Numbered from the stretch's first letter, positions 1-64,000 are shown. The stretch: DNA of 64,000 bases from an uncultured Lentisphaerales bacterium (GCA_943788985.1 CALSSJ010000026.1:32001-96000); one strand, 5' to 3'. Translations and numbers: made by a program. Notes: generated from the letters alone by a model not told the origin.

Positions 1-36
1 GGTGATTTTTTTGATGGTTTTATCTAGGTGTCGGCA

Positions 37-1671
37 ATGAAAAAGCTGGCTTGTCTCGTTCTTTATCTTCTCGTCGCGGCCGGACTGGCGCTGGTCGGCG
101 TAGGTGCTGGTTGGCACATGGCTCTGAACAAGGGCCCAAGCGCGGGCGCGCACGACAGCCACGGCCATGACGAAGCAAGCGGTGGAGACGGTGGCCACGA
201 CGACCTGTCAGAACAGGCGCTGGCCAACCTCGGCGTGCAATCGGAGAAGCTATCACCGACCACCTTTGTGCTGGCGACGCCGGTTCCTGCTGAGATTCGC
301 GAGACGCCCTCGAGTAGCCGTCGAGTCGTCGCCCCGGTAGGTGGACGCGTCCTCACGGTCGCCACCGAGCTGGGCGAACTGGTCGACCAAGGTTCCGCAT
401 TGGTCACCATTCTACGAGACCCGTTCCCCCGCCCACGGCTTGAGATCACCTTAGAAGTCGTGACACCGGAAACCGAGGATTACCACGAGACCAAGGCCGA
501 GTTACGGACCGCATTGAAGTCCGCGGAAATCCTCACTCAGGAGCTGACCCGTGTCGGCGGACTGGTGGGCGCAGAGGGGTTTCCACTTGTTCCACGCCAG
601 GACCTGATCAAGCTTCGCTATGAGAATGCCATTGTGCTGCAAACGATCGAGAACTTGCGCAGCGAACTCCGCATGCACGGGCTAGACGCTGCCGATGTGA
701 AGCGCGTGGAAGCCGGCGAGGATGTCCCGCTGAACCCTACGGTCTGGCGGGCGCTGTTCGTGCGCAACGGGCTCTGGAATGCCAGCGCTGATGCGCTGCT
801 GGCGGCGTTGCCGGAGCAGCTGCGCGACGAGCCATGGCATGTCGCGGTCTGCGGCGAACTCGCCGTGGAGCAACTCGCCACGCCCGAGTTGATTGCCTGG
901 CTCAAGGAGACCCCCGCCGTCGGAGAGCACTTTGCCAGCGTTGCGGGACTGCTGCAGAGCGGGGCAACCATTGGCCAGCTCCGTAACCTTTACCTGCGCA
1001 GCGCCTTCGAAGAGACGGTGACCGTGCAGAGCCCCCACGGTGCGCCTGACTGGGACGTACACTCACTCGAGGTGCGCCCTGGCGATATCGTAAGCGCAGG
1101 TGACACGCTGTTGACCGTGGTGAATCCGCGGGAGTTGCACTTGGTCGCGCAGCCCTCAGGCAGCGAGACAGCAGCAATCCTCGAGGCGTTGCGGGGTTCG
1201 CAAACCGCCACCGCTGAGTCGTTGGTGCATGGCGCGGCACCGGATCTAGACAAGCTCGTGTTGCAGGCAGTCAGGGTCGATGAGGCGCATCAGCCAGTGG
1301 CATACTTTGTCGTGCAGAACAAGCAGCTGCAGGTCACAGAGCGGGATGGGCGCAGGTTTCGCAGCTGGGACCTGCGGCCCGGGCAACGCTATCTGCTCCA
1401 GACCCCACGTGAAGTTTGGGAAAATGTGTACGTGGTTCCGGTCGGCGGCATCTTCGCCGACGGCGCGGACTTACAGGTGTATGCCAGGCACGGCAGCCAT
1501 TTCCACGCAACTCCGGTCACGATTCGTCACCGGAATCACGCCGTAGCGGTCCTGAGCGCGGATTCTCTGCGACCGGGCACTGAGGTCGTCACCGCCGGCG
1601 CGTTTGCGCTTAAGCTAGCGATGAACGCTGGCAGCTCCGGAGCAGATCCGCACGCCGGACATAATCACTGA
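37..1671 (+). CDS. RND efflux periplasmic adaptor (CzcB/CusB-like membrane fusion protein)
   Basis: N-terminal TM, His-rich linker (HDSHGHDE) and tail (HAGHNH), split lipoyl-like motifs (VVAPVGGRV...GELV; VRPGDIVSAGDTL); directly upstream of an RND permease. ATG at 37 chosen over GTG at 28. Confidence 0.85.
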   Translation: MKKLACLVLYLLVAAGLALVGVGAGWHMALNKGPSAGAHDSHGHDEASGGDGGHDDLSEQALANLGVQSEKLSPTTFVLATPVPAEIRETPSSSRRVVAPVGGRVLTVATELGELVDQGSALVTILRDPFPRPRLEITLEVVTPETEDYHETKAELRTALKSAEILTQELTRVGGLVGAEGFPLVPRQDLIKLRYENAIVLQTIENLRSELRMHGLDAADVKRVEAGEDVPLNPTVWRALFVRNGLWNASADALLAALPEQLRDEPWHVAVCGELAVEQLATPELIAWLKETPAVGEHFASVAGLLQSGATIGQLRNLYLRSAFEETVTVQSPHGAPDWDVHSLEVRPGDIVSAGDTLLTVVNPRELHLVAQPSGSETAAILEALRGSQTATAESLVHGAAPDLDKLVLQAVRVDEAHQPVAYFVVQNKQLQVTERDGRRFRSWDLRPGQRYLLQTPREVWENVYVVPVGGIFADGADLQVYARHGSHFHATPVTIRHRNHAVAVLSADSLRPGTEVVTAGAFALKLAMNAGSSGADPHAGHNH

Positions 1672-4600
1672 TGAACAAGCTGATCGAGTTTTCGATTCAG
1701 AATCGTCTGTTTGTCGTCGCCCTCGCGCTCGTGGTGGCGGTCACCGGCGGATACCAAGCCACGCAAATGCCGATCGACGTGTTGCCGGATCTGAACCGCC
1801 CGTCGGTCGTGGTGATGACCGAAGCACACGCGATGGTGCCGCAGGATGTGGAGCAGCTGGTTACTTTGCCCCTGGAGCGCGCATTGAACGGCGCCAGCGG
1901 CGTAACGCGCGTACGCTCCCAATCCGGCCTCGGCCTCTCAGTGGTCACCGCAGAGTTTGCCTGGGGCACGGATGTGTTCCGTAACCGCCAGATCGTGCAA
2001 GAAAAGTTGCAGCTGGCGCAGGGGTTTCTGCCAGAGGGCATTCAGCCGCAGATGGCCCCGGTAAGTTCGATCATGGGCCAAATACAGATGATCGGCCTGT
2101 ACAGCGAGACGGACGCACACTCGCTGGAGCAGATTCGCAGCCTGGTGGACAATGATCTGCGCTACCGCCTGATGGCGGTCCCGGGCGTGGCAACGGTGCT
2201 GGTGATCGGCGGCGCGCCCCAGCAGCTACAGGTGGAAATGGACGCATTGCGCATGCGGGTCTATGGCGTCACGGTCGAGGACGTCGCAACGGCAATCCGC
2301 ACCAGCAATCGTAGCGCTGGTGGCGGCTTTCTAGAGATCGGCGCAGCCGCGCCAGTGGTCACGGTAAACGGACTTCTCGGCAATGCCGATGACCTAGCCG
2401 ATGCAGTGGTCAAGCCAGATCCGGAGCGCCCGGTGAGAGTGCGCGATGTGGGCACGGTCTCGTTCGCACCGGCAGCTATCCGAACCGGCCAGGCCGGGGT
2501 GAATGGCAAGCCTGGTTGCGTGGTCATCATCAACAAGCAACCCGGGCATGATACGGTAACGCTCAGCGAATCGATTCACGAAGTATTGGATGACTTCGCG
2601 GTAAGCGTCCCGGATGGCATCACCGTGGTGCCCGACCTCTTCCAGCAGGCGGACTTCATCCACCGGGCGATCGACAACGTCATGGAGGCGGCGCGAGATG
2701 GCGCAATCATGGTCGTGATCGTGCTCTTTATGTTTCTGCTGAACTTTCGCACGACCCTGATCACGCTCACCGCGATTCCGCTATCCGTGGCGATGACAGC
2801 GCTGATTTTTGCCGCCTTTGGCCTGAGCATCAACACCATGACACTCGGTGGGCTCGCGGTGGCCATCGGCGCCCTGGTAGACGACGCCATTGTGGACGTA
2901 GAGAATGTGTTTCGGCGGTTGAAACAGAATGCCGCGGGCAAGCGCCGGCCGCCGCTTTCGGTGGTCTGGGCCGCGTCTTGCGAAGTTCGCAAACCCATCA
3001 TTGTCGGTACCGCGCTGGTGGTGGTGGTCTACCTTCCGTTGTTCTTTCTGAGCGGCTTGGAAGGCCGGTTGTTCGCGCCGATCGGCCTTGCGTACATCAC
3101 CAGTGTTGTCGCCTCGTTGGCAGTGTCGCTGACGGTCACGCCAGCACTGTGCGCCTACTTACTGCCGAACTATGTCGAGAAAAAGGAACGCCGAGACGGG
3201 CTATTGGTACGAGGACTGCGAGTCGTGGCCGACCGGACGATCCGGCTGAGCGTTCGCCATTCGCAGCACGTCCTGGCGACTCTCACGGGACTGGTGGTGA
3301 TCGGCATTGCCGTGCTGGCGATGCGCGGTACCCAATTTCTTCCGGAGTTCAACGAGGGGGTCGCGCAGATCAACCTGATGCTGCCGCCTGAGACGGGGCT
3401 GTCGACGTCGGATGCGTTCGGCCAGCGCAAGGAGCAGGTTTTGCTGGAGGTAGAGGGCGTGCGCTCGGTGGCACGACGAACGGGCCGCGCCCAGGGCGAT
3501 GAACATGCAATGGGCGCAAACGCGACCGAGACAATCATCACCTTCGCTCCCGACAGCGGTCGATCCCGTGAAGAGATGCTGGCGGATATTCGAGACAAGC
3601 TGGGAAAGGCATTTCCCGGCGTGCCGATCGGGGTAGACCAGCCGCTGCAGCACTTGCTCAGCCACATGCTCAGCGGAGTCAAGGCGCAGGTCGCGGTCAA
3701 AATCTACGGTCCAGACCTGGATGAGTTGCGCCGGTTGGCCGCGCAGGCTGAGCAGGAGATTCGAGCAGTCCCAGGCGTAGAGGATCTGTACGTAGAGCAG
3801 CAGGTCTTGGTGCCGAGCATTTCCGTGCGCCCGAACCGCGAACTCTTGGCGCGGCATGGGCTGACGGTGGACGCAATCGCCGAGACAATTGAGCTGGCAA
3901 TGGGCGGCGAAGCGGTCTCACGCATGCTCGACGGCCAGTACAGCTATCCGATCGTGGTGAGGCTGGCGGCGCGCTATCGCAGCGACCTTGAGGCATTGCG
4001 TCAGCTGGTGGTGCACACGCCCGAGGGGCGCGCACTGCCGCTGGCAGATGTGGCGGAGATCGAGGAAACAAAAACCCCCAGCAACATCAACCGCGAGAAC
4101 GTTTCACGGCGGATCGTGGTCCAGCACAATGTGGCCGGCCGGGCGCTTGGGGAGGTGGTGGCTGATGTACAAAAGGCACTAGGCTCCGTGCGCGACAGCA
4201 TCTCCGAGCTCGAAGGCTATCGTATCGAACTGAGCGGGCAGTTCGAGGCCCAACAAGCGGCCACCAAGCGCATCTTGCTGCTAAGCATCGTCAGCCTCGC
4301 AACGATGGTTCTGATCCTCTATCTACACTTCGGCTCGCTGAATTTGAGCTTACAGGTTTTAGCTGGGATTCCGATGGCATTCATCGGCGCGGTCGCCTAT
4401 ATCATGGCCAGCAATCAGGCGCTTTCGGTGGCTACGCTGGTCGGTTTGATCTCGCTGGGCGGTATTGCCACCAGAAATGCGATTCTTTTGCTGGACCACT
4501 ACCTGCACATGATGCGTGAGGAAGGCGTGCCCTTTGGCATAGACTTGATCGCCCGTGCGGGCCAGGAGCGGATGGTGCCAGTGGTCATGACCGCGTTGAC

Positions 4601-4820
4601 GAGCGGGATCGCGCTGATCCCACTGGCACTGGCACCAGGACAACCGGGCAAGGAAATTCTGTATCCGGTGGCGACCGTGATCATTGGCGGTCTGATCTCC
4701 AGCACATTGCTGGATTTCGTGGTGCGTCCGGCCCTGTTCGCACGCTTTGGGCCAAGGTGCTGCGGAGCGGGTGGCCGACGCGCATTCTCACGCGCGCCTG
4801 CTAGACTTATACGGTTGTGA
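1671..4820 (+). CDS. czcA: Heavy-metal RND permease (CzcA/CusA family)
   Basis: 1049 aa; MPIDVLPDL, INTMTLGGLAVAIGALVDDAIVDVEN and ERMVPVVMTAL motifs; the last ~20 codons probably carry compensating indels. Confidence 0.9.
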   Translation: MNKLIEFSIQNRLFVVALALVVAVTGGYQATQMPIDVLPDLNRPSVVVMTEAHAMVPQDVEQLVTLPLERALNGASGVTRVRSQSGLGLSVVTAEFAWGTDVFRNRQIVQEKLQLAQGFLPEGIQPQMAPVSSIMGQIQMIGLYSETDAHSLEQIRSLVDNDLRYRLMAVPGVATVLVIGGAPQQLQVEMDALRMRVYGVTVEDVATAIRTSNRSAGGGFLEIGAAAPVVTVNGLLGNADDLADAVVKPDPERPVRVRDVGTVSFAPAAIRTGQAGVNGKPGCVVIINKQPGHDTVTLSESIHEVLDDFAVSVPDGITVVPDLFQQADFIHRAIDNVMEAARDGAIMVVIVLFMFLLNFRTTLITLTAIPLSVAMTALIFAAFGLSINTMTLGGLAVAIGALVDDAIVDVENVFRRLKQNAAGKRRPPLSVVWAASCEVRKPIIVGTALVVVVYLPLFFLSGLEGRLFAPIGLAYITSVVASLAVSLTVTPALCAYLLPNYVEKKERRDGLLVRGLRVVADRTIRLSVRHSQHVLATLTGLVVIGIAVLAMRGTQFLPEFNEGVAQINLMLPPETGLSTSDAFGQRKEQVLLEVEGVRSVARRTGRAQGDEHAMGANATETIITFAPDSGRSREEMLADIRDKLGKAFPGVPIGVDQPLQHLLSHMLSGVKAQVAVKIYGPDLDELRRLAAQAEQEIRAVPGVEDLYVEQQVLVPSISVRPNRELLARHGLTVDAIAETIELAMGGEAVSRMLDGQYSYPIVVRLAARYRSDLEALRQLVVHTPEGRALPLADVAEIEETKTPSNINRENVSRRIVVQHNVAGRALGEVVADVQKALGSVRDSISELEGYRIELSGQFEAQQAATKRILLLSIVSLATMVLILYLHFGSLNLSLQVLAGIPMAFIGAVAYIMASNQALSVATLVGLISLGGIATRNAILLLDHYLHMMREEGVPFGIDLIARAGQERMVPVVMTALTSGIALIPLALAPGQPGKEILYPVATVIIGGLISSTLLDFVVRPALFARFGPRCCGAGGRRAFSRAPARLIRL
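2978..2992. repeat. Iterated 15-bp palindrome, exact copy (in czcA)
   Basis: TTGCGAAGTTCGCAA. Confidence 0.85.
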
Positions 4821-4848
4821 TTCCCCCTCAGGACGAGACGACAGGTCA

Positions 4849-5381
4849 ATGAATTGTAAAGTCTGCAGTGCACCCGCAACGGTGCATATTCAGGAAGTTG
4901 TGGAAGGCGAGCAAACGACGATCAATCTGTGCCCAGATTGCGCGCAACGAATCGGCATCACGCCCGACAACCTGACGCCGGGAAACGTTGCCGAGTTTCT
5001 GGCAAGAATCGCACAGCTGGCACCGGATGAAACACCGGAACCGGACTGGCCGGAGCGCACCTGCGCGCGCTGCGGCTCGGACAGCAAGGCCGTGCAAACC
5101 ACCGGCCGGCTGGGGCTGCGTCACCTGCTATGAAGTGTTTTCAGACGTGCTCATGAATACGGTAGCAGGTCTGCACCGTGGCGACCTGCACACCGGAAAA
5201 CAACCGCTCGGCAGTAACGATTCGGAGCCAGTCCCCGCAGTGCACGCGAACGTTGCCCGCGAGTCCATGCGGCGGAGCATGAAGAAGCGCCCTGGACGAA
5301 GCCGTGGCCAACGAGAAATACGAGCTTGCCCAGCACTTGCATGACGAATTAGAGCAGATGGAGCCGGACGATGCGGACTGA
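4849..5381 (+). CDS. mcsA: McsA activator (CxxC motifs plus UVR domain), frameshifted in this assembly
   Basis: MNCKVC...LCPDCA...CARCG...GRLGCVTCY...LHTGK...EAVANEKYELA spread over three frames; lies upstream of mcsB. Confidence 0.85.
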
Positions 5382-6445
5382 TATTCGCGAAATGGCAGCA
5401 GCAAATGCTCCGTGGCTCAGCGTCGATGCTGACGACTCAGATGTGGTCTTTAGCTCTCGCATCCGGTTGGCGCGCAATATCGCGAGGTGGCCGTTTCCGC
5501 CGAGAGCCGAGCCCCATGATCGCGAGGCAGTGCTGGAAGCAACCCGTGAGTCCTTGTTGGCGCATGCGCAGTTCAGCCCCACGAGTGAAATTTCGTTTGA
5601 TGGGCTGGAGAAGGGAGACCGACGCGTTCTGATTGAACGGCGCTTGGCGACCAAAGAGCTCTTCGATGGCCGCCCTGGGCTGTGCGATATTCGTGGCCGA
5701 GGACGAGGCCGCCAGCGTGATGGTGAATGAAGAAGATCATCTCCGCATTCAATCGATTCTGCCCGGTCTCCAACTCGATCTGGCCTACGACATCGCTACC
5801 GCGATCGATGACCACCTCTCTACTGATTTAGGCATTGCGTTTCATGATGACCTGGGCTATCTCACGAGTTGCCCGTCTAACGTGGGAACTGGCCTACGCG
5901 CCTCGGTCATGCTGCACCTACCAGGGCTAGTTCTAGCGGAGACCATCAATGAATGCCTCGCCGCAATTCAGCAACTGGGGCCTCGCAGTACGCGGCGTGG
6001 CTGGAGAAGGGCTCGGAGACGCACGGCAATCTGTTCCAACTCTCGAATCAGTCCACGCTTGGTGAGACCGAAGCAGAGATCATTTCTGGGCTGGCACGTG
6101 CGACCCAACATCTGGTAAATTGCGAACGCAATGCCCGCAAAAAAACTGGTGGAGCAGGTCTCAGACCGGCTTGCCGACTACGTGGGCCGGGCGTTCGGCT
6201 GTCTTCAACATGCCCACTGGCTCACTACGGATGAGGCCTTGATGTACCTAAGTGCATTGCGGCTTGGAACCGATATGAAAATGTTTAGTCAAATGGAGTC
6301 CGAATGGGTCAATGGCCTGTGGCTAGCGGTACAGTCCGGGCACTTACAGGCACGCGACGATGGGACCGGTCCACGCGCCAAACGCCCGGTGCGTCGCGCA
6401 CGACTGGTTCGGGCCAGACTCGCAGAAGTGACGCGTCCGGATTGA
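5371..6445 (+). CDS. mcsB: Protein arginine kinase McsB, frameshifted (about 3 indels)
   Basis: SSRIRLARN, VNEEDHLRIQ, GYLTSCPSNVGTGLRASVMLHLPGL and GNLFQLSNQ across ORF pieces 5371-5730, 5633-6118, 5953-6234 and 6131-6445. Confidence 0.9.
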
Positions 6446-6557
6446 CGGGACGCTCGAAACGAACCAAATTGTAGAGAACCAAAAAGCGAACGGCCCCCCC
6501 CCTTCATCGCGCTTCCAGCAGAACTGGAGGCAGAGACCCACGCAGGAGAGCCGGCAA

Positions 6558-9084
6558 ATGTCCGCAGAAAATTTCGATTTCCCAATGCACAACTTCACCC
6601 CTCGCGCGCAGCAGGTACTAAGCCTGGCGAAGAAAGAGGCGAAGCGGTTTGGCCACGACTATATAGGTACGGAACATCTGCTACTGGGCTTGATCAAGCT
6701 CGGTCAGGGCGTGGCCGTCATGGTCCTACAGGATATGAATCTAGACCTCGAGTCGGTTCGACTGGAGGTAGAACGTCAGTCCGGCACGGGCGGCACGACC
6801 CTCCAAGAAGGCGATATTCCGTTTACGGCGCGCGTTAAGAAGGTTTTGTCCTTTGCTCGCCAGGAAGCACGGGCGTTGAACTATAATTACATTGGCACCG
6901 AGCACATCCTGCTCGGTCTGCTCAAGGAAGGCGAAGGCGTCGCCGCGCGCGTTTTGCGCAATCTCGATGTTGACGCCAACAAGGTCCGCAATGAAGTGCT
7001 GAAGCACTTGGACCCGAACTTTATCCCCGCGGATTCCAAAGACGATTCCTCCAGTGAGAGCGAGGAAACGGAAGAAAAGACACCTGCACTGACCGCATTC
7101 GGGCGGGACTGACGAAGCTGGCCGTAAAGGGTGAGCTAGACCCGGTCATCGGCCGCGCCGACGAGATTGAACGTGTGATCCAAGTGCTCTGCCGCCGGAC
7201 CAAGAATAATCCAGTGCTGATTGGCGAGGCTGGCGTCGGCAAGACCGCAATCGTTGAGGGCTTGGCGCAGGCAGTCGTGCGAGGTGAAGTCCCGGAACTG
7301 CTGCGCAATCGACGGGTGATCGCCCTCGACCTCCCGCTGATGGTGGCTGGCACGAAATACCGCGGGCAATTCGAAGAGCGGATCAAGGCTGTCATGGAGG
7401 AGATCAAAAAACTCCGGCCGGATCATTCTTTTTATCGATGAACTGCACACGATCGTGGGTGCTGGCGGTTGCGGAGGGCGCACTGGATGCATCCAACATC
7501 CTCAAGCCAGCTCTTTCGCGCGGCGAAATTCAGTGCATCGGTGCCACGACCCTGGATGAGTATCGTAAGTTTGTGGAAAAAGATGCAGCACTGGAACGGC
7601 GTTTCCAAGCCGTATTGGTGAACACTCCGTCTGCCGAAGAAGCCGTCGAGATCCTGATGGGCATCAAGTACAAATACGAGGAGCATCACCACGTCACCTA
7701 CACCGACGAGGCGGTGCGCTCCGCGGTTGCACTCTCCGATCGCTATATGCCCGGACGCCATCTTCCAGATAAGGCGATCGACATCATGGACGAAAGCGGC
7801 TCTCGCGCACGCATTAAATCAATGATTCGCCCGCCAGACCTCAAAGAGTTGGAGCAGGAAATCGCTGCGATCAATGGCCAGAAAAAGCTGGCTGTAGGCC
7901 AACAGAAGTACGAGGAGGCGGCCAACCTTCGGGACCGTGAGAAGCGGTTAAAGGAATCCCTCGACGCCACCCTGGCGGAATGGGAGAAATGCACCAATGA
8001 GAAGATCGTAGAGATCGGCGAGCCGGACATCACGCTTGTGGTCGCCAAGCTCACCGGAATTCCCGTCCAGCGGATGGAAGAGGCCGAGATGCAGCGCTTG
8101 CTGCGCATGGAAGACGACTTGAGCGAGTTGGTGGTCGGGCAGGGGCAGGCCGTACACACCCTGTCCCGCGCCTTGCGACGCTCCCGTGCTGGCCTCCAAG
8201 ACCCGCGGCGTCCGATCGGCTCCTTTATTTTTCTAGGCCCGAGCGGCGTCGGCAAGACACTCCTGGCCAAGACACTCGCAGAGTTCATGTTCGGCGATGC
8301 AGAAGCGTTGATTCAGGTAGACATGTCCGAGTACATGGAGAAGTTCAACGTCAGTCGTCTAGTCGGCTCACCTCCTGGCTACGTCGGGCACGGCGAAGGT
8401 GGCCAGCTCACCGAGAAAGTACGCCGACGCCCCTATTCCGTCGTCCTCTTTGACGAGATAGAGAAGGCACATCCGGACGTCATGAACATGATGCTCCAAG
8501 TCTTGGAAGAAGGCCAACTTACAGACAGCAACGGCGTAAAAGTCGACTTCCGCAACACGATTATTATCCTCACCTCAAATGTAGGTGCACGCAACCTGCA
8601 GAAGGCTGGCAGCCTCGGCTTTGTCAAAGCAGGCGCGTTGGACGAGAACCATGATCGGCTGCGGACGCATCTCGAAGAAGAGGCCAAGAAGCGCTTCCGC
8701 CCCGAGTTTCTCAATCGCATCGATGAGCTCATCGTCTTTCACCAATTGTCACGTGCCAACCTGCATAAGATCGTTGAGCTTGAGATCGAGAAAGTGCGTG
8801 ACCGCCTGAAGTCACGTTCGCTTGAGCTAACGTCTGGCAAAGATGTCCGCGACTTCCTGATCGACAAAGGCTTCAATCCAGAGTACGGCGCCCGGCCCAT
8901 TCGCCGGCTTATTGAGCGCCATATCGAGGATTCCTTGGCAGAGAAGATTCTGGCCGGTGAAATTCATGACGGCTCCCATGTAGAAGTGGTGCCGCAGGAC
9001 GGCAAGCTCACCTTTATCACGGCTCCTGCCGCTGACCCCGAGGAAGAAGTTTCTACCGAGTCCACCCAGCCCTTGCTGAATTGA
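6558..9084 (+). CDS. clpC: ATP-dependent Clp protease ATP-binding subunit ClpC, frameshifted near 7105 and 7415-7470
   Basis: Clp-N repeats ([11 protein letters not shown] twice), Walker A motifs GEAGVGKT and [27 protein letters not shown] motif. Confidence 0.95.
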
Positions 9085-10433
9085 ACGCCGACCACCTCAT
9101 TCCTTCGCATGTCGACCAAGACCGCCCCGCCGTCGAGACGGATGTGGTGCAGGCATATCTGCGACAGATGGGGACGGTCGCACGGCTGACAAGCGAGGAG
9201 GAAACGCATTATGCCGAGCAGTTACAGCAGGCAAAGCATGACCTCGGTGCACTGCTCGCCAGATTCCCCAAGCTGCTGCTTACCCAGCTCAAGCTATGCC
9301 GTCCAAGCGAACTGCGGGAGATTCCCGGTGTTCCCGCCAGTCAGGAGCGCACCTCCCTTGAGAAGCGCCGCGCTTATCTGGCAACGCTAGTCGAAACGGT
9401 TCACCAAATCAGCCAGCGGCTTGACTCGATCAATTCCGAGCCCGCGAGTGATGCCACGGTAAGCCGGTCGTTGCTCTACCAAAGCCTGGAGCGCCTGACG
9501 GCCGAGCTGCAGCTCTCTTGCCGATTTTATCAGGACTTCATCGCTGACATTGACTCGCGTGCCAAGAGCGCCGTACAAGGGCACCTCTCGCTGTGCGACT
9601 CCCAAGTTATCGTCATCTCCGTCCCGGCCACAGACCTACAGATGCCGCGCGAATTATTCTCTGACATTGTCCGGCAATTGCGCCCGGCCTACGACAAAAT
9701 GCAGGAAGCTCGCCACGCCCTCATTGAGGGAAATTTGCGGCTGGTGGTCAGCGTCTCACGGAAATACGTAAAATGTGGTCTGCAGTTCGCCGATCTGATT
9801 CAAGAAGGCAACATTGGTCTCATGCAGGCAATCGATCGCTTTGAGCCAGATCGTGGCCACAGATTCTCGACCTACGCGGTGTGGTGGATTCGCCAGGCAA
9901 TTACCGGCGCACTATCAGCCCAGGGACGCACCATCAGGGTGCCGGCAAACATCGCCCAGATGTTACAGAAGATTCGTCGCGCAGAGCGCGAGATCCTCCA
10001 GAAATTCGGTCGCTCACCGGAAGATGAAGAGATTGCCGCTGAAGTGGGCTTGGAAGTGCCTCGCGTGCGCGCTTTGCGAAAGATGGATCGTCAGACGATT
10101 TCCTTGCAAAGCATCACCTCCGGTCCGGACGATGAATCCGGCGGCCAACAACTCCAGGACCGCCTGGTGGCCGACCATGCACCTTCACCGGCGGATCTAG
10201 CCGCCGAGAGCCTCCTTACCGAGACCATCGAGCAGGCGCTGGCCACGCTGTCCGAGCGCGAAGCTAAGATTCTGACAGCGCGCTTCGGCCTCGGCGGCAC
10301 CGATACGAAGACTTTAGCCGAACTAAGCGCTACCTTCGAGGTCTCCCACGAGCGCATCCGCCAGATCGAGATCAAGGCCCTAAAGAAGCTGCGCGGGCCA
10401 GAACGGCGAAAGTTCCTAGAAGGCTACGAGTGA
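9081..10433 (+). CDS. Sigma-70 family RNA polymerase sigma factor (RpoD/RpoS-like, no region 1.1)
   Basis: Region 1.2 DVVQAYLRQMG, region 2 NLRLVVS...DLIQEGNIGLM...FSTYAVWWIRQAI, region 4 SHERIRQIE. Confidence 0.92.
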   Translation: MNADHLIPSHVDQDRPAVETDVVQAYLRQMGTVARLTSEEETHYAEQLQQAKHDLGALLARFPKLLLTQLKLCRPSELREIPGVPASQERTSLEKRRAYLATLVETVHQISQRLDSINSEPASDATVSRSLLYQSLERLTAELQLSCRFYQDFIADIDSRAKSAVQGHLSLCDSQVIVISVPATDLQMPRELFSDIVRQLRPAYDKMQEARHALIEGNLRLVVSVSRKYVKCGLQFADLIQEGNIGLMQAIDRFEPDRGHRFSTYAVWWIRQAITGALSAQGRTIRVPANIAQMLQKIRRAEREILQKFGRSPEDEEIAAEVGLEVPRVRALRKMDRQTISLQSITSGPDDESGGQQLQDRLVADHAPSPADLAAESLLTETIEQALATLSEREAKILTARFGLGGTDTKTLAELSATFEVSHERIRQIEIKALKKLRGPERRKFLEGYE

Positions 10434-10435
10434 TC

Positions 10436-10476
10436 ATTCCCAATGCCGGGAATTGCAGAGTTCGCAAATCCTCTGC
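10436..10476. terminator. Hairpins between convergent sigma and prfA genes
   Basis: ATTCCC/GGGAAT and GCAGAG/CTCTGC inverted repeats; includes a 14/15 copy of the iterated palindrome at 10453-10467. Confidence 0.45.
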
Positions 10477-11580
10477 TTAAAGCGCTTCGCCTACTTGTGC
10501 GAATTCCGCCTCCAGCCGGCGCTGATTCTCAGCTGCCAGAATCTCCTCCATCAGACCGCGAAACGAGCCTTCCATCACGTCCGGTAGGTTATGGCGCGTG
10601 ATTCCATAACGATGGTCCGTCACGCGATTCTGCGGAAAGTTATAGGTACGAATGCGTTCACTGCGTTCCCCCGTACCGACCTGAGATCTGCGCTGCTCGG
10701 CGGTCTTTTCTGCTTCTTCGCTACGAATCTGCTCGAGCAGTCGCGAGCAGAGAATGCGCATCGCAATCTCGCGATTACGATGCTGGGATTTTTCCTGCTG
10801 TGAAACCACCACCAAGCCAGTCGGCGTATGGGTCAACCGCACGGCTGAGTCCGTCGTATTCACACATTGTCCGCCAGGACCGGATGCACGAAACACGTCC
10901 ATACGGACGTCCTCGTTGCGAATCTGGACATCGACCTCCTGGGCTTCGGGCAACACCGCAACGGTCACAGTAGACGTATGAATTCTCCCGGCGGCTTCTG
11001 TCGCCGGCACCCGCTGTACCCGATGGACGCCACTCTCGAACTGCATAAAACGAAAAACAGAGTCGCCCTGCAGGGAGAAGGAGACATCTCGAATCCCGCC
11101 AAGATCCGACTCAGTGAGGGTGAGCACCTCAATCTGCCATCCCATGTCCTCGGCGAAGCGCGAGTAGGCGCGAAGCAATGCCCCCGCAAAAAGCGCTGCT
11201 TCGTCACCGCCGGCCGCGGGGCGAATCTCGACGATTGAGTTTCGGGAGTCGTTCGGCAGAGGCGGCAGGATCAGACTCATCACCGCGGTACTGAGCGCTT
11301 CAAGCTGTGCTTCCAGTTCCGGAATCTCAGCCTCGATCATGCTCCGAAACTCCTCATCCTCTTCGCCGGCGAGCAAGTCACGGGACTCGGCGAGTTCCTG
11401 CTGCTTGGCGCTCTTCTTGTCATAGGACGTCAGCAAGGCCGAAAGCCGCTGGTGCTCGCGACTCAACTCGACGTACTGTTCGCGGTCACTGAATGCATCA
11501 GGAGCCGCCAGTTTTGTCTCAACTTCTTCAAACGCATTGCGCATGCGCTCGATCAACGGCGCCAGATCAATAGTACTCAT
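10477..11580 (-). CDS. prfA: Peptide chain release factor 1
   Basis: ESGVHRVQRVPATE (PxT anticodon motif), GPGGQ, RSERIRTYNFPQNRVTDHR. Confidence 0.97.
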   Translation of the reverse strand: MSTIDLAPLIERMRNAFEEVETKLAAPDAFSDREQYVELSREHQRLSALLTSYDKKSAKQQELAESRDLLAGEEDEEFRSMIEAEIPELEAQLEALSTAVMSLILPPLPNDSRNSIVEIRPAAGGDEAALFAGALLRAYSRFAEDMGWQIEVLTLTESDLGGIRDVSFSLQGDSVFRFMQFESGVHRVQRVPATEAAGRIHTSTVTVAVLPEAQEVDVQIRNEDVRMDVFRASGPGGQCVNTTDSAVRLTHTPTGLVVVSQQEKSQHRNREIAMRILCSRLLEQIRSEEAEKTAEQRRSQVGTGERSERIRTYNFPQNRVTDHRYGITRHNLPDVMEGSFRGLMEEILAAENQRRLEAEFAQVGEAL

Positions 11581-11658
11581 AAAACTCGGGAGATGGGCTA
11601 GAAAAAAGATTCTTTACGATGTTCGCAAACAGCGAACGGAGTGCCGGAGAATGCCAAG

Positions 11659-14600
11659 CTAGAACTCGACCGGGGCCAGAATCAGACGAAGCCCGATGTT
11701 GTCAAAAGTGTCGTCCGTGGGAGCCCAGCCCTGTACCTCGACAGCCAGTGTCTTCTCAGTGACTTCGGTCCACGCCCCGCCGCAGACCGCGCGCTTGGTA
11801 CCCTTCTTGGTTGTGGTCCACTCCCAGACATTTCCGGCAATGCCGTAGAGTCCCCACTCGTTGGTGCCACTTTCTTCGACAGTGCATGTTGCTGGATAGG
11901 GATCGTCGTAACCATCTAGACGCCAAGCAGTGGGGAAGACTTCTTGGTTGCCAAAATTCCCGTATTTAGGAGGCCAGGAATCACCCCACGGGTACTTGCG
12001 GTCCTGCCCGCACTTGGCAAACTTCATCCATTCCTCGACTTTGGGCAACCGGAACTCGTAGTTGTTTGGCAGCTCGAAATGACGCCCGGCGGTACTCTTG
12101 ATCCACTCCGCAAAGGCGATGGCGTCGAGGTAGGTGATGTACACGACCGGCTGACGGTCGCCATCCAACGAGATTCCTTCGGCCTTCTTGCTGTTGTGCG
12201 TAGCACGGAATTGCCTGAAATCCGCGTTGGTGACTTCATACTTGGCGACCCATACGCGCATGGAGTCAATCCAAACGAAGTCCATGTTGACACCGGGGAC
12301 CGTGAAGTTGTGCCCCTTGCGGGCGGAGAATCTGTTGCGAGCTCGCAAGAGGATGGCATCTGCCTTCTTGAGTGCCTGCGTGTATTCGTCCTTGGACTCA
12401 AGAAAATCCTCTCGCGTCATAGCGTCCTGAGCAAGGCGCATGACGACGTCCAGACGCACGATATCTTCACTCAACTCGGGTGCGGCTCCTTCAAAGGCGC
12501 GAAGCTTCTGCCGTGCCTTCTCCAGCTTATCTCGTAAGGTTGCTGACTCACGGCGGCGCACTTCGTGCAATCTCTGCTCGACATCCTCAAGCATTTCGAG
12601 TGCTTCTTCGTACGCGACTGTGGACTTGTTGTATTCGCCAGAGTCTAGGAGATCGCGCGCTTTTGCACTGATCTTGTCCGGGCCAGGCAGCATGCTCTGG
12701 GCGTCAGCCTGATTGGCCAGAGCCATTCGCAGTTCGAGAAACCGTTTCTTGGCGATGTCCGCAACATCCTTTAACTTTCCCTTTTCCCGCTCCTGAACCT
12801 GCAAGGCTTCCTTTTCGACCTTCTCAAGCTCAATCAGCCCCTTCTGATAGGCTTCGGCCGCAACCTGATAGTCCGTCTGCGAGAGATAGACTGCGGCTCT
12901 GTTCGCGTAGTCATCTGCCACGTGCAGGCGGCTGCGAGTATGGGAAAGTCGGGCAACCACAGAGCGGCGGCCATTGTAATGCTCTTGCTGCTTGAGCGCT
13001 TCCCGGTGCAGCGTCTCCCGCTGCTCCTGACGCTCGCGCAGGAGTTGGGCTTCAACCTCGCGGACGCCGTTGATCGCCTCGACATAAAGACTGCGCGAAC
13101 GATTGAAATCTCCATTCAGGAAGGCACCGACAGCCTGCTGAGCGAGGTCCTCAGTGGGGGCAAGAAGCTCGACGGCACGCGGGCTGGCGGAAAGCGGCAG
13201 GCGCAGCTTGTTATACTCTTGCTTGGCGTCTTCGGCGAACCGTCGCTGGCGGGCCGTTTCTTCCTGCGCATCCTTGGCCAGATCCAGCGCTTTCTGCCGC
13301 GCCCGGTCGAGTTCGGCTAGGGCGCTGTCGAGTCCCTCGACCGCTGCTTCAAGGTCGCCTGCGTCCTTGCGGCGTATGGCTGCGTCCCGTACCGCATCTG
13401 CGGCTTCGAGCAGACTTGCCGCGTAGGCATCCTGCGCCAGCGTGATCCGCTCGGTGGTGTAGCGATCCTCTCGGTTGACGACGCGACGCTTCAGCTCCTC
13501 CGCCTCTTGGACGCGCTGCTCGGCAACACTCTGCTTGATCCCACGCAGCTGATCGAGTCCAGCGCTATATGCCTGGATGGCCTGCTCGTACTGTTCATTA
13601 TTAAACGCTTCGCGCGCCGTTCGATCGATCGATTCGACGTTAGTCAGCAACCCGCGGCCGAGCCGGTCCTCGGCTAATTCTACCTGCAAGTCGCTGAACT
13701 GCTTACGAAGTCCCTCGGCATCGGTCGCCAAGTTTTCTTGTCGGCGCTGCGCCAGCGTCACTTGATCATCGATGGCCTTTAACTGAACGAGGAGTGCGCG
13801 ATATGCTTCCAGCGCAGCCACGTATTTCCCTTCATTAAGGGACTCGCGCGCGGCCTCGGCTCCTTCTTTGATCGGTGGGAGTTGGGGCTGGGCGATGCTC
13901 TCACTGATTAGCTTGGTATAGAGGTTTTCATAGCGGTCACGTAGATCGATGGCCTGATCTCGATCGGATGTGTCAGGCGGCAATGGCGGCGCGTCTGGCA
14001 CTCGATTCACATTGACAGGAGGCGGCGGTTTGGGCATCAATTTATGCACGCCAAAGGCGGCGATCGCCAGCAAAAACACTGCGGCGATAGCGAGCAGCTT
14101 GCCTGGTTTTGGGCCCACTCCAGCACCAGTCCCCAAGCCTCGAATGAATTCTTCACAACCGGGGAAACGATCGTCCGGATCACGCGAAAGTGCCTTCAGT
14201 AGGGCGGCATTCTCCCTTCGTGAGAGTCCCTCAATGGGTTCGACGTCTCCAGTCTCAGTCACGAGTTGATAAAACTCGCGGGCATGTGATTCAACCACAG
14301 TCTTGGTGTCATCCCCACAATCATCTTCTGAAGAACCAAGCGGAGCCTGGACCCAGAAAGGCACACGCTTCGATAGCATCTCGTAGACGATCGCAGCAAA
14401 TGCGTACTGATCAGACGCCATGGTGGGCGCACTCCGCTCCCACATCTCCGGCGCCATATATTCCCGGGTTGCGAGCGGCAAGAGATGGTGTTCATCTTGC
14501 GCGGCTTCGGGCGCATCGTCGCCGGGATACATGATCCCATAGTCCAGCAATTTGGCGGTGTTACTCCCCTCACAGAGGAAGATGGACTCCGGTTTGATAT

Positions 14601-16023
14601 CCCAGTGCACGGATTTGAAGGACTTATTGACACTGTCGATGGCATGCGCGACGGTGGTCAACGCTGGCTCAATTCCAGGGACATTCAGGGTCTTGTGCTC
14701 GGTGACCAACTGGTGTGTAAACTGGCGTAGATTGCACCCGGAAAGCAGCTCCATGATAATGAACAGCTCGCCGGTCGTGGCGTCTTCTTCGATGTCGCGC
14801 ACCTGCACGAGATTGCGATGCGACATCTCGAGCAGCTGCTGATAGTTGCGCTTGACCAGCTCCATGCGATCGACGGGGAACTCGCGACCGGGATAGAGGC
14901 TCTTAATCGCACACTCCAGCTTGTTGTGCGTATCGAGCCCATGATAAACCATGCCAGCCCGCCCAAGCCCGATGGGTTTAAGGACCCGATATCGGTCCTT
15001 GATCAGCGTATCGGTCGCGTAGAACGACTGCGGAATCTCGTCATGACGCATGCCGGGCTGTGTGGCAATCCGAGTAGGAAGCGAGGCGGACGGCTCATGC
15101 CCGGAGAGCGCGTCTGCCCCGGCTGCATTGCCCAGCGGCACCTGCGCCAGCGCGCGAATCAACTCCTGATAGGAGCCAAACCGATCCTCAGCCTTGGGCT
15201 CCATCATCCGATAGATAACAGCCTGTAGAACGTCTGGAACGTTTTCGCGCAGATCGTTGATCTGGGTGTACTGCTTCTGCACCTGCGACATGTAGACCAT
15301 GGGAGCAGTCTTGCCTTGGAAGGCTTTGCGTCCGGTCAGCACTTCATACAACGTCACGCCTAGGGCAAACATATCCGTACGAAAATCAATATTCGTCTGC
15401 CCAACAGCCTGCTCAGGCGCCATGTACTGGGGCGTACCGAGCGGCGTACCAACGTTCGTGAGATCCGGCATGTCATACATGGTGTCGGCGTCATCATCAT
15501 CCTCGGTAATCGGCTTGGCCAGCCCCATGTCCACGATTTTGACCAAGTTCGCCTTTGTCAGCATGATGTTCGCGGGTTTGATGTCTCGGTGGATGATCTT
15601 GTATTCGTCCCAGGCATGACTGAGTCCGGCCACGGCCTGCTGAGCCAAACTGATCACATCACTGACGGCCAGAAGATCGCCCTGCTCGATCGAGTGCCCG
15701 ACGGTGCGACCGTCAATAAACTCCATCGCGATGAACCAGTCATCCGAATCGAAGTTTGCCTCGTAAATCTGGGCCACGTTCGGATGGTTCACCGACGCCG
15801 CGCTGCGCGCTTCGCGCACAAACCGCTGCTCAACGGTTTCCTGAAGAACCGGATTTGCTTGGTGCGATAGCAGGCTGCGGCTCATGAATTTAATCGCCAC
15901 GCGTCGGGACAACGTCAGATCGTCAGCAGCATAGACTGTACCCATGCCGCCTTCGCCAATCTTCGACGCAATGCGAAAATGGCTAATTGTTGTACCTGGT
16001 TCTAGGTCAAATATCTCGGGCAT
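11659..16023 (-). CDS. Membrane Ser/Thr kinase with two kinase domains, helical repeats and a C-terminal FGE/SUMF1-fold domain
   Basis: Kinase 1 GEGGMG/AIK/HRDIKPAN/GTPQYMAPE; kinase 2 HWDIKPES/DYG/EYMAPE; TM LLAIAAVFLLAIAAFGV; C-terminal RLP..EW, YPWG, GLYGIAGNVWEW. Confidence 0.9.
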   Translation of the reverse strand: MPEIFDLEPGTTISHFRIASKIGEGGMGTVYAADDLTLSRRVAIKFMSRSLLSHQANPVLQETVEQRFVREARSAASVNHPNVAQIYEANFDSDDWFIAMEFIDGRTVGHSIEQGDLLAVSDVISLAQQAVAGLSHAWDEYKIIHRDIKPANIMLTKANLVKIVDMGLAKPITEDDDDADTMYDMPDLTNVGTPLGTPQYMAPEQAVGQTNIDFRTDMFALGVTLYEVLTGRKAFQGKTAPMVYMSQVQKQYTQINDLRENVPDVLQAVIYRMMEPKAEDRFGSYQELIRALAQVPLGNAAGADALSGHEPSASLPTRIATQPGMRHDEIPQSFYATDTLIKDRYRVLKPIGLGRAGMVYHGLDTHNKLECAIKSLYPGREFPVDRMELVKRNYQQLLEMSHRNLVQVRDIEEDATTGELFIIMELLSGCNLRQFTHQLVTEHKTLNVPGIEPALTTVAHAIDSVNKSFKSVHWDIKPESIFLCEGSNTAKLLDYGIMYPGDDAPEAAQDEHHLLPLATREYMAPEMWERSAPTMASDQYAFAAIVYEMLSKRVPFWVQAPLGSSEDDCGDDTKTVVESHAREFYQLVTETGDVEPIEGLSRRENAALLKALSRDPDDRFPGCEEFIRGLGTGAGVGPKPGKLLAIAAVFLLAIAAFGVHKLMPKPPPPVNVNRVPDAPPLPPDTSDRDQAIDLRDRYENLYTKLISESIAQPQLPPIKEGAEAARESLNEGKYVAALEAYRALLVQLKAIDDQVTLAQRRQENLATDAEGLRKQFSDLQVELAEDRLGRGLLTNVESIDRTAREAFNNEQYEQAIQAYSAGLDQLRGIKQSVAEQRVQEAEELKRRVVNREDRYTTERITLAQDAYAASLLEAADAVRDAAIRRKDAGDLEAAVEGLDSALAELDRARQKALDLAKDAQEETARQRRFAEDAKQEYNKLRLPLSASPRAVELLAPTEDLAQQAVGAFLNGDFNRSRSLYVEAINGVREVEAQLLRERQEQRETLHREALKQQEHYNGRRSVVARLSHTRSRLHVADDYANRAAVYLSQTDYQVAAEAYQKGLIELEKVEKEALQVQEREKGKLKDVADIAKKRFLELRMALANQADAQSMLPGPDKISAKARDLLDSGEYNKSTVAYEEALEMLEDVEQRLHEVRRRESATLRDKLEKARQKLRAFEGAAPELSEDIVRLDVVMRLAQDAMTREDFLESKDEYTQALKKADAILLRARNRFSARKGHNFTVPGVNMDFVWIDSMRVWVAKYEVTNADFRQFRATHNSKKAEGISLDGDRQPVVYITYLDAIAFAEWIKSTAGRHFELPNNYEFRLPKVEEWMKFAKCGQDRKYPWGDSWPPKYGNFGNQEVFPTAWRLDGYDDPYPATCTVEESGTNEWGLYGIAGNVWEWTTTKKGTKRAVCGGAWTEVTEKTLAVEVQGWAPTDDTFDNIGLRLILAPVEF

Positions 16024-16060
16024 GTTTGCTCCGCAGGCTCAAAAGCACAGATTGCCAAGT

Positions 16061-16088
16061 AGTGTACCGCCCTGCAGGCGGGGCGCAA
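16061..16088 (-). promoter_or_regulatory. Putative sigma70 promoter of the tandem kinase gene
   Basis: TTGCGC-N16-TACACT on the minus strand. Confidence 0.5.
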
Positions 16089-16168
16089 TCGTAAACGCTG
16101 CCAATCGAGGAAATATCTGCTCGTTCCAACTGATCGCTTATTGGGGACAATTCACTGCCTGATCCTGC

Positions 16169-16196
16169 TTGATCGCGGCCACAGCGTAGCTATACT
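16169..16196 (+). promoter_or_regulatory. Putative sigma70 promoter of the REC-PATAN gene
   Basis: TTGATC-N16-TATACT, 30 bp before the ATG. Confidence 0.55.
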
Positions 16197-16226
16197 ACGA
16201 GTCGCCGGCGCCCATACACGGAGGAC

Positions 16227-18395
16227 ATGACACAGCAGATGACCGAAGGCAAAAGCAAAGGTATTCTGTTTCTCTCGGATCAAGGAGGGGATCAATACGA
16301 CATCAGGAACCTGTTCGAGGAACAAGGCTTCGCTGTCCACTTTCGTGATTCCGCCAAGCGGGCCATGCAGTATCTGAGCGTCTCGGAAGTGGCTCTGGTC
16401 ATATGTGATTGGCAACTGCGAGAAATGAGCGGCGTAATTTTCTGCCGTCAGCTACGCATGGCGCCGGAGCATCAGACGCAACCGCTGGTCCTGGTCGGTG
16501 AGGAAGTTGAGGGCGGCGAGAATTGCGTTTCGGCCCTGGAGGCAGGCGCAGATGACTTTATCGAAGCCCCATTCATCCCTGCGGTTCTGCTGGCACGCGC
16601 AGGACGGCTACTAGGTAAAACAGACGACGTAGCGGGCACAATGAGCGTGCATGTGGAGGCGGGGCAGCTCCCCGGCATTCTCCAGTATCTGGAGACAGAC
16701 AAGCGCACGGGGACGCTAACCATAGATGCAGAAGAAGCCACTGCCGTGCTGTACTTCCGCGAAGGGCGCCTCGTCAACGCGATCACCGAGTGCTGCGAGG
16801 ATCTGGACGTGGTCTCAGAGGTTCTCTGTTGGGAGTCTTCGGATGTGACCTTCCATGAAGGCAGTTTAGCGGAGCAAAACGTCGTCTTTGATCACGAAGT
16901 GACCGGCACGCTGATGAGTTGCGTCGTCAACGTCGACGAGTATCGAGAGACCCAAAAGAATCTCCCGCCCATGGAAGCACTGTTCAAGATCGGTCCTGCT
17001 ACGACGGTCGAGCTTAACGACAACGAGACCAAGATCCTCGAGATGGCAGTCAACGGCTATGCGATTGACGATCTAGTGCATCAAGAAGGGATGACTGTGC
17101 GCCAGGCGACAATGCAGCTGCATTCGCTGCTTGAGCGCGGTCTGCTCGTAGCAGAAGAGGGGCCTTTCGCTGAATACCAAGCTCGGATTTATGAAGAATA
17201 CCGGTCACACCGGTTGCTGGAAGAGAATCTAAAGCGGATCCGCGACATTCTGACAGATCTGTCTTTTCCACTCCCGCCGCAACCCGAATCGCTGCCACTT
17301 TCGCGGCAGGATTGGCTCGCGCCAGCGCCAAGGCTGGTCATCACCGGCGACAATGCCGAGCACTTACAGGTGCTGATGCAGTCATTTCGGCTGCTCAGCG
17401 CGAGGGTTTCTGGAGAACTCCCGCGCACCCGGCGCGGGCGCAACGGAGATGACAGGATGCGGCTTTCGTTTGGCAACGACCTGCCGTTTGATATCCAGAT
17501 TATCCCTGGGGTATTAGACGCCAATGGGATCGGCTCTCTCCCGGAATACCTGTTCGACGCCTGTAGCGTCGTTTTCGTCGTCAGTAAGCAGGATCACGAT
17601 TCCTGCCGGGATAATCTGCGCACTCTGCGACTGCTGCGCCAGAATTTCCGCGGCGTCTACTATTTGGTCGTCCCCCAGGTTGCGAACAGCGCTGGGATGT
17701 ATGAATTTCGGATGGACTGTAGCCATTGCGGCTACCGCCTCGCGGTGGACATGAGTCTGTCCGGCTCCATGGGCGAATGCCCGATCTGCAATAACACGAT
17801 CACGATCCCGGATCCGCTTGAGCACCTCACCTACACGCTCAAGATTCCATCTGCGGTTCCTGCCGTAATGATTAAGCCGGACATCGAGCGTCATGTCCGC
17901 GATCTCCTGCTGTTCGTGATTCAAAGCATCCAGAAGGGCTGCAACCCGCCGCGCAAGCGCCCGGCCAGAAAGAAGGGTGCAAACAAGCACGCCGTCCCCA
18001 CGACCAAACTTCAACTGCCCGAAGATCTTAAGAGTTCCCAAGTCCTGGCAGTCTCTGAAGTAAAATCGCGCACCGGCACCGGTTTTGATGTACACGCGGT
18101 GGAATCCCATGACTCACAGGACCCAGAAAGTGCACCAGAGGAGCCTGAGGTTCCGGTCCAATCGCCGACCGAGAAAAAGGAAGCCCGCGAGGCGAAAACC
18201 GAAGTGGATCGCGGGACCAAGAAGCTGCACATCAAGCAAATGCCAGGCGCGGATGGACGCGTCGAGGACGTCCAGAAGGTCTTGGATGAAATCATGGCTG
18301 ATGAGAACTCTTCAACCAAGTTCCTCGACGACGACTCGCAATTCGACATCGACGACTTCGTCCGCCAGATCAGCATGCGCTCAAAAAATCCCTGA
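16227..18395 (+). CDS. Multidomain regulator: degenerate receiver, DUF4388/PATAN, winged helix, degenerate small-GTPase-like domain with Zn ribbon
   Basis: VICDWQLREMSG...ALEAGADDFI; LPGILQYL...TGTLTI...LYFREGRLVNA; CSHC...CPIC. Confidence 0.8.
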   Translation: MTQQMTEGKSKGILFLSDQGGDQYDIRNLFEEQGFAVHFRDSAKRAMQYLSVSEVALVICDWQLREMSGVIFCRQLRMAPEHQTQPLVLVGEEVEGGENCVSALEAGADDFIEAPFIPAVLLARAGRLLGKTDDVAGTMSVHVEAGQLPGILQYLETDKRTGTLTIDAEEATAVLYFREGRLVNAITECCEDLDVVSEVLCWESSDVTFHEGSLAEQNVVFDHEVTGTLMSCVVNVDEYRETQKNLPPMEALFKIGPATTVELNDNETKILEMAVNGYAIDDLVHQEGMTVRQATMQLHSLLERGLLVAEEGPFAEYQARIYEEYRSHRLLEENLKRIRDILTDLSFPLPPQPESLPLSRQDWLAPAPRLVITGDNAEHLQVLMQSFRLLSARVSGELPRTRRGRNGDDRMRLSFGNDLPFDIQIIPGVLDANGIGSLPEYLFDACSVVFVVSKQDHDSCRDNLRTLRLLRQNFRGVYYLVVPQVANSAGMYEFRMDCSHCGYRLAVDMSLSGSMGECPICNNTITIPDPLEHLTYTLKIPSAVPAVMIKPDIERHVRDLLLFVIQSIQKGCNPPRKRPARKKGANKHAVPTTKLQLPEDLKSSQVLAVSEVKSRTGTGFDVHAVESHDSQDPESAPEEPEVPVQSPTEKKEAREAKTEVDRGTKKLHIKQMPGADGRVEDVQKVLDEIMADENSSTKFLDDDSQFDIDDFVRQISMRSKNP

Positions 18396-18437
18396 CCAGC
18401 GCCAGACCACTGGTGCGGCGGCAGTCCGTCGAACAGC

Positions 18438-19025
18438 TCAGTGACGCTCCAGACAGGCGCAGCTGAACATCCCCATCAGCATCACGACCAGGCAGATCAC
18501 GCTCACGGTTCGCCTTCGCCCCAGCCTGCGGCGGAAGGCCAACCCGAGCAGCGCGCAAAGCGGCACCAGAACCAGCGCTTCCAATGCCAGGTTTCGCAGA
18601 AAGACCGAGCTACCTGGCAACGCCGCGCTCGGCAGCAAACCGACCGGGCTATGATACAGCTCGCGAAGAAACGGCCAGAACAGCGGCAGTTTCATCACCG
18701 CCACGGCCAGATCCAAGAGCAGGTGCGAAGCGCCCGCACACGCCACCTCCAAACCCTGCACCGCCAGAACCCGCCCGCGCGACCCGCCAAGCGCGATTGT
18801 CGCCACAGACAGCAAGGGTAGCGCCAAAGCAAAAAGCAAAGAATGCGTAATGCGCAGATTCTCGAAGTTCTTCGCGGCCAGCGCTGACACCACGTAGTCG
18901 AGATCCGGGGCTGCGGCAACAAATGCAAGCCAGGCCACCCACAGGCCCCGACGCAATGTCCAAGCCCGGCGATCGCGGGTGCCCACGAAAACCCCCATCG
19001 CAAGATGTGCCGCCGGTGATGACAT
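18438..19025 (-). CDS. Membrane metal-dependent hydrolase (YbcI/DUF457-like)
   Basis: MSSPAAH, PDLD, RITHSL and SHLLLD motifs; several TM segments. Confidence 0.8.
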   Translation of the reverse strand: MSSPAAHLAMGVFVGTRDRRAWTLRRGLWVAWLAFVAAAPDLDYVVSALAAKNFENLRITHSLLFALALPLLSVATIALGGSRGRVLAVQGLEVACAGASHLLLDLAVAVMKLPLFWPFLRELYHSPVGLLPSAALPGSSVFLRNLALEALVLVPLCALLGLAFRRRLGRRRTVSVICLVVMLMGMFSCACLERH

Positions 19026-19141
19026 CTGCCTGCTCCTCGCCCCAATCCATCCAGTTCCTTCGTCCGGCTGTAATCATGCCGCAGACCGGCCAGATCGCAA
19101 CCGCGCAGACCTCCCGAGACACAGGCTTGTCATAGCTCTAC

Positions 19142-19169
19142 TTGCAAGTGCCATGCGGCCCCCTATCGT
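19142..19169 (+). promoter_or_regulatory. Putative sigma70 promoter of the MoxR operon
   Basis: TTGCAA-N16-TATCGT. Confidence 0.5.
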
Positions 19170-19202
19170 CCCATTAAAATCTGTTCCGGAGCTGGAGGCG
19201 GT

Positions 19203-20360
19203 ATGAGCAATGAAGAGGCAATAGGAGAAACGCTAGCCATCGGGTCGCGATTGGTCCGCGACGTTCTTTCTCCCATGAAGCGGACCTTTGTCGGCAAGGA
19301 TACCATTGTTGACCTGCTCGGCATCTGTCTGGTTGCGCGCGAAAACCTGTTCATCCTGGGGCCACCAGGAACTGCCAAGAGCGCCCTTGTGAACGATTTA
19401 GCCAAGCGCTTACAGGGCAACACCTTCGACTATCTGCTGACGCGCTTCACCGAACCCAATGAGCTCTTCGGACCGTTTGACATCCGCAAGCTGCGGGAAG
19501 GCGATCTGGTCACGAACACCACGGGCATGCTGCCGGAAGCATCGCTCGTTTTTCTGGACGAGCTCCTGAATGCAAACTCCGCAATCCTGAACAGCCTGCT
19601 GACCGTGCTGAACGAACGCGTCTTTCGTCGCGGCGCGGAGACCCGCGCGCTGCCAGTCCAATTGATCGTAGGCGCGAGTAACACGCTACCAGAGGACGAT
19701 GCGCTGAATGCACTGTTTGACCGCTTTCTGCTGCGCGTAAACTGTGAGAATGTCGATGATGAACGCCTAGCGGACGTGCTCGCCGCTGGTTGGACGCTGG
19801 AAATGGACCAGAAGACCCAGGCTGCTGTATCCGTCGAGGAAGTCAAGCACCTGCACCGCCTGCTCCCATACGTCGATCTTCGACAGTCACGCGCGCCAAT
19901 GGTGCAGTTGGTTCGGAGAATTCGGACCGCGGGCCTCCCGTGTTCCGACCGACGCGCAGTCAAAATGCAGAAGCTCGTCGCGGCCAGTGCCCTGCTTTCC
20001 GGGCGCATGTCCAGTGACCCGACCGACCTGTGGTGCTTTCGCTACATATGGGACTCCCCGGACCAGCAGGAGATTCTGCAAGGTTTGGTCGATGACCTGA
20101 TGAGCAAAGTTGAAGAAGGTCCTAGTGAGCATCCACATGCGCGGCGGGCACAGCCTCCAAACCCGGAAGAACTAGCCCAGGAGCTCGATCAGGTCGAGAC
20201 TTCCCTGACTACCGCGCCGGACGCCCCCAGCAGGCAGCTTGCGATCGATCGCTTGAGCATTCTAGCCAACCGTTGCGAGTGGGTGACCGACGAGGCACGG
20301 CGCGGCTTTCTGCGTAATCGCGTGCAGACCATCTTCGCGAAGGGAAGCGTAAGTGGCTGA
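19203..20360 (+). CDS. MoxR/RavA-family AAA+ ATPase
   Basis: ENLFILGPPGTAKS, YLLTRFTEPNELFGP, FLDE..NANSAILNSLLTVLNER, ALFDRF. Confidence 0.92.
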   Translation: MSNEEAIGETLAIGSRLVRDVLSPMKRTFVGKDTIVDLLGICLVARENLFILGPPGTAKSALVNDLAKRLQGNTFDYLLTRFTEPNELFGPFDIRKLREGDLVTNTTGMLPEASLVFLDELLNANSAILNSLLTVLNERVFRRGAETRALPVQLIVGASNTLPEDDALNALFDRFLLRVNCENVDDERLADVLAAGWTLEMDQKTQAAVSVEEVKHLHRLLPYVDLRQSRAPMVQLVRRIRTAGLPCSDRRAVKMQKLVAASALLSGRMSSDPTDLWCFRYIWDSPDQQEILQGLVDDLMSKVEEGPSEHPHARRAQPPNPEELAQELDQVETSLTTAPDAPSRQLAIDRLSILANRCEWVTDEARRGFLRNRVQTIFAKGSVSG

Positions 20361-21087
20361 ATGGGCTGCCAGGCTGCCTGAGGACTCGATCTCCATCTTG
20401 GGCCACCTCAGATGCCTTCCAGATCTGGACGCAGTACGAAACGGCGACACCATCTGGCTGCGCGGCCATGGCCACCCGTCCGGTGCCTTACGCCGCGTCC
20501 CCGACCTCAAACTGTACCAACTCGACGCCAACGGCGTGCTGCGCAGGCAGGGAGAACGCGTGCCCTTTGCGACACTTCCTGAGATGAAATGGAGCGCACT
20601 CACAGACTTCTGGGAGCTGGAGCTCCCCCCCACTGTCTTCTCGGCCAATCCGCCCGATCCGTGCGAGATTCGTCTCGAAGCATCTGATACGGTCTCCAAT
20701 CCGTCCGCACTCGTCACCGAGCCAAGCTTCCTGCTCGCATTGGCGGACGACGCCCCAGCGATTCGGCTCGCCGCCTTCTGCTTCGCCGCCACCAACACCA
20801 AAAAAGTCGTTTTGATCGGCGATACGCTCCCTCCCATTCCCGGCGACCGCTACGTCTGCACCGAAATGCTCTATGTGCGCTCCGGCTGGACCTGGACCCC
20901 CCACGTCCCCACGCCCATCATCCGGCATGGCCTCCGGGCCGATGAAATGGTATTTCTCTCCCCAAAAATAGACGATCCGTCGTCGGAGCAGGATGTCCTT
21001 ACCGACGTCGTGTCTGGAGAGGGCCTGGTACAGGCCAGTCGTGAATCGATTCGCATTACCGCAGAAAAACTGGATTGGAACCGATGA
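20353..21087 (+). CDS. Probable bpX2-like accessory protein of MoxR-vWA-beta-propeller ternary systems
   Basis: Overlaps the MoxR stop; pattern IWLRG...LP...W..L..F..LELP...APAIRL..FCFAA...LIG..LPPIPG.RY resembles bpX2 (recognised from memory, not searched). Confidence 0.6.
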
Positions 21088-21449
21088 CACTCGATGAAAC
21101 ACTGGACGCTGTGGGCGTCACGCAAGCCCGCCGCCATCTCCTGCTCTGCTGCGATCAAACCAAGCCCAAATGCTGTGACCACGCAGCCAGTCTGGCATCC
21201 TGGGACTTCCTCAAGCGGCGACTCAACAAGCTAAAGTTGACCGGTGCCGGTGGCGTCCTCCGCACCAAGGCAAACTGCCTACGGGTCTGCCGGGAAGGAC
21301 CGATCGCGGTCGTCTATCCAGAAGGCACTTGGTACCGGTCATGCACGCCTGACGTGCTCGAACGCATCATTCAAGAGCACCTCATCGGCGGCACCCCGGT
21401 TGCGGAGTTCGCAATCGCGCACCAGCCACTGATCGCCGACGACCAATAA
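21084..21449 (+). CDS. Thioredoxin-like (2Fe-2S) ferredoxin
   Basis: [12 protein letters not shown]...[25 protein letters not shown]...[13 protein letters not shown] overlap with the upstream gene. Confidence 0.9.
21400..21414. repeat. Iterated 15-bp palindrome, exact copy (in ferredoxin gene)
   Basis: TTGCGGAGTTCGCAA. Confidence 0.85.
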
Positions 21450-21459
21450 TCGTTTCCGC

Positions 21460-22770
21460 TCAGCTCAGGCCAAGCGTTGCCGCGGCCAAATCACGCGCCT
21501 CCTCGCCGAGCGCGAAGCGCCCGCCATCGTGCGCAAGCGAGACTGCGGAGATCGCAAACTGATCAGGCGACAACAGCGCATGCCGCACCAGGTCATCCGC
21601 TGAAAGCGTCGGATTGCCCATTCTTGGCACAAGTTCCAGCCGAATCGAGCCTATCTGGTCATACGAGCGGTAGACCAACTCCGTGCAGACCAGGCAGTCC
21701 GACCGCTTAAAATCGAACGAGAAATCATACGGTTTTCCCACATGGCGCAACACCTTCCGCAGGACGGCGCGCTTTTGCTCCAGACTCACCTGTGGTCGCA
21801 GCACCACCACGTGATTCACGCGCAGCGTCCGCTCAAGGGTATTCACCACCACCCCAGCGGCCAGGGCCTCCGCAGTGACCAGCCGGACACCTCGATCCCA
21901 GCGCCAGTCAACATCCACCTTTAACGCCTCCAAAGCCGTAGCGCCGCCGTGATAGACCGCGGCGTGCGTCCACCAGCCAGGCAACAATGCCGTACTACTC
22001 TTGTTGTCCGGGCGCACGATCATGATGTCCCCTGGCTCCAGCACATCGCGTAGACTCTCCCGGTGCGAGCGCGGAATCGCAGCTGGCCGGCCGAACCAAA
22101 CATTCCCCACCAGCCCCAAAGCGATGGGCTGTAAGTGGTCGCGCAGACTCGCCAGCTGCTCGCGCAGGCGCTGCCGCATGTCCCGCAATTGGGCACGCGC
22201 TCCGAGCAAGCAATGACTGCCCGCTTGCGCTTCCACCGACGGCAACTCCCCGTCGATCAGCTGCACCAGATGTTGCCACTCCGGCCCCAGATCTGCAAAC
22301 TCCGCCGCCGACTCATGGTACGTCCGCGCGGCGTCTAGCAGCCGCGCCACGGTTTGCGGACTCCGCAACGCCGCATAGATCGCGTCGAACAGTCCGGGTT
22401 CAAGGCCGAAGTACGTGTCTCGCTCATTCAACTTGGCACGAATCACCGGCACCTGGTCATAGCAGGCGATGACATAAGATGACCAAGAGTAGAGGTGAAT
22501 CGCCGCGCCGAAAGCCAGCAGGAAGGCCCCGCGGTCATCCTCGACATGGTTCTCATGGCGAAAAATGATTTCATATAAGGACCGCCGATGATTGCGGTAG
22601 GTCAGCCACAACCGCCGCGCTTGGTCTTCCTCATCAGGGCGAAAATACCCACGCTCGCGCACTGCCAGCGATTCGCGAAGCTGCGATGCTTCCGTGCGCA
22701 AGCGCTTGGTGTCGGCTGCGATGGCCTTCAGCGCTTCAAGGTCCTCGGTGATGTCCACGTCTGCGTTCAT
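21460..22770 (-). CDS. Permuted papain-like NlpC/P60 (YiiX/YebB-like) protein with N-terminal helical region
   Basis: PGDIMIVR...PGWWTHAAVY...GKPYDFSFDF...LVCTELVY (His before Cys). Confidence 0.82.
   Translation of the reverse strand: MNADVDITEDLEALKAIAADTKRLRTEASQLRESLAVRERGYFRPDEEDQARRLWLTYRNHRRSLYEIIFRHENHVEDDRGAFLLAFGAAIHLYSWSSYVIACYDQVPVIRAKLNERDTYFGLEPGLFDAIYAALRSPQTVARLLDAARTYHESAAEFADLGPEWQHLVQLIDGELPSVEAQAGSHCLLGARAQLRDMRQRLREQLASLRDHLQPIALGLVGNVWFGRPAAIPRSHRESLRDVLEPGDIMIVRPDNKSSTALLPGWWTHAAVYHGGATALEALKVDVDWRWDRGVRLVTAEALAAGVVVNTLERTLRVNHVVVLRPQVSLEQKRAVLRKVLRHVGKPYDFSFDFKRSDCLVCTELVYRSYDQIGSIRLELVPRMGNPTLSADDLVRHALLSPDQFAISAVSLAHDGGRFALGEEARDLAAATLGLS
22354..22368. repeat. Iterated 15-bp palindrome, exact copy (in YiiX-like gene)
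   Basis: TTGCGGACTCCGCAA. Confidence 0.85.
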
Positions 22771-22941
22771 GCCAAACTCTACGCGAAACTTCGCGAATTC
22801 GCAATCAGTGCCGCACCCCTGTGCCGTGAAACCGTCAATTAAATTCGCAAAACATCACGTATTTCAGTCCCTTTAACGCTACTGATTGCCGTCTGTTGAT
22901 AACTTGTTAATAAATCAATTAAAAAAAGGGACAGAATCTTC

Positions 22942-22969
22942 TTGCACCGCGTTCTTACCGAGCTAAAAT
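22942..22969 (+). promoter_or_regulatory. Putative sigma70 promoter of murD
   Basis: TTGCAC-N16-TAAAAT, preceded by an A-tract (UP-like). Confidence 0.6.
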
Positions 22970-23051
22970 GCGTTATCTACGAGTGCTCCGCGTGGCTTTA
23001 TTAAACTTATTCCCTCGATAAACTTTTCATTCTTCAGCTGGAAAAACCCCG

Positions 23052-24320
23052 TTGCCCCCCCCTACCAGTCACACATTAATCGCCGGTCTTGGCATCAGCG
23101 GCTATCACGCGGCGCGGCTCGCTGCTCGTGAGGGTCACGTTACCGTGATCGACGGTGGGTTGGGCCCGCGCACGAAGATGTGGGCGGACGAGCTGCGCGC
23201 GGCTGGCGTAGACGTACAGCTCGCGTGTGGCCACCTACCGGACTGCCGGGCAGACCTCGCGGTAATCAGCCCAGGGATCCCAGCCTCGCATCCGTGGGTG
23301 CGCGCCCTCGCCGCCCGCGGCATTCCCTGCACGAGCGAGCTGGCATTTGCTGCCGCCCGAATCGCGGCGCCCAAGCTGGCGGTCACCGGAACAAACGGAA
23401 AGACCACCACAGTCCAGATGCTCACGCACATCCTGCGCGCGGCGGGGAAGCGCGCGGTCGCGGCGGGGAACATCGGAAGATCGCTGTCCGAGCTGGCGTT
23501 GACGGGCGAGCAATGGGATGTAATTGTCGTTGAGGTTTCCTCCTTTCAGCTGGAACTGGGCGTCCCCTTCCAGCCGCTAGCGGCCGCGCTGCTCAATGTC
23601 ACCTCGGACCATCTTGATCGTCATGGCAACATGGCCAACTACGCTGCGTTGAAGGCCAGCCTGCTGACCTGTCTGCCAGCAGCAGCTCGCGTGCTCCGCA
23701 GCGACGTGGCCCGAGACCTCACCATCGAAGGCGAGTGTTTCTCCCAGCCCGACAAGGATCTGCCGCCGCTGCCGGCATCTCTGCCAGGCCCGCACAACGT
23801 CGAGAACGCGCTGGCGGCTACGGCCTTGGCCGAGCGCGCAGGCGTCGCGCGACGCGCTGCTTGGGACAGCCTCGAAAGCTTTTCGCTCGACGGACACCGC
23901 CTGCAACTAGTAAGCGCGGAAGACGGCATTCGGGTCTTCAACGACTCCAAATCCACGAACCCGGACGCACTGGCCCGTGCCCTAGATGCTTGTGGTGCGG
24001 CCAACGATGTCGTGCTGATCGCCGGCGGGCGCGACAAGGCGATGGACTTCGCTGTCCTGCTCCCGCGGCTGAGAAGTCTGGTTCGCGAGGTCCACCTGAT
24101 CGGTGAGAATCGAGCCCAGCTGGCAGCTCTTTGGGCTGGCGCGGTCCGCTGCGTCGAACACGATGGTCTGGAGAGTGCGATCACGGCAGCGACCGGCATT
24201 GCCCGACGTGGCGACACCATTTTATTTTCCCCTGGCTGTGCCAGCCAGGATATGTTCATTGACTATAAGCAGCGTGGGGCATCCTTTGTCACCGCTATCA
24301 AGAGGAGACACATCGCATGA
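23052..24320 (+). CDS. murD: UDP-N-acetylmuramoyl-L-alanine:D-glutamate ligase
   Basis: GLGISG, SPGIP, VTGTNGKTTT, EVSSFQLE, DHLDRH, NDSKSTN, FSPGCASQDMF. Confidence 0.95.
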   Translation: MPPPTSHTLIAGLGISGYHAARLAAREGHVTVIDGGLGPRTKMWADELRAAGVDVQLACGHLPDCRADLAVISPGIPASHPWVRALAARGIPCTSELAFAAARIAAPKLAVTGTNGKTTTVQMLTHILRAAGKRAVAAGNIGRSLSELALTGEQWDVIVVEVSSFQLELGVPFQPLAAALLNVTSDHLDRHGNMANYAALKASLLTCLPAAARVLRSDVARDLTIEGECFSQPDKDLPPLPASLPGPHNVENALAATALAERAGVARRAAWDSLESFSLDGHRLQLVSAEDGIRVFNDSKSTNPDALARALDACGAANDVVLIAGGRDKAMDFAVLLPRLRSLVREVHLIGENRAQLAALWAGAVRCVEHDGLESAITAATGIARRGDTILFSPGCASQDMFIDYKQRGASFVTAIKRRHIA

Positions 24321-25825
24321 CGACACTTCAAAAAATCTGGCACCGACTACCGGTTGCAGGTACCGCAGCGCTCGGCGCCGCAACACTGCTGGCTACTGGC
24401 TGCCAATCCGTCAAGGGGCCATCGGCTCTGTTCAGCAGCAAGGAACCTACGCCCATCCTAGCACCACGTTCGAACGTACCCTCGCCGTATATTCGTCCTG
24501 CGGACCAGCTCCCAGCAGCGCCCCCAGCCTTCCGCTCGGAGTCAGCCCAGCAACAGGGCTATTCCAGCCCCGAGCCATCTGCTCCGGCACCGCAGTATGT
24601 GCCGATTGTCGAGCAGAAACGAGGGACTCCCTTGGAACAGATCACAGCGATCCAACTGACGACGGCCGTCCCGCCGCCGGTCGTAAGTGCCCCCGCGCCC
24701 CAGCCAACCCTAGACCGGGCCCCGGAATTTGAAATCCAGCCCCTGCCTATGGCAGTGGCCATGAACGTAGCAGTTCCCGCAGCACCGCCGCGCATGCTCG
24801 GTGTTCCGGCGGACATCACCGACGTCAGCCCCCTTCTGCCACCAGCAGTGACGGCAGTTCCAGCGCTGGTGCGCCAGCCCATCGAAGCCATCCCAGAAAT
24901 CGAGCCATTGCCCGAAGTCAGCTTCGGCAAGGGTCTGACGCACACCGTCACCAAGGGCGACAGCCTCTGGAAAATCGGCAAAAAGTATGGCGTTACTGTC
25001 AATGAGATCGCAGCCTTCAACGGTATGGACCAGAACAAGAGTCTCCACCCAAAGACGGTTCTGCGGCTCCCACCGGGTGCCACACTCGTCCCTGCGCAGC
25101 AGAGCTCTGCGCCCCCCAAGGCATCATCGAAAAGCAGGCTGCCCAGCGCTAGCATGGCGACATTGACGATGACGCCCAAGGCCAAGAAGCCGATCCCAAA
25201 CAATGGCACGTACACCGTTCAAAAGGGTGACAGCCTGTGGAAGATCAGCCGGCTATTCGGTGTTTCCGTGAAGAACCTGCAAACCTACAATGGCCTCAAC
25301 TCCACCAGCCTGGCCGTCGGACAACCGTTGTCCTTGCGCCCAAGTGGACAGCTTAAGAGACGCTCCCAGGCCGCCACTCAGCAGCCTGCGCGTGAGCAGG
25401 TCGCGACTCGGAAGACGCCCAGACAGCTCTCAACTGCTGCTCAGCGGAAGCCTGTCGCCACTCCGGTCGTAAAGCCCACCACCCGCAAGGGCTCGCCGCC
25501 CGCTGAGATTCTGACGTTGAGTGCAAATGGCGGTTTGGCCGCCAGCGGCGCTGCTCCAGCGAGCAAGGTCCAAGAGAGCACTCCAGCCGTCAAGCCCTTG
25601 GTTGCCGCTAAGGCAATCGCCGAGGCCCCAAAGGTTCCCGAGGCACCGCCGTTCAAACTTCCGCACACGATCACGCAGCAGGATACTCTCCCCGAAATAG
25701 CGGAGATGTACGACTCGCATGTCGAGTGGATCCGTAGCGCCAATCCGACGCTGCCGAAGAATGACAATCTGGAAGGCCTCATCGGCAAAAAAATTGCTGT
25801 CCCAGTGCACAGCCTGCACAAATAG
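24317..25825 (+). CDS. Multi-LysM peptidoglycan-binding protein, likely lipoprotein (NlpD-like)
   Basis: Lipobox-like LATGC; LysM HTVTKGDSLWKI and YTVQKGDSLWKI, third degenerate HTITQQDTLPEIA; Pro/Ala-rich linkers. Confidence 0.88.
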   Translation: MTTLQKIWHRLPVAGTAALGAATLLATGCQSVKGPSALFSSKEPTPILAPRSNVPSPYIRPADQLPAAPPAFRSESAQQQGYSSPEPSAPAPQYVPIVEQKRGTPLEQITAIQLTTAVPPPVVSAPAPQPTLDRAPEFEIQPLPMAVAMNVAVPAAPPRMLGVPADITDVSPLLPPAVTAVPALVRQPIEAIPEIEPLPEVSFGKGLTHTVTKGDSLWKIGKKYGVTVNEIAAFNGMDQNKSLHPKTVLRLPPGATLVPAQQSSAPPKASSKSRLPSASMATLTMTPKAKKPIPNNGTYTVQKGDSLWKISRLFGVSVKNLQTYNGLNSTSLAVGQPLSLRPSGQLKRRSQAATQQPAREQVATRKTPRQLSTAAQRKPVATPVVKPTTRKGSPPAEILTLSANGGLAASGAAPASKVQESTPAVKPLVAAKAIAEAPKVPEAPPFKLPHTITQQDTLPEIAEMYDSHVEWIRSANPTLPKNDNLEGLIGKKIAVPVHSLHK

Positions 25826-25857
25826 GATAGCGGCTGTAGTTAACAGTGTGGCGTACC

Positions 25858-25897
25858 GAAGCCGGTGTTGCGAACTTCGCAACACCGGGCTTCTTTC
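25858..25897 (+). terminator. Intrinsic terminator-like hairpin centred on the iterated palindrome
   Basis: CCGGTGTTGCGAA-C-TTCGCAACACCGG perfect 13-bp arms followed by GCTTCTTT. Confidence 0.7.
25868..25882. repeat. Iterated 15-bp palindrome, exact copy (intergenic)
   Basis: TTGCGAACTTCGCAA. Confidence 0.85.
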
Positions 25898-25944
25898 GTA
25901 GGTACCGAATCACGCTTGGCGCGCTTTGGCATCCGTCCTCATAG

Positions 25945-26988
25945 ATGAACGCTCCCCCCACCATTCCTGATTCCGTGGCAATCCCACAACAGCTGGTTGG
26001 CCCGCTGCGGCTGACCGGCCCAGTGCTGGATGAGTCCCTCTACGCGCCGCTGGCCACGTATGAGACCCCACTCTGGGCCAGCTGCAATCGTGGCGCTCGC
26101 GTAACACAACATGCGGGCGGGATCGAGACCGTGATTGTCCGCGACTGCATGGCGCGCTCGATCCTCTTGAACGCGCCCGGTGCGCGCGTCGCTGCGGAGT
26201 GCGCAGCGCAGATCGAGAGCCGAGAAGAGGAACTTGCCGAGATTGTCGCGCAGACCAGCCGCTTCGCCCGCCTGAAGCAGCTGCACATTCAAGTCGCTGC
26301 GCGCTCGTTGTTCATTCGTCTTTCCATCAACAGCGGTGACGCATCCGGCCATAATATGGTCACCCTGGCAGCGGATCATGCCACCACCTGGCTCCTGCAG
26401 CAGTTTCCTGCGCTCCAGTACGTCTCGGTATCGGGTAATCTCTGCACGGACAAGAAGGCGTCAGCCATCAATGGCATTCTCGGCCGCGGCAAGCACGTGA
26501 TCGCCGAGACCAACATTTCGCGCAAGCTCTGCGCCCGCTTTCTGAATTCGACGCCGGAAGACATCGCCCGGCTCAATCATCAGAAGAACTATCTGGGCCT
26601 GGTGCTGGCCGGAGGTGTGGCCACGGCCAATGCGCACTTCGCAAATATGTTGCTCGGGTTTTACTTGGCGACAGGCCAAGACGCGGCCAATATCATCGAA
26701 GGGTCTCAGGGAACAGTCACAGCGGAAGCGTGCGACGATGGCCTGTATTTTGCGGTGACACTGCCGAACGTGATTGTGGGCGCAGTAGGAAATGGAAAAC
26801 ACCTGCCACAGACACGGGCAAATCTGGATCTGCTTGGCTGCCTTGCGGAGCGGCCTGCTGGCGACAATGCGCGCCGCCTAGCGGCAATCTGTGCGGCCGT
26901 TGTATTGTGTGGCGAATTATCTTTGCTGGCAGCATTAACAAACCGTGGCGAGCTTATGGCTGCCCATCAGAAACTGGAGCGAAAATGA
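25945..26988 (+). CDS. HMG-CoA reductase (class I-like short bacterial type)
   Basis: APLATYE, GDASGHNM, SGNLCTDKK, GRGKHV, ATGQD, GELSLLAAL. Confidence 0.92.
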   Translation: MNAPPTIPDSVAIPQQLVGPLRLTGPVLDESLYAPLATYETPLWASCNRGARVTQHAGGIETVIVRDCMARSILLNAPGARVAAECAAQIESREEELAEIVAQTSRFARLKQLHIQVAARSLFIRLSINSGDASGHNMVTLAADHATTWLLQQFPALQYVSVSGNLCTDKKASAINGILGRGKHVIAETNISRKLCARFLNSTPEDIARLNHQKNYLGLVLAGGVATANAHFANMLLGFYLATGQDAANIIEGSQGTVTAEACDDGLYFAVTLPNVIVGAVGNGKHLPQTRANLDLLGCLAERPAGDNARRLAAICAAVVLCGELSLLAALTNRGELMAAHQKLERK

Positions 26989-28028
26989 GCGGTTCAACCA
27001 ATCGGCGCAAACTTGAGCACCTGGACATCGTCCGTGGCGATGATGCCTCTGACCGGTGCAAGGCCTATTTCGACCGAATCCAGCTGCGCCACCGCGCGCT
27101 ACCGGAAGTTAACTTGCGAGACATCGACCCGTCCGTAGAGTTGATGGGGAAACGGCTGTCGTTTCCACTCCTGATCTCGTCGATGACAGGCGGCGACCAC
27201 GACGCCCTGCGCAAGGTGAATCGCAACTTGGCGATCGCCGCCGAAGTCACGCAGGTCGGCATGGGTGTTGGCTCACAGCGCGTGATGTTCTCCGAGCCAG
27301 CAGCCCGCAAAAGTTTTGCCATTCGCCAACACGCGCCGCAGACGTTGCTCTTCGCCAACCTCGGCGCAATCCAGCTGAACAATGGCTGCGATGCCTGTCA
27401 TTGCCGAGAAGCCGTCGAGCTTGTCGAGGCTGACGCATTGTTTCTGCATCTCAACCCTCTGCAGGAAGCCATACAACCGGAAGGAGATACCAACTTTCAC
27501 GGACTGACAGCACGGATCGGCGAAGTCTCGCGGGAAATTGATGCCCCCGTGGTGATCAAAGAAGTCGGTGCCGGAATTTCTGGCGCGGACGCCGAGCAGC
27601 TACTGGGCGAAGGGATTCGCTACATTGATGTCGCCGGAAGCGGCGGCACCTCTTGGAGTCGCATCGAAGCGCATCGTGCTCCGGCTGGCCAGGCAGATCT
27701 TGGGGTTCTTTTTCAAGACTGGGGGATTCCGACACCGGTTGCACTGCGCCAGCTGAACCACCTCAGCCCGGGCGTCACACTGTTCGCCTCCGGTGGAATT
27801 CGCGACGGCATCGACATGATCAAGGCCATCGTGCTCGGCGCCCGCCTCTGTGGCATCGCCCGCGACTTCATCCAGCCTGCGTTGCTCTCGCCAGAAGCAG
27901 TGATAGAGCGCATCGAAGCCTTGCGACGTGAGTTTGTCACTGCGATGTTTCTCTTGGGGATTCAGTCGCTTCCCGACTTGATCCAACGCCCAGACCTGAT
28001 TCTGAATGATGTGGACAGCCGCCTGTGA
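26985..28028 (+). CDS. fni: Type 2 isopentenyl-diphosphate isomerase (FMN-dependent)
   Basis: RKLEHL, ISSMTGG, GVGSQR, HLNPLQEAIQPEGD, KEVG, GGTSW, ASGGIR; ATGA overlap with hmgR. Confidence 0.95.
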   Translation: MSGSTNRRKLEHLDIVRGDDASDRCKAYFDRIQLRHRALPEVNLRDIDPSVELMGKRLSFPLLISSMTGGDHDALRKVNRNLAIAAEVTQVGMGVGSQRVMFSEPAARKSFAIRQHAPQTLLFANLGAIQLNNGCDACHCREAVELVEADALFLHLNPLQEAIQPEGDTNFHGLTARIGEVSREIDAPVVIKEVGAGISGADAEQLLGEGIRYIDVAGSGGTSWSRIEAHRAPAGQADLGVLFQDWGIPTPVALRQLNHLSPGVTLFASGGIRDGIDMIKAIVLGARLCGIARDFIQPALLSPEAVIERIEALRREFVTAMFLLGIQSLPDLIQRPDLILNDVDSRL

Positions 28029-29203
28029 ATGGGAGGCTTTCAGTCGGGATCGACGCGATCGATTTCTATACGCCACACTACTACCTGCCGCTGAGCAAAA
28101 TCGCGGAACAGCGCGGTTTGCCTGCGGATCACTACGAGCGGGCCCTAGGCCAGAGCCGTATGGCGGTCCCCGCGCCAGGGGAAGACATTGTCACAATGGC
28201 GGCCAATGCGGGACGCGGTGTCTTGGGTCAGCTGGATCCCGCAACAGTCACTCAGCTCTTTCTGGGCACTGAGTCCGGGATTGACCAATCAAAAGCCGCC
28301 GCGGCCTATGTCCACGGCTTGCTGCGCCTTTCGTCTCGCTGCCGCGTCTGTGAGTTCAAGCAGGCTTGCTACGGCGGCACTGCAGCACTTCAACTCGCGC
28401 TCGCGCACGTGCGCCAGAATCCCGACCAGGCTGCACTGGTGCTCACTGCCGACGTGGCGCGCTATGGACTGGGCAGCGCTGGCGAAGCCACGCAAGGAGG
28501 CGGAGCCGTGGCTCTCCTGATCAAGGCAAACCCAAGGCTGGTCGAGATTGGACCAGAGGCTGGATACTACACAGAGGACGTGATGGACTTCTGGCGGCCA
28601 AATTATCGCGACGAAGCACTGGTGGATGGAAAGGCTTCTGTTCGCGTCTACATCAAATCGCTCTTGAACGCATTTCAGCATTTTCATGAGCAGACCGGCC
28701 TAGAACCAGCGAGTTTCGACACCTTCTGCTACCATCTTCCGTTCAGCAGAATGGCTGAAATGGCTCACCAGAAGCTGACAAAGGCCCGCAAGCAATTAGT
28801 CCCAGCAGAAACGGTACGCGAGCTGTTAGCACCGAGCCTGTATTACAATCAGCAGACGGGCAACAGCTACGCCGCATCGCTCTACGTGGCGTTGACGAGT
28901 TTACTGGACCTGCGGGACGACCTGGACGGGGCCCGCTTGGGCCTGTTCAGTTATGGCTCGGGCTGCATGGCAGAGTTTTTTCATGGTCAGGTGGTTCCAG
29001 GCTATCGCGCCGTACTCGGCCATGCCCGACGAACTGCGATGCTCACGGCCCGTGCAGAGCTCCCCCCTGAGCAATACAAAGAATTCTATTCGTTCCAGCT
29101 ACCGACCGACGGGAGCAAGGGCACAACGCCAGAGTACAAAACTGGGGACTTCCGGCTCACAGGAATTGCCGATCACCAGCGACAGTACGCCGCGCTGCGG
29201 TAG
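28025..29203 (+). CDS. mvaS: HMG-CoA synthase
   Basis: GTESGIDQSK, EFKQACYGGT (catalytic Cys), EATQGGGA, DFWRPNY, HLPF, FSYGSG. Confidence 0.95.
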   Translation: MNGRLSVGIDAIDFYTPHYYLPLSKIAEQRGLPADHYERALGQSRMAVPAPGEDIVTMAANAGRGVLGQLDPATVTQLFLGTESGIDQSKAAAAYVHGLLRLSSRCRVCEFKQACYGGTAALQLALAHVRQNPDQAALVLTADVARYGLGSAGEATQGGGAVALLIKANPRLVEIGPEAGYYTEDVMDFWRPNYRDEALVDGKASVRVYIKSLLNAFQHFHEQTGLEPASFDTFCYHLPFSRMAEMAHQKLTKARKQLVPAETVRELLAPSLYYNQQTGNSYAASLYVALTSLLDLRDDLDGARLGLFSYGSGCMAEFFHGQVVPGYRAVLGHARRTAMLTARAELPPEQYKEFYSFQLPTDGSKGTTPEYKTGDFRLTGIADHQRQYAALR

Positions 29204-29207
29204 CAGC

Positions 29208-31013
29208 ATGATTCCGAATTCTTTTGTCAACGACCTTCTGGATCGCGTTGACATCGCCAACCTGATCGAGTCCGCAGTCCCGCTTCAGCGCGCAGGGAGC
29301 GAATACAAAGCCTGTTGCCCGTTTCATGATGAGAAGACCCCCTCATTCTACGTCGTCCCCGACAAGCGCATGTACCACTGCTTCGGCTGCGGCGTATCGG
29401 GAAACGCTGTGGGCTGGGTCATGGCCTATGATGGCCTCGGTTTTGTCGACGCGGTCAAGCTACTCGCGGGCCGTATGGGCCTTGAAATCCCGGACGATGG
29501 CAGCGGCTTTAAAAAGCGGAGGCAGGACGGGCCAGCTCGCGAAGATCTGTATGCCGTCCATACCCGCCTCACACATTGGTATCGCCAGAATCTGCTCGGG
29601 CCGGGTGGTGCCACCGCACGCCAATACCTGGCCGAACGCGGAATCTCCGATGAGATTCAGGAGCGCTTTCAGGTTGGCTACGCGCCGGACAGTTTTCACG
29701 CGGTCGTGGACTGGGGGCGCGCCCACAACTACTCCGCGGACCTGATGCTGCGCGCAGGCGTATTGACCTCAAAGGAGGGTTCGCGCTCGCCGTATGATCG
29801 CTGGCGCGATCGAATCATGTTTCCGATCTCCGATGAACGCCGCCGGGTAGTGGCCTTCAGTGGGCGAGTATTGAGCAGCGAGGCTAAAGGCGGGAAATAC
29901 GTCAATTCACCGGAGACAGATATTTTTAAGAAGGGGCGCATCCTCTACGGGATTGGGCAGGCGCGCGATGGAATCAGAAAGCAAGGCTGTACGCTCCTGT
30001 GCGAAGGTCAACTGGACGTCATCGCCTGTCACCAGGCAGGATTTGATCACGCCGTCGCCCCACAGGGCACCGCCTTCACCACCGAGCAGGCACGGCTCCT
30101 GGGGCGCTTTGCCCCGGATCTACTGCTGGCGTTCGATTCCGATCGCGCTGGCACAGAGGCTACGGTCAAGGCGGCCGACTCGTTTCTGGCTGCTAGCCTT
30201 ACCGCCAGAGTCGTGCGCCTGGGGAACGGCGAGGACCCGGACAGCCTGATCAAGAAGGACGGGCCGGCTGCCCTGGCGGCTCGCATCCAACAGGCACAGG
30301 ACTACTTCGCCTTCCTGATTGACTACCTCTCCACACAGCACGACGCCACCCACCCGGAAGGGAAGAGACGCATCGCAGAAACGTATCTCAACGTGGTTCG
30401 CCAGCTCCCCAGCGAGATTACGCGTTCGGAGTACGTGCAGCTGCTGTCGAATCGTCTGGACCTAGCAACTGAGGCTGTCCGAGATGAGCTACATCAGATC
30501 AATGACAAACAGCAGACCCAGGCCCAGAGCCGGACGCGACGGCGGTTAATCAACACGGCACCTGCCGTGGTCCCCGAGCAGAACAGGCTCTCGAGCGAAG
30601 AGAGCATTCTGTTCGACGTGGCGCTGCACCACGGCCGTTATGCCTGGCGGATGGTGGAAGACCTCGAGAGTGGCGATCTGCCGAACAGCCAAGCAGGACA
30701 CGCACTGCGCGCCTTGCTCGCGCGCAGTGCCCTCGGAGAGTGGTCAGCTGGGGTTCGAGACATCGCCGTCCAGGCAAACGAGCTGCCCCCTTCCCTTTCC
30801 GCCGTGATCGTACGCTCGCAGTTTCCCGCCGACTGCCCGGACGATGTGGTCGGAAACGCTTACCAGCGCTGTGTGCTGGGCCTGCGGGAAGTACGTCTGC
30901 GCGAAAGAAGCGCGACCGAGCAGGACCCAAAAACACAGCTTGAGATCAACAAGAAGCGCGCTGAGATTGCCTATGAGCTGAAAACAATGCGGCGGAGCTT
31001 CCGCGGCCAATAG
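29208..31013 (+). CDS. dnaG: DNA primase
   Basis: CHC2 zinc finger CPFHDEKTPSF...HCFGC, FSGR, KYVNSPET, Toprim EGQLDV...FDSDRAG; ATG at 29208. Confidence 0.96.
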   Translation: MIPNSFVNDLLDRVDIANLIESAVPLQRAGSEYKACCPFHDEKTPSFYVVPDKRMYHCFGCGVSGNAVGWVMAYDGLGFVDAVKLLAGRMGLEIPDDGSGFKKRRQDGPAREDLYAVHTRLTHWYRQNLLGPGGATARQYLAERGISDEIQERFQVGYAPDSFHAVVDWGRAHNYSADLMLRAGVLTSKEGSRSPYDRWRDRIMFPISDERRRVVAFSGRVLSSEAKGGKYVNSPETDIFKKGRILYGIGQARDGIRKQGCTLLCEGQLDVIACHQAGFDHAVAPQGTAFTTEQARLLGRFAPDLLLAFDSDRAGTEATVKAADSFLAASLTARVVRLGNGEDPDSLIKKDGPAALAARIQQAQDYFAFLIDYLSTQHDATHPEGKRRIAETYLNVVRQLPSEITRSEYVQLLSNRLDLATEAVRDELHQINDKQQTQAQSRTRRRLINTAPAVVPEQNRLSSEESILFDVALHHGRYAWRMVEDLESGDLPNSQAGHALRALLARSALGEWSAGVRDIAVQANELPPSLSAVIVRSQFPADCPDDVVGNAYQRCVLGLREVRLRERSATEQDPKTQLEINKKRAEIAYELKTMRRSFRGQ

Positions 31014-31025
31014 CCCAAAAGGACC

Positions 31026-32081
31026 TTGAAATTGCCAAATAGCAACCGTAAGGAGTGTGCTCCACGACGTGGTCATCGTAACTTCGTCGGCTCCGTCCGC
31101 TTCCGCTTCGTTTCGGCTGTTGGCTGTTGGACATTCTGTCCTATCTCGCCTAGCAGCAACATACAACTTCAGCGTGTTCTGCCTCTGGTACTAGCCCTCC
31201 AGGCATTGCTGGCCTCTGCGACGGACAACCGGCAGAAGCTCAGTCAGCTAGCGGCCGCTTGCGCTGGCCCCAGAATGGCGGTCGAAGCGACCAGTCAGTC
31301 AGGACGTGAATTGCTGGCCTATGCCCTCTGGCTGGATTCTACGAATGAGCAGGCAGCGTCTCTTTACAAGGCAGTGACTGAGGGCTTTGAGGTCGCGCTA
31401 CCTACGGGGGATGAGATCGCCCTAGCGGCGGCGGCTTTGAATGCCATGAAGTCTACCGATTCGGCTCGCGCGCAACTCCTACACGCGGCTGCCGTCGTCA
31501 TCGTCAGTCCGGATCAGGAGCAGGCGCGTGACTTGCAGCGCAAGGCCACACAGAAGATGAGGCCTACCGGGATGGTCGAGCTTCTCCGCACCCTGGGGCG
31601 AGGGGGCCGGGCCAAGGGAGACATCTCGCTGGCAGCTGCCATGGCAAAACTTCACCCGCCACCGGCCGACGACCAGACGACGGTAGAGATCGTGACGTCG
31701 CCCAACTATCAGCCCCCTCCCCTCCAGAGTTATCCGCCCGTGCCGAAGCAGAGCGACCAGGAGCTTGCTGCAGCAGTTCGCGAGTTGACCCTCTGGACGC
31801 AGACCCGTGGTGCGGGTTACGTCTCCGGCGTTGTCGCGAGACGCACAGCTTCGGGCCGTGCCATTCTTTATGGTAAGCTCACGCCGGAAGGGCTGAGGAA
31901 GCCGCAGAGGGCATTGGCCGGTTTCGGCAGTGCGTTACAGCGGCTCTGGGCCAGCAAGACCCTGCAGTATTACGGCACTAAGAATTCGTGGGCGCATATC
32001 GTCCTGCACAATCAGGCGAAAATCAAGATTCACTCGACATTGCAGAATGGCAGCAAGCTGAAGGCGGGGGCCCCGCGCTAA
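31026..32081 (+). CDS. Hypothetical protein, probably secreted (true start likely ~40-50 codons downstream)
   Basis: 351-aa ORF filling the gap; signal-peptide-like VLPLVLALQALLASA; no recognised family. Confidence 0.55.
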   Translation: MKLPNSNRKECAPRRGHRNFVGSVRFRFVSAVGCWTFCPISPSSNIQLQRVLPLVLALQALLASATDNRQKLSQLAAACAGPRMAVEATSQSGRELLAYALWLDSTNEQAASLYKAVTEGFEVALPTGDEIALAAAALNAMKSTDSARAQLLHAAAVVIVSPDQEQARDLQRKATQKMRPTGMVELLRTLGRGGRAKGDISLAAAMAKLHPPPADDQTTVEIVTSPNYQPPPLQSYPPVPKQSDQELAAAVRELTLWTQTRGAGYVSGVVARRTASGRAILYGKLTPEGLRKPQRALAGFGSALQRLWASKTLQYYGTKNSWAHIVLHNQAKIKIHSTLQNGSKLKAGAPR

Positions 32082-32192
32082 GAGGCCCCGGAAAAAGAAT
32101 CGACTCGAGTCGATCTTCCGGATGGTCATCAGTCAGCAAGGTCCCACCAGACTTGGCCTGTGGGCTGCCTTGTTCTGCCCCTCATGTCGAAC

Positions 32193-32552
32193 TTAGAGCC
32201 GCGCTCGAGTGCGCTGAATTTGGTTGTCGTCCGTATTGGCACCACCCAGCATCAACGAATCTGCCCCACGCTGACGCCGCTGAAGGTTTGGCATCAGCAC
32301 CGTCGGCGTCTCGAAATAGTCGCCCTGTGGCTGGTCAAAGCGAGGTGCAGCATCATCGTAATAGCCCTGCTGCTTCATGCCGTTATGGCTGGGGAAGCAC
32401 TTCAGGTCGTACAGCCCCGGCAGCGTCTCATCAAAATCGAGATCATCCGTAAAAGACACAATGATGTTCGCCCGGTCCTGTGCTTACGTAGCCGGCCCCT
32501 CTAGCGCCAGCGCAGCGACAGCAAGTCGAAGGATTGTGCTTGGTACAATCAC
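32193..32552 (-). pseudogene. Truncated sulfatase remnant
   Basis: GTG at 32552 gives a signal-like MIVPSTILRLAVAALAL, an in-frame TAA (32484-32486), then [12 protein letters not shown]...MPNL (sulfatase N-terminal motifs); no CxPxR motif follows. Confidence 0.55.
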
Positions 32553-34335
32553 TAACGCTCTGACTCAAGTTTGCGGACCACGCAGTACAACGCGCCCACA
32601 GTGCCCTGTGCAATGTGAAAAATCGGCGCCAGCCTGTGAGAACCGGCTGTCAGATCAGCCTCAAAGCTCACGCTTGTGGCACCCGCAACTACGGGCTTGC
32701 TACCCAGTTTTTTCCCGTCAATGATCAGGCTCGCCTTCGTTGCCGCCAGCGCCTTGCCGCGACTCGCACGGAACGCCTTGCTGGCCCCAGGCACCTGCTT
32801 GCCAGCGGGCAGAGCCGCGATGATCGCTTGGTTGGCCTCCGGCGGCCAGCGCAAGGCGTCGATCTGGTAGCGGCCGTCTTGAATGACCTTTACCGCCCAA
32901 TGTCCAGTATGTTCCACCTTCTTCTTACCAATGGGCGAGAGCGCACGAATGTGCCCCTGATTCCACGGTGGCGCGCCTTTCCCAATCCAGTCGTGGCCAG
33001 TAAGCACAGCTTCTTTCTCGCCCGGCTGGCCAAGGTAAATCTCGGTCGTCTCCGCGAAACTCGGGGAGATCTCGGCCCACCACTCTTCGTAGAAGCCGCG
33101 CATCGCCTTGAACTGCTCGGGGTACTGCTCCGCGATATTTGTCTTCTGACCGGGGTCGGCCTCGATGTCGTAGAGTTTCCTCGCCATTGATCAGACGGAA
33201 GCGCTGGGACATGACCGAGGACTGGCGCCACATGACCGGATCCACCACTCGCTGGGAATCGGTCACCAGAAAGCGGGCTGCCCAATCCGCATCGACCTTC
33301 GGATCGAGCAAGGCGCGGATGTCTAGCCCGTCAAATTGGTAGCCCTCTGGGGCCTTCCCGCCAGCAATTTCCAGCAGGGTCGGCACGATATCGATCGCGT
33401 GATGTGAGCGTGTGGTCGCCGTGCTTCACGTTCCAGCCGGCCGCTGGCCAATGCACGATAAACGGGACCCGATGGCCACCGTCGTACTCGCTACCCTTCT
33501 TACCGCGCATGCCAGCGTTGAAGACACGATGGCCAGTGGCAGTTCCATTATCCGTGGTGAAGATGAAAATGGTGTCATTGGAAACGCCCAGTTCTTGCAG
33601 CAAGTCCCGCGTCTTGCCTACATTGTCATCAATATTCGTAATCATGCCGAAGAACGCAGCAATGTTCGCTTTCTGGCCCTTGTACATGTCCAGATACTTT
33701 TGTGGGGCATGCAATGGACTGTGAGGGGCGTTTAGGGAAATGTAGGCGAAGAAAGGCTTGCCAGCCTTCGCGGAGTCCGCAATAAAGGCATTGCCTTGCG
33801 CAAAGAACACGTCCGTGCAAAAGCCCTTCGCGGGCACAATCTTGCTATTGTGAAAATAGCTGCCATCGAAGTATGAGTTATCCCAGACGTCCGGAGTCTG
33901 GCCGACGCCACCGCCACCGTGGCGATACACTTCAGTAAATCCTCGGTCTTCAGGACGGTAAGGATAGGTGTCGCCAAGATGCCACTTGCCGAACATCCCG
34001 GTCTGGTAGCCAGCATCCTTAAGATGCTGACCAAGTGTGATCTCGTTAGCGCGCAACATTGAGCGCCCCCTAATCGTGTGCCAAACACCCGTGCGGTTGG
34101 TCCAGTGCCCGGTCAGCAACGCCGCCCGCGTCGGCGAGCAGGTAGGGGCCACATGGTAGTTGGTCAGACTGGTCGATTCCCCGTGGAGCTTGTCGATATG
34201 CGGGGTCTTGATCACCGGGTTGCCGTGACAAGCGAGATCGCCGTAGCCTTGGTCATCCGTAATCACCATTACGATATTGGGCTTGGCGAAGGCCGTGGTG
34301 GCCGCGAAAAGACAGAGGAGAGACAGCAGGCGCAT
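32552..34335 (-). CDS. Secreted arylsulfatase (Cys-type, formylglycine-dependent), frameshifted near 33400 and 33180
   Basis: Signal peptide, PNIVMVITDDQG, CSPTRAALLTG, GKWHLG, DNG, GGHRVPF, LYDIEADPGQ. Confidence 0.93.
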
Positions 34336-34435
34336 AGAACGAGCCTCCAGCGAGTAAGCGTTTGGATTTCGACTCGACTGTAGGCGCGATCGTAAGTTTA
34401 TCGCATTGCCAGGCAGTAGCCTGAGCAGGACTCGA

Positions 34436-34554
34436 TGACTTGGTGACTTGATGACCCCCGATTACACCATGACTGAGCTGACGCCATGACAGTGATCACT
34501 GGTTGGGCGTCATGGCGTCATTTCGTCGCCGGGCGTCATGGCGTCACCAAGTCA
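34436..34554. repeat. Nested imperfect inverted repeat built from TGAC/GTCA units at 8-bp period
   Basis: TGACTTGGTGACTTGATGAC (34436-34455) pairs 17/20 with 34535-34554; TGACGCCATGAC (34479-34490) pairs 12/12 with 34509-34520. Confidence 0.75.
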
Positions 34555-34671
34555 CCCAGTCCTATTCCATCACGCCGCAGGCGTGAGAGGCGCCCTCCGT
34601 TACAGGACTAAACCCGGAGCGATTCGTCGCGTACAACAATCGCCGCCCCCCACACCACACGGAGAATCGCC

Positions 34672-34920
34672 ATGTCCCCTCGCCTCCTCGTCTTCCTTCT
34701 TGCGCTCGCCTGCCTCGCCACTGTCGGCTGTGCGCATCGCCCTGGCCACCGTCATGCCGGCATCAAGCATCCGCCCCGAAAAGTCGCCATGATTGCCAAG
34801 CTTCCCAGCGGCCATCGGGTCGTGCATGTCAAGGGCCGCCGCTACTTCGTCCACAAGGGCGTTTACTACGCAGCCAAAGGCCCACGAGGCTACACGGTGG
34901 TCAAGAAGCCGTTGCACTGA
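34672..34920 (+). CDS. Small basic secreted or lipoprotein (DUF6515-like)
   Basis: Signal peptide with TVGC; LPSGHRVVHVKGRRYFVHKGVYY...GYTVV. Confidence 0.7.
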   Translation: MSPRLLVFLLALACLATVGCAHRPGHRHAGIKHPPRKVAMIAKLPSGHRVVHVKGRRYFVHKGVYYAAKGPRGYTVVKKPLH

Positions 34921-34950
34921 TTCCAAACACGCGTATACGAAGACAGGAAC

Positions 34951-35529
34951 TTGCTACGTATGATTGAGAGTATGGATACCCACACAGACCACCAACTGGT
35001 TCGCGCCTATCTCGACGGCGACATGGCTGCCTTCGACACCTTGTACGAGCGTTGCCGGCTCCCGCTGTTCAGCTATCTCAACAAGCGCATGGTCCAGCAC
35101 CCAGATGCCGTAGATGACCTTTTTCAGCAGACCTGGTCCAAGGCCATCAAACACCTGCCGCGCTTTCGCGATGCCAACTTCATGCCCTGGCTGCTGCGAA
35201 TCGCCCACAACACCGCCATCGACCACATCCGCAAAGTCCGCCCCAGCGATCCACTCGAAGACCACGCAGCCGAACTGCATTCTGCCGAGCTGGCACCGGG
35301 AGCCGCGCTCATGCAGCACGAACTGATCGGTGCCCTGCGCAGCGCAGTCGACACGCTGCCGCCCGAGCAACGTGAGGTAGTCAGCCTACGCCAGACCGAG
35401 CTGGGCTTCAACGAAATCGCCAGCATCCAGCAGTGCTCGATCAACACCACAATGGGGCGCATGCGCTACGCGCTAGCCGCCCTACGCAAGGCTTTGGCCC
35501 CCATCCGCAACGGAGCCCGCGAGCCATGA
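34951..35529 (+). CDS. ECF (sigma-24 type) RNA polymerase sigma factor
   Basis: GDMAAFDTLY, DDLFQQTW, WLLRIAHNTAIDHIR, LPPEQREV, FNEIA. Confidence 0.92.
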   Translation: MLRMIESMDTHTDHQLVRAYLDGDMAAFDTLYERCRLPLFSYLNKRMVQHPDAVDDLFQQTWSKAIKHLPRFRDANFMPWLLRIAHNTAIDHIRKVRPSDPLEDHAAELHSAELAPGAALMQHELIGALRSAVDTLPPEQREVVSLRQTELGFNEIASIQQCSINTTMGRMRYALAALRKALAPIRNGAREP

Positions 35530-35810
35530 CTCCGATAGACTGCGAAGTTCGCAAACTTGCTCAGCACGCCTTGGTCCGTCGGCGCCGCCTGCGCGTTGCC
35601 CGCCTCGGCGTAACCCTCTTGGCCGCTTGCTGGTTGCTCTCGTCGTTGCACTCCAGCGACCCGCAAGCCTCAACCGCAGTAGCGAACGCACCCGAAGCTG
35701 TAGAGATCTGGGCCTGGGATGATGGCTTCAGCGTAGAGCTTGCCATGCTCGAGGCCGAAATGGCGCTCGGCGAGATTGCGGAGTTCGCAAGCGTCGACAG
35801 CAGCCTATGA
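35526..35810 (+). CDS. Small single-TM protein, putative anti-sigma factor
   Basis: ATGA overlap with the ECF gene; basic N-terminus, one TM, short acidic tail. Confidence 0.6.
   Translation: MTPIDCEVRKLAQHALVRRRRLRVARLGVTLLAACWLLSSLHSSDPQASTAVANAPEAVEIWAWDDGFSVELAMLEAEMALGEIAEFASVDSSL
35776..35790. repeat. Iterated 15-bp palindrome, exact copy (in putative anti-sigma gene)
   Basis: TTGCGGAGTTCGCAA; a 14/15 copy lies at 35540-35554 in the same gene. Confidence 0.85.
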
Positions 35811-36298
35811 TTGCACGCCTGGCAGTCGCAATGCTGGCCGTCCCGTTGCTGTTCGGCGGCCCTGAATTTGACCGAAAGCCCCACCTACGTGGTGGACTGC
35901 CCGGCGGTCCGCCTGGCGAACGGCTGCTGCTGCGTATGGAGCAAAGAAATCCTCAGGAGTATGAGCGCTTGTGCGAACTGCGAAAGACAGACCCGGAGGC
36001 GTTTCGCGATGCCCTACGTAAGCACGGCAAGGCCGGCTTCCGTCCCCCTCGTGAGGGCCGCCGCCACGCCAAGGAATTGAGCCAACTGGCCGCGCAGGTC
36101 CGCAAGGAGCCAGATGCCGACAAGCGTGCGGCCCTGACACAGCAACTGCAACAAAAGATCGGAGAATCGTTCGATGCAGAAATCGCAGAGCACCAGCAAC
36201 GGCTGGAGGCGATGAGCCGGCGCCTTGAAGAGCGACGCCAGCAAAAAGCAGAGATCTGCCAAAAGATGGCAGGCAAGCTTCTTGAGCCTAGGGACTAG
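35807..36298 (+). CDS. Periplasmic helical protein (Spy/CpxP/ZraP-like sensor candidate)
   Basis: Signal peptide, Gly/Pro patch, charged coiled-coil; third gene of the ECF cassette. Confidence 0.55.
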   Translation: MIARLAVAMLAVPLLFGGPEFDRKPHLRGGLPGGPPGERLLLRMEQRNPQEYERLCELRKTDPEAFRDALRKHGKAGFRPPREGRRHAKELSQLAAQVRKEPDADKRAALTQQLQQKIGESFDAEIAEHQQRLEAMSRRLEERRQQKAEICQKMAGKLLEPRD

Positions 36299-36582
36299 GA
36301 TTGACGGCCAGCCTCGGCAAACTCCAGGTGTGAATCAGCGCCTACCTGCTCGGTAGGGAGGTCCGCTACGACGGAAGCCACAAGCGCGGCTCACCCAGCT
36401 GTGGCGTATTCGGGGTAAAAGTTCACCAGCCAAACGGATTTCTCCGCGAGGGCAGAGGCGTCTCTGTCCGAGCGCTCATGGAGCGCATGCCCTGGCTCCC
36501 CGTTGAAGATAGAGAGACGCCTACGCGATTCCCAGCTGCGCGAGTGTTCTGACAGGCCTCTACGCGGCCCTGCGTCAGCGTG

Positions 36583-37665
36583 CTACAGGCTCCGACCAGC
36601 CTGGCGCATAGCCAGATCCAAAACCACCAGCGCGGCCATTCCTTCCACGATCGGCACCGCGCGTGGGACTACACACGGATCGTGACGGCCCTTGGCTTCA
36701 AGCACCGCATCATCGCCCTCGAAGGTCGCAGTCTGCTGAGCCTTGCCAATGGTCGCTGGCGGTTTGAAGGCAATGCGAAAGACAAGCGGCTCGCCATTGC
36801 TAATCCCGCCCTGAATTCCGCCGCTATGATTCGTCATCGTGCCCAGGCGCTCGCCCTTCTGCACAAAGGGATCATTATGCTGCGAACCTAGCAGCTCCGT
36901 ACCCGCGAAACCGGATCCAATTTCGAAGCCCTTGGTCGCCGGGATCGACATCATCGCATGCGCCAGTTTGGCCTCAAGCTTATCAAACACAGGCTCACCC
37001 AGACCAGCTGGCACATTGCGGCAGACGCAGCTGACCACGCCACCGATCGAGTCCTGACCATCCCGAGCGGCGACAATAGCCGCCATCATCTTCTCCGAAG
37101 CCGCTTGGTCTGAACAACGCACCTGGTTGCCATCCACCTGCTCCCGGCTGATCGTCAGCACATCCGGGTCCGGCGCGGTGATGTCACCCGCGGCTGACAC
37201 CCAAGACACAATCTCGATGCCAAAGCGCTCAACCAAAATCTTCTCTGCAATCGCACCAGCTGCCACCCGAGCAATCGTCTCACGCGCACTGGAGCGGCCA
37301 CCGCCGCTCGACGCGCGAATCCCGTACTTCATCTGATAGGTGAAGTCGGCATGAGACGGCCGCGGCACGTTACTCATCTCTTTGTAGTCACCAGGCCGCT
37401 GGTCCCGATTGTGCACCAACAGGCCAATTGGCGTGCCGAGCGTCAGGCCATTCTCAGTCCCGGATAGAATCTTGACGACATCTCCTTCCTTGCGGTCAGT
37501 GGTCACCTTGCTCTGTCCCGGACGACGCCGATCCAACTGCGGCTGCAAGTCCTCTTCGGTCAGCGCCAACCCGGCAGGAACGCCATCGACGATGGCCCCC
37601 ACGCCAAAACAGTGCGACTCCCCGAACGTTGTGACACGAAAATCCGTTCCGAAACTGCTGGACAT
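36583..37665 (-). CDS. aroC: Chorismate synthase
   Basis: [36 protein letters not shown]. Confidence 0.97.
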
Positions 37666-38120
37666 TAGATCGCTCCGCTCTGGAGCATCTGTTGCAGCTC
37701 CGTCTGGAACTCCTGCATGTCTTCTGGCGTTGGCTCAGCATCACCCTTCGGCGTAAAGCCAAAGCGCTGCATCTGGTCGATATACCAGTCACCGCTCGCA
37801 CCGGAAGCAAACGTGACCTGTCCACTGAGCATCGCCCCCGGCGGATGAACAGTATTTAAGGTCACGGAAACCTTTCCTGGCGCTACGTCTTCGCCAGCAC
37901 CCTCTTCCGCCTCACCTCCACCTTCTTCCTCGTCGTCTGGCTCCGGCTCTGGCGTGTCGAACTGCTCCCAGTTCACCTCCAGATCCAGAGCGATCATGCG
38001 AAGCTCCATGTACGTTAGGGACACGCCGTGCTCGTCCTTTAGAATGGTCTGCACTTGGGGCAGCTCAACGCCCTCGGCCATAAGCCGGGCAATGATCTTG
38101 TTTCGTTCTTGCTCACTCAT
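37665..38120 (-). CDS. Acidic hypothetical protein (PVC-type conserved hypothetical)
   Basis: 151-aa ORF coupled to aroC; LTYMELR...[14 protein letters not shown]...WYIDQM...FQTELQ. Confidence 0.75.
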
Positions 38121-38193
38121 TGTAGGGGGGACATCTCGTTACAGGGGGTCATAAATGGGATCAGGTCAAGGCACCGTGCCGCTTGAGCCGTGG

Positions 38194-38221
38194 ACAGTAC
38201 AAATGCACGCGCCGCTGTCAA
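38194..38221 (-). promoter_or_regulatory. Putative sigma70 promoter of the hypothetical-aroC operon
   Basis: TTGACA-N16-TACTGT on the minus strand. Confidence 0.6.
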
Positions 38222-38241
38222 CGCAGTGGACAACCATCAAA

Positions 38242-38320
38242 CCAGCTGTTTGGCATCTCAAACAACTGGATGACATACTTGACAAATGTCTATTGCCTAA
38301 TCAAAGACACATCGTAACGT
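38242..38320 (+). promoter_or_regulatory. Operator-like inverted repeats and promoter of the TonB operon
   Basis: CCAGCTGTTTG-N6-CAAACAACTGG (10/11); GACAT-N9-ATGTC; TTGCCT-N16-TAACGT. Confidence 0.45.
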
Positions 38321-38355
38321 AAGCCGTTTCGCCTGAATCACTCAAGTTCGCAACC

Positions 38356-39117
38356 ATGTGTTTTTTTTAGGTTCCGATCTGCCTATACCGTCACTCTGAG
38401 ACTCGCGATCCGCCACGCTCTGTTAGCGTAGCCGTGGCAAGCGATCTCGACGACTTACTGGCGCGCAAAAGCCGCGCTCCAGACAGAGATTTCCCGCCTA
38501 GCCGAACAGGAAACGAAGGTGCGGAGTGCGCAAACCCGGCTGCATCAACTGAAGCAGGTAGTGGCCCCAAGCCCGCAGCGATCTTTCTGATGTACGGACT
38601 GAGTTGCGCGGCGCGCGCGCGCCGCGGAGTGCCGAGACCAATAAGACGGCTGATTCGCTTCGCCAACCGCAGACGGAAATCATGGCCAAGGCGCGCGCCC
38701 GCCGCCACTCTGCGACCCGATCGCGTGTGGCCGCAGGTATCCCGTACCAACTGAATTGAGCGGCTGGGCAATCCTAGACCACTGCCTGGTCTTGCTGACG
38801 TCTGAGCCTGCCGCCGGCACAGCTGCCTTCCCTCGCCTTTCTGCGCGACGAGCTCTCGCTCTCTCGCCGAAAACGGCCTTCAGCGCCACCCCTGTCGAGT
38901 TCTCCGGTCGAACCCTGCCTTCCTACCAAATTCGACTCGGTCTGGCAGAGCTGTATGCCGTGTCCGAGGACGGTAAACGTATCAGCATGAGTGCCGACGG
39001 CGCCTGGATCGAAGCGCCGGAAGCGACTCGCGAGCGGCTTAAAGCTGCCGTGCAGATGCTGCGCAAAACGCGCCCCGTCGAGCACTCGTGGCGCTGCCCA
39101 CAGGTGGTGCCAAATGA
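38356..39117 (+). pseudogene. DUF3450 (TtpB-like) protein, heavily frameshifted
   Basis: C-terminal piece YQIRLGLAELYAVSEDG...W...RLKAAVQMLRKTRPVE..LP matches the DUF3450 pattern; start uncertain. Confidence 0.55.
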
Positions 39118-40513
39118 AGACGCGACACTTCCTCTGGGTCGTGCTTTTGGTTCTGAATGCAGGCGCTGAAGACCGCCTTGCAGGCGCTACGCGATGAAGG
39201 TCACAGCGCTCGAAATCGCAGCGCGATCTGCGCCGCCAGGACGTGCAGTTGCGCAGTTGCGCAAAACGGAAACGGCCCTGCTCGAGCAGGCCGCAGTCCT
39301 GATCGATGTGCATGCCGGAGATCGCAAACCGCGAAAGACGAGTTGGCCCCAGGCCCGGGCGGACGTCATCATCGCCCAGACTGAGCTACGGGCGCAGCGC
39401 GCCCGCACATCACAGATCACTGACCGAGGCCCAGAACCTCGCTGGGCAGCTCTCGGTCCAGCTCGCAGAAATCCCAAGGAAAATCCGCTGCCCCACCGCC
39501 GAGGCTCGATGCCGCTGTAGGCAGCCAGATCGACATTACCGAGGCCACAGCCTTGCTCAGCCTGGCCCACGACCCTCCACCAAACAGGCGCAGTTGACCA
39601 CAGCCACGAGCACAACCATCACCGACGCGTCCGGCGAGGCCATCACCGTCGATCTGATCGCAGTGAGTTTTTGCGAAGTTCGCCTATGCCGGCCCTGATT
39701 CGGTGGGCGTCGGGATCACAAGAGTCCAGCAGATGCCAGCGGTATGCGCTGGCAAGAGCAGCTCTCCCCCGCCAAATGGCGGGGGCGATTCGCAGCGCCG
39801 CCGCGCGGCGCTTGCCGCCGGACGCCCGGCAGTGGTGCCAATGGATATCACCGTGGACCATGCGCCTCGAAACGTGGGACGCGTCCCAGACTCTCGAGGA
39901 GCAAAATTCGCGCCGGAGGTCCGCTGATGATTCCGCTCTTTTGCGATCGCGATCGTCGCCGCGCGCTGTTTACGGCAGAGCGCATTGTGGTTTTTCAGTG
40001 TGGAAAGTGGGCGGCCGGGGCGCGTCGACCAAGCGCTGGCGGCTTGCGAAGTTTTGCAATCTAGACCAGGCCAAGAGCCTACTCGAGAGCACGCGGGGCG
40101 TAGCCTCGCGGCTGATCCTGGCAGCGCTGCACGAGCAGCCTGCTGGTCAGGCAGCCATGGAAGAAGCGATCGAGGTGCGGCTAACTGCCAAGAGACACCG
40201 CGTCTGCGGCGAGCGTCTGGGTGGAATAGCTGTGCTGGCGGCAATCGCACCGTTGCTCGGGCTGCTTGGTACGGTCACTGGCATCATCCAGACCTTCGCC
40301 GTGATCCAGAGCACCGGCGGCACCGATGTCGGACTGATGGCAGGCGGGATTGCCCAGAGCACTGGTTACGACCGCAACGGGGCTGATCATCGCCATTCCT
40401 ACCCCTCATCTGTCATCGCATGCTGGTGGGCTTGCTCGATCGGCTGGTCAGTGCAGCCGAGTGCAAGGCAGCAATCGCCTTGACTTTGCTGTCAACGCGA
40501 GGAGAAAGGATGA
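39114..40513 (+). pseudogene. Long MotA/TolQ/ExbB protein with periplasmic extension (TtpC-like), heavily frameshifted
   Basis: Signal MKTRHFLWVVLLVL; VVPMDIT; GGPLMIPL...AERIV; APLLGLLGTVTGII.TF; ALVTTATGLIIAIP, in different frames. Confidence 0.7.
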
Positions 40514-41131
40514 ACGCGCTCAGCAATCTCATTTGGCAGGGGCGGCATCGCCTTGCCCGCCATTCTCACGCTGTCCTTTTTCGGTTGGCTGCTATTAATC
40601 AGCAAGTGGCAGATGCTCCGCGCGGATGAGCGCAACTACCGGAGATGGCAGGCTTCGACCGCGACGGCGGCGGAGCGGTGCGACCGTGCTCAAGGCCTGC
40701 GAGGAGTTTCCGTGTGTAGCCGCCCGGGCCTCTGCCTCTCGCCCTGCAATTCTCTGCATGTCCGACGCGATTTTCGGCACCACTTTGGCGGCCTACCTCG
40801 GGGGCGAGGCGGGGCCCGTTTGCGCAGCAGATTTGGGCATTTGTGCGCGGCATCGCGCGGTCACACTGCCATCATTAGGACTTCTCGGTACCGTCCTGGG
40901 GATCACCCCGAAGCTTTCAGACTCTGGCCTCGGAGGGCAATAACGCCCGGGGGCTCGCTTCCGGAAATCACCCAGGCACTGCTCACTCACCGAAGCGGGC
41001 TTGTTGACTGCGGTGCCAATTCTGATCGGCGCGGTCTTACTCGGCGCGCGCATCGACCTCGCCATATCGAACTGGCTTCGCTGGCCGCGAGGCACCTGCG
41101 CCGCACCACCACAGCCGGAGAACTGACCTGA
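40510..41131 (+). pseudogene. Second ExbB/TolQ proton-channel protein, frameshifted
   Basis: PAILTLSFFGWLLL TM; LPSLGLLGTVLGI; EITQALLT. Confidence 0.65.
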
Positions 41132-41547
41132 TGTTTCGCACGCACTCCAGCCGCCAGCTGCCAGAGACGGACTCAGATGTAAACATGACGCCCCTCATCG
41201 ACATGGTGTTCATTCTCCTGATCTTCTTCCTAGTCACGGCGACCTTTGAGCCCGATCCGGGCATTCAGCTCGAGCGAGCGACAGCCACGCACACCAACTC
41301 GGTGCCAAGCGAAAGCATGCGAATTGCGATCTCCGCAAATAATCAGGCGTATATTGGTGGCCGTGCGGTTGATCGCCCGCAACTTGAACGCGCAGTGCGC
41401 ACCTTCGTCGGAAACAGCCCGCAGGGATCAGTCGCAATTGTGCCAGACCGGCGTGCCGACGCCGGAACGCTGGTGGAACTTATGGATTTAGTCAGGGAGG
41501 CTGGGATAGACAATGTTGCTGTCGTCACTCAAGCGCCCGCGCACTGA
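41131..41547 (+). CDS. exbD: Biopolymer transport protein ExbD
   Basis: NMTPLIDMVFILLIFFLVT. Confidence 0.92.
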   Translation: MFRTHSSRQLPETDSDVNMTPLIDMVFILLIFFLVTATFEPDPGIQLERATATHTNSVPSESMRIAISANNQAYIGGRAVDRPQLERAVRTFVGNSPQGSVAIVPDRRADAGTLVELMDLVREAGIDNVAVVTQAPAH

Positions 41548-42307
41548 GCGCCCCACAAGACTCTGCACCGCCCTGCTCTGTGTGGCGGTGCATGTGGCGG
41601 TGGTCTCGTCGCTGCTGTCGCTGAATGCGCCGCACCCCGTCGCCCAAGCGGAGATTCTGGAGCCCACACCCGTGGTACAGGAACGCCTCAAGCTGCCACG
41701 AGCGCCGGTGCACATACCACCACCACGGGCCCAGCCTCACAAGCCGCCAGAGCCCATTCTGCCCGACGCGCTGCCACCGCCGCCACCGCCGCCACCACCG
41801 GTGGTGGCCATGCCGATTTCCCTGCCCTCGCTGCCCAATTACACCTTCCCGGTAAGAACGCCGGAGCCCGTGGAGTTGCCCTCAGAACCAATCGTACATC
41901 AGCCAGCTCCAGAGCCTGCTCCAACGCCGCAGCCAGTTGCGCCAGACGCGACTCCGCAGCAGTCCGTCACAGAGACTACGGTCCAGATCACGCCAGAGCA
42001 GCCTGGTGACCAGTTGCTGAACGAAGGCGATGCCGACGCAGCCCCGCAGGAGCTCCACTCCCCGGCCCCGACCTACCCGCCGCACCTGCAACGGCGACGC
42101 AGCGGAGGCGCGGTTTGTGTTGCAATCATCGTAGACCAGACGGGCCGGATCGAAAGCTGGGAGGTGCTTTCGAGTCCGAACTCGGCATTTTCACGGGCGG
42201 TGACCCGGACTTTGCCGCGGTATCGTTTTAAGCCCGGCACCAAAGATGGTCGTTCGGTGCGAGTCCGCTGCATGAAAACATTCCGCTTTCAACCAGGTGC
42301 CTCATGA
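41513..42307 (+). CDS. TonB family energy transducer
   Basis: TM with His (VAVHVAV), Pro-rich spacer, TonB-C domain PTYP...G.V....VDQTG...RFKPG.KDG. Confidence 0.88.
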   Translation: MLLSSLKRPRTERPTRLCTALLCVAVHVAVVSSLLSLNAPHPVAQAEILEPTPVVQERLKLPRAPVHIPPPRAQPHKPPEPILPDALPPPPPPPPPVVAMPISLPSLPNYTFPVRTPEPVELPSEPIVHQPAPEPAPTPQPVAPDATPQQSVTETTVQITPEQPGDQLLNEGDADAAPQELHSPAPTYPPHLQRRRSGGAVCVAIIVDQTGRIESWEVLSSPNSAFSRAVTRTLPRYRFKPGTKDGRSVRVRCMKTFRFQPGAS

Positions 42308-43353
42308 GAGCACTTGCCGCCGCGCTGCTTTGCCTCTGTTGTGCCGCCGTACCGCCGACCGAGCAGCAGGCGCAGCGCCTGCAGTTGGCGCATGCTCAGC
42401 TGGAAAGCGGAAATGCAGAGTCCGCAAGACGCGAGTTGTCCGCACTGCTTGCCGAGGAACCAGAGCTGGACAGCGCGCGGTTGCTGCTGGGGTTTACCTA
42501 CTATGCTCTGGGCGACAAGACAGCTGCGGAGTCCGCATTTCGCCAGGTACTCCTGGATTCTCTGGAGGCGAAGGCGCTGGAAGGGCTGGTCGCGGTTGCC
42601 CCCAATTCCTCCGGCGCGCGGTTGCTGTTGCTACTCCATGGCGCCACGCCAGAGACGCTGGCACGCTGCCTGGATGTGCTTCCCAGCCAAGAGTTGCTTC
42701 CACATTTGCAGGATCTGGTCGCTCAGAACCCCAACGCGGGCAATCTCTTCCTGCTCGCAGCTGCGTTGCATCGCAGTGGAGATTACGAGCACGCCGTGCG
42801 GGCCTACGAACGCGCCTGGTATCTCGGCTCAGACGAGGTCAAGCCCGCGACGCTGGCCGGGCTGCACCAGCACCTAGGCCAGGTCGAAGATGCGCTACTC
42901 TGGTTGGATCGGGCGAGCGATAGCGACACCCCGGAGCGACGCATCATGCGCGCCGAATTGCTGGAAACGACCGGCGAATTGGCCGAGGCGCAGACCATCG
43001 CGCGCGTGCTGATCGAAGATGGGGCGCACACCGAAAGAGCCCTAAACGTCCTTATCCGGACGTTGCCAGCCGACGCCCCGAACAGCGAAATCGCCCCCTA
43101 CGCAAAGCATGCGACTGCTGCCCAAATGGTCATTCTAGGGCACCGTGCCTGGCACCACGACGAGGCAGCCGAGGCCGTGAGCTACTTTGCGAACTCCACA
43201 AACCTGCGGCCCTTGGACACAGCGTCCCAAGTGGTTTTGGTACAGGCGCTCCGGGCTGTCGACCGGGACCTCGAGGCACGAAGTGCGCTGGTGACACTGG
43301 TCGCAGACCATGGCCTGCTGCCGCAAATCAGCGCGCTTCTTGCTCAGAATTGA
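42304..43353 (+). CDS. Secreted TPR-repeat protein
   Basis: Signal peptide, several TPR-like helix pairs; last gene of the TonB operon. Confidence 0.8.
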   Translation: MRALAAALLCLCCAAVPPTEQQAQRLQLAHAQLESGNAESARRELSALLAEEPELDSARLLLGFTYYALGDKTAAESAFRQVLLDSLEAKALEGLVAVAPNSSGARLLLLLHGATPETLARCLDVLPSQELLPHLQDLVAQNPNAGNLFLLAAALHRSGDYEHAVRAYERAWYLGSDEVKPATLAGLHQHLGQVEDALLWLDRASDSDTPERRIMRAELLETTGELAEAQTIARVLIEDGAHTERALNVLIRTLPADAPNSEIAPYAKHATAAQMVILGHRAWHHDEAAEAVSYFANSTNLRPLDTASQVVLVQALRAVDRDLEARSALVTLVADHGLLPQISALLAQN

Positions 43354-44653
43354 GCGGTTTCTGCCGCAGGCCGCGGCTGACTCGCCACAGCCCAAGGCCA
43401 GCATAGAGCGATAGAATCGGCTCGACCGGCACCCGAAAGCGCGGATGCGCGTCCGGCCCTAATATGCCGACACAAACGAGGCCAGAGATCACCAACAAAC
43501 CGTGGACCAGCCATTGGTCGCGCTGGGCTAGTGCCGTCCACAGTCCGAGTCCGGCAAATGCGAACTTCGCAATCACCAGCAGCACGAGCAGGCTGAGAGG
43601 TGCCAGCAGCCAGAGGTTGCCGCCGAAGTAGTGACCAACGCCCGCGCTAAAGCCGTGGGTGTTGATCACCGCCATGGTCCCATTTCCCCCCACATCTGCG
43701 CCGAGCATGCGCGCGAGTTCGCCCTCAATCGGCAGCAAGGCCATGGGCGACTTCTGCAGGTGAATCAGTGCGTACTCAAACGGCGAAGAGAAGATGATAC
43801 GCTTCCACTCGCGTGCAGCAAACTCGCCTTGAGCGCCCTGCCCTTCCTGCTTCAGCAGCGCGGTGGTGTGGATCGTCTGTTGCTCGGCGAAGCTGCGGCC
43901 ATTCTGCCGGGCGGCGAGCGCCGTGGCATGATAGCGATAGAAGGTGACGTCTCCGTTGCAGCCAAACCCGGAGAATCCATGCGCTTGGTTGCGCATCACC
44001 CACGGGGCAGCACAAGCCACCAGGCCGAGAAACAGGACTAGCGCAAGCTGCCAGCGTCGCCAGAGCAGGCACCAGCCGACCAGACAGGCCACGAGCGGCA
44101 GCGTGATCGCCCGCAGGTAGAGCATGAGCCCAAGGCACGGCAGCAGGAGCAGCAATTGTGCGTACGGTACGCCGTCGTCTGCGGAAAGGCGACGAGCCAC
44201 TCGAATGGCGAGACACAGAAGCAGTAAGAAGACACAGGTAAACAGTGTCTCACTGAGCAACTTACAAGAATAGACAATGGCCGTGGTGGCAATGACTTGC
44301 CAGCCCATGGCCCAGCGCGGCGAGCACTGCGGCGTGAGTTGCCTGGCGAGCGCCAGCACCAGCAAAATGTTTAGGCAATCCACAAGCACTTGAAGCCAGG
44401 GCATCACCGTACTTGCCCGCCCGCCTGTGAGTACGTTGACCGCAGCTAGGCAAACCGGGTAGCCAGGGGGCCGAAACAGCTCGGCCTGCCCGGCCCGACT
44501 ATAGCCATCGCCTTGGCGAAGTGCGTCTGCCAGCTCGAGATAGTCGACGGAGTCGGGAGCGAGGGTCGCCGATTCCGGCACCAGCACTAGCAGGCCAGCT
44601 CGCAACGCAAACGCGACAAGCAGCAAAATGACGATGAAACGAGGGTCCTTCAC
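43328..44653 (-). CDS. Polytopic GT-C / ArnT-like glycosyltransferase
   Basis: PDS.DY..LA, FRPPGYP, LLSETLF, PWVMRN, PRFRVP; many TMs. Confidence 0.75.
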   Translation of the reverse strand: MKDPRFIVILLLVAFALRAGLLVLVPESATLAPDSVDYLELADALRQGDGYSRAGQAELFRPPGYPVCLAAVNVLTGGRASTVMPWLQVLVDCLNILLVLALARQLTPQCSPRWAMGWQVIATTAIVYSCKLLSETLFTCVFLLLLCLAIRVARRLSADDGVPYAQLLLLLPCLGLMLYLRAITLPLVACLVGWCLLWRRWQLALVLFLGLVACAAPWVMRNQAHGFSGFGCNGDVTFYRYHATALAARQNGRSFAEQQTIHTTALLKQEGQGAQGEFAAREWKRIIFSSPFEYALIHLQKSPMALLPIEGELARMLGADVGGNGTMAVINTHGFSAGVGHYFGGNLWLLAPLSLLVLLVIAKFAFAGLGLWTALAQRDQWLVHGLLVISGLVCVGILGPDAHPRFRVPVEPILSLYAGLGLWRVSRGLRQKPLNSEQEAR

Positions 44654-46353
44654 GGCTCCATCTTCAGGAGTTCGACAAAATCAATCAGGATGCCAGGCTC
44701 AAGACTCTGGAGGATCAACTCCGCGGGTGGATCGGTGAGAGCCAACTGCCCAGCGCTGGTCAGGATGTGCCATTGTTCGTAGCGATCGCTGGCAAGAAGA
44801 ACTTGCCTGCCCTGCAGCCGAAATGCCAACGAATTTGCACAGCCGTGCTGCCAGCGCACCCGTGCGCGCACACGATATCGCCCTGGCTCGAGGGACTCGA
44901 CTGACAAGCGAGCAAGCCCAGCACGCTTGTCAGCATCGGCAGGCAACGCGAGCGCAGCTTTGGCAGAGGCCTCGGGAATCCGGGCGACCGTGAAGCCGCC
45001 ATCTACAGTGAAGGACTCCGCCTCGAATACCGGAATCTTGGGGGGCGTTTCCGCGAGATCGAAGGAGACGACGGGAAGCCGCAGCCCATTCTTTGGCGCT
45101 GGTTCGAAGAGCTCGCAAAGCCGCTGATTAAGCCCACTGACGTGATTGACCGGGTCCGGCGCGCGATTAACCTTTAGCATCAGTGCGAAGGCAACTGCGG
45201 CAGCGGCAGCGGGAAAGAGGACAAATGCGAGGTTCGCATGTGTGCCACGGCGATGCTCCGGCTCATTGAGTCCAAGGACGGCACCGAACCAGATGCCGAC
45301 GCCGCGCCCGAGCGTAGTGGCAAAGACGGATGCAGCCGCAAGCCCGATACCAGCGCACCACCAAATTCTCTCGGTCTCATCTTTTGCGCGGCTGACGCAG
45401 ACAAATACCAGACAGAACAGCAGCAGCGCGGCGGCTGGCATACCAACCTCGACCCAAACCACAGCGTAGGTATTGCTGGTGTCGCGCGGAATCGTGAGAT
45501 TGTCGGGATGGGCCACGAGCTGCGTCCGCGTGTGCAAGGCGTTCACCGCTCGGTTGTACTCCCCGAGCCCAGCGCCTGCCGGATAAAGCAGCGGTGCCTG
45601 ATACGCGCTCTGCAGGTCGATAAAGTTCCGGCGCGTGAAGCCATCCGCATAGCTGGGCGATAGTTCCAGCCACGGGCTTCCTGGGGCCGGACGCAACAGC
45701 GCGCCAGCAATCATCGCCACAAGCAGGACGCCACCCAACCATTTGCGGAGTTCGCAACTCGCGGCCGCCAGGACCAGAACTACGCTGATGACGAGCAGAT
45801 GCCAGCCATGGTCCACGGTCATACCCGCCAGCAGCCCAGTGGCAACGGCGCCGATCCCGGCCAGGGCAGCCGGGCAGCGCGAGAGGGTCAGAACCAGCGC
45901 CGGCAGCGCCATCGCCAGAATCGCGGCACGTCGGGCGTCGCTGAGCCCAGTCAGCGGCGCATAAATGTGCCCAAGACCAACGATCAATAGCCCCGCTGCG
46001 ATGACTGCTACAGGCCGAACGAGGGCCGCGCGCTGCTTCGCGGAGCGCCGCGCAAACAGAAACCAAGCTACCGCCAGCGCCTCCGCCACTTGGGCCAGCT
46101 CTTTGGCCGCGCTGGCAGCTTCATGACGGCTGAGCCCCAGGATGCCGAGCGCGAAGGCGCAGGCAAGGGCAAGATGTGCAGTCCCAGGCCGTGGGCAAGT
46201 CTTTGTGCGAAGCAAAAACAGGTCGATTGCGAACAAGGCGGCAAGGCAGATCGTGGCCACTGGAATCGAAACCGGGCCGAGCGAAACTGTCTGTTGCAGG
46301 CAGGCCGCCACCAAGACCGCGAATGGGATCAGCGTACAGTTCATTTGGACCAC
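44650..46353 (-). CDS. O-antigen-ligase (Wzy_C)-like membrane protein with C-terminal carbohydrate-binding-like domain
   Basis: About 12 TMs; P.GAGLGEY...NTY..VWVEVG loop; C-terminal FEAE...GRYRVRARV beta-sandwich. Confidence 0.62.
   Translation of the reverse strand: MVQMNCTLIPFAVLVAACLQQTVSLGPVSIPVATICLAALFAIDLFLLRTKTCPRPGTAHLALACAFALGILGLSRHEAASAAKELAQVAEALAVAWFLFARRSAKQRAALVRPVAVIAAGLLIVGLGHIYAPLTGLSDARRAAILAMALPALVLTLSRCPAALAGIGAVATGLLAGMTVDHGWHLLVISVVLVLAAASCELRKWLGGVLLVAMIAGALLRPAPGSPWLELSPSYADGFTRRNFIDLQSAYQAPLLYPAGAGLGEYNRAVNALHTRTQLVAHPDNLTIPRDTSNTYAVVWVEVGMPAAALLLFCLVFVCVSRAKDETERIWWCAGIGLAAASVFATTLGRGVGIWFGAVLGLNEPEHRRGTHANLAFVLFPAAAAAVAFALMLKVNRAPDPVNHVSGLNQRLCELFEPAPKNGLRLPVVSFDLAETPPKIPVFEAESFTVDGGFTVARIPEASAKAALALPADADKRAGLARLSVESLEPGRYRVRARVRWQHGCANSLAFRLQGRQVLLASDRYEQWHILTSAGQLALTDPPAELILQSLEPGILIDFVELLKMEP
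45743..45757. repeat. Iterated 15-bp palindrome, exact copy (in Wzy_C-like gene)
   Basis: TTGCGGAGTTCGCAA. Confidence 0.85.
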
Positions 46354-49265
46354 ACTGGCGTCCCGACTCGGTAGCCCTGTCCGGCAGTCTGGCCGACCAT
46401 CAGGTAGTCGGCATTGCTGGTGTTTCCGATAGTCAGCGCCTCTACAATGAGCCGAGCCGGTGGGTTGGGCAGTCGCATCACAGCCTCGCGTAGATTCACG
46501 GAGAAGGCGGCAGTGGGGTCAAACTCGCCCAAGCTTCGTTCCGACATGCTGGCACTCGTGAACAAACCGCGCCGAAACTGCTCACCGGTCTCGTCTCTTG
46601 GCGTCAGCAGCGACGCGGTCTCGGTAATCGGGGCACGCAGCTGGCAGACATAGGACTGCCCGGAGATCTGCAGAAAGAGATTGACCGAGATCCCGTGATC
46701 CACTTCCACCGGAAGCGTGAGCAGGGGCGTATCGGCTAGATCAATCAGAGTCTCTGGCGTGTACCGAACTGCGATCTTGCCAGCACCAGAATTCGTGGTT
46801 ACCGCAGTGATGAACGGTGGGGCGGCTGAGCCCAGAGTGACGCTATCGCGCAGCAGTGGCTTCCAGAGCTCCGATTCGGTCTGCTGATTGGAGATATAGG
46901 CGACGTGCGGATGCCACTGGATGTCCTCCGCTGTGGACGTCATGCGGGCCAGCACAAAGCCGTTGCGCACAGTCCAATACATAGTATGCCCACCAGTCAG
47001 CGGGTTGCGATCGATGTAGTTGAATAGAGACTTGCCATCTCGGGTCACATTCACCTGTGAGCCATGCCTGCTGACGTGAAACTGCCACCACCGCCAATGA
47101 ATGTCCTGTTGCTTGCTTGGAATCCTTCCAGCAGTTGATTCGGCTACGACCACGCCGTGCCTCAATAACAGGGCCCGTGTATTCTGGCGCCCGCCGAAAA
47201 CGACAGAATAGCCAGAAAGCGGGTTGCGACCGTCAGTGCAAAAGGAAAAATTTAGGTCCCGGCGGGAGTACCAACCGTCGTTTCGATGGAAAATCGCAAA
47301 CTTTCTGCTTTTGTCGACCACTGCGTCGTAGACAAAGTCCGCGTCGCCAGCATCCCAAGGCATGGCTGGGCGTAGGGTCATGAAGTACTCATGCTCCTGG
47401 TCGCCATGAAACTGTGCCTTGCTGACAATGAATGGGGCACCGGTCCCGCCACAGGCCATGAAATTCCAGCGGTCTAAGCAGGCCCAGCGGGTGTCCATGC
47501 GAAAGGCCCCCTCAAACCAGCTCCAATCAGTCGCAGCCCGCTCGAACAGCTCTGTCACAAGAGTGGCGGCGGTGATCCGGTGATGCGCCGCGTTGGGGAA
47601 AGCCGGCGGCAAAGGCTCGCGCGCATGGGAAATGCGGACCGAAACCGGCCCGACCAGCTGGCGGAGAAGTGTGCGCCAGCCCGAGTCTGTTTGCACTTGC
47701 ACAGTTCGCCCCTCGCGGCGACGAAATGCCAGCCTGCCACGAGACTGGTCCACCGTCCAGCCGGGCAATGACTCAGCAGGGGTCCAGCCGGTGTCATCAA
47801 GCGTAAAGATTAGGAGCAGCGCGTGCGGCTTCAAAACCGACCCCTGCCGCCGATGCTGGGCAAACTCGAAACGATAGCGGCCGTGCGGGATCGGACCGGC
47901 AAACGCGTCATAGGCAAGGACCTTGTAGTCAAAGTCCCCGAATACGGGGAGCCGATTGTGAATCTGTTGGAGCTTACGCCCAGCACCATCGCGTGCGCTG
48001 TGGCGCAAGAAAGCATCGTTTCCCTGTGTCCAATTCTTGAACGTCTTGCTATCATTCTGGGTCGTTTTTTTGGCCGAAAACTGACGGCTCCGCTCGAACA
48101 GCGCGCCCGGGGCGCGCGCTGGTGAGCCAGGACTGCTCTCGGCACGGACATCATCGAGCTCGATCAGCCCTTCTCCGGCCACAAGCAATGGCGGGCCCAG
48201 AATAAGGCGTGGGGCTCTGGCGTGCGTGACGGCGACGCCATCCAGTTCTCCTGTGAGCGCGTAGCCATGGCGGATACTCAGGCCAATTCTCGCCCAGTTA
48301 GTTAACGGCGGCCGCAGTTCGGTGTAATGGCTGAGAAACTGCCATGCGGCCTGCGGGTCTTCGCGCCAGGCGAGGCCAAACTCACGGCTCTCGCTGAACC
48401 AGCCGAACACAGCCTGCACCCCAGCAGGATCACCGACTCCGACCAGCAGATTTCCCTCGGGAAAACTTGTGGTGTCAATCACGGAAGTTGTCCGCGGCAC
48501 GCCAAAATAGAAGCGGGCCTCGCAGTACCCGTGCGGCATCGGTGTCTCGCCATAAGCCAACACCCCCGGTTGCGAGCTCCGCACAGAAAACGGATTGACC
48601 GCCCGCTCGAACGTGGAATCTCGCGCAGCCGAGCCTACCGCCAGCCCTTTTCCGTATTGGCGGAACTGCCAATCTCCGCCGAACGCCTGCCACGAAAAAT
48701 CCAACAGCTCCTCGCGCATGAAGCTGTCTCGCATACTCTGGCCGGAGATCGCCACAGACGTGACGGAAGGCCGCTCTGCTGGATTCCCAGCCAGCCAAAA
48801 CAGGTCCCACTTCGCACGCCGCTCGTGAAAGACCGGGGCCTGGTCCGCAAAGATCGTGATCTCGCCGTCTGCCAGTAGCAACTGCAGCTGCTCCACAACC
48901 TGCTCATGCAGCACGTGGCCATGCAGGGCGCCGTTGTCATCCGCTAGAAAATACCGCGGCCCGCGACGCTCGCGGAGATAAACCGGAGTGCGGATCAGAC
49001 TCGGTCGCGCGATCGTCACCATGCGGCCGACGGCTCCCTCCGGATGATCGAGGGGGGGCTCGAGGAGAACTCGCCCGTCCTTGTGCCAGTTCCGTTCACG
49101 TACATCCCGCTCCGTCGGCGGCTGCAATAAGCTCGCCGCTGAAGCGGTCAGGCAAACGAAGGTGAATAATGCGGCACGTAGGGTCACGAGGGTCTCACCG
49201 AGTGGTAAGTGGGGCAAAATGGTACCGATAACGCCGCGCGCCGGTCCCGTCAGTCCTGCAGACAT
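46341..49265 (-). CDS. Large secreted Trp/beta-rich hypothetical protein
   Basis: 974-aa ORF; signal-like ALFTFVCLTASA (true start probably ~aa 27); lectin/LamG-like segments. Confidence 0.7.
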   Translation of the reverse strand: MSAGLTGPARGVIGTILPHLPLGETLVTLRAALFTFVCLTASAASLLQPPTERDVRERNWHKDGRVLLEPPLDHPEGAVGRMVTIARPSLIRTPVYLRERRGPRYFLADDNGALHGHVLHEQVVEQLQLLLADGEITIFADQAPVFHERRAKWDLFWLAGNPAERPSVTSVAISGQSMRDSFMREELLDFSWQAFGGDWQFRQYGKGLAVGSAARDSTFERAVNPFSVRSSQPGVLAYGETPMPHGYCEARFYFGVPRTTSVIDTTSFPEGNLLVGVGDPAGVQAVFGWFSESREFGLAWREDPQAAWQFLSHYTELRPPLTNWARIGLSIRHGYALTGELDGVAVTHARAPRLILGPPLLVAGEGLIELDDVRAESSPGSPARAPGALFERSRQFSAKKTTQNDSKTFKNWTQGNDAFLRHSARDGAGRKLQQIHNRLPVFGDFDYKVLAYDAFAGPIPHGRYRFEFAQHRRQGSVLKPHALLLIFTLDDTGWTPAESLPGWTVDQSRGRLAFRRREGRTVQVQTDSGWRTLLRQLVGPVSVRISHAREPLPPAFPNAAHHRITAATLVTELFERAATDWSWFEGAFRMDTRWACLDRWNFMACGGTGAPFIVSKAQFHGDQEHEYFMTLRPAMPWDAGDADFVYDAVVDKSRKFAIFHRNDGWYSRRDLNFSFCTDGRNPLSGYSVVFGGRQNTRALLLRHGVVVAESTAGRIPSKQQDIHWRWWQFHVSRHGSQVNVTRDGKSLFNYIDRNPLTGGHTMYWTVRNGFVLARMTSTAEDIQWHPHVAYISNQQTESELWKPLLRDSVTLGSAAPPFITAVTTNSGAGKIAVRYTPETLIDLADTPLLTLPVEVDHGISVNLFLQISGQSYVCQLRAPITETASLLTPRDETGEQFRRGLFTSASMSERSLGEFDPTAAFSVNLREAVMRLPNPPARLIVEALTIGNTSNADYLMVGQTAGQGYRVGTPVWSK

Positions 49266-49335
49266 TCCAAGCTACCGAGGGGCCGAATCTCACACATCCC
49301 GGGCGGTGCATTTCCAGCGATTCTGGCGAGATCGT

Positions 49336-49363
49336 TTGCGCCGTCCGCAACGGATCCTATAGT
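49336..49363 (+). promoter_or_regulatory. Putative sigma70 promoter of the rplY operon
   Basis: TTGCGC-N16-TATAGT followed by a GC-rich discriminator (ACGCGC). Confidence 0.65.
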
Positions 49364-49433
49364 ACGCGCTTTTTCTTCGAGTCCGGCATTGCCGTTTTTT
49401 GTGCACTGCCCTTAAGGTTAAGGTACCATAGAT

Positions 49434-50024
49434 ATGTCCCAGTCTACTCCGTCAGTATCGCTGACCCCTCGCTTAGAAACCGGCAGCGCTGCTTCCCGGA
49501 ATCTGCGGCGCGCTGGCCAAGTGCCATGCGTTATATATGGACTACAGCAACCATTGGCCGTTACGGGGGCAGCAAAAGAGCTCCAAGAGATCGTCCATCA
49601 CCCTAGCACGATTCGCCTTGAGATTGCCGGTGAAGCCGAGCCACGTCTCGCGGTTGTGCGCCAGCATCAGAATAATTATCTCGGCATGCAGCTAGATCAC
49701 GTAGACTTTCAGGAAGTTCTACCAGAGCAGCTCGTGACGATAGAAGTAGCAGTCAACCTGCATGGCGATCCGGTGGGCATGGCACGTGGAGGCCAACTCC
49801 GCCAGATGCTGTACACTCTTGAGCTTCGCGTCCCGGCGGGTGCCATTCCAGATCACATCGACGCTGATGTCGTGGATATGGAACTGAATGACAAGCTTCA
49901 CATTAGTGACCTCGCACTGCCCCAAGGCGCAATTCCTGTCCTTGAAGGCAGAGTCCTTGTCGCTCAAGTCACCACCGGTCGTGGCGGCAGCGACGATGAT
50001 GATGACGACGACGCTGGCGAATAG
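49434..50024 (+). CDS. rplY: 50S ribosomal protein bL25/Ctc
   Basis: RNLRRAGQVPCVIYG, HVDFQEV, long Ctc form with acidic tail. Confidence 0.93.
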   Translation: MSQSTPSVSLTPRLETGSAASRNLRRAGQVPCVIYGLQQPLAVTGAAKELQEIVHHPSTIRLEIAGEAEPRLAVVRQHQNNYLGMQLDHVDFQEVLPEQLVTIEVAVNLHGDPVGMARGGQLRQMLYTLELRVPAGAIPDHIDADVVDMELNDKLHISDLALPQGAIPVLEGRVLVAQVTTGRGGSDDDDDDDAGE

Positions 50025-50079
50025 AACCACGAACTAGGAGGTGTGCTGACCACGATAAATTCTCTCACTCTATCCTCTT

Positions 50080-50703
50080 ATGAACGCGCACAGAACTGAA
50101 CCACTGCATCTGATCGTGGGCCTAGGCAATCCAGGCAACGAATACGAAGCAACACGCCATAACATCGGCTTTATGCTGGTTGATCAAGTTCGGAAACGGC
50201 TCGGCTGGCAGAATCGCGAGGTGCAACACACCGCCGATAGCTTTGTTTGCGAAGGCTCGGTGGGTTGCAGAAAACTCTGGTTGCAGAAACCGCAGACCTA
50301 CATGAATTGCAGCGGCAACGCCGTCGCAAAGTGGGTTCGCAAGCAGCAGATTTCTCCAGCATCAGTTTTGCTCGTGTACGATGACATGGATCTACCGTTA
50401 GGCAGGATGCGCTTTCGCACCAAAGGCAGCAGCGGTGGCCACAAAGGCGTACAGAGCGTAGCAGATGAGTTGCAAACCGGCGGGTTTAACCGCTTGCGAC
50501 TGGGAATAGGACACGGAGAGAACGGAACAATTGACCATGTACTGAGCGGCTTCAGCGCCGATGAGCTCCCCATTGTGGAACTCGTGCTAGCAAAAGCCAC
50601 AGAGGCAGTCATGGCAGCAATTGGTAGGGACGTCAGCACAGCGATGAGCTTATACAACGGAATCACAGTGACTTTAGAACAGACGGAGATAGAAAACGCA
50701 TGA
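50080..50703 (+). CDS. pth: Peptidyl-tRNA hydrolase
   Basis: GLGNPG..Y..TRHNIGF, KPQTYMN.SG, DDMDLP, SSGGHKG. Confidence 0.96.
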   Translation: MNAHRTEPLHLIVGLGNPGNEYEATRHNIGFMLVDQVRKRLGWQNREVQHTADSFVCEGSVGCRKLWLQKPQTYMNCSGNAVAKWVRKQQISPASVLLVYDDMDLPLGRMRFRTKGSSGGHKGVQSVADELQTGGFNRLRLGIGHGENGTIDHVLSGFSADELPIVELVLAKATEAVMAAIGRDVSTAMSLYNGITVTLEQTEIENA

Positions 50704-51047
50704 AATTACGGAAATATCAGGCCATCCTGATCGTAGATGACCGCAAGTTTGACGATGGCGGCGACGCTTTCATGGAGAGCGTTGGTGAAGTAATCACCGA
50801 ATTGGGCGGCACCTTGGACGCTTCCGAGAATCTGGGGCGACGCCAAATGGCCCACCCGATCCGTCGGCGGAATTCCGCGACATATTGGGAATTGCTTCTC
50901 ACCCTGCCCGCTCACGAGGTCGTAAACCTCAAAGACCGCTACCGCCTGAACAACGTGGTATTTCGTCTCGAGGTTTTCCTGTTCGACCGCCCGGAACTGT
51001 TCTCTAAGAACCCGGCGATTGCAGCGCAACCAAGCAGCGCTATCTAA
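50700..51047 (+). CDS. rpsF: 30S ribosomal protein bS6
   Basis: RKYQAILI...LGRRQMAHPI...A.Y; position before ssb-rpsR-rplI. Confidence 0.88.
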   Translation: MKLRKYQAILIVDDRKFDDGGDAFMESVGEVITELGGTLDASENLGRRQMAHPIRRRNSATYWELLLTLPAHEVVNLKDRYRLNNVVFRLEVFLFDRPELFSKNPAIAAQPSSAI

Positions 51048-51081
51048 GGACGCCGCGGAATGATGTGGAATTGCAACGAGC

Positions 51082-51513
51082 ATGGTTTCCCTCAATACAG
51101 TCGTTCTCTTGGGACATCTGACACGAGAGCCACAACTGCGCTATTCCACATCTGGCCGGCCGCTGTGCGATCTGGGGTTGGCGATCAACCGACGCAGGCG
51201 CGAAGAGGACGAAGTATGCTTTCTGGATGTACAAGTGACAGGACGCCAAGCGGAGAACTGCAAAAGTTATCTTCGCCGTGGCACCACCGTGCTGATTCAC
51301 GGTCGCTTATACACTCATACCTGGACGGATCGTCACAGTCAGGAGCAGCGTCAGTTGCGCGTCCTCGCCGAGCACGTACAGTTGATGGCCTCGGAGAACC
51401 GCCGCGGCGACGACCTGAGACCACTTCCAGTCGAGGAGCCACCGCTTGCCATCCAGCCGGAGCTTCCGCCCCCCTTCCCAGCAGCGGATCCGCCCGAAGC
51501 GGAATCGTTCTAA
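51082..51513 (+). CDS. ssb: Single-stranded DNA-binding protein
   Basis: LNTVVLLGHLTREPQLRY, GRQAENC..YL.RG..V.I.GRL..W. Confidence 0.92.
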   Translation: MVSLNTVVLLGHLTREPQLRYSTSGRPLCDLGLAINRRRREEDEVCFLDVQVTGRQAENCKSYLRRGTTVLIHGRLYTHTWTDRHSQEQRQLRVLAEHVQLMASENRRGDDLRPLPVEEPPLAIQPELPPPFPAADPPEAESF

Positions 51514-51558
51514 CCAAAGTTTTGTAAATAAAGTCGACAGTCAAGGAGAGAAAAAAGT

Positions 51559-51792
51559 ATGGCCCCACCAAAGAAACGTCGCCGCGTTGTGCGCAACACC
51601 CGGCCAAAGGTCTGCCGGTTCTGCGAAGACGCTATCGTATACATCGATTATCGTGACAACCTGCTACTTCGTCGGTTCATCACCGAGAAAGGCAAGATTG
51701 TACCTCGCCGCGTTACGGGAACCTGCCCAAATCATCAGAAGATGCTGTCTCGCGCCATCAAGCGCGCCCGATCGCTCTCTGTGGTGAAGTAA
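51559..51792 (+). CDS. rpsR: 30S ribosomal protein bS18 (Zn-binding C+ form)
   Basis: CRFC, IDYRD, GKIVPRRVTGTCPNHQ, AIKRAR. Confidence 0.96.
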   Translation: MAPPKKRRRVVRNTRPKVCRFCEDAIVYIDYRDNLLLRRFITEKGKIVPRRVTGTCPNHQKMLSRAIKRARSLSVVK

Positions 51793-51804
51793 GGAGTCAC
51801 AGAC

Positions 51805-52254
51805 ATGTCAGTTGAACTTATTCTCCTGGACAACATCGAGCACTTGGGAAACATTGGTGACCAAGTCCGCGTTGCACCTGGCTATGCCCGGAATTATCTC
51901 ATGCCTCGCGGTCTGGCGACCAAAGCCTCCCCCGGCACCTTGCGTCAGCTAGAATCTCGCAAGAAGATTGTAGCAGCGCGTCTGGCCGCCGAAATGAAGG
52001 AATGGCAAGCAGTTGCTGAGCGCATTCAGGCTCACTCCGTGTCCATCCCGGTGCAGGCAGATGACGACGAGCACCTCTATGGCTCCGTCACCCAGCAGCA
52101 GATCGTGGACGCATTCAAGGATATCGAAGTGAATTTGCAACGTCGGCAGGTCGCCCTGGGCGAGCCAATCCGCGCGCTCGGTGTGTACACCGTCGAGATT
52201 CACCTGCATCCGGAAGTAAGAACAGAAGCAAAGGTCTGGGTAGTCCGGGCCTAA
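51805..52254 (+). CDS. rplI: 50S ribosomal protein bL9
   Basis: LGNIGDQVRVAPGYARNYL, LYGSV, PIRALG. Confidence 0.96.
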   Translation: MSVELILLDNIEHLGNIGDQVRVAPGYARNYLMPRGLATKASPGTLRQLESRKKIVAARLAAEMKEWQAVAERIQAHSVSIPVQADDDEHLYGSVTQQQIVDAFKDIEVNLQRRQVALGEPIRALGVYTVEIHLHPEVRTEAKVWVVRA

Positions 52255-52278
52255 GCAGCATACAACGGAGTTGTCGTT

Positions 52279-52539
52279 ATGGCACATAAGAAAGGTCAAT
52301 CAAGCAGCCGGAACGGCCGCGATAGTAATCCGCAATATCGCGGAGTGAAATTGTACGGTGGCCAGAAATGCACTGCCGGTAGCATCATTATCCGCCAGTG
52401 CGGGACGAAGTTCCATCCAGGAAAGAACGTAGGCGTTGGCAGTGACTACACATTGTTCGCGCTAGTCGACGGAACGGTCTTGTACCAGAAGAGCCGTCGT
52501 CGCGTACATGTGGTCCCAGCTGAGGCCGCAGAAGCGTAA
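52279..52539 (+). CDS. rpmA: 50S ribosomal protein bL27
   Basis: [39 protein letters not shown]. Confidence 0.97.
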
Positions 52540-52553
52540 ACGGTCTTCTGTCG

Positions 52554-53057
52554 TTGCAAGTCTTTGCCTACGGGTCGTTGATCTGGCACCCGGGTTTTCC
52601 GTTCCGTACTGTGCGTAAGGGATGGTTACCCGGGTGGAGACGCGTCCTCTGGCAAGGATCGACAGACCACCGCGGGTGCCCCGGCTCCCCCGGTAGGGTG
52701 GTGACGCTGGTTCCGGACCAGACCGCCCAGTGCCTAGGCTTGCTTTACACCGTCGAGCCGGGCCACGAATCCTCTACTCGCTCGTACCTTGATGTCCGTG
52801 AGCAAGGCGGCTACCTCCCGCGCAACGCGGCCGTTCTTCCGGATAATGACCAGGCTTTGTTTTATGTCGCCGAGCCGAACAATCCGAACTTCTTGGGGCC
52901 CAGCCCACTGCCACAGCTAGTGGCCCAAATCCTTGCGGCCCATGGCCCCAGCGGCCCAAATCTGGAATACGTCCTGAAGCTGCATTGGGCTCTCCAGAAG
53001 CATGGCATTGTGGATGCTCATATCAGCGAGATAGCCGCTCAGTTGCAGGCGAGCTAG
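52554..53057 (+). CDS. ChaC-like glutathione-specific gamma-glutamylcyclotransferase
   Basis: VFAYGSLIW, STDHRG...PGRVVTL, YLDVRE..GY, GPSGPN.EY. Confidence 0.9.
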   Translation: MQVFAYGSLIWHPGFPFRTVRKGWLPGWRRVLWQGSTDHRGCPGSPGRVVTLVPDQTAQCLGLLYTVEPGHESSTRSYLDVREQGGYLPRNAAVLPDNDQALFYVAEPNNPNFLGPSPLPQLVAQILAAHGPSGPNLEYVLKLHWALQKHGIVDAHISEIAAQLQAS

Positions 53058-53195
53058 GCACGATTGGTCTCGCGCGGTTGGCGTTGGTCCGCTAGGGTTT
53101 ACTGTGCTACCCGGCGGAGGCGCTCCTGCAGTCGCGAGAGCGACTCTCCATTGCCTTTTCTAGCCTTGCTCCTGCTGCGCGGACCCCAAGATCTG

Positions 53196-56061
53196 ATGGA
53201 AGTAAAATTCAATTGCACCTTCTGCCGCCGCAAGATTTCTGCGGGCCGGGGAGTATGCTGGAATGTTGGTAGACTGCCCGTCATGCGGCTGCAAACTTGA
53301 CGTCCCCTCTCCCGCCTTCAATACTGGTGATCGGCTAGGCAAGTATATCATCGACCAGTGCCTCGGCGCCGGGGCGATGGGTGAGGTGTATCTTGCTCAA
53401 GAAGACGGCGGCTTTGCCGAGGTAGCCCTGAAAGTGATCTCCTTGAAAGGAGTGGACCAGGAAGACCTGGAGCGTTTCCAAAAGGAAGTAAAGCTCCAAG
53501 CCAGCATTCACCATCCCAATATTGTCCCGGCCTACAAAGCTGGCGAAGTGGATGGCTACCACTTTCTGGCAATGGCCTACATCGAAGGGGAATCTCTAGC
53601 AGACCGGCAATCTCGCGTCGGGCGTATGGACGAGCAGGAGGTTCTGGAGATCGGCCAGACGATCTCCAAAGCCCTTCACTACGCTTGGGAAGAGGTAAAC
53701 CTTCTGCACCGGGACATCAAGCCAGCGAACATCATGCTGGATAAGAATGGCCATGTCATGCTCGCGGACCTGGGAATCGCGAAGAGCAGCAACCTGGACC
53801 CTGGCCTTACTACGGTCGGTTTCGCTTTGGGAACCCCAGACTACATGAGCCCCGAGCAGGCACGTGTCGAGACTGTGGACTGCCGAACGGACATTTATGC
53901 GTTGGGAGCGACCCTGTTTCATTTGCTCGCCGGTGAGCCCCCGCACGATGCCAACTCGGTCGCAGAGGTCCTGGCAAACAAGTTCAATCTGCCAGCACCG
54001 GATGTCCGCGAGTTTAACCCCGCAATCAGTGCAAATACTGCCCGTCTGTTACAGCGAATGCTTTCCCGTAGCCGTGAGAAACGAGCAGAAGATTGGCTGG
54101 CGCAAGAAGGCGAGTTTAAGCGCGTTCTTGTCGGGAAGCCCCCGGAGGCTCCCGCCCCGGTTCCCGTTGCAATTAAAACAGTGGATAAGCCAGCTGAGGA
54201 GCCAGCTCAGGTGACCTTTCACCGGTCCCCTAGGAAATTTCGGCGGGCGGACCGGAAGGTTGGGATGGCCAAGGGCGGCTGCGCGGGAACCGGCGTCGGA
54301 ATCGTTGTCTTCCTGGCTATTCTGGCCTTGATTGCGGGCGCATTTGTCATGAACCGGTCGACGCCTGCCGTCGTTCCGCAGGACACTGTGGTAGAAGCTC
54401 CCCCTCCCCTCCCGCCCCCAGAGCCCGTTCTGCTTCCCGCTGAGACAGCGCCCACGGTCCCTGAAGAGCCTGCGGCCCTGGCAGACGCACAGCGCAGTCT
54501 GGCTTCTCAGTTGATCGAGAGCGGTGATTTCAAAGTAGCGGATCGCCTGATCAAGGAGCTAGCAGCTAAGGGGAATACCGTCGCCTCGCTGACCAAGCAG
54601 TATGATGCCGCCGTGCGGCTCGCGCAGGAACGAGCCTTGAAGAGGCGTCTGGCTGGAAAACTTGGCGGTGTTGCTGATGCAATCGTGGGGGGGGAGATGC
54701 GAAAGGCTGAAGCCGCTGCAGAAGCCCTCGTGGCCGAGTCTGCGGAGTTCGCAGCCGTCCCGGAGTTCAGCGCGGCAAGACCGCGCCTGGAGTTGTTGAC
54801 AGACGACGCGATTAGCAAGGTCCTACTCCACCAGCTCTCCGGCACCGTAGGCCAAACCCTGATGCTGCAGACCAAAGATGGCCCAGAGGTCATCCATGTA
54901 ACCGCCGTGGACCCGAGAGGCATTCGAGGGCGCAAGCGTACCCCCACCAGCTACACCTTCTTGCGGATTGCGCTGAGCGCACTGACGGATGAGGAAGTGG
55001 TAGAACGCGTTCGCCCCAGCAAGCCTCATGGTCGCTATCTCGCAGCCGTGGCGATGGCCGCCAGAAGGATGCCCCACGCACAAGCGGCAATGGCCAGTTT
55101 CGACGATCCCCTGTCTGCACTGATCGCAACTCGCTTGCCCAAGAGCGGAGACTCAGAGGCCACACGATCGAAGAAGCAGCCTGCCCCAGAGAACGGAGCC
55201 AAAGCTGAGTTTTCACGCCTGTTGCATGGCCTAGGACTGCCCCCCAAAAGTGGGGCAGCAGAATGGTTCAAGCTGCTTTTCGCAAAACGTGACGACGCCG
55301 ACTACCTGGCCACCGTGCGGGCTGCGACACAGCTTTATCTGAGGCAGTACGGAGCCAAGCTGACGGCGCAGCAGCGGACCTTGGTGAATTTCATGGCGAC
55401 GATCGAGACCGAGTTCTGGCCCCCATCGCGGCCTGCGACCGCGTTGCGAACTCCGCAATTGGAGACGCACCGCCTGTGGGCACTGGAGAACGTCGAGACC
55501 GGTGCCAAGGGAACCTGGCGCTTCGAAAACGGCCGCGCGCATTTCAGGGAGAGCGAGGCCCTCCGGAGTTTTTACAAAGCCTGCAAAGCTCAGTCCGAAT
55601 TCACGGTTGAGGTGATGTTTCGGACGTCTTCAATTTTCCAGACCGGCCCGGCACGAATTGTCAGCGCGTCGAACGGCCCGCATCACCGCAACTTCAGCCT
55701 GGTACAGGACGGACGCTCTCTGCAGATCAGGGTGCGTACCAGCGAGAATGGCCGGAACGGAGACAAAATTCAACCGAAGCTATTTCTGCTGCGTAACAAC
55801 GCGCTGACCCATGTGATTGTCACCTACCAGGACGGGGAGTTGTGCGCCTATGAGAACGGTGCCTTGAAATCCACAGTGCGCACAATTAGGGGGAGCCTGA
55901 GCGATTGGCAAGACTTCGAGTTTCTTCTGGGTAACGAGGTGGACGTGGACCGCCCATGGGAAGGCGCGATCTACCTGCACGCCGTTTATCCCCGCGCCCT
56001 GAATGAAGGCGAGGCCCAGCTCCATTTCACCACCGCGAAACAGATCATTAACGGGCGATAG
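53196..56061 (+). CDS. Membrane Ser/Thr kinase with N-terminal Zn ribbon and C-terminal LamG-like domain (indel near 53250)
   Basis: MEVKFNCTFC (from 53196) plus VDCPSCG; GAGAMG, ALK, HRDIKPAN, DLG, GTPDYMSPEQ; TM; FTVEV..GPARIV..HVIVTY..YENG..LLGNE..W.G.I. Confidence 0.9.
55444..55458. repeat. Iterated 15-bp palindrome, exact copy (in kinase gene)
   Basis: TTGCGAACTCCGCAA. Confidence 0.85.
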
Positions 56062-56065
56062 TAGT

Positions 56066-56764
56066 TTGTCTTTCGCCAACGCGTTTGAACGCTATGATAT
56101 CGGTGAGCAGTCCTATACGATTGCTGGCCGCACCATTTCAATCTCTGCCCCACGTGACCCAGCTGTGCTGCTAGATGAACTGATCGCCAACGGCAGCGAG
56201 GTAGATGTGACGGACGAGCGGCTCCCGTACTGGGCTGAAATTTGGTCGTCTTCGATTGCTCTGAGCGAGCATCTGCTGGAAGCTGGCGAGGTTGAGCCGA
56301 GCACGCGGTGCCTTGAGCTAGGCTGTGGATTGGGCCTGGTGGGCGTCTCTCTGGGGTTTCGGACGCCGCATGTCCGTTTCACCGACTATCAGCCGGACGC
56401 TGTCGCTATGGCTCGGCACAACTGGCGCGGCGCGCACGGCGGCGAGGCCGAAGGAGCGGTTCTGGACTGGCGCGAGCCCCCCGCCGACGGCCGCCGGTAT
56501 GATCTGGTGGTCGCCGCTGACGTGGCCTACGAGGAGCGTTTTTTTGCGCCCTTGGCCGATACCTTTTCACGCTGCCTGGCCCCCGGCGGCCACGTGATTC
56601 TGGCGGAACCAAGTCGCCCGGTGGCGGGAAGTTTTTACCTGATGTTGCGCGCCCGCGGTTGGTTGCATCAGGACACTCGCCGCACGGTGGCATCTAATCG
56701 CGGACCAGTGACCGTGCGTATTTCTACGTTTCGTCAGGGATCGTCGGCCGCTATTGCGTCTTGA
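56066..56764 (+). CDS. Class I SAM methyltransferase (METTL21/family-16-like)
   Basis: [33 protein letters not shown] start assumed. Confidence 0.85.
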
Positions 56765-56781
56765 AAGGTCTTTTGTATACT
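56754..56781 (+). promoter_or_regulatory. Putative sigma70 promoter of lepA
   Basis: TTGCGT-N16-TATACT. Confidence 0.55.
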
Positions 56782-56816
56782 ACCAACTACCTCAGATTTC
56801 GCGTTCAGGAATAGAT

Positions 56817-58623
56817 ATGGCAGATCGCTCTCGCATCCGAAACTTCTGCATCATCGCGCACATTGATCACGGCAAGTCCACGCTGGCTGATCGCTTCATG
56901 CAGCATACGTCCACCGTTCAAGACCGAGATTTCCAGGATCAACTTCTGGATGACATGGATCTCGAACGTGAGCGCGGCATTACCATCAAGTCGCATCCGG
57001 TCCTCATTCACTATCGCGCCCAGGACGGCCACACCTACGAACTCAACCTGATCGACACGCCTGGGCACGTAGATTTTTCCTATGAGGTCAGCCGCAGCCT
57101 AGCGGCGTGCGAAGGCGCGCTGTTACTTATCGATGCCAGCCAGGGGGTCCAAGCACAGACCGTGGCAAACGTGACACTGGCCACCAATCTGGATTTGACC
57201 GTGATTCCCGTGATCAACAAGATCGACTTGCCAGCGGGCCAACATTGAGATGTGTAACGAGCAGCTTGAGGAGATTCTCGCAATTCCCGCTGACGAAGCG
57301 GTACACGCCAGCGCCAAGGCAGGCCTTGGCATTGAGGACATTCTTGAGGCAGTGGTCGCGCGCATTCCAGCTCCGAAGGAGCCGGAAGATGACTCCATTC
57401 GCGCGTTGATTTTCGACTCTGTCTATGACGCCTACCGAGGCGTGGTGAACTATGTACGCGTGGTCTCGGGAACGTTGGAGCGCGGGACAGCCATCCAGTT
57501 TTGTAGCACCAAGCTAAAATCGGAGGTCAAGGAAATCGGCGTATTCTCGCCGGGAATGAACCCCAAGGACAAGCTTGAGCCCGGTGGCGTGGGTTACGTC
57601 ATCGCGAACATCAAGTCACCCGATGACTCGAAGATGGGGGACACACTCACTGGCACGCATAATCCTTGCCAAGACCCCTTGCCTGGGTTCAAGGAATGCC
57701 AACCCATGGTATTCAGTGGGATCTACCCAATCGACACTAATGACTACGCCCAACTGAAGCTCAGCATGGGCAAGCTGCGCCTCAATGATGCCGCCTTCGA
57801 GTATCAGGCAGAGACTTCCGCCGCTCTGGGCTTTGGCTTTCGCTGCGGCTTTCTCGGGCTGCTCCATATGGAGATCATCCAAGAGCGCCTGCGTCGGGAG
57901 TACAACATGGACATCATCGCCACCTACCCCAGCGTAGTCTATCACGTCTTCAAGACCGATGGCAGCTCCGTTCAGATCGACAACCCACTCCACCTTCCCG
58001 ACCCGGTTAACATCGACCACATCGAAGAACCAATGGTCCTGTGCCATATCATGCTGCCCGGTGAGTATATCGGTGGCGTGATGAACCTGATCATGGACAA
58101 GCGCGGCTTCTGCCAGGAAACCATCTCCGTAGACCGCCTGCACATGATGTTGATCGCGCGCCTTCCCTTGCACGAGATCGTGATCGACTTCCACGACAAG
58201 CTCAAGACCATCACCCGCGGCTACGGCAGCATGGACTATGAACCCAACGGCTACGAACCCGCCCCACTGGTGAAACTGGAGATGCGCGTGAACGGCGATC
58301 CCGTCGACGCCTTTGCCACGATCGTGCATCGCGATCATGCGCAATCCCGGGGCCGTATTCTGGCCGAGCGCCTGAAAGACGTGATTCCACGCCACATGTT
58401 CAAAATCGCAATTCAGGCCGTCATTGGCGCCAATGTCGTGGCTCGCGAGACCATCGGGGCCCTACGGAAAGACGTGACAGCCAAGTGTTATGGCGGCGAT
58501 ATCACGCGGAAGCGCAAGCTGCTCGAGAAGCAGAAAGAGGGCAAGAAGAAAATGAAGCAGATCGGCAATGTAAACATCCCGCAGGATGCCTTCGTCAAGG
58601 TACTGAAATCCACGAAAAAGTGA
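56817..58623 (+). CDS. lepA: Elongation factor 4 (single indel near 57237)
   Basis: [69 protein letters not shown]. Confidence 0.97.
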
Positions 58624-58638
58624 TCACTGAGCACCGTA

Positions 58639-58839
58639 ATGACCATTCTCATCAACGATAAGCCACACGAACTGGACGAGCCTTGCTCGGTCGCAATTCT
58701 GCTTGAAAGACACGGTGCCCGCGCGGGGAGCGTGGCAGTCGCCCACAACGAGCAATTCGTGAGCCGTGCAAACTACGCAACCACAATCATGCAAGACGGT
58801 GACACGCTCGAGATTGTTGCGCCCATGCAAGGAGGCTGA
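58639..58839 (+). CDS. thiS: Thiamine sulfur carrier protein
   Basis: 66 aa, VAVAHN, GDTLEIV, C-terminal GG. Confidence 0.93.
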
Positions 58840-58841
58840 TC

Positions 58842-59624
58842 ATGTGGACCCTCGCTGATGCCACGCTCCAAAGCCGATTCCTAATCGGCACCGCCCTGTA
58901 CCCATCTCCGGAGTCGATGCGCCAGGCGATCCAGGCGTCCGGCTCCGAAGTCGTCACAGTCTCACTGCGGCGGCAGCAGGCTGGCTCAGGCGGAGGCAAC
59001 GACTTCTGGGAGCTGATTCGCTCCCTGAACGTCCACGTGCTGCCAAACACCGCTGGCTGCCACACTATCAAAGAAGTCATGGCCACCGCCCACATGGCGC
59101 GCGAGCTGTTCGACACCAACTGGATCAAGGTGGAGATCATTGGCGATGAATACACGCTGCAGCCAGACACCGCGCAGCTGCTGGCAGTCACCGAGAGCTT
59201 GATCCGCGACGGCTTCGAAGTCTTTCCCTATACCACCGATGACCTGGTTGTGGCCCAGCGCCTGGCCGACCTGGGCTGCCGAATCGTGATGCCTTGGGCC
59301 TCCCCCATTGGCTCCGGCCAGGGCCTACTCAATCTCTACGCGCTCGAGACAATGCGCGCCAGACTGCCCCAGACTACGCTCATTATCGATGCTGGCATAG
59401 GCAAGCCCTCAGACGCTACCCGAGCCCTGGAGCTTGGCTTTGACGGTGTACTGCTAAACAGTGCAGTCGCCCTAGCCCGAGACCCCGTGGGCATGGCCTC
59501 CGCATTTCGCTATGCCTTGAACGCTGGCCGAGCAGCCTACGAAGCCGGTGTAATGCAGCCGCGCAACATGGCCCAGCCAAGCACACCTACCTTGGGAACA
59601 CCGTTCTGGGTGCAATCGAACTGA
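58842..59624 (+). CDS. thiG: Thiazole synthase
   Basis: [34 protein letters not shown]. Confidence 0.96.
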
Positions 59625-59640
59625 TGCAGTCTCGCCAGCG

Positions 59641-60525
59641 ATGAGCATCGCGGTCATCCGCTTCAGTGCGCTTGGCGACATCGCCAGCGCCCTCCCCTAC
59701 ATCCGCGCCCTCCGCGAGGGCCCGACCCTCATTACCAGCGGCATGGGTGCTGGCCTGCTCCAGGACGAATTCCCCGACATTCACGTACTCAAGAGCAAGC
59801 GCATCCGCGACGTGTTCAGCCTCGTTTGCGAACTCCGCAAACAGCGCTTCGACCATTTGATCGACCTGCAGAACAACGATCGCTCGCGGCTAATCCGCAG
59901 CTTGACCAGCGCGCGAGCCAAGATCTCCAGCAAGGGCATGCCAGGTGGGGTGCCCAATCTGGATAACTTCCACCGCATCATGATGCCCAGCGGCTTGCTC
60001 CAGGAACCGGACACCAGCTTTACTCCGAAGCCATGCGACTACATCGTCTTGAATGTCGCCTCCAGCTCCAAATGGCACGCAAAGCGTCTGCCAGTGGCAA
60101 AGTGGCAGCAGTTCGCAGCCTTGCTGCACGACCGCTACGGGCTGCCGTTTAAGCTCACTGGTGGGGCTGACGAGCGCGACTATGTTGCGGAGGTCGCAGC
60201 CCAGCTGCCGGGCGAGTGCGAGAATGTCGCGGGCCAGACCAGTTTAGTCGAGCTGAAGCTACTGCTGCGCAACGCCTTCTTGGTGGTGTCTACCGACTCC
60301 GCAGCCATGCAGCTAGCAGCCGCAGAAAAGACACCCACAATCGGCCTGTTCGGCTGCACGAACTGGGTCCGTGCCCGCCCGTTCGGCCCCTGGAGCACAG
60401 TGCTATACGACAAGGCCGTGTATCCCGACGATCAGCCCCCGCCGGTTAGCATCGAAACGCCCGGTGCCTACTACGACGGCATCGACCTGGCGGACGGCTT
60501 GACCGCCTTGGCCAAGTTTCTCTGA
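59641..60525 (+). CDS. Glycosyltransferase family 9 (heptosyltransferase-like)
   Basis: IRFSALGD, IDLQ, AKR.P, GQTSL, VSTDSA.MQLAAA...TIGLFG.T. Confidence 0.9.
   Translation: MSIAVIRFSALGDIASALPYIRALREGPTLITSGMGAGLLQDEFPDIHVLKSKRIRDVFSLVCELRKQRFDHLIDLQNNDRSRLIRSLTSARAKISSKGMPGGVPNLDNFHRIMMPSGLLQEPDTSFTPKPCDYIVLNVASSSKWHAKRLPVAKWQQFAALLHDRYGLPFKLTGGADERDYVAEVAAQLPGECENVAGQTSLVELKLLLRNAFLVVSTDSAAMQLAAAEKTPTIGLFGCTNWVRARPFGPWSTVLYDKAVYPDDQPPPVSIETPGAYYDGIDLADGLTALAKFL
59826..59840. repeat. Iterated 15-bp palindrome, exact copy (in GT9 gene)
   Basis: TTGCGAACTCCGCAA, with flanks extending the palindrome (GT...AC). Confidence 0.85.
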
Positions 60526-60700
60526 CGCCGCCCTAGCCCCAGTCCAAGCGATCGGTGGCCCCTCCAAAAGGTCGTCTCGGGTCGAGGTCCATCGCTAGCA
60601 GCCGATTCGAGTCGGCCCCCTCGAGGATCTGCTCGAAACCAGTTTTGTTTCGCGTAAATGAAATACGCGTGTTTCGCGGGCAGCTTCTTTAAGGGTCCTG

Positions 60701-62332
60701 CTAGTCCACCTTCCCCTGATGATGGTGCGCTAGGTATTGCGTAAACGCGTAGTGCACCACATTCACCCCCAGCTTGTAGGCCTGGTTTGCCAGCCCTTCA
60801 TGAATCCCAGAGTGCCCCGTTTTCCAGGCATCGTTCAGATCGCCCTGATGGTAGAACGCCACCCACCGCCCATCATGGCGGAGTCCGACCGCCTCGCGCC
60901 CCGAGTGATGCCAGAAGGCAGGGGCCCCATTCGGGAACAGATGCGGATGCTGAAACATCTGATCATCTCGCGAGATCGTAATCCAGCTCTTCTCCGGAAA
61001 CACCCGCTTCATCGCCGCGCGAAAGGACGTATTAAAGGTGCCGCCCCCGTTGTCAGCGAAAATCATGCCGCCCTCTTTCAGACAGTAGTCGCGCAGTGCC
61101 GTCACTTCGTGATTGGACACATTCATGCCACCGCGCCCGGTGAGAAAGACGAACGGGGGCGCCTTCCCCTTCGGAAAAAATCGCAGCCGCCCGATCGTAC
61201 GCTGCTCGGCACGCCGTGCTACTGGCAAGCCCGTGATCTGGCCCAGCTTAAACAGCATGTTGTCATCGGCTGACAGGTGCAAATCCTGATCCCAGTCGCC
61301 CCCGTCGTATTGCAGGCGAATGAAACGAACGCGCCCCGGCATGCCGTCCGGCCAGCCGCCCGAAGGGCCACTGGCATCTCCAATTTTTCCTTCGACACCG
61401 CGAGCCTGATACTCATTTTGAGTGACTTTCTCCGTTTCTTCTAAAATCTCGCTCTCGTCTGGATCAATGTGGTAGAACAGAATGTCCGTGTTCATGGAAA
61501 GCACCAGCTTCTGCTTTTTCACCTTTTCCTTTTTAACCCGCCGTATTTCAGTAAGGACTACTTTCGCGCCCTGGCCTTCCGGAATCTCGTAGGGCTCCTC
61601 CCAACCGCAGCCGCGCAACAACACCGGAATCAGAATCAGCCAGGCGCAATGCAGCCCTGTGGCCCACCAGAGCGATGACGAAAACTGTGGATCGTCCCCG
61701 CCACTGCGCAAAGCAGGCAATAAGCGATCGCCAATCAAGCGAGCTCGCCTCAGCCCGTAGTGCGCCTGTACCTTGGCCCGCAGCAGCGTCAGCCAGGCCA
61801 GCACCAGCCAGCCTCCGAGCAGGATCCCGATTCCTAGCGTGCGCAGCCAAGAAGCGTTGCGCATGAAGCGGTGAAAAGCCTGTGGCTGCAGACCGTGCAG
61901 CAATGTGGGCCCTTGTAGCAACAGCACGATTAGCAGCACAAAGGCAGCGCTGCAGGCCAGCAGCGCGACTCCCTGCAGTCTGGCAATCACTCGGCTCCGC
62001 CAGCGAGCCAAGACGACCCCAGCCAGCAGTAATACCGCTACGCCTCGCAGCGCTACTAGCACCAGTTGAAACTCGTACGAGTACGCCAACAGCCCCAGCA
62101 CCTCCAACTGGTCCTCTCCGAGCCCGGCGCCGTGCCGCAAAATGCCTGCGTCCGCCCAGACCGCCAGGATGCAAAGCACAGCCAAGCTAGTCAAGGCGGA
62201 CGCTGTCTGCGCAATCGGGCTCAGTCGGCCGAAACTCCGATCACTCAGCGCGAAGCAGGCGTTCATCAGCCAGTGCACGCTGCGATGGGCCAGCCCGCAC
62301 AGTCCCCAGAACGCTGTCCGGAGTCGGTCCAT
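60701..62332 (-). CDS. Membrane protein with C-terminal DUF4159 domain
   Basis: About 5-6 TMs, then RFIRLQY.GGDW, PFVFLTG, LRDY..EGG.IFADN, A.KLGVNVV.YA. Confidence 0.8.
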   Translation of the reverse strand: MDRLRTAFWGLCGLAHRSVHWLMNACFALSDRSFGRLSPIAQTASALTSLAVLCILAVWADAGILRHGAGLGEDQLEVLGLLAYSYEFQLVLVALRGVAVLLLAGVVLARWRSRVIARLQGVALLACSAAFVLLIVLLLQGPTLLHGLQPQAFHRFMRNASWLRTLGIGILLGGWLVLAWLTLLRAKVQAHYGLRRARLIGDRLLPALRSGGDDPQFSSSLWWATGLHCAWLILIPVLLRGCGWEEPYEIPEGQGAKVVLTEIRRVKKEKVKKQKLVLSMNTDILFYHIDPDESEILEETEKVTQNEYQARGVEGKIGDASGPSGGWPDGMPGRVRFIRLQYDGGDWDQDLHLSADDNMLFKLGQITGLPVARRAEQRTIGRLRFFPKGKAPPFVFLTGRGGMNVSNHEVTALRDYCLKEGGMIFADNGGGTFNTSFRAAMKRVFPEKSWITISRDDQMFQHPHLFPNGAPAFWHHSGREAVGLRHDGRWVAFYHQGDLNDAWKTGHSGIHEGLANQAYKLGVNVVHYAFTQYLAHHHQGKVD

Positions 62333-62739
62333 CAGAGGCCGAATTCCTCGTCCAGGCTCAGACTTGAATCCTCAGGCCGTGTTGTGTCGATCTCCCTGGC
62401 GCGGGCATCAGTTTTCTTATTCTTCTTCTGTTCCGCCTGCTCTTCGGCCTCGGCCTTCTTCTTCTCCTCACGTGCTGTACGGTTCTTCTCTGCCTCCGCA
62501 CGACGCTCCGCCAGCTGCAAGGCTCGGGCATCCTCCTCTGCCGCCTGGCGCTCGGCATCCATGGCGCCGCGCACATCCCAGGTGCCATAGCTTGTCACCT
62601 TCATGAAGTAGGGTATGGAGGTAACCCCAAGCACGGCAACATGCAGCACCAGCGCTATCACGAGCGTCGTGACAAACGGCCGCCCCTTGGCCACTGCACC
62701 CACCAGCTTATTTGCTTCATCCTGTGTATGATCTTTCAT
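62332..62739 (-). CDS. Small single-TM protein with charged helical stalk (TolA/TonB-anchor-like)
   Basis: IALVLHVAVLG TM then an E/K/A/R-rich helix; translationally coupled to its neighbours. Confidence 0.65.
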   Translation of the reverse strand: MKDHTQDEANKLVGAVAKGRPFVTTLVIALVLHVAVLGVTSIPYFMKVTSYGTWDVRGAMDAERQAAEEDARALQLAERRAEAEKNRTAREEKKKAEAEEQAEQKKNKKTDARAREIDTTRPEDSSLSLDEEFGL

Positions 62740-63134
62740 TATTCCTGCTCTCCTATCCAGGCCAATTGCGCCGCTGTCGCACTCAATGCCGAGAGCAAGG
62801 GCGAGAACTGTTCATGCCGCATGTTTTCGTCTATCTTCAACATTACCAAATTCTCCGCTCGTGCTTCCAACTCCCCGCTCACCAGCGCCTCCACATCGCC
62901 CAGCGCACAGGGCCTGCCCTGCACCCAGACCACGCCCTCTCCATCCATGCTCACAGTTACCTGGCCATCGTGGATCTTGGCGATGTCCTGAGATTTTGGG
63001 AGCGTTACGTCCACGTGCGCCTCCTTGATGAACACCGAGGTGACCATGAAAAAGATGATCAGCAGAAAGGCGATATCGCCCATCGGAGCAAACGGGACGT
63101 GCGGTTTCACGCGAGACCGGTGTTTCAGCTTCAT
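62739..63134 (-). CDS. ExbD/TolR family protein
   Basis: VPFAPMGDIAFLLIIFFMVTS. Confidence 0.9.
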   Translation of the reverse strand: MKLKHRSRVKPHVPFAPMGDIAFLLIIFFMVTSVFIKEAHVDVTLPKSQDIAKIHDGQVTVSMDGEGVVWVQGRPCALGDVEALVSGELEARAENLVMLKIDENMRHEQFSPLLSALSATAAQLAWIGEQE

Positions 63135-63544
63135 TGACTTTCTTCCTCAAATATGGCGAGGATACCGCCAGCGTCCGCCACTGCCGCAACCACCTGGTAA
63201 TAGCGGCCACAGCGCACGCCCGGCGAACTTTCAATCCAGACCAAGCGCTCCTCATCGGGACGGTCCGCCAGCTGCGCGTCGCTCAGATACTCGCGCAGCG
63301 ACTGCAGCCCCGCGAGTTCATCCTCACCATTCAGCATAATGCGCTCGGGCGTCAGATGAATCGTCAACACCTCATTCTGGACGTTCTCCGGATCCTTGCT
63401 CGCGGACGGAAGCTCCAGCTTCTGCCCGCTGTTTCTCACGAAAGTCGACGTCAGAATGAAGAAGATGATCAGCAGAAAGGCGACGTCCGCAAATGCCACC
63501 AGATCGGCAGCGGCCTCCACACGTTTCCGCCGGGAGAGTTTCAT
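63131..63544 (-). CDS. ExbD/TolR family protein
   Basis: LVAFADVAFLLIIFFILTSTF. Confidence 0.9.
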   Translation of the reverse strand: MKLSRRKRVEAAADLVAFADVAFLLIIFFILTSTFVRNSGQKLELPSASKDPENVQNEVLTIHLTPERIMLNGEDELAGLQSLREYLSDAQLADRPDEERLVWIESSPGVRCGRYYQVVAAVADAGGILAIFEEESQ

Positions 63545-64000
63545 GCGGCATGCTCGAAATCAATCACATTCAAAATCGTATTGGCGGCTTCCTCCACGTC
63601 CAGGGACACCCGTTCTACGCGCCGGGAGAAGACGTTGTGAAAGATCACAGCCGGGATTGCCACGATTAATCCTGCGGCCGTCGTCACCAGAGCCATGGAG
63701 ATGCCAGAAGCCACGGCTCCACCATCGAGTCCGCCCACAGCGGCCATGCTGTCGAATGAGGTAATCATGCCGACCACAGTACCGGTCATACCGACCAGCG
63801 GGGCCACGCTGCCGACCATGGCCAAGTAGTTCAGACGCTTCTCCAGCATCTCCAGCACGCGCGGCGCATAGTCGATCATCGCTCGGCTCACCAGCTCCGA
63901 AACCTGCCCGGTCTTCCCCGCCTCGGTCAGTTTCTGATAGTGCGACACGCCTACCAGCGCGACAGCTGCCGCCGGACCGCCCGTCTCCCGGCAGACCGCC
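63541..64000 (-). CDS. MotA/TolQ/ExbB proton channel (5' end outside the window)
   Basis: APLVGMTGTVVGMI.SF, GIS.ALVTTAAGLIVAIP. Confidence 0.92.
   Translation of the reverse strand, partial: AVCRETGGPAAAVALVGVSHYQKLTEAGKTGQVSELVSRAMIDYAPRVLEMLEKRLNYLAMVGSVAPLVGMTGTVVGMITSFDSMAAVGGLDGGAVASGISMALVTTAAGLIVAIPAVIFHNVFSRRVERVSLDVEEAANTILNVIDFEHAA

Follow-up and report, generated by a model that had tools for sequence, protein, structure and literature searches.

The 15-bp palindrome TTGCGRASTYCGCAA is a hyper-abundant iterated word, which was found far above chance, in genes as well as in spacers, in a stretch of 64,000 nucleotides from an uncultured Lentisphaerales bacterium (the window in the following). 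Eight exact matches start at positions 2978, 21400, 22354, 25868, 35776, 45743, 55444 and 59826. Seven further copies with one mismatch and 13 with two mismatches raise the number of matches to 28. When the window was shuffled with preservation of its dinucleotides, none of 100 shuffles contained an exact match, and at up to two mismatches the shuffles averaged 0.66 matches and never contained more than 3. Markov models of the window from order 1 to order 4 predicted 0.0009–0.0022 exact sites, so that the excess of exact copies is about 4,000- to 9,000-fold. A previous analysis, based on the sequence without any database search (the sequence-only reading), had proposed these copies and an excess of about four orders of magnitude. 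All of its coordinates for exact, one- and two-mismatch copies were reproduced, the enrichment held against the higher-order models (8 versus about 0.001–0.002), and the resulting excess is close to its estimate.

Copies within open reading frames (ORFs) of at least 100 aa make up 21 of the 28 matches in the window. Their excess was quantified with a synonymous-codon shuffle, in which the codons were permuted within each of these ORFs in 300 permutations. The procedure left the seven sites outside of these ORFs untouched, and these were subtracted from the counts. Six exact coding copies were observed versus 0.05 expected, 11 versus 0.5 at up to one mismatch, and 21 versus 2.7 at up to two mismatches. 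The sequence-only reading had made its claim dependent on an excess over such a shuffle, and the enrichment thus survived. In addition, the most over-represented 9- and 10-mers of the window under an order-3 Markov model were pieces of the motif, and the top direct-repeat families reported by a repeat finder were the motif as well. With 15 sites at up to one mismatch in 64 kb the density is one site per 4.3 kb, and the spacing within the window was neither even nor periodic (CV 1.01, with 64% of random placements as low or lower).

The general form of the word is (t)TTGCGRA-N-TYCGCAA(a), which is written (t)TTGCGRANTYCGCAA(a) with its flanking bases. It is a palindrome with two CpG steps, and positions 6, 8 and 10 of the 15-mer are degenerate. 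The half-sites were paired exclusively in inverted orientation with a gap of one base (all 8 cases in the window and all 32 in the loci of relatives, see below), and neither direct nor everted pairs within 20 bp were found in the window or in these loci. Positions 6 and 10 did not co-vary, with six complementary versus nine non-complementary combinations. A position table revealed no conservation outside of the 15-mer apart from a weak T/A preference at its immediate edges, in agreement with the earlier description of the flanks as unrelated, and the repeat finder did not detect a longer repeat unit in the window. The exclusively inverted half-sites, the gap of one base and the missing co-variation fit the earlier proposal that the word may be the site of a dimeric DNA-binding protein.

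The coding copies are situated in ordinary enzyme genes on both gene strands, and all frames are used (frame 1 13 times, frame 0 four times, frame 2 three times, one copy ambiguous). Frame 0 is used by the one-mismatch copy TTGCGGGGTTCGCAA at 1189..1203 in the HlyD-family ORF 28-1671(+) (read as LRGSQ), by the exact copies at 22354..22368 in the Peptidase_C92 ORF 21460-22770(-) (LRSPQ) and at 55444..55458 in the Ser/Thr kinase ORF 53263-56061(+) (LRTPQ), and by the two-mismatch copy at 48570..48584 in the unnamed ORF 46341-49265(-). All three copies in frame 2 are exact, namely 2978..2992 in the CzcA/AcrB-family ORF 1671-4820(+) (S-CEVRK), 45743..45757 in the unnamed ORF 44650-46353(-) (CELRK), and 59826..59840 in the heptosyltransferase ORF 59641-60525(+) (V-CELRK). 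Frame 1 contains the exact copy at 21400..21414 in the ferredoxin-like ORF 21075-21449(+) (AEFA) and the one-mismatch copies at 33768..33782 in the sulfatase ORF 33331-34335(-), 41324..41338 in the ExbD ORF 41131-41547(+), 43187..43201 in the TPR ORF 42304-43353(+), and 43558..43572 in the unnamed ORF 43328-44653(-) (AKFA). The two-mismatch copies in frame 1 were found at 12750..12764 in the kinase-FGE-sulfatase ORF 11659-16023(-), at 19570..19584 in the bpMoxR ORF 19203-20360(+), at 21543..21557 in the Peptidase_C92 ORF, at 38519..38533 in ORF 38391-38771(-), at 42413..42427 and 42524..42538 in the TPR ORF, at 54740..54754 in the Ser/Thr kinase ORF, and at 60185..60199 in the heptosyltransferase ORF (AEVA). 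An additional two-mismatch copy, 39671..39685, is located where ORF 39306-39698 meets the ExbB-like ORF 39671-40483. The latter also harbors a degenerate copy at 40044..40059 with one mismatch and an extra T, which had been noticed before and is visible in the printed sequence. Several frameshifted genes are present in the window, and therefore the extra T may be an assembly error.

The seven remaining sites are situated in the non-coding 8.5% of the window, which is thus about three times denser in copies. Four of them sit just beyond the 3′-ends of genes: 10453..10467 (one mismatch) between the convergent 3′-ends of a sigma-70 gene (10433) and a release-factor gene (10477), 11614..11628 (two mismatches) in the interval that separates the release-factor gene from the 3′-end of a Ser/Thr kinase gene (11659), the exact copy 25868..25882 between convergent genes, and 35540..35554 (one mismatch) 11 bp after the stop codon of the ECF sigma ORF 34951-35529. 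Only three of the 28 copies precede a gene start, i.e., 26630..26644 (two mismatches) in the intergenic region upstream of ORF 26730-28028, the exact copy 35776..35790, which is located 17 bp upstream of ORF 35807-36298 and also inside the possible ORF 35433-35810, and 49336..49350 (two mismatches) between the divergent genes 46341-49265(-) and L25, 49434-50024(+). An operator of a transcription factor regulon was therefore rejected, as 21 copies are intragenic. The 25868 copy forms the tip of a long, extended hairpin (25858..25893) with a terminator-like look, which had a folding energy of -35.6 kcal/mol for a 71-nt stretch (z = -5.0). It was the only one among the seven folded non-coding copies with such an extended hairpin; the other six lacked a significant structure (z between -1.8 and +1.4), and thus intrinsic termination was discarded as a general role. 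Scans for Rfam families and tRNAs yielded no match.

Comparisons with homologous proteins showed which residues the word had replaced. The heptosyltransferase copy at 59826 corresponds, in an ungapped alignment, to RQLRQ, RQIRK or VELRR of homologous proteins, none of the 22 aligned heptosyltransferases had a gap at the motif site, and homologues with 65% identity or less did not retain the site. Of 120 homologues in the CzcA family, at least 96 carry a serine where the window protein has the cysteine encoded by the 2978 copy, and this cysteine is common to 15 of the 120, including the two closest ones. In the relatives' loci 53 of 63 sites were located in ORFs (frames 31/18/4), and a CobD-CobQ enzyme gene of a Kiritimatiellota MAG with 38% GC contains eight copies, which are read as ANFA, AKFA, CELRK, CEIRK and LRTSQ. 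No copies were found inside lepA of the window and of two loci of relatives (L006 and L028). The motif acts on DNA and not on protein. The use of any frame in coding regions, the unrelated flanks and the lack of a longer repeat unit all agree with the earlier claim of a signal at the DNA level that is neither a MITE nor an IS element. As judged from the alignments, the copies were made by point substitution and not by insertion, including costly changes of serine or arginine to cysteine. One site was shared by an orthologous pair of Victivallales and Victivallis loci at 73% DNA identity, both of which had been chosen for holding the word. Shared sites of this kind, like the CzcA cysteine, fit selection on the sites as well as drive.

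The distribution of the word among relatives was analyzed with one scan of public genome contigs, in which at least 112 loci were matched. Among the matches listed, at least 30 of these loci carry Lentisphaerota or Kiritimatiellota titles, and the flanks of these sampled loci contained 29 + 15 = 44 further copies versus 0.17 + 0.10 = 0.27 expected. In contrast, the flanks of 75 other listed loci had six further copies versus 1.2 expected, which is near chance, and four of the six belong to one tandem repeat. A flank excess was thus seen only in Lentisphaerota and Kiritimatiellota loci among the matches listed. Further copies were present in 11 of 12 listed loci of these phyla with a length of at least 10 kb, indicating that its occurrence is not restricted to a single part of the chromosome. 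The listed motif-bearing loci range from 34 to 70% GC, and their motif variants depend on base composition in a way that resembles "dialects". A de novo k-mer analysis with the sites of the scan pattern masked ranked motif pieces fourth to fifth of the 8-mers in the three loci from a single Kiritimatiellota MAG (11 versus 1.8 expected). In 14 pooled Lentisphaerota loci motif pieces were outside of the top 10; because this pool mixes genomes from 34 to 70% GC, the claim for the clade rests on the targeted flank count. The motif is thus not private to the source genome, but common to records of Kiritimatiellota and Lentisphaerota, two NCBI phyla. The sequence-only reading had assigned the DNA to a little-studied PVC lineage and had asked for a survey of related genomes. 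The assignment was supported by one protein of the window, for which the closest homologues with a name belong to Kiritimatiellales (62%), and the survey found the motif in records of both phyla, which together range from 34 to 70% GC. A placement of the window in Kiritimatiellota, based on this protein together with the motif, is probable, though not certain. The named matches of the chorismate synthase of the window were scattered over Desulfobacteraceae, Verrucomicrobiota and Rhodothermales and did not inform the taxonomy.

A description of the motif was not found in the open-access literature that was searched. The six forms of the 15-mer had no literature match, and combinations of the half-sites with PVC taxon names or palindrome wording did not retrieve any account of the motif. 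Among the matches listed, the literature on iterated palindromes was cyanobacterial or incidental, and that on palindromes together with Kiritimatiell- or Lentisphaer- taxa dealt with CRISPR or Mendelian randomisation. No paper that links uptake sequences to these phyla was found; there were none for Lentisphaer- taxa, and those for Verrucomicrobi- taxa were unrelated, judging from their titles. None of the searched PVC taxon names occur in the text of the HIP1 study of Elhai (2015; PMC4390886), and competence, pili and palindromes are not mentioned in that on K. glycovorans (PMC5148204).

To our knowledge, the motif is distinct from parS, matS, HIP1, the Neisseria DUS and the Haemophilus USS, and hyper-abundant words of high information content are known to us from few groups only, namely Neisseriaceae, Pasteurellaceae and cyanobacteria. 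It resembles the cyanobacterial HIP1 (GCGATCGC) in that both are palindromes, reach a very high abundance in coding as well as non-coding DNA irrespective of the frame, and are distributed on the scale of phyla. However, HIP1 comprises 8 bp and the motif 15 bp with three degenerate positions, and thus the information content of the latter is far higher; its density is lower, and sequences and phyla are unrelated. The function of HIP1 was long unknown and is now discussed as that of an uptake or recombination signal or of a chromosome-structure element, and a phylogenetic profile of protein families against HIP1 abundance has been made (PMC13756078). A methyltransferase link is documented for HIP1, while none is known for the motif. 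With the DUS of Neisseriaceae and the USS of Pasteurellaceae the motif shares an excess of hundreds- or thousands-fold (for the motif in the window and the sampled loci), intragenic copies in every frame wherever the protein can accommodate them, and a clade-wide word with dialect-like variants. Like some motif copies, DUS and USS are also found behind the ends of genes and in hairpins that resemble terminators. They are asymmetric sequences rather than palindromes, are read by a pilin or an unknown receptor, and have a density of roughly one per kb. In contrast, the motif is strictly palindromic, its geometry is dimer-like, its density of one per 4.3 kb at up to one mismatch is below theirs, and its clade, with two NCBI phyla, is much deeper.

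Based on these analogies, it is tentatively proposed that the motif could be a genome tag similar to HIP1 and USS, which a conserved protein acting as a dimer would read and which would be tied to DNA uptake or recombination, a reading that we consider quite possible, though somewhat short of an even chance. The sequence-only reading had named an uptake receptor, a nucleoid or segregation factor, and a motif driven by methylation or repair as possible roles, and all of them are kept here as candidates. From the anatomy, the word would be recognized as double-stranded DNA by a sequence-specific dimer, each subunit of which would take one 7-bp half-site at a fixed spacing. By analogy, it would accumulate like USS and DUS, and as proposed for HIP1, when word-bearing DNA is favored in uptake and/or recombination as self-DNA; as a consequence, matching copies would spread and would be kept in spite of their cost for the protein. 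High information content together with high copy number is a signature of USS/DUS and HIP1, and the values of the motif fit the tag model, as do the non-coding copies past gene 3′-ends, one of them in a terminator-like hairpin, as is known for DUS and USS. The competence genes ComEC, ComEA, DprA and PilQ were not among the 30 + 32 ORFs that were scanned in the 64-kb window, a stretch too short to be telling on this point, and we know of no natural transformation in Kiritimatiellota or Lentisphaerota. The more far-reaching version, in which the word would be recognized by a new DNA-uptake or recombination system ancestral to both phyla, seems rather doubtful. If true, no palindromic uptake signal would have been known before this one, with its dimeric receptor, in phyla without known natural transformation, and the conservation from 34 to 70% GC would mean that receptor and word were frozen together since before the phyla split.

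The same anatomy, i.e., palindrome, strict half-site spacing and independent half-sites, would also be explained if the word were bound by an abundant protein for nucleoid organisation, occlusion or segregation, comparable to Noc/NBS, SlmA/SBS, MatP/matS or ParB/parS, with sites selected for chromosome folding or segregation and without any link to uptake. This is unlikely, but has to be taken seriously. The sites of these systems are palindromes of 13–16 bp bound by dimers, often intragenic and in part taxonomically wide, to which the motif is similar in its palindromic, apparently dimer-fitting geometry. The conservation over the whole clade and the apparently conserved position in one orthologous pair would suit such a protein, too. 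A chromosome-structure role of HIP1 has been argued from its periodic distribution (PMC5861425). The motif spacing in the window was indistinguishable from random. Further copies were present in 11 of 12 of the relatives' loci among the matches listed, and a 26-bit site at such a copy number would exceed the need of a nucleoid protein. Moreover, the known systems comprise tens of sites in a genome, frequently within a single region, and the motif departs from this with 15 copies at up to one mismatch in 64 kb. That the word is a by-product of methylation and biased repair, in which an orphan methyltransferase would see a part of it and a linked repair activity would convert near-matches to a word without binding function, is considered improbable. 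Repair bias of the Dcm/Vsr type yields a modest excess of words of 4–6 bp, and not an at least 4,000-fold excess of a 15-mer, and the degenerate positions 6, 8 and 10 are unlike a typical type II methylation site. The palindrome with its two CpG steps and the excess of near-matches (seven with one and 13 with two mismatches, 28 in total versus 0.66 expected) would be in line with methylation, and HIP1 includes the sites of two orphan methyltransferases (PMC4390886 and PMC13756078), but its conservation pointed to selection and not to neutral replenishment (PMC5861425).

Two additional explanations were largely refuted. An RNA or DNA hairpin, acting as terminator, RNase site or cruciform, would be in accord with the strong extended hairpin of the 25868 copy between convergent genes (z = -5.0) and the about threefold enrichment in non-coding DNA (7 of 28 sites in 8.5% of the window). 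Yet it is very improbable, given that six of the seven folded non-coding copies were without significant structure, 21 of the 28 copies are intragenic, positions 6 and 10 did not co-vary, and no Rfam family was matched. In the mixed GGAGTTC/GAACTCC copies, furthermore, the sense strand was G-U-compatible in two cases and had A-C in three. Even less credible is a miniature mobile element or its footprint, be it REP/MITE-like or the scar of an insertion. Like REP/BIME elements, the word is an iterated palindrome, and an insertion of 15 bp would keep the frame; however, there was no conservation beyond the 15-mer, and ordinary residues had been replaced without a 5-residue insertion at the two sites that were compared with homologues. 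REP elements lie outside of genes, are longer and depend on RAYT transposases for their mobility, while 21 of the 28 motif copies are intragenic and their flanks unconserved.

Each of the known words has taught about DNA uptake, recombination or chromosome structure, and a 15-bp palindrome in two poorly studied PVC phyla with a two-fold range of GC content would add a new and unusually deep example, as well as a comparison case for the HIP1 question. The word can be used as bait for the candidate binding protein and as a sequence signature that helps to bin these genomes and to recognize foreign DNA in them. It is also a reason to look for natural transformation in cultured members of Kiritimatiella, Pontiella, Victivallis and Lentisphaera, which could make these genera accessible to genetics.

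With regard to the half-sites, the operator of Aca2 (PMC9410881) was considered, which has identical half-sites; these are everted and abutting, and it was thus rejected as unrelated. The mismatches of the motif copies are mostly located in the left half. Isolated half-sites on the plus strand comprised 14 TTGCGRA and 27 TYCGCAA after subtraction of the eight full sites, a weak strand asymmetry that is about as expected from the GC and AT skew of the window.

The window contained eight exact copies of TTGCGRASTYCGCAA and, in total, 28 copies with no more than two mismatches (8 exact, 7 with one and 13 with two mismatches). A pattern search at 0–2 mismatches thereby verified all copies listed in the sequence-only reading at their positions, and the irregular copy at 40044 can also be read in the sequence. 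Dinucleotide-preserving shuffling of the window yielded no match to TTGCGRASTYCGCAA in 100 shuffles, and the shuffled windows had on average 0.66 copies with up to two mismatches (maximum 3), compared to the 28 observed. With the window as training sequence, order-1 to order-4 Markov models predicted 0.0009–0.0022 exact sites; the observed number thus exceeds expectation about 4,000- to 9,000-fold, in agreement with the earlier estimate of about four orders of magnitude. The word was recovered by two independent analyses, i.e., among 9- and 10-mers, pieces of it showed the strongest over-representation relative to an order-3 Markov model, and it made up the top direct-repeat families (D1–D3 and D5) of a repeat finder. 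The flanks had been claimed to be unrelated, and indeed a position table revealed nothing conserved beyond the 15-mer apart from T or A being weakly preferred at the adjacent base, while the repeat finder detected no longer repeat unit around the motif in the whole window. The spacing of the 28 copies was indistinguishable from random (CV 1.01). Isolated half-sites were unevenly distributed on the plus strand of the window (14 TTGCGRA, 27 TYCGCAA), and in degenerate copies it was mainly the left half that contained the mismatches; an effect of about this size is expected from the GC and AT skew of the window.

For the analysis of gene context, a greedy set of ORFs of at least 100 aa was used. 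It included 21 of the 28 copies, which were found on both gene strands and in all three frames, and which read A-x-x-A (13 copies), L-R-x-x-Q (four) or C-E-[LV]-R-K (three), the remaining one being ambiguous. Protein family scans showed that the motif-bearing genes are mutually unrelated. They encode efflux proteins (HlyD, CzcA/AcrB), two Ser/Thr kinases, MoxR, a C92 peptidase, a sulfatase, ExbB/ExbD, a TPR protein, a heptosyltransferase and three unnamed proteins. An amino-acid- and codon-preserving shuffle had been proposed as a comparison in which a lack of enrichment would count against the motif. Therefore, synonymous codons were permuted per gene 300 times, and the untouched non-coding copies were subtracted. 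Only 0.05 exact copies, 0.5 copies with up to one mismatch and 2.7 copies with up to two mismatches were expected in coding DNA, while 6, 11 and 21, respectively, were observed. The other seven copies fell into DNA not covered by these ORFs, which makes up 8.5% of the window; this corresponds to an about three-fold enrichment, and four of them directly followed the 3′-end of a gene. The signal is thus imposed on the DNA and not on the proteins. Three consecutive large minus-strand ORFs at 43328–49265 (441, 567, and 974 aa), which adjoin an ExbB-ExbD-TonB-TPR cluster, each carry a copy, and no Pfam or NCBIfam match was found for them. The neighboring housekeeping cluster at 49434–52254 (ribosomal protein L25, peptidyl-tRNA hydrolase, L9) is devoid of copies over about 3 kb, which is too short a stretch to conclude that the word is avoided in highly expressed genes.

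Two exact copies were compared with homologous proteins. The copy at 59826, which reads V-CELRK, was analyzed in an alignment of the window heptosyltransferase and 21 of the 120 homologues among the matches listed. It aligned without gaps to RQLRQ, RQIRK, VELRR and similar sequences, and its Cys column contained Cys in only 3 of the 22 sequences. The copy at 2978 in the CzcA-family gene reads S-CEVRK; of the 120 homologues listed, at least 96 carry Ser instead of this Cys, and Cys is shared by 15, including the two closest ones (88–89% identity over the region). The ungapped alignments and the residue replacements showed that the word was made by substitution where the protein was nearly pre-adapted, and not as a 15-bp insertion. 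Copies are thus generated through point substitutions that carry some cost for the protein. A mobile element is largely excluded, because nothing is conserved past the 15-mer, no longer unit exists, and no insertion is seen relative to homologues.

The geometry of the word also fits that of a site bound by a dimer. Within 20 bp, the half-sites TTGCGRA and TYCGCAA were paired solely in inverted orientation with a one-base gap (window, 8 of 8 pairings; loci of relatives, 32 of 32), and neither direct nor everted pairs were found in either set. Positions 6 and 10 did not co-vary (6 complementary and 9 non-complementary combinations in the 15 copies with up to one mismatch), and five of the eight exact copies had the mixed form GGAGTTC/GAACTCC. 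When the seven non-coding copies were folded, a significant hairpin was obtained only for 25868 (z = -5.0), which lies between convergent genes and resembles a terminator; the other six had z values between -1.8 and +1.4. A hairpin is thus largely excluded, and the anatomy suggests a dimeric reader of double-stranded DNA, as had been proposed from the sequence. We infer that this reader would be a conserved dimeric protein. Rfam and tRNA scans detected no Rfam family and no tRNA in the window. An imperfect inverted repeat is present at 34427–34563 in the intergenic region preceding the sulfatase gene (47-nt arms, 74% complementarity, 43 nt between them).

To survey related genomes, as had been suggested, public genome contigs were scanned with TTGCGRAGTTCGCAA, a pattern with 14 specified bases that covers seven of the eight exact window copies. 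The scan returned at least 112 loci, which are a sample and not a census. According to the submitters' record titles, the 112 loci listed comprised 25 Lentisphaer*/Victivall*, 5 Kiritimatiell*, 4 Verrucomicrobi*, 3 Planctomycetota and 75 scattered over other phyla. As an internal control, further copies beyond the seed were counted (up to one mismatch, any central base) and compared with order-2 Markov simulations per locus. Among the matches listed, 29 further copies were observed in 168 kb of Lentisphaerota loci (0.17 expected) and 15 in 70 kb of Kiritimatiellota loci (0.10 expected), together 44 versus 0.27. Verrucomicrobiota-named loci had 2 in 30 kb (0.07 expected), Planctomycetota loci 0 in 21 kb (0.03 expected), and all other loci 6 in 921 kb (1.2 expected). 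Four of the latter six stem from a single tandem repeat of 41-bp units in a Chitinophagaceae MAG (L097, 178–356, five tandem units with the word in each), which is a local repeat and distinct from the dispersed copies. Near-copies beside the seed in two loci with non-PVC titles, 'Clostridium sp. CAG:448' (L070, 7035–10387) and a Candidatus Nealsonbacteria MAG (L052, 2808–6254), one or more in each, could be due to chance or a mis-binned contig.

Further copies were present in 11 of the 12 listed Lentisphaerota/Kiritimatiellota loci of at least 10 kb, showing that the word is spread through those genomes and not confined to one region. The GC content of positive loci ranged from 34% to 70%. In AT-rich genomes the consensus was TTGCGAA-N-TTCGCAA with a free central base, and in GC-rich genomes position 6 was often G and the center G or C. 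In a Kiritimatiellota MAG of 38% GC (L036), a single CobD-CobQ fusion gene contained eight copies in all three frames, and a 615-bp piece of a Verrucomicrobiota-named MAG had three exact copies in one ORF. By chance, the sample included one orthologous pair, a Victivallales and a Victivallis locus (L028 and L102) with 73% DNA identity. In both, a surface-protein ORF has the copy in the corresponding place, where it reads FAKFA; as both loci had been fetched for that copy, this shows the existence of a conserved site and not the frequency of such sites. Short matches between loci (L028/L079, L023/L036, L008/L037; 72–90 bp, 78–94% identity), within one MAG and across MAGs, may represent tRNA genes or small repeats.

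Taken together, the 64-kb window and the DNA examined from relatives (about 270 kb) show the word to be a clade-wide, hyper-abundant palindrome of high information content that is written into the DNA irrespective of coding. DNA uptake sequences and the cyanobacterial HIP1 combine as much information with as many copies, and therefore, by analogy, a tag that marks self-DNA for uptake and/or recombination is ranked first, though only tentatively. The site of a nucleoid- or occlusion-type protein would account for the anatomy equally well and is ranked second, as less likely; the random spacing of the window copies speaks against it, as does the number of sites in known examples, which is in the tens. 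A by-product of methylation or repair, ranked third, is improbable in view of the size of the excess.

For HIP1, excerpts of the respective publications describe selection-driven conservation and periodic spacing (PMC5861425), a methylation-dependent stimulation of natural transformation (bioRxiv 2024.09.10.611283), a gene set for secretion or transformation with which HIP1 correlates, and an explicit proposal as a phylum-wide uptake signal (both PMC13756078). No earlier account of the word, and none of an uptake sequence or an iterated palindrome from Kiritimatiellota/Lentisphaerota, was found in the full-text literature, mostly without subscription journals and supplements; within this scope, identity with a repeat already described in the lineage, named earlier as an outcome against novelty, was not found either. 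The word belongs to a known class of iterated genomic words and may have been described before. What sets it apart within this class is its length, the strictly palindromic dimer geometry and the depth of the clade.

The gene content of the window is of the PVC type, and the best named homologues of the heptosyltransferase among the matches listed were from a Kiritimatiellales MAG (62%), a 'Verrucomicrobia bacterium' (62%) and Kiritimatiella glycovorans (56%). Kiritimatiellota is therefore the probable source lineage of the window; a search with the chorismate synthase was uninformative in this respect, as its named matches were scattered (Desulfobacteraceae, Verrucomicrobiota, Rhodothermales). 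Kiritimatiellota and Lentisphaerota are separate phyla within the PVC group in the NCBI taxonomy, and classes of Verrucomicrobiota in GTDB. At 5633–9084, an mcsB-like arginine kinase gene and a clpC/clpB-like gene are each split over several frames (e.g., 6432–7112, 7058–7441, and 7288–9084), i.e., they contain frameshifts that represent either pseudogenes or assembly indel errors. The lepA gene (56754–58623) has a frameshift near 57245, which separates the GTPase part (56754–57248) from the remainder (57250–58623). The lepA and clpC frameshifts suggest assembly indels, which bears on the extra T of the copy at 40044. At 19203–21087, a bpMoxR ATPase gene adjoins that of a bpX2 protein of the 'MoxR-vWA-beta-propeller ternary system' (Pfam PF20030 and PF19918).
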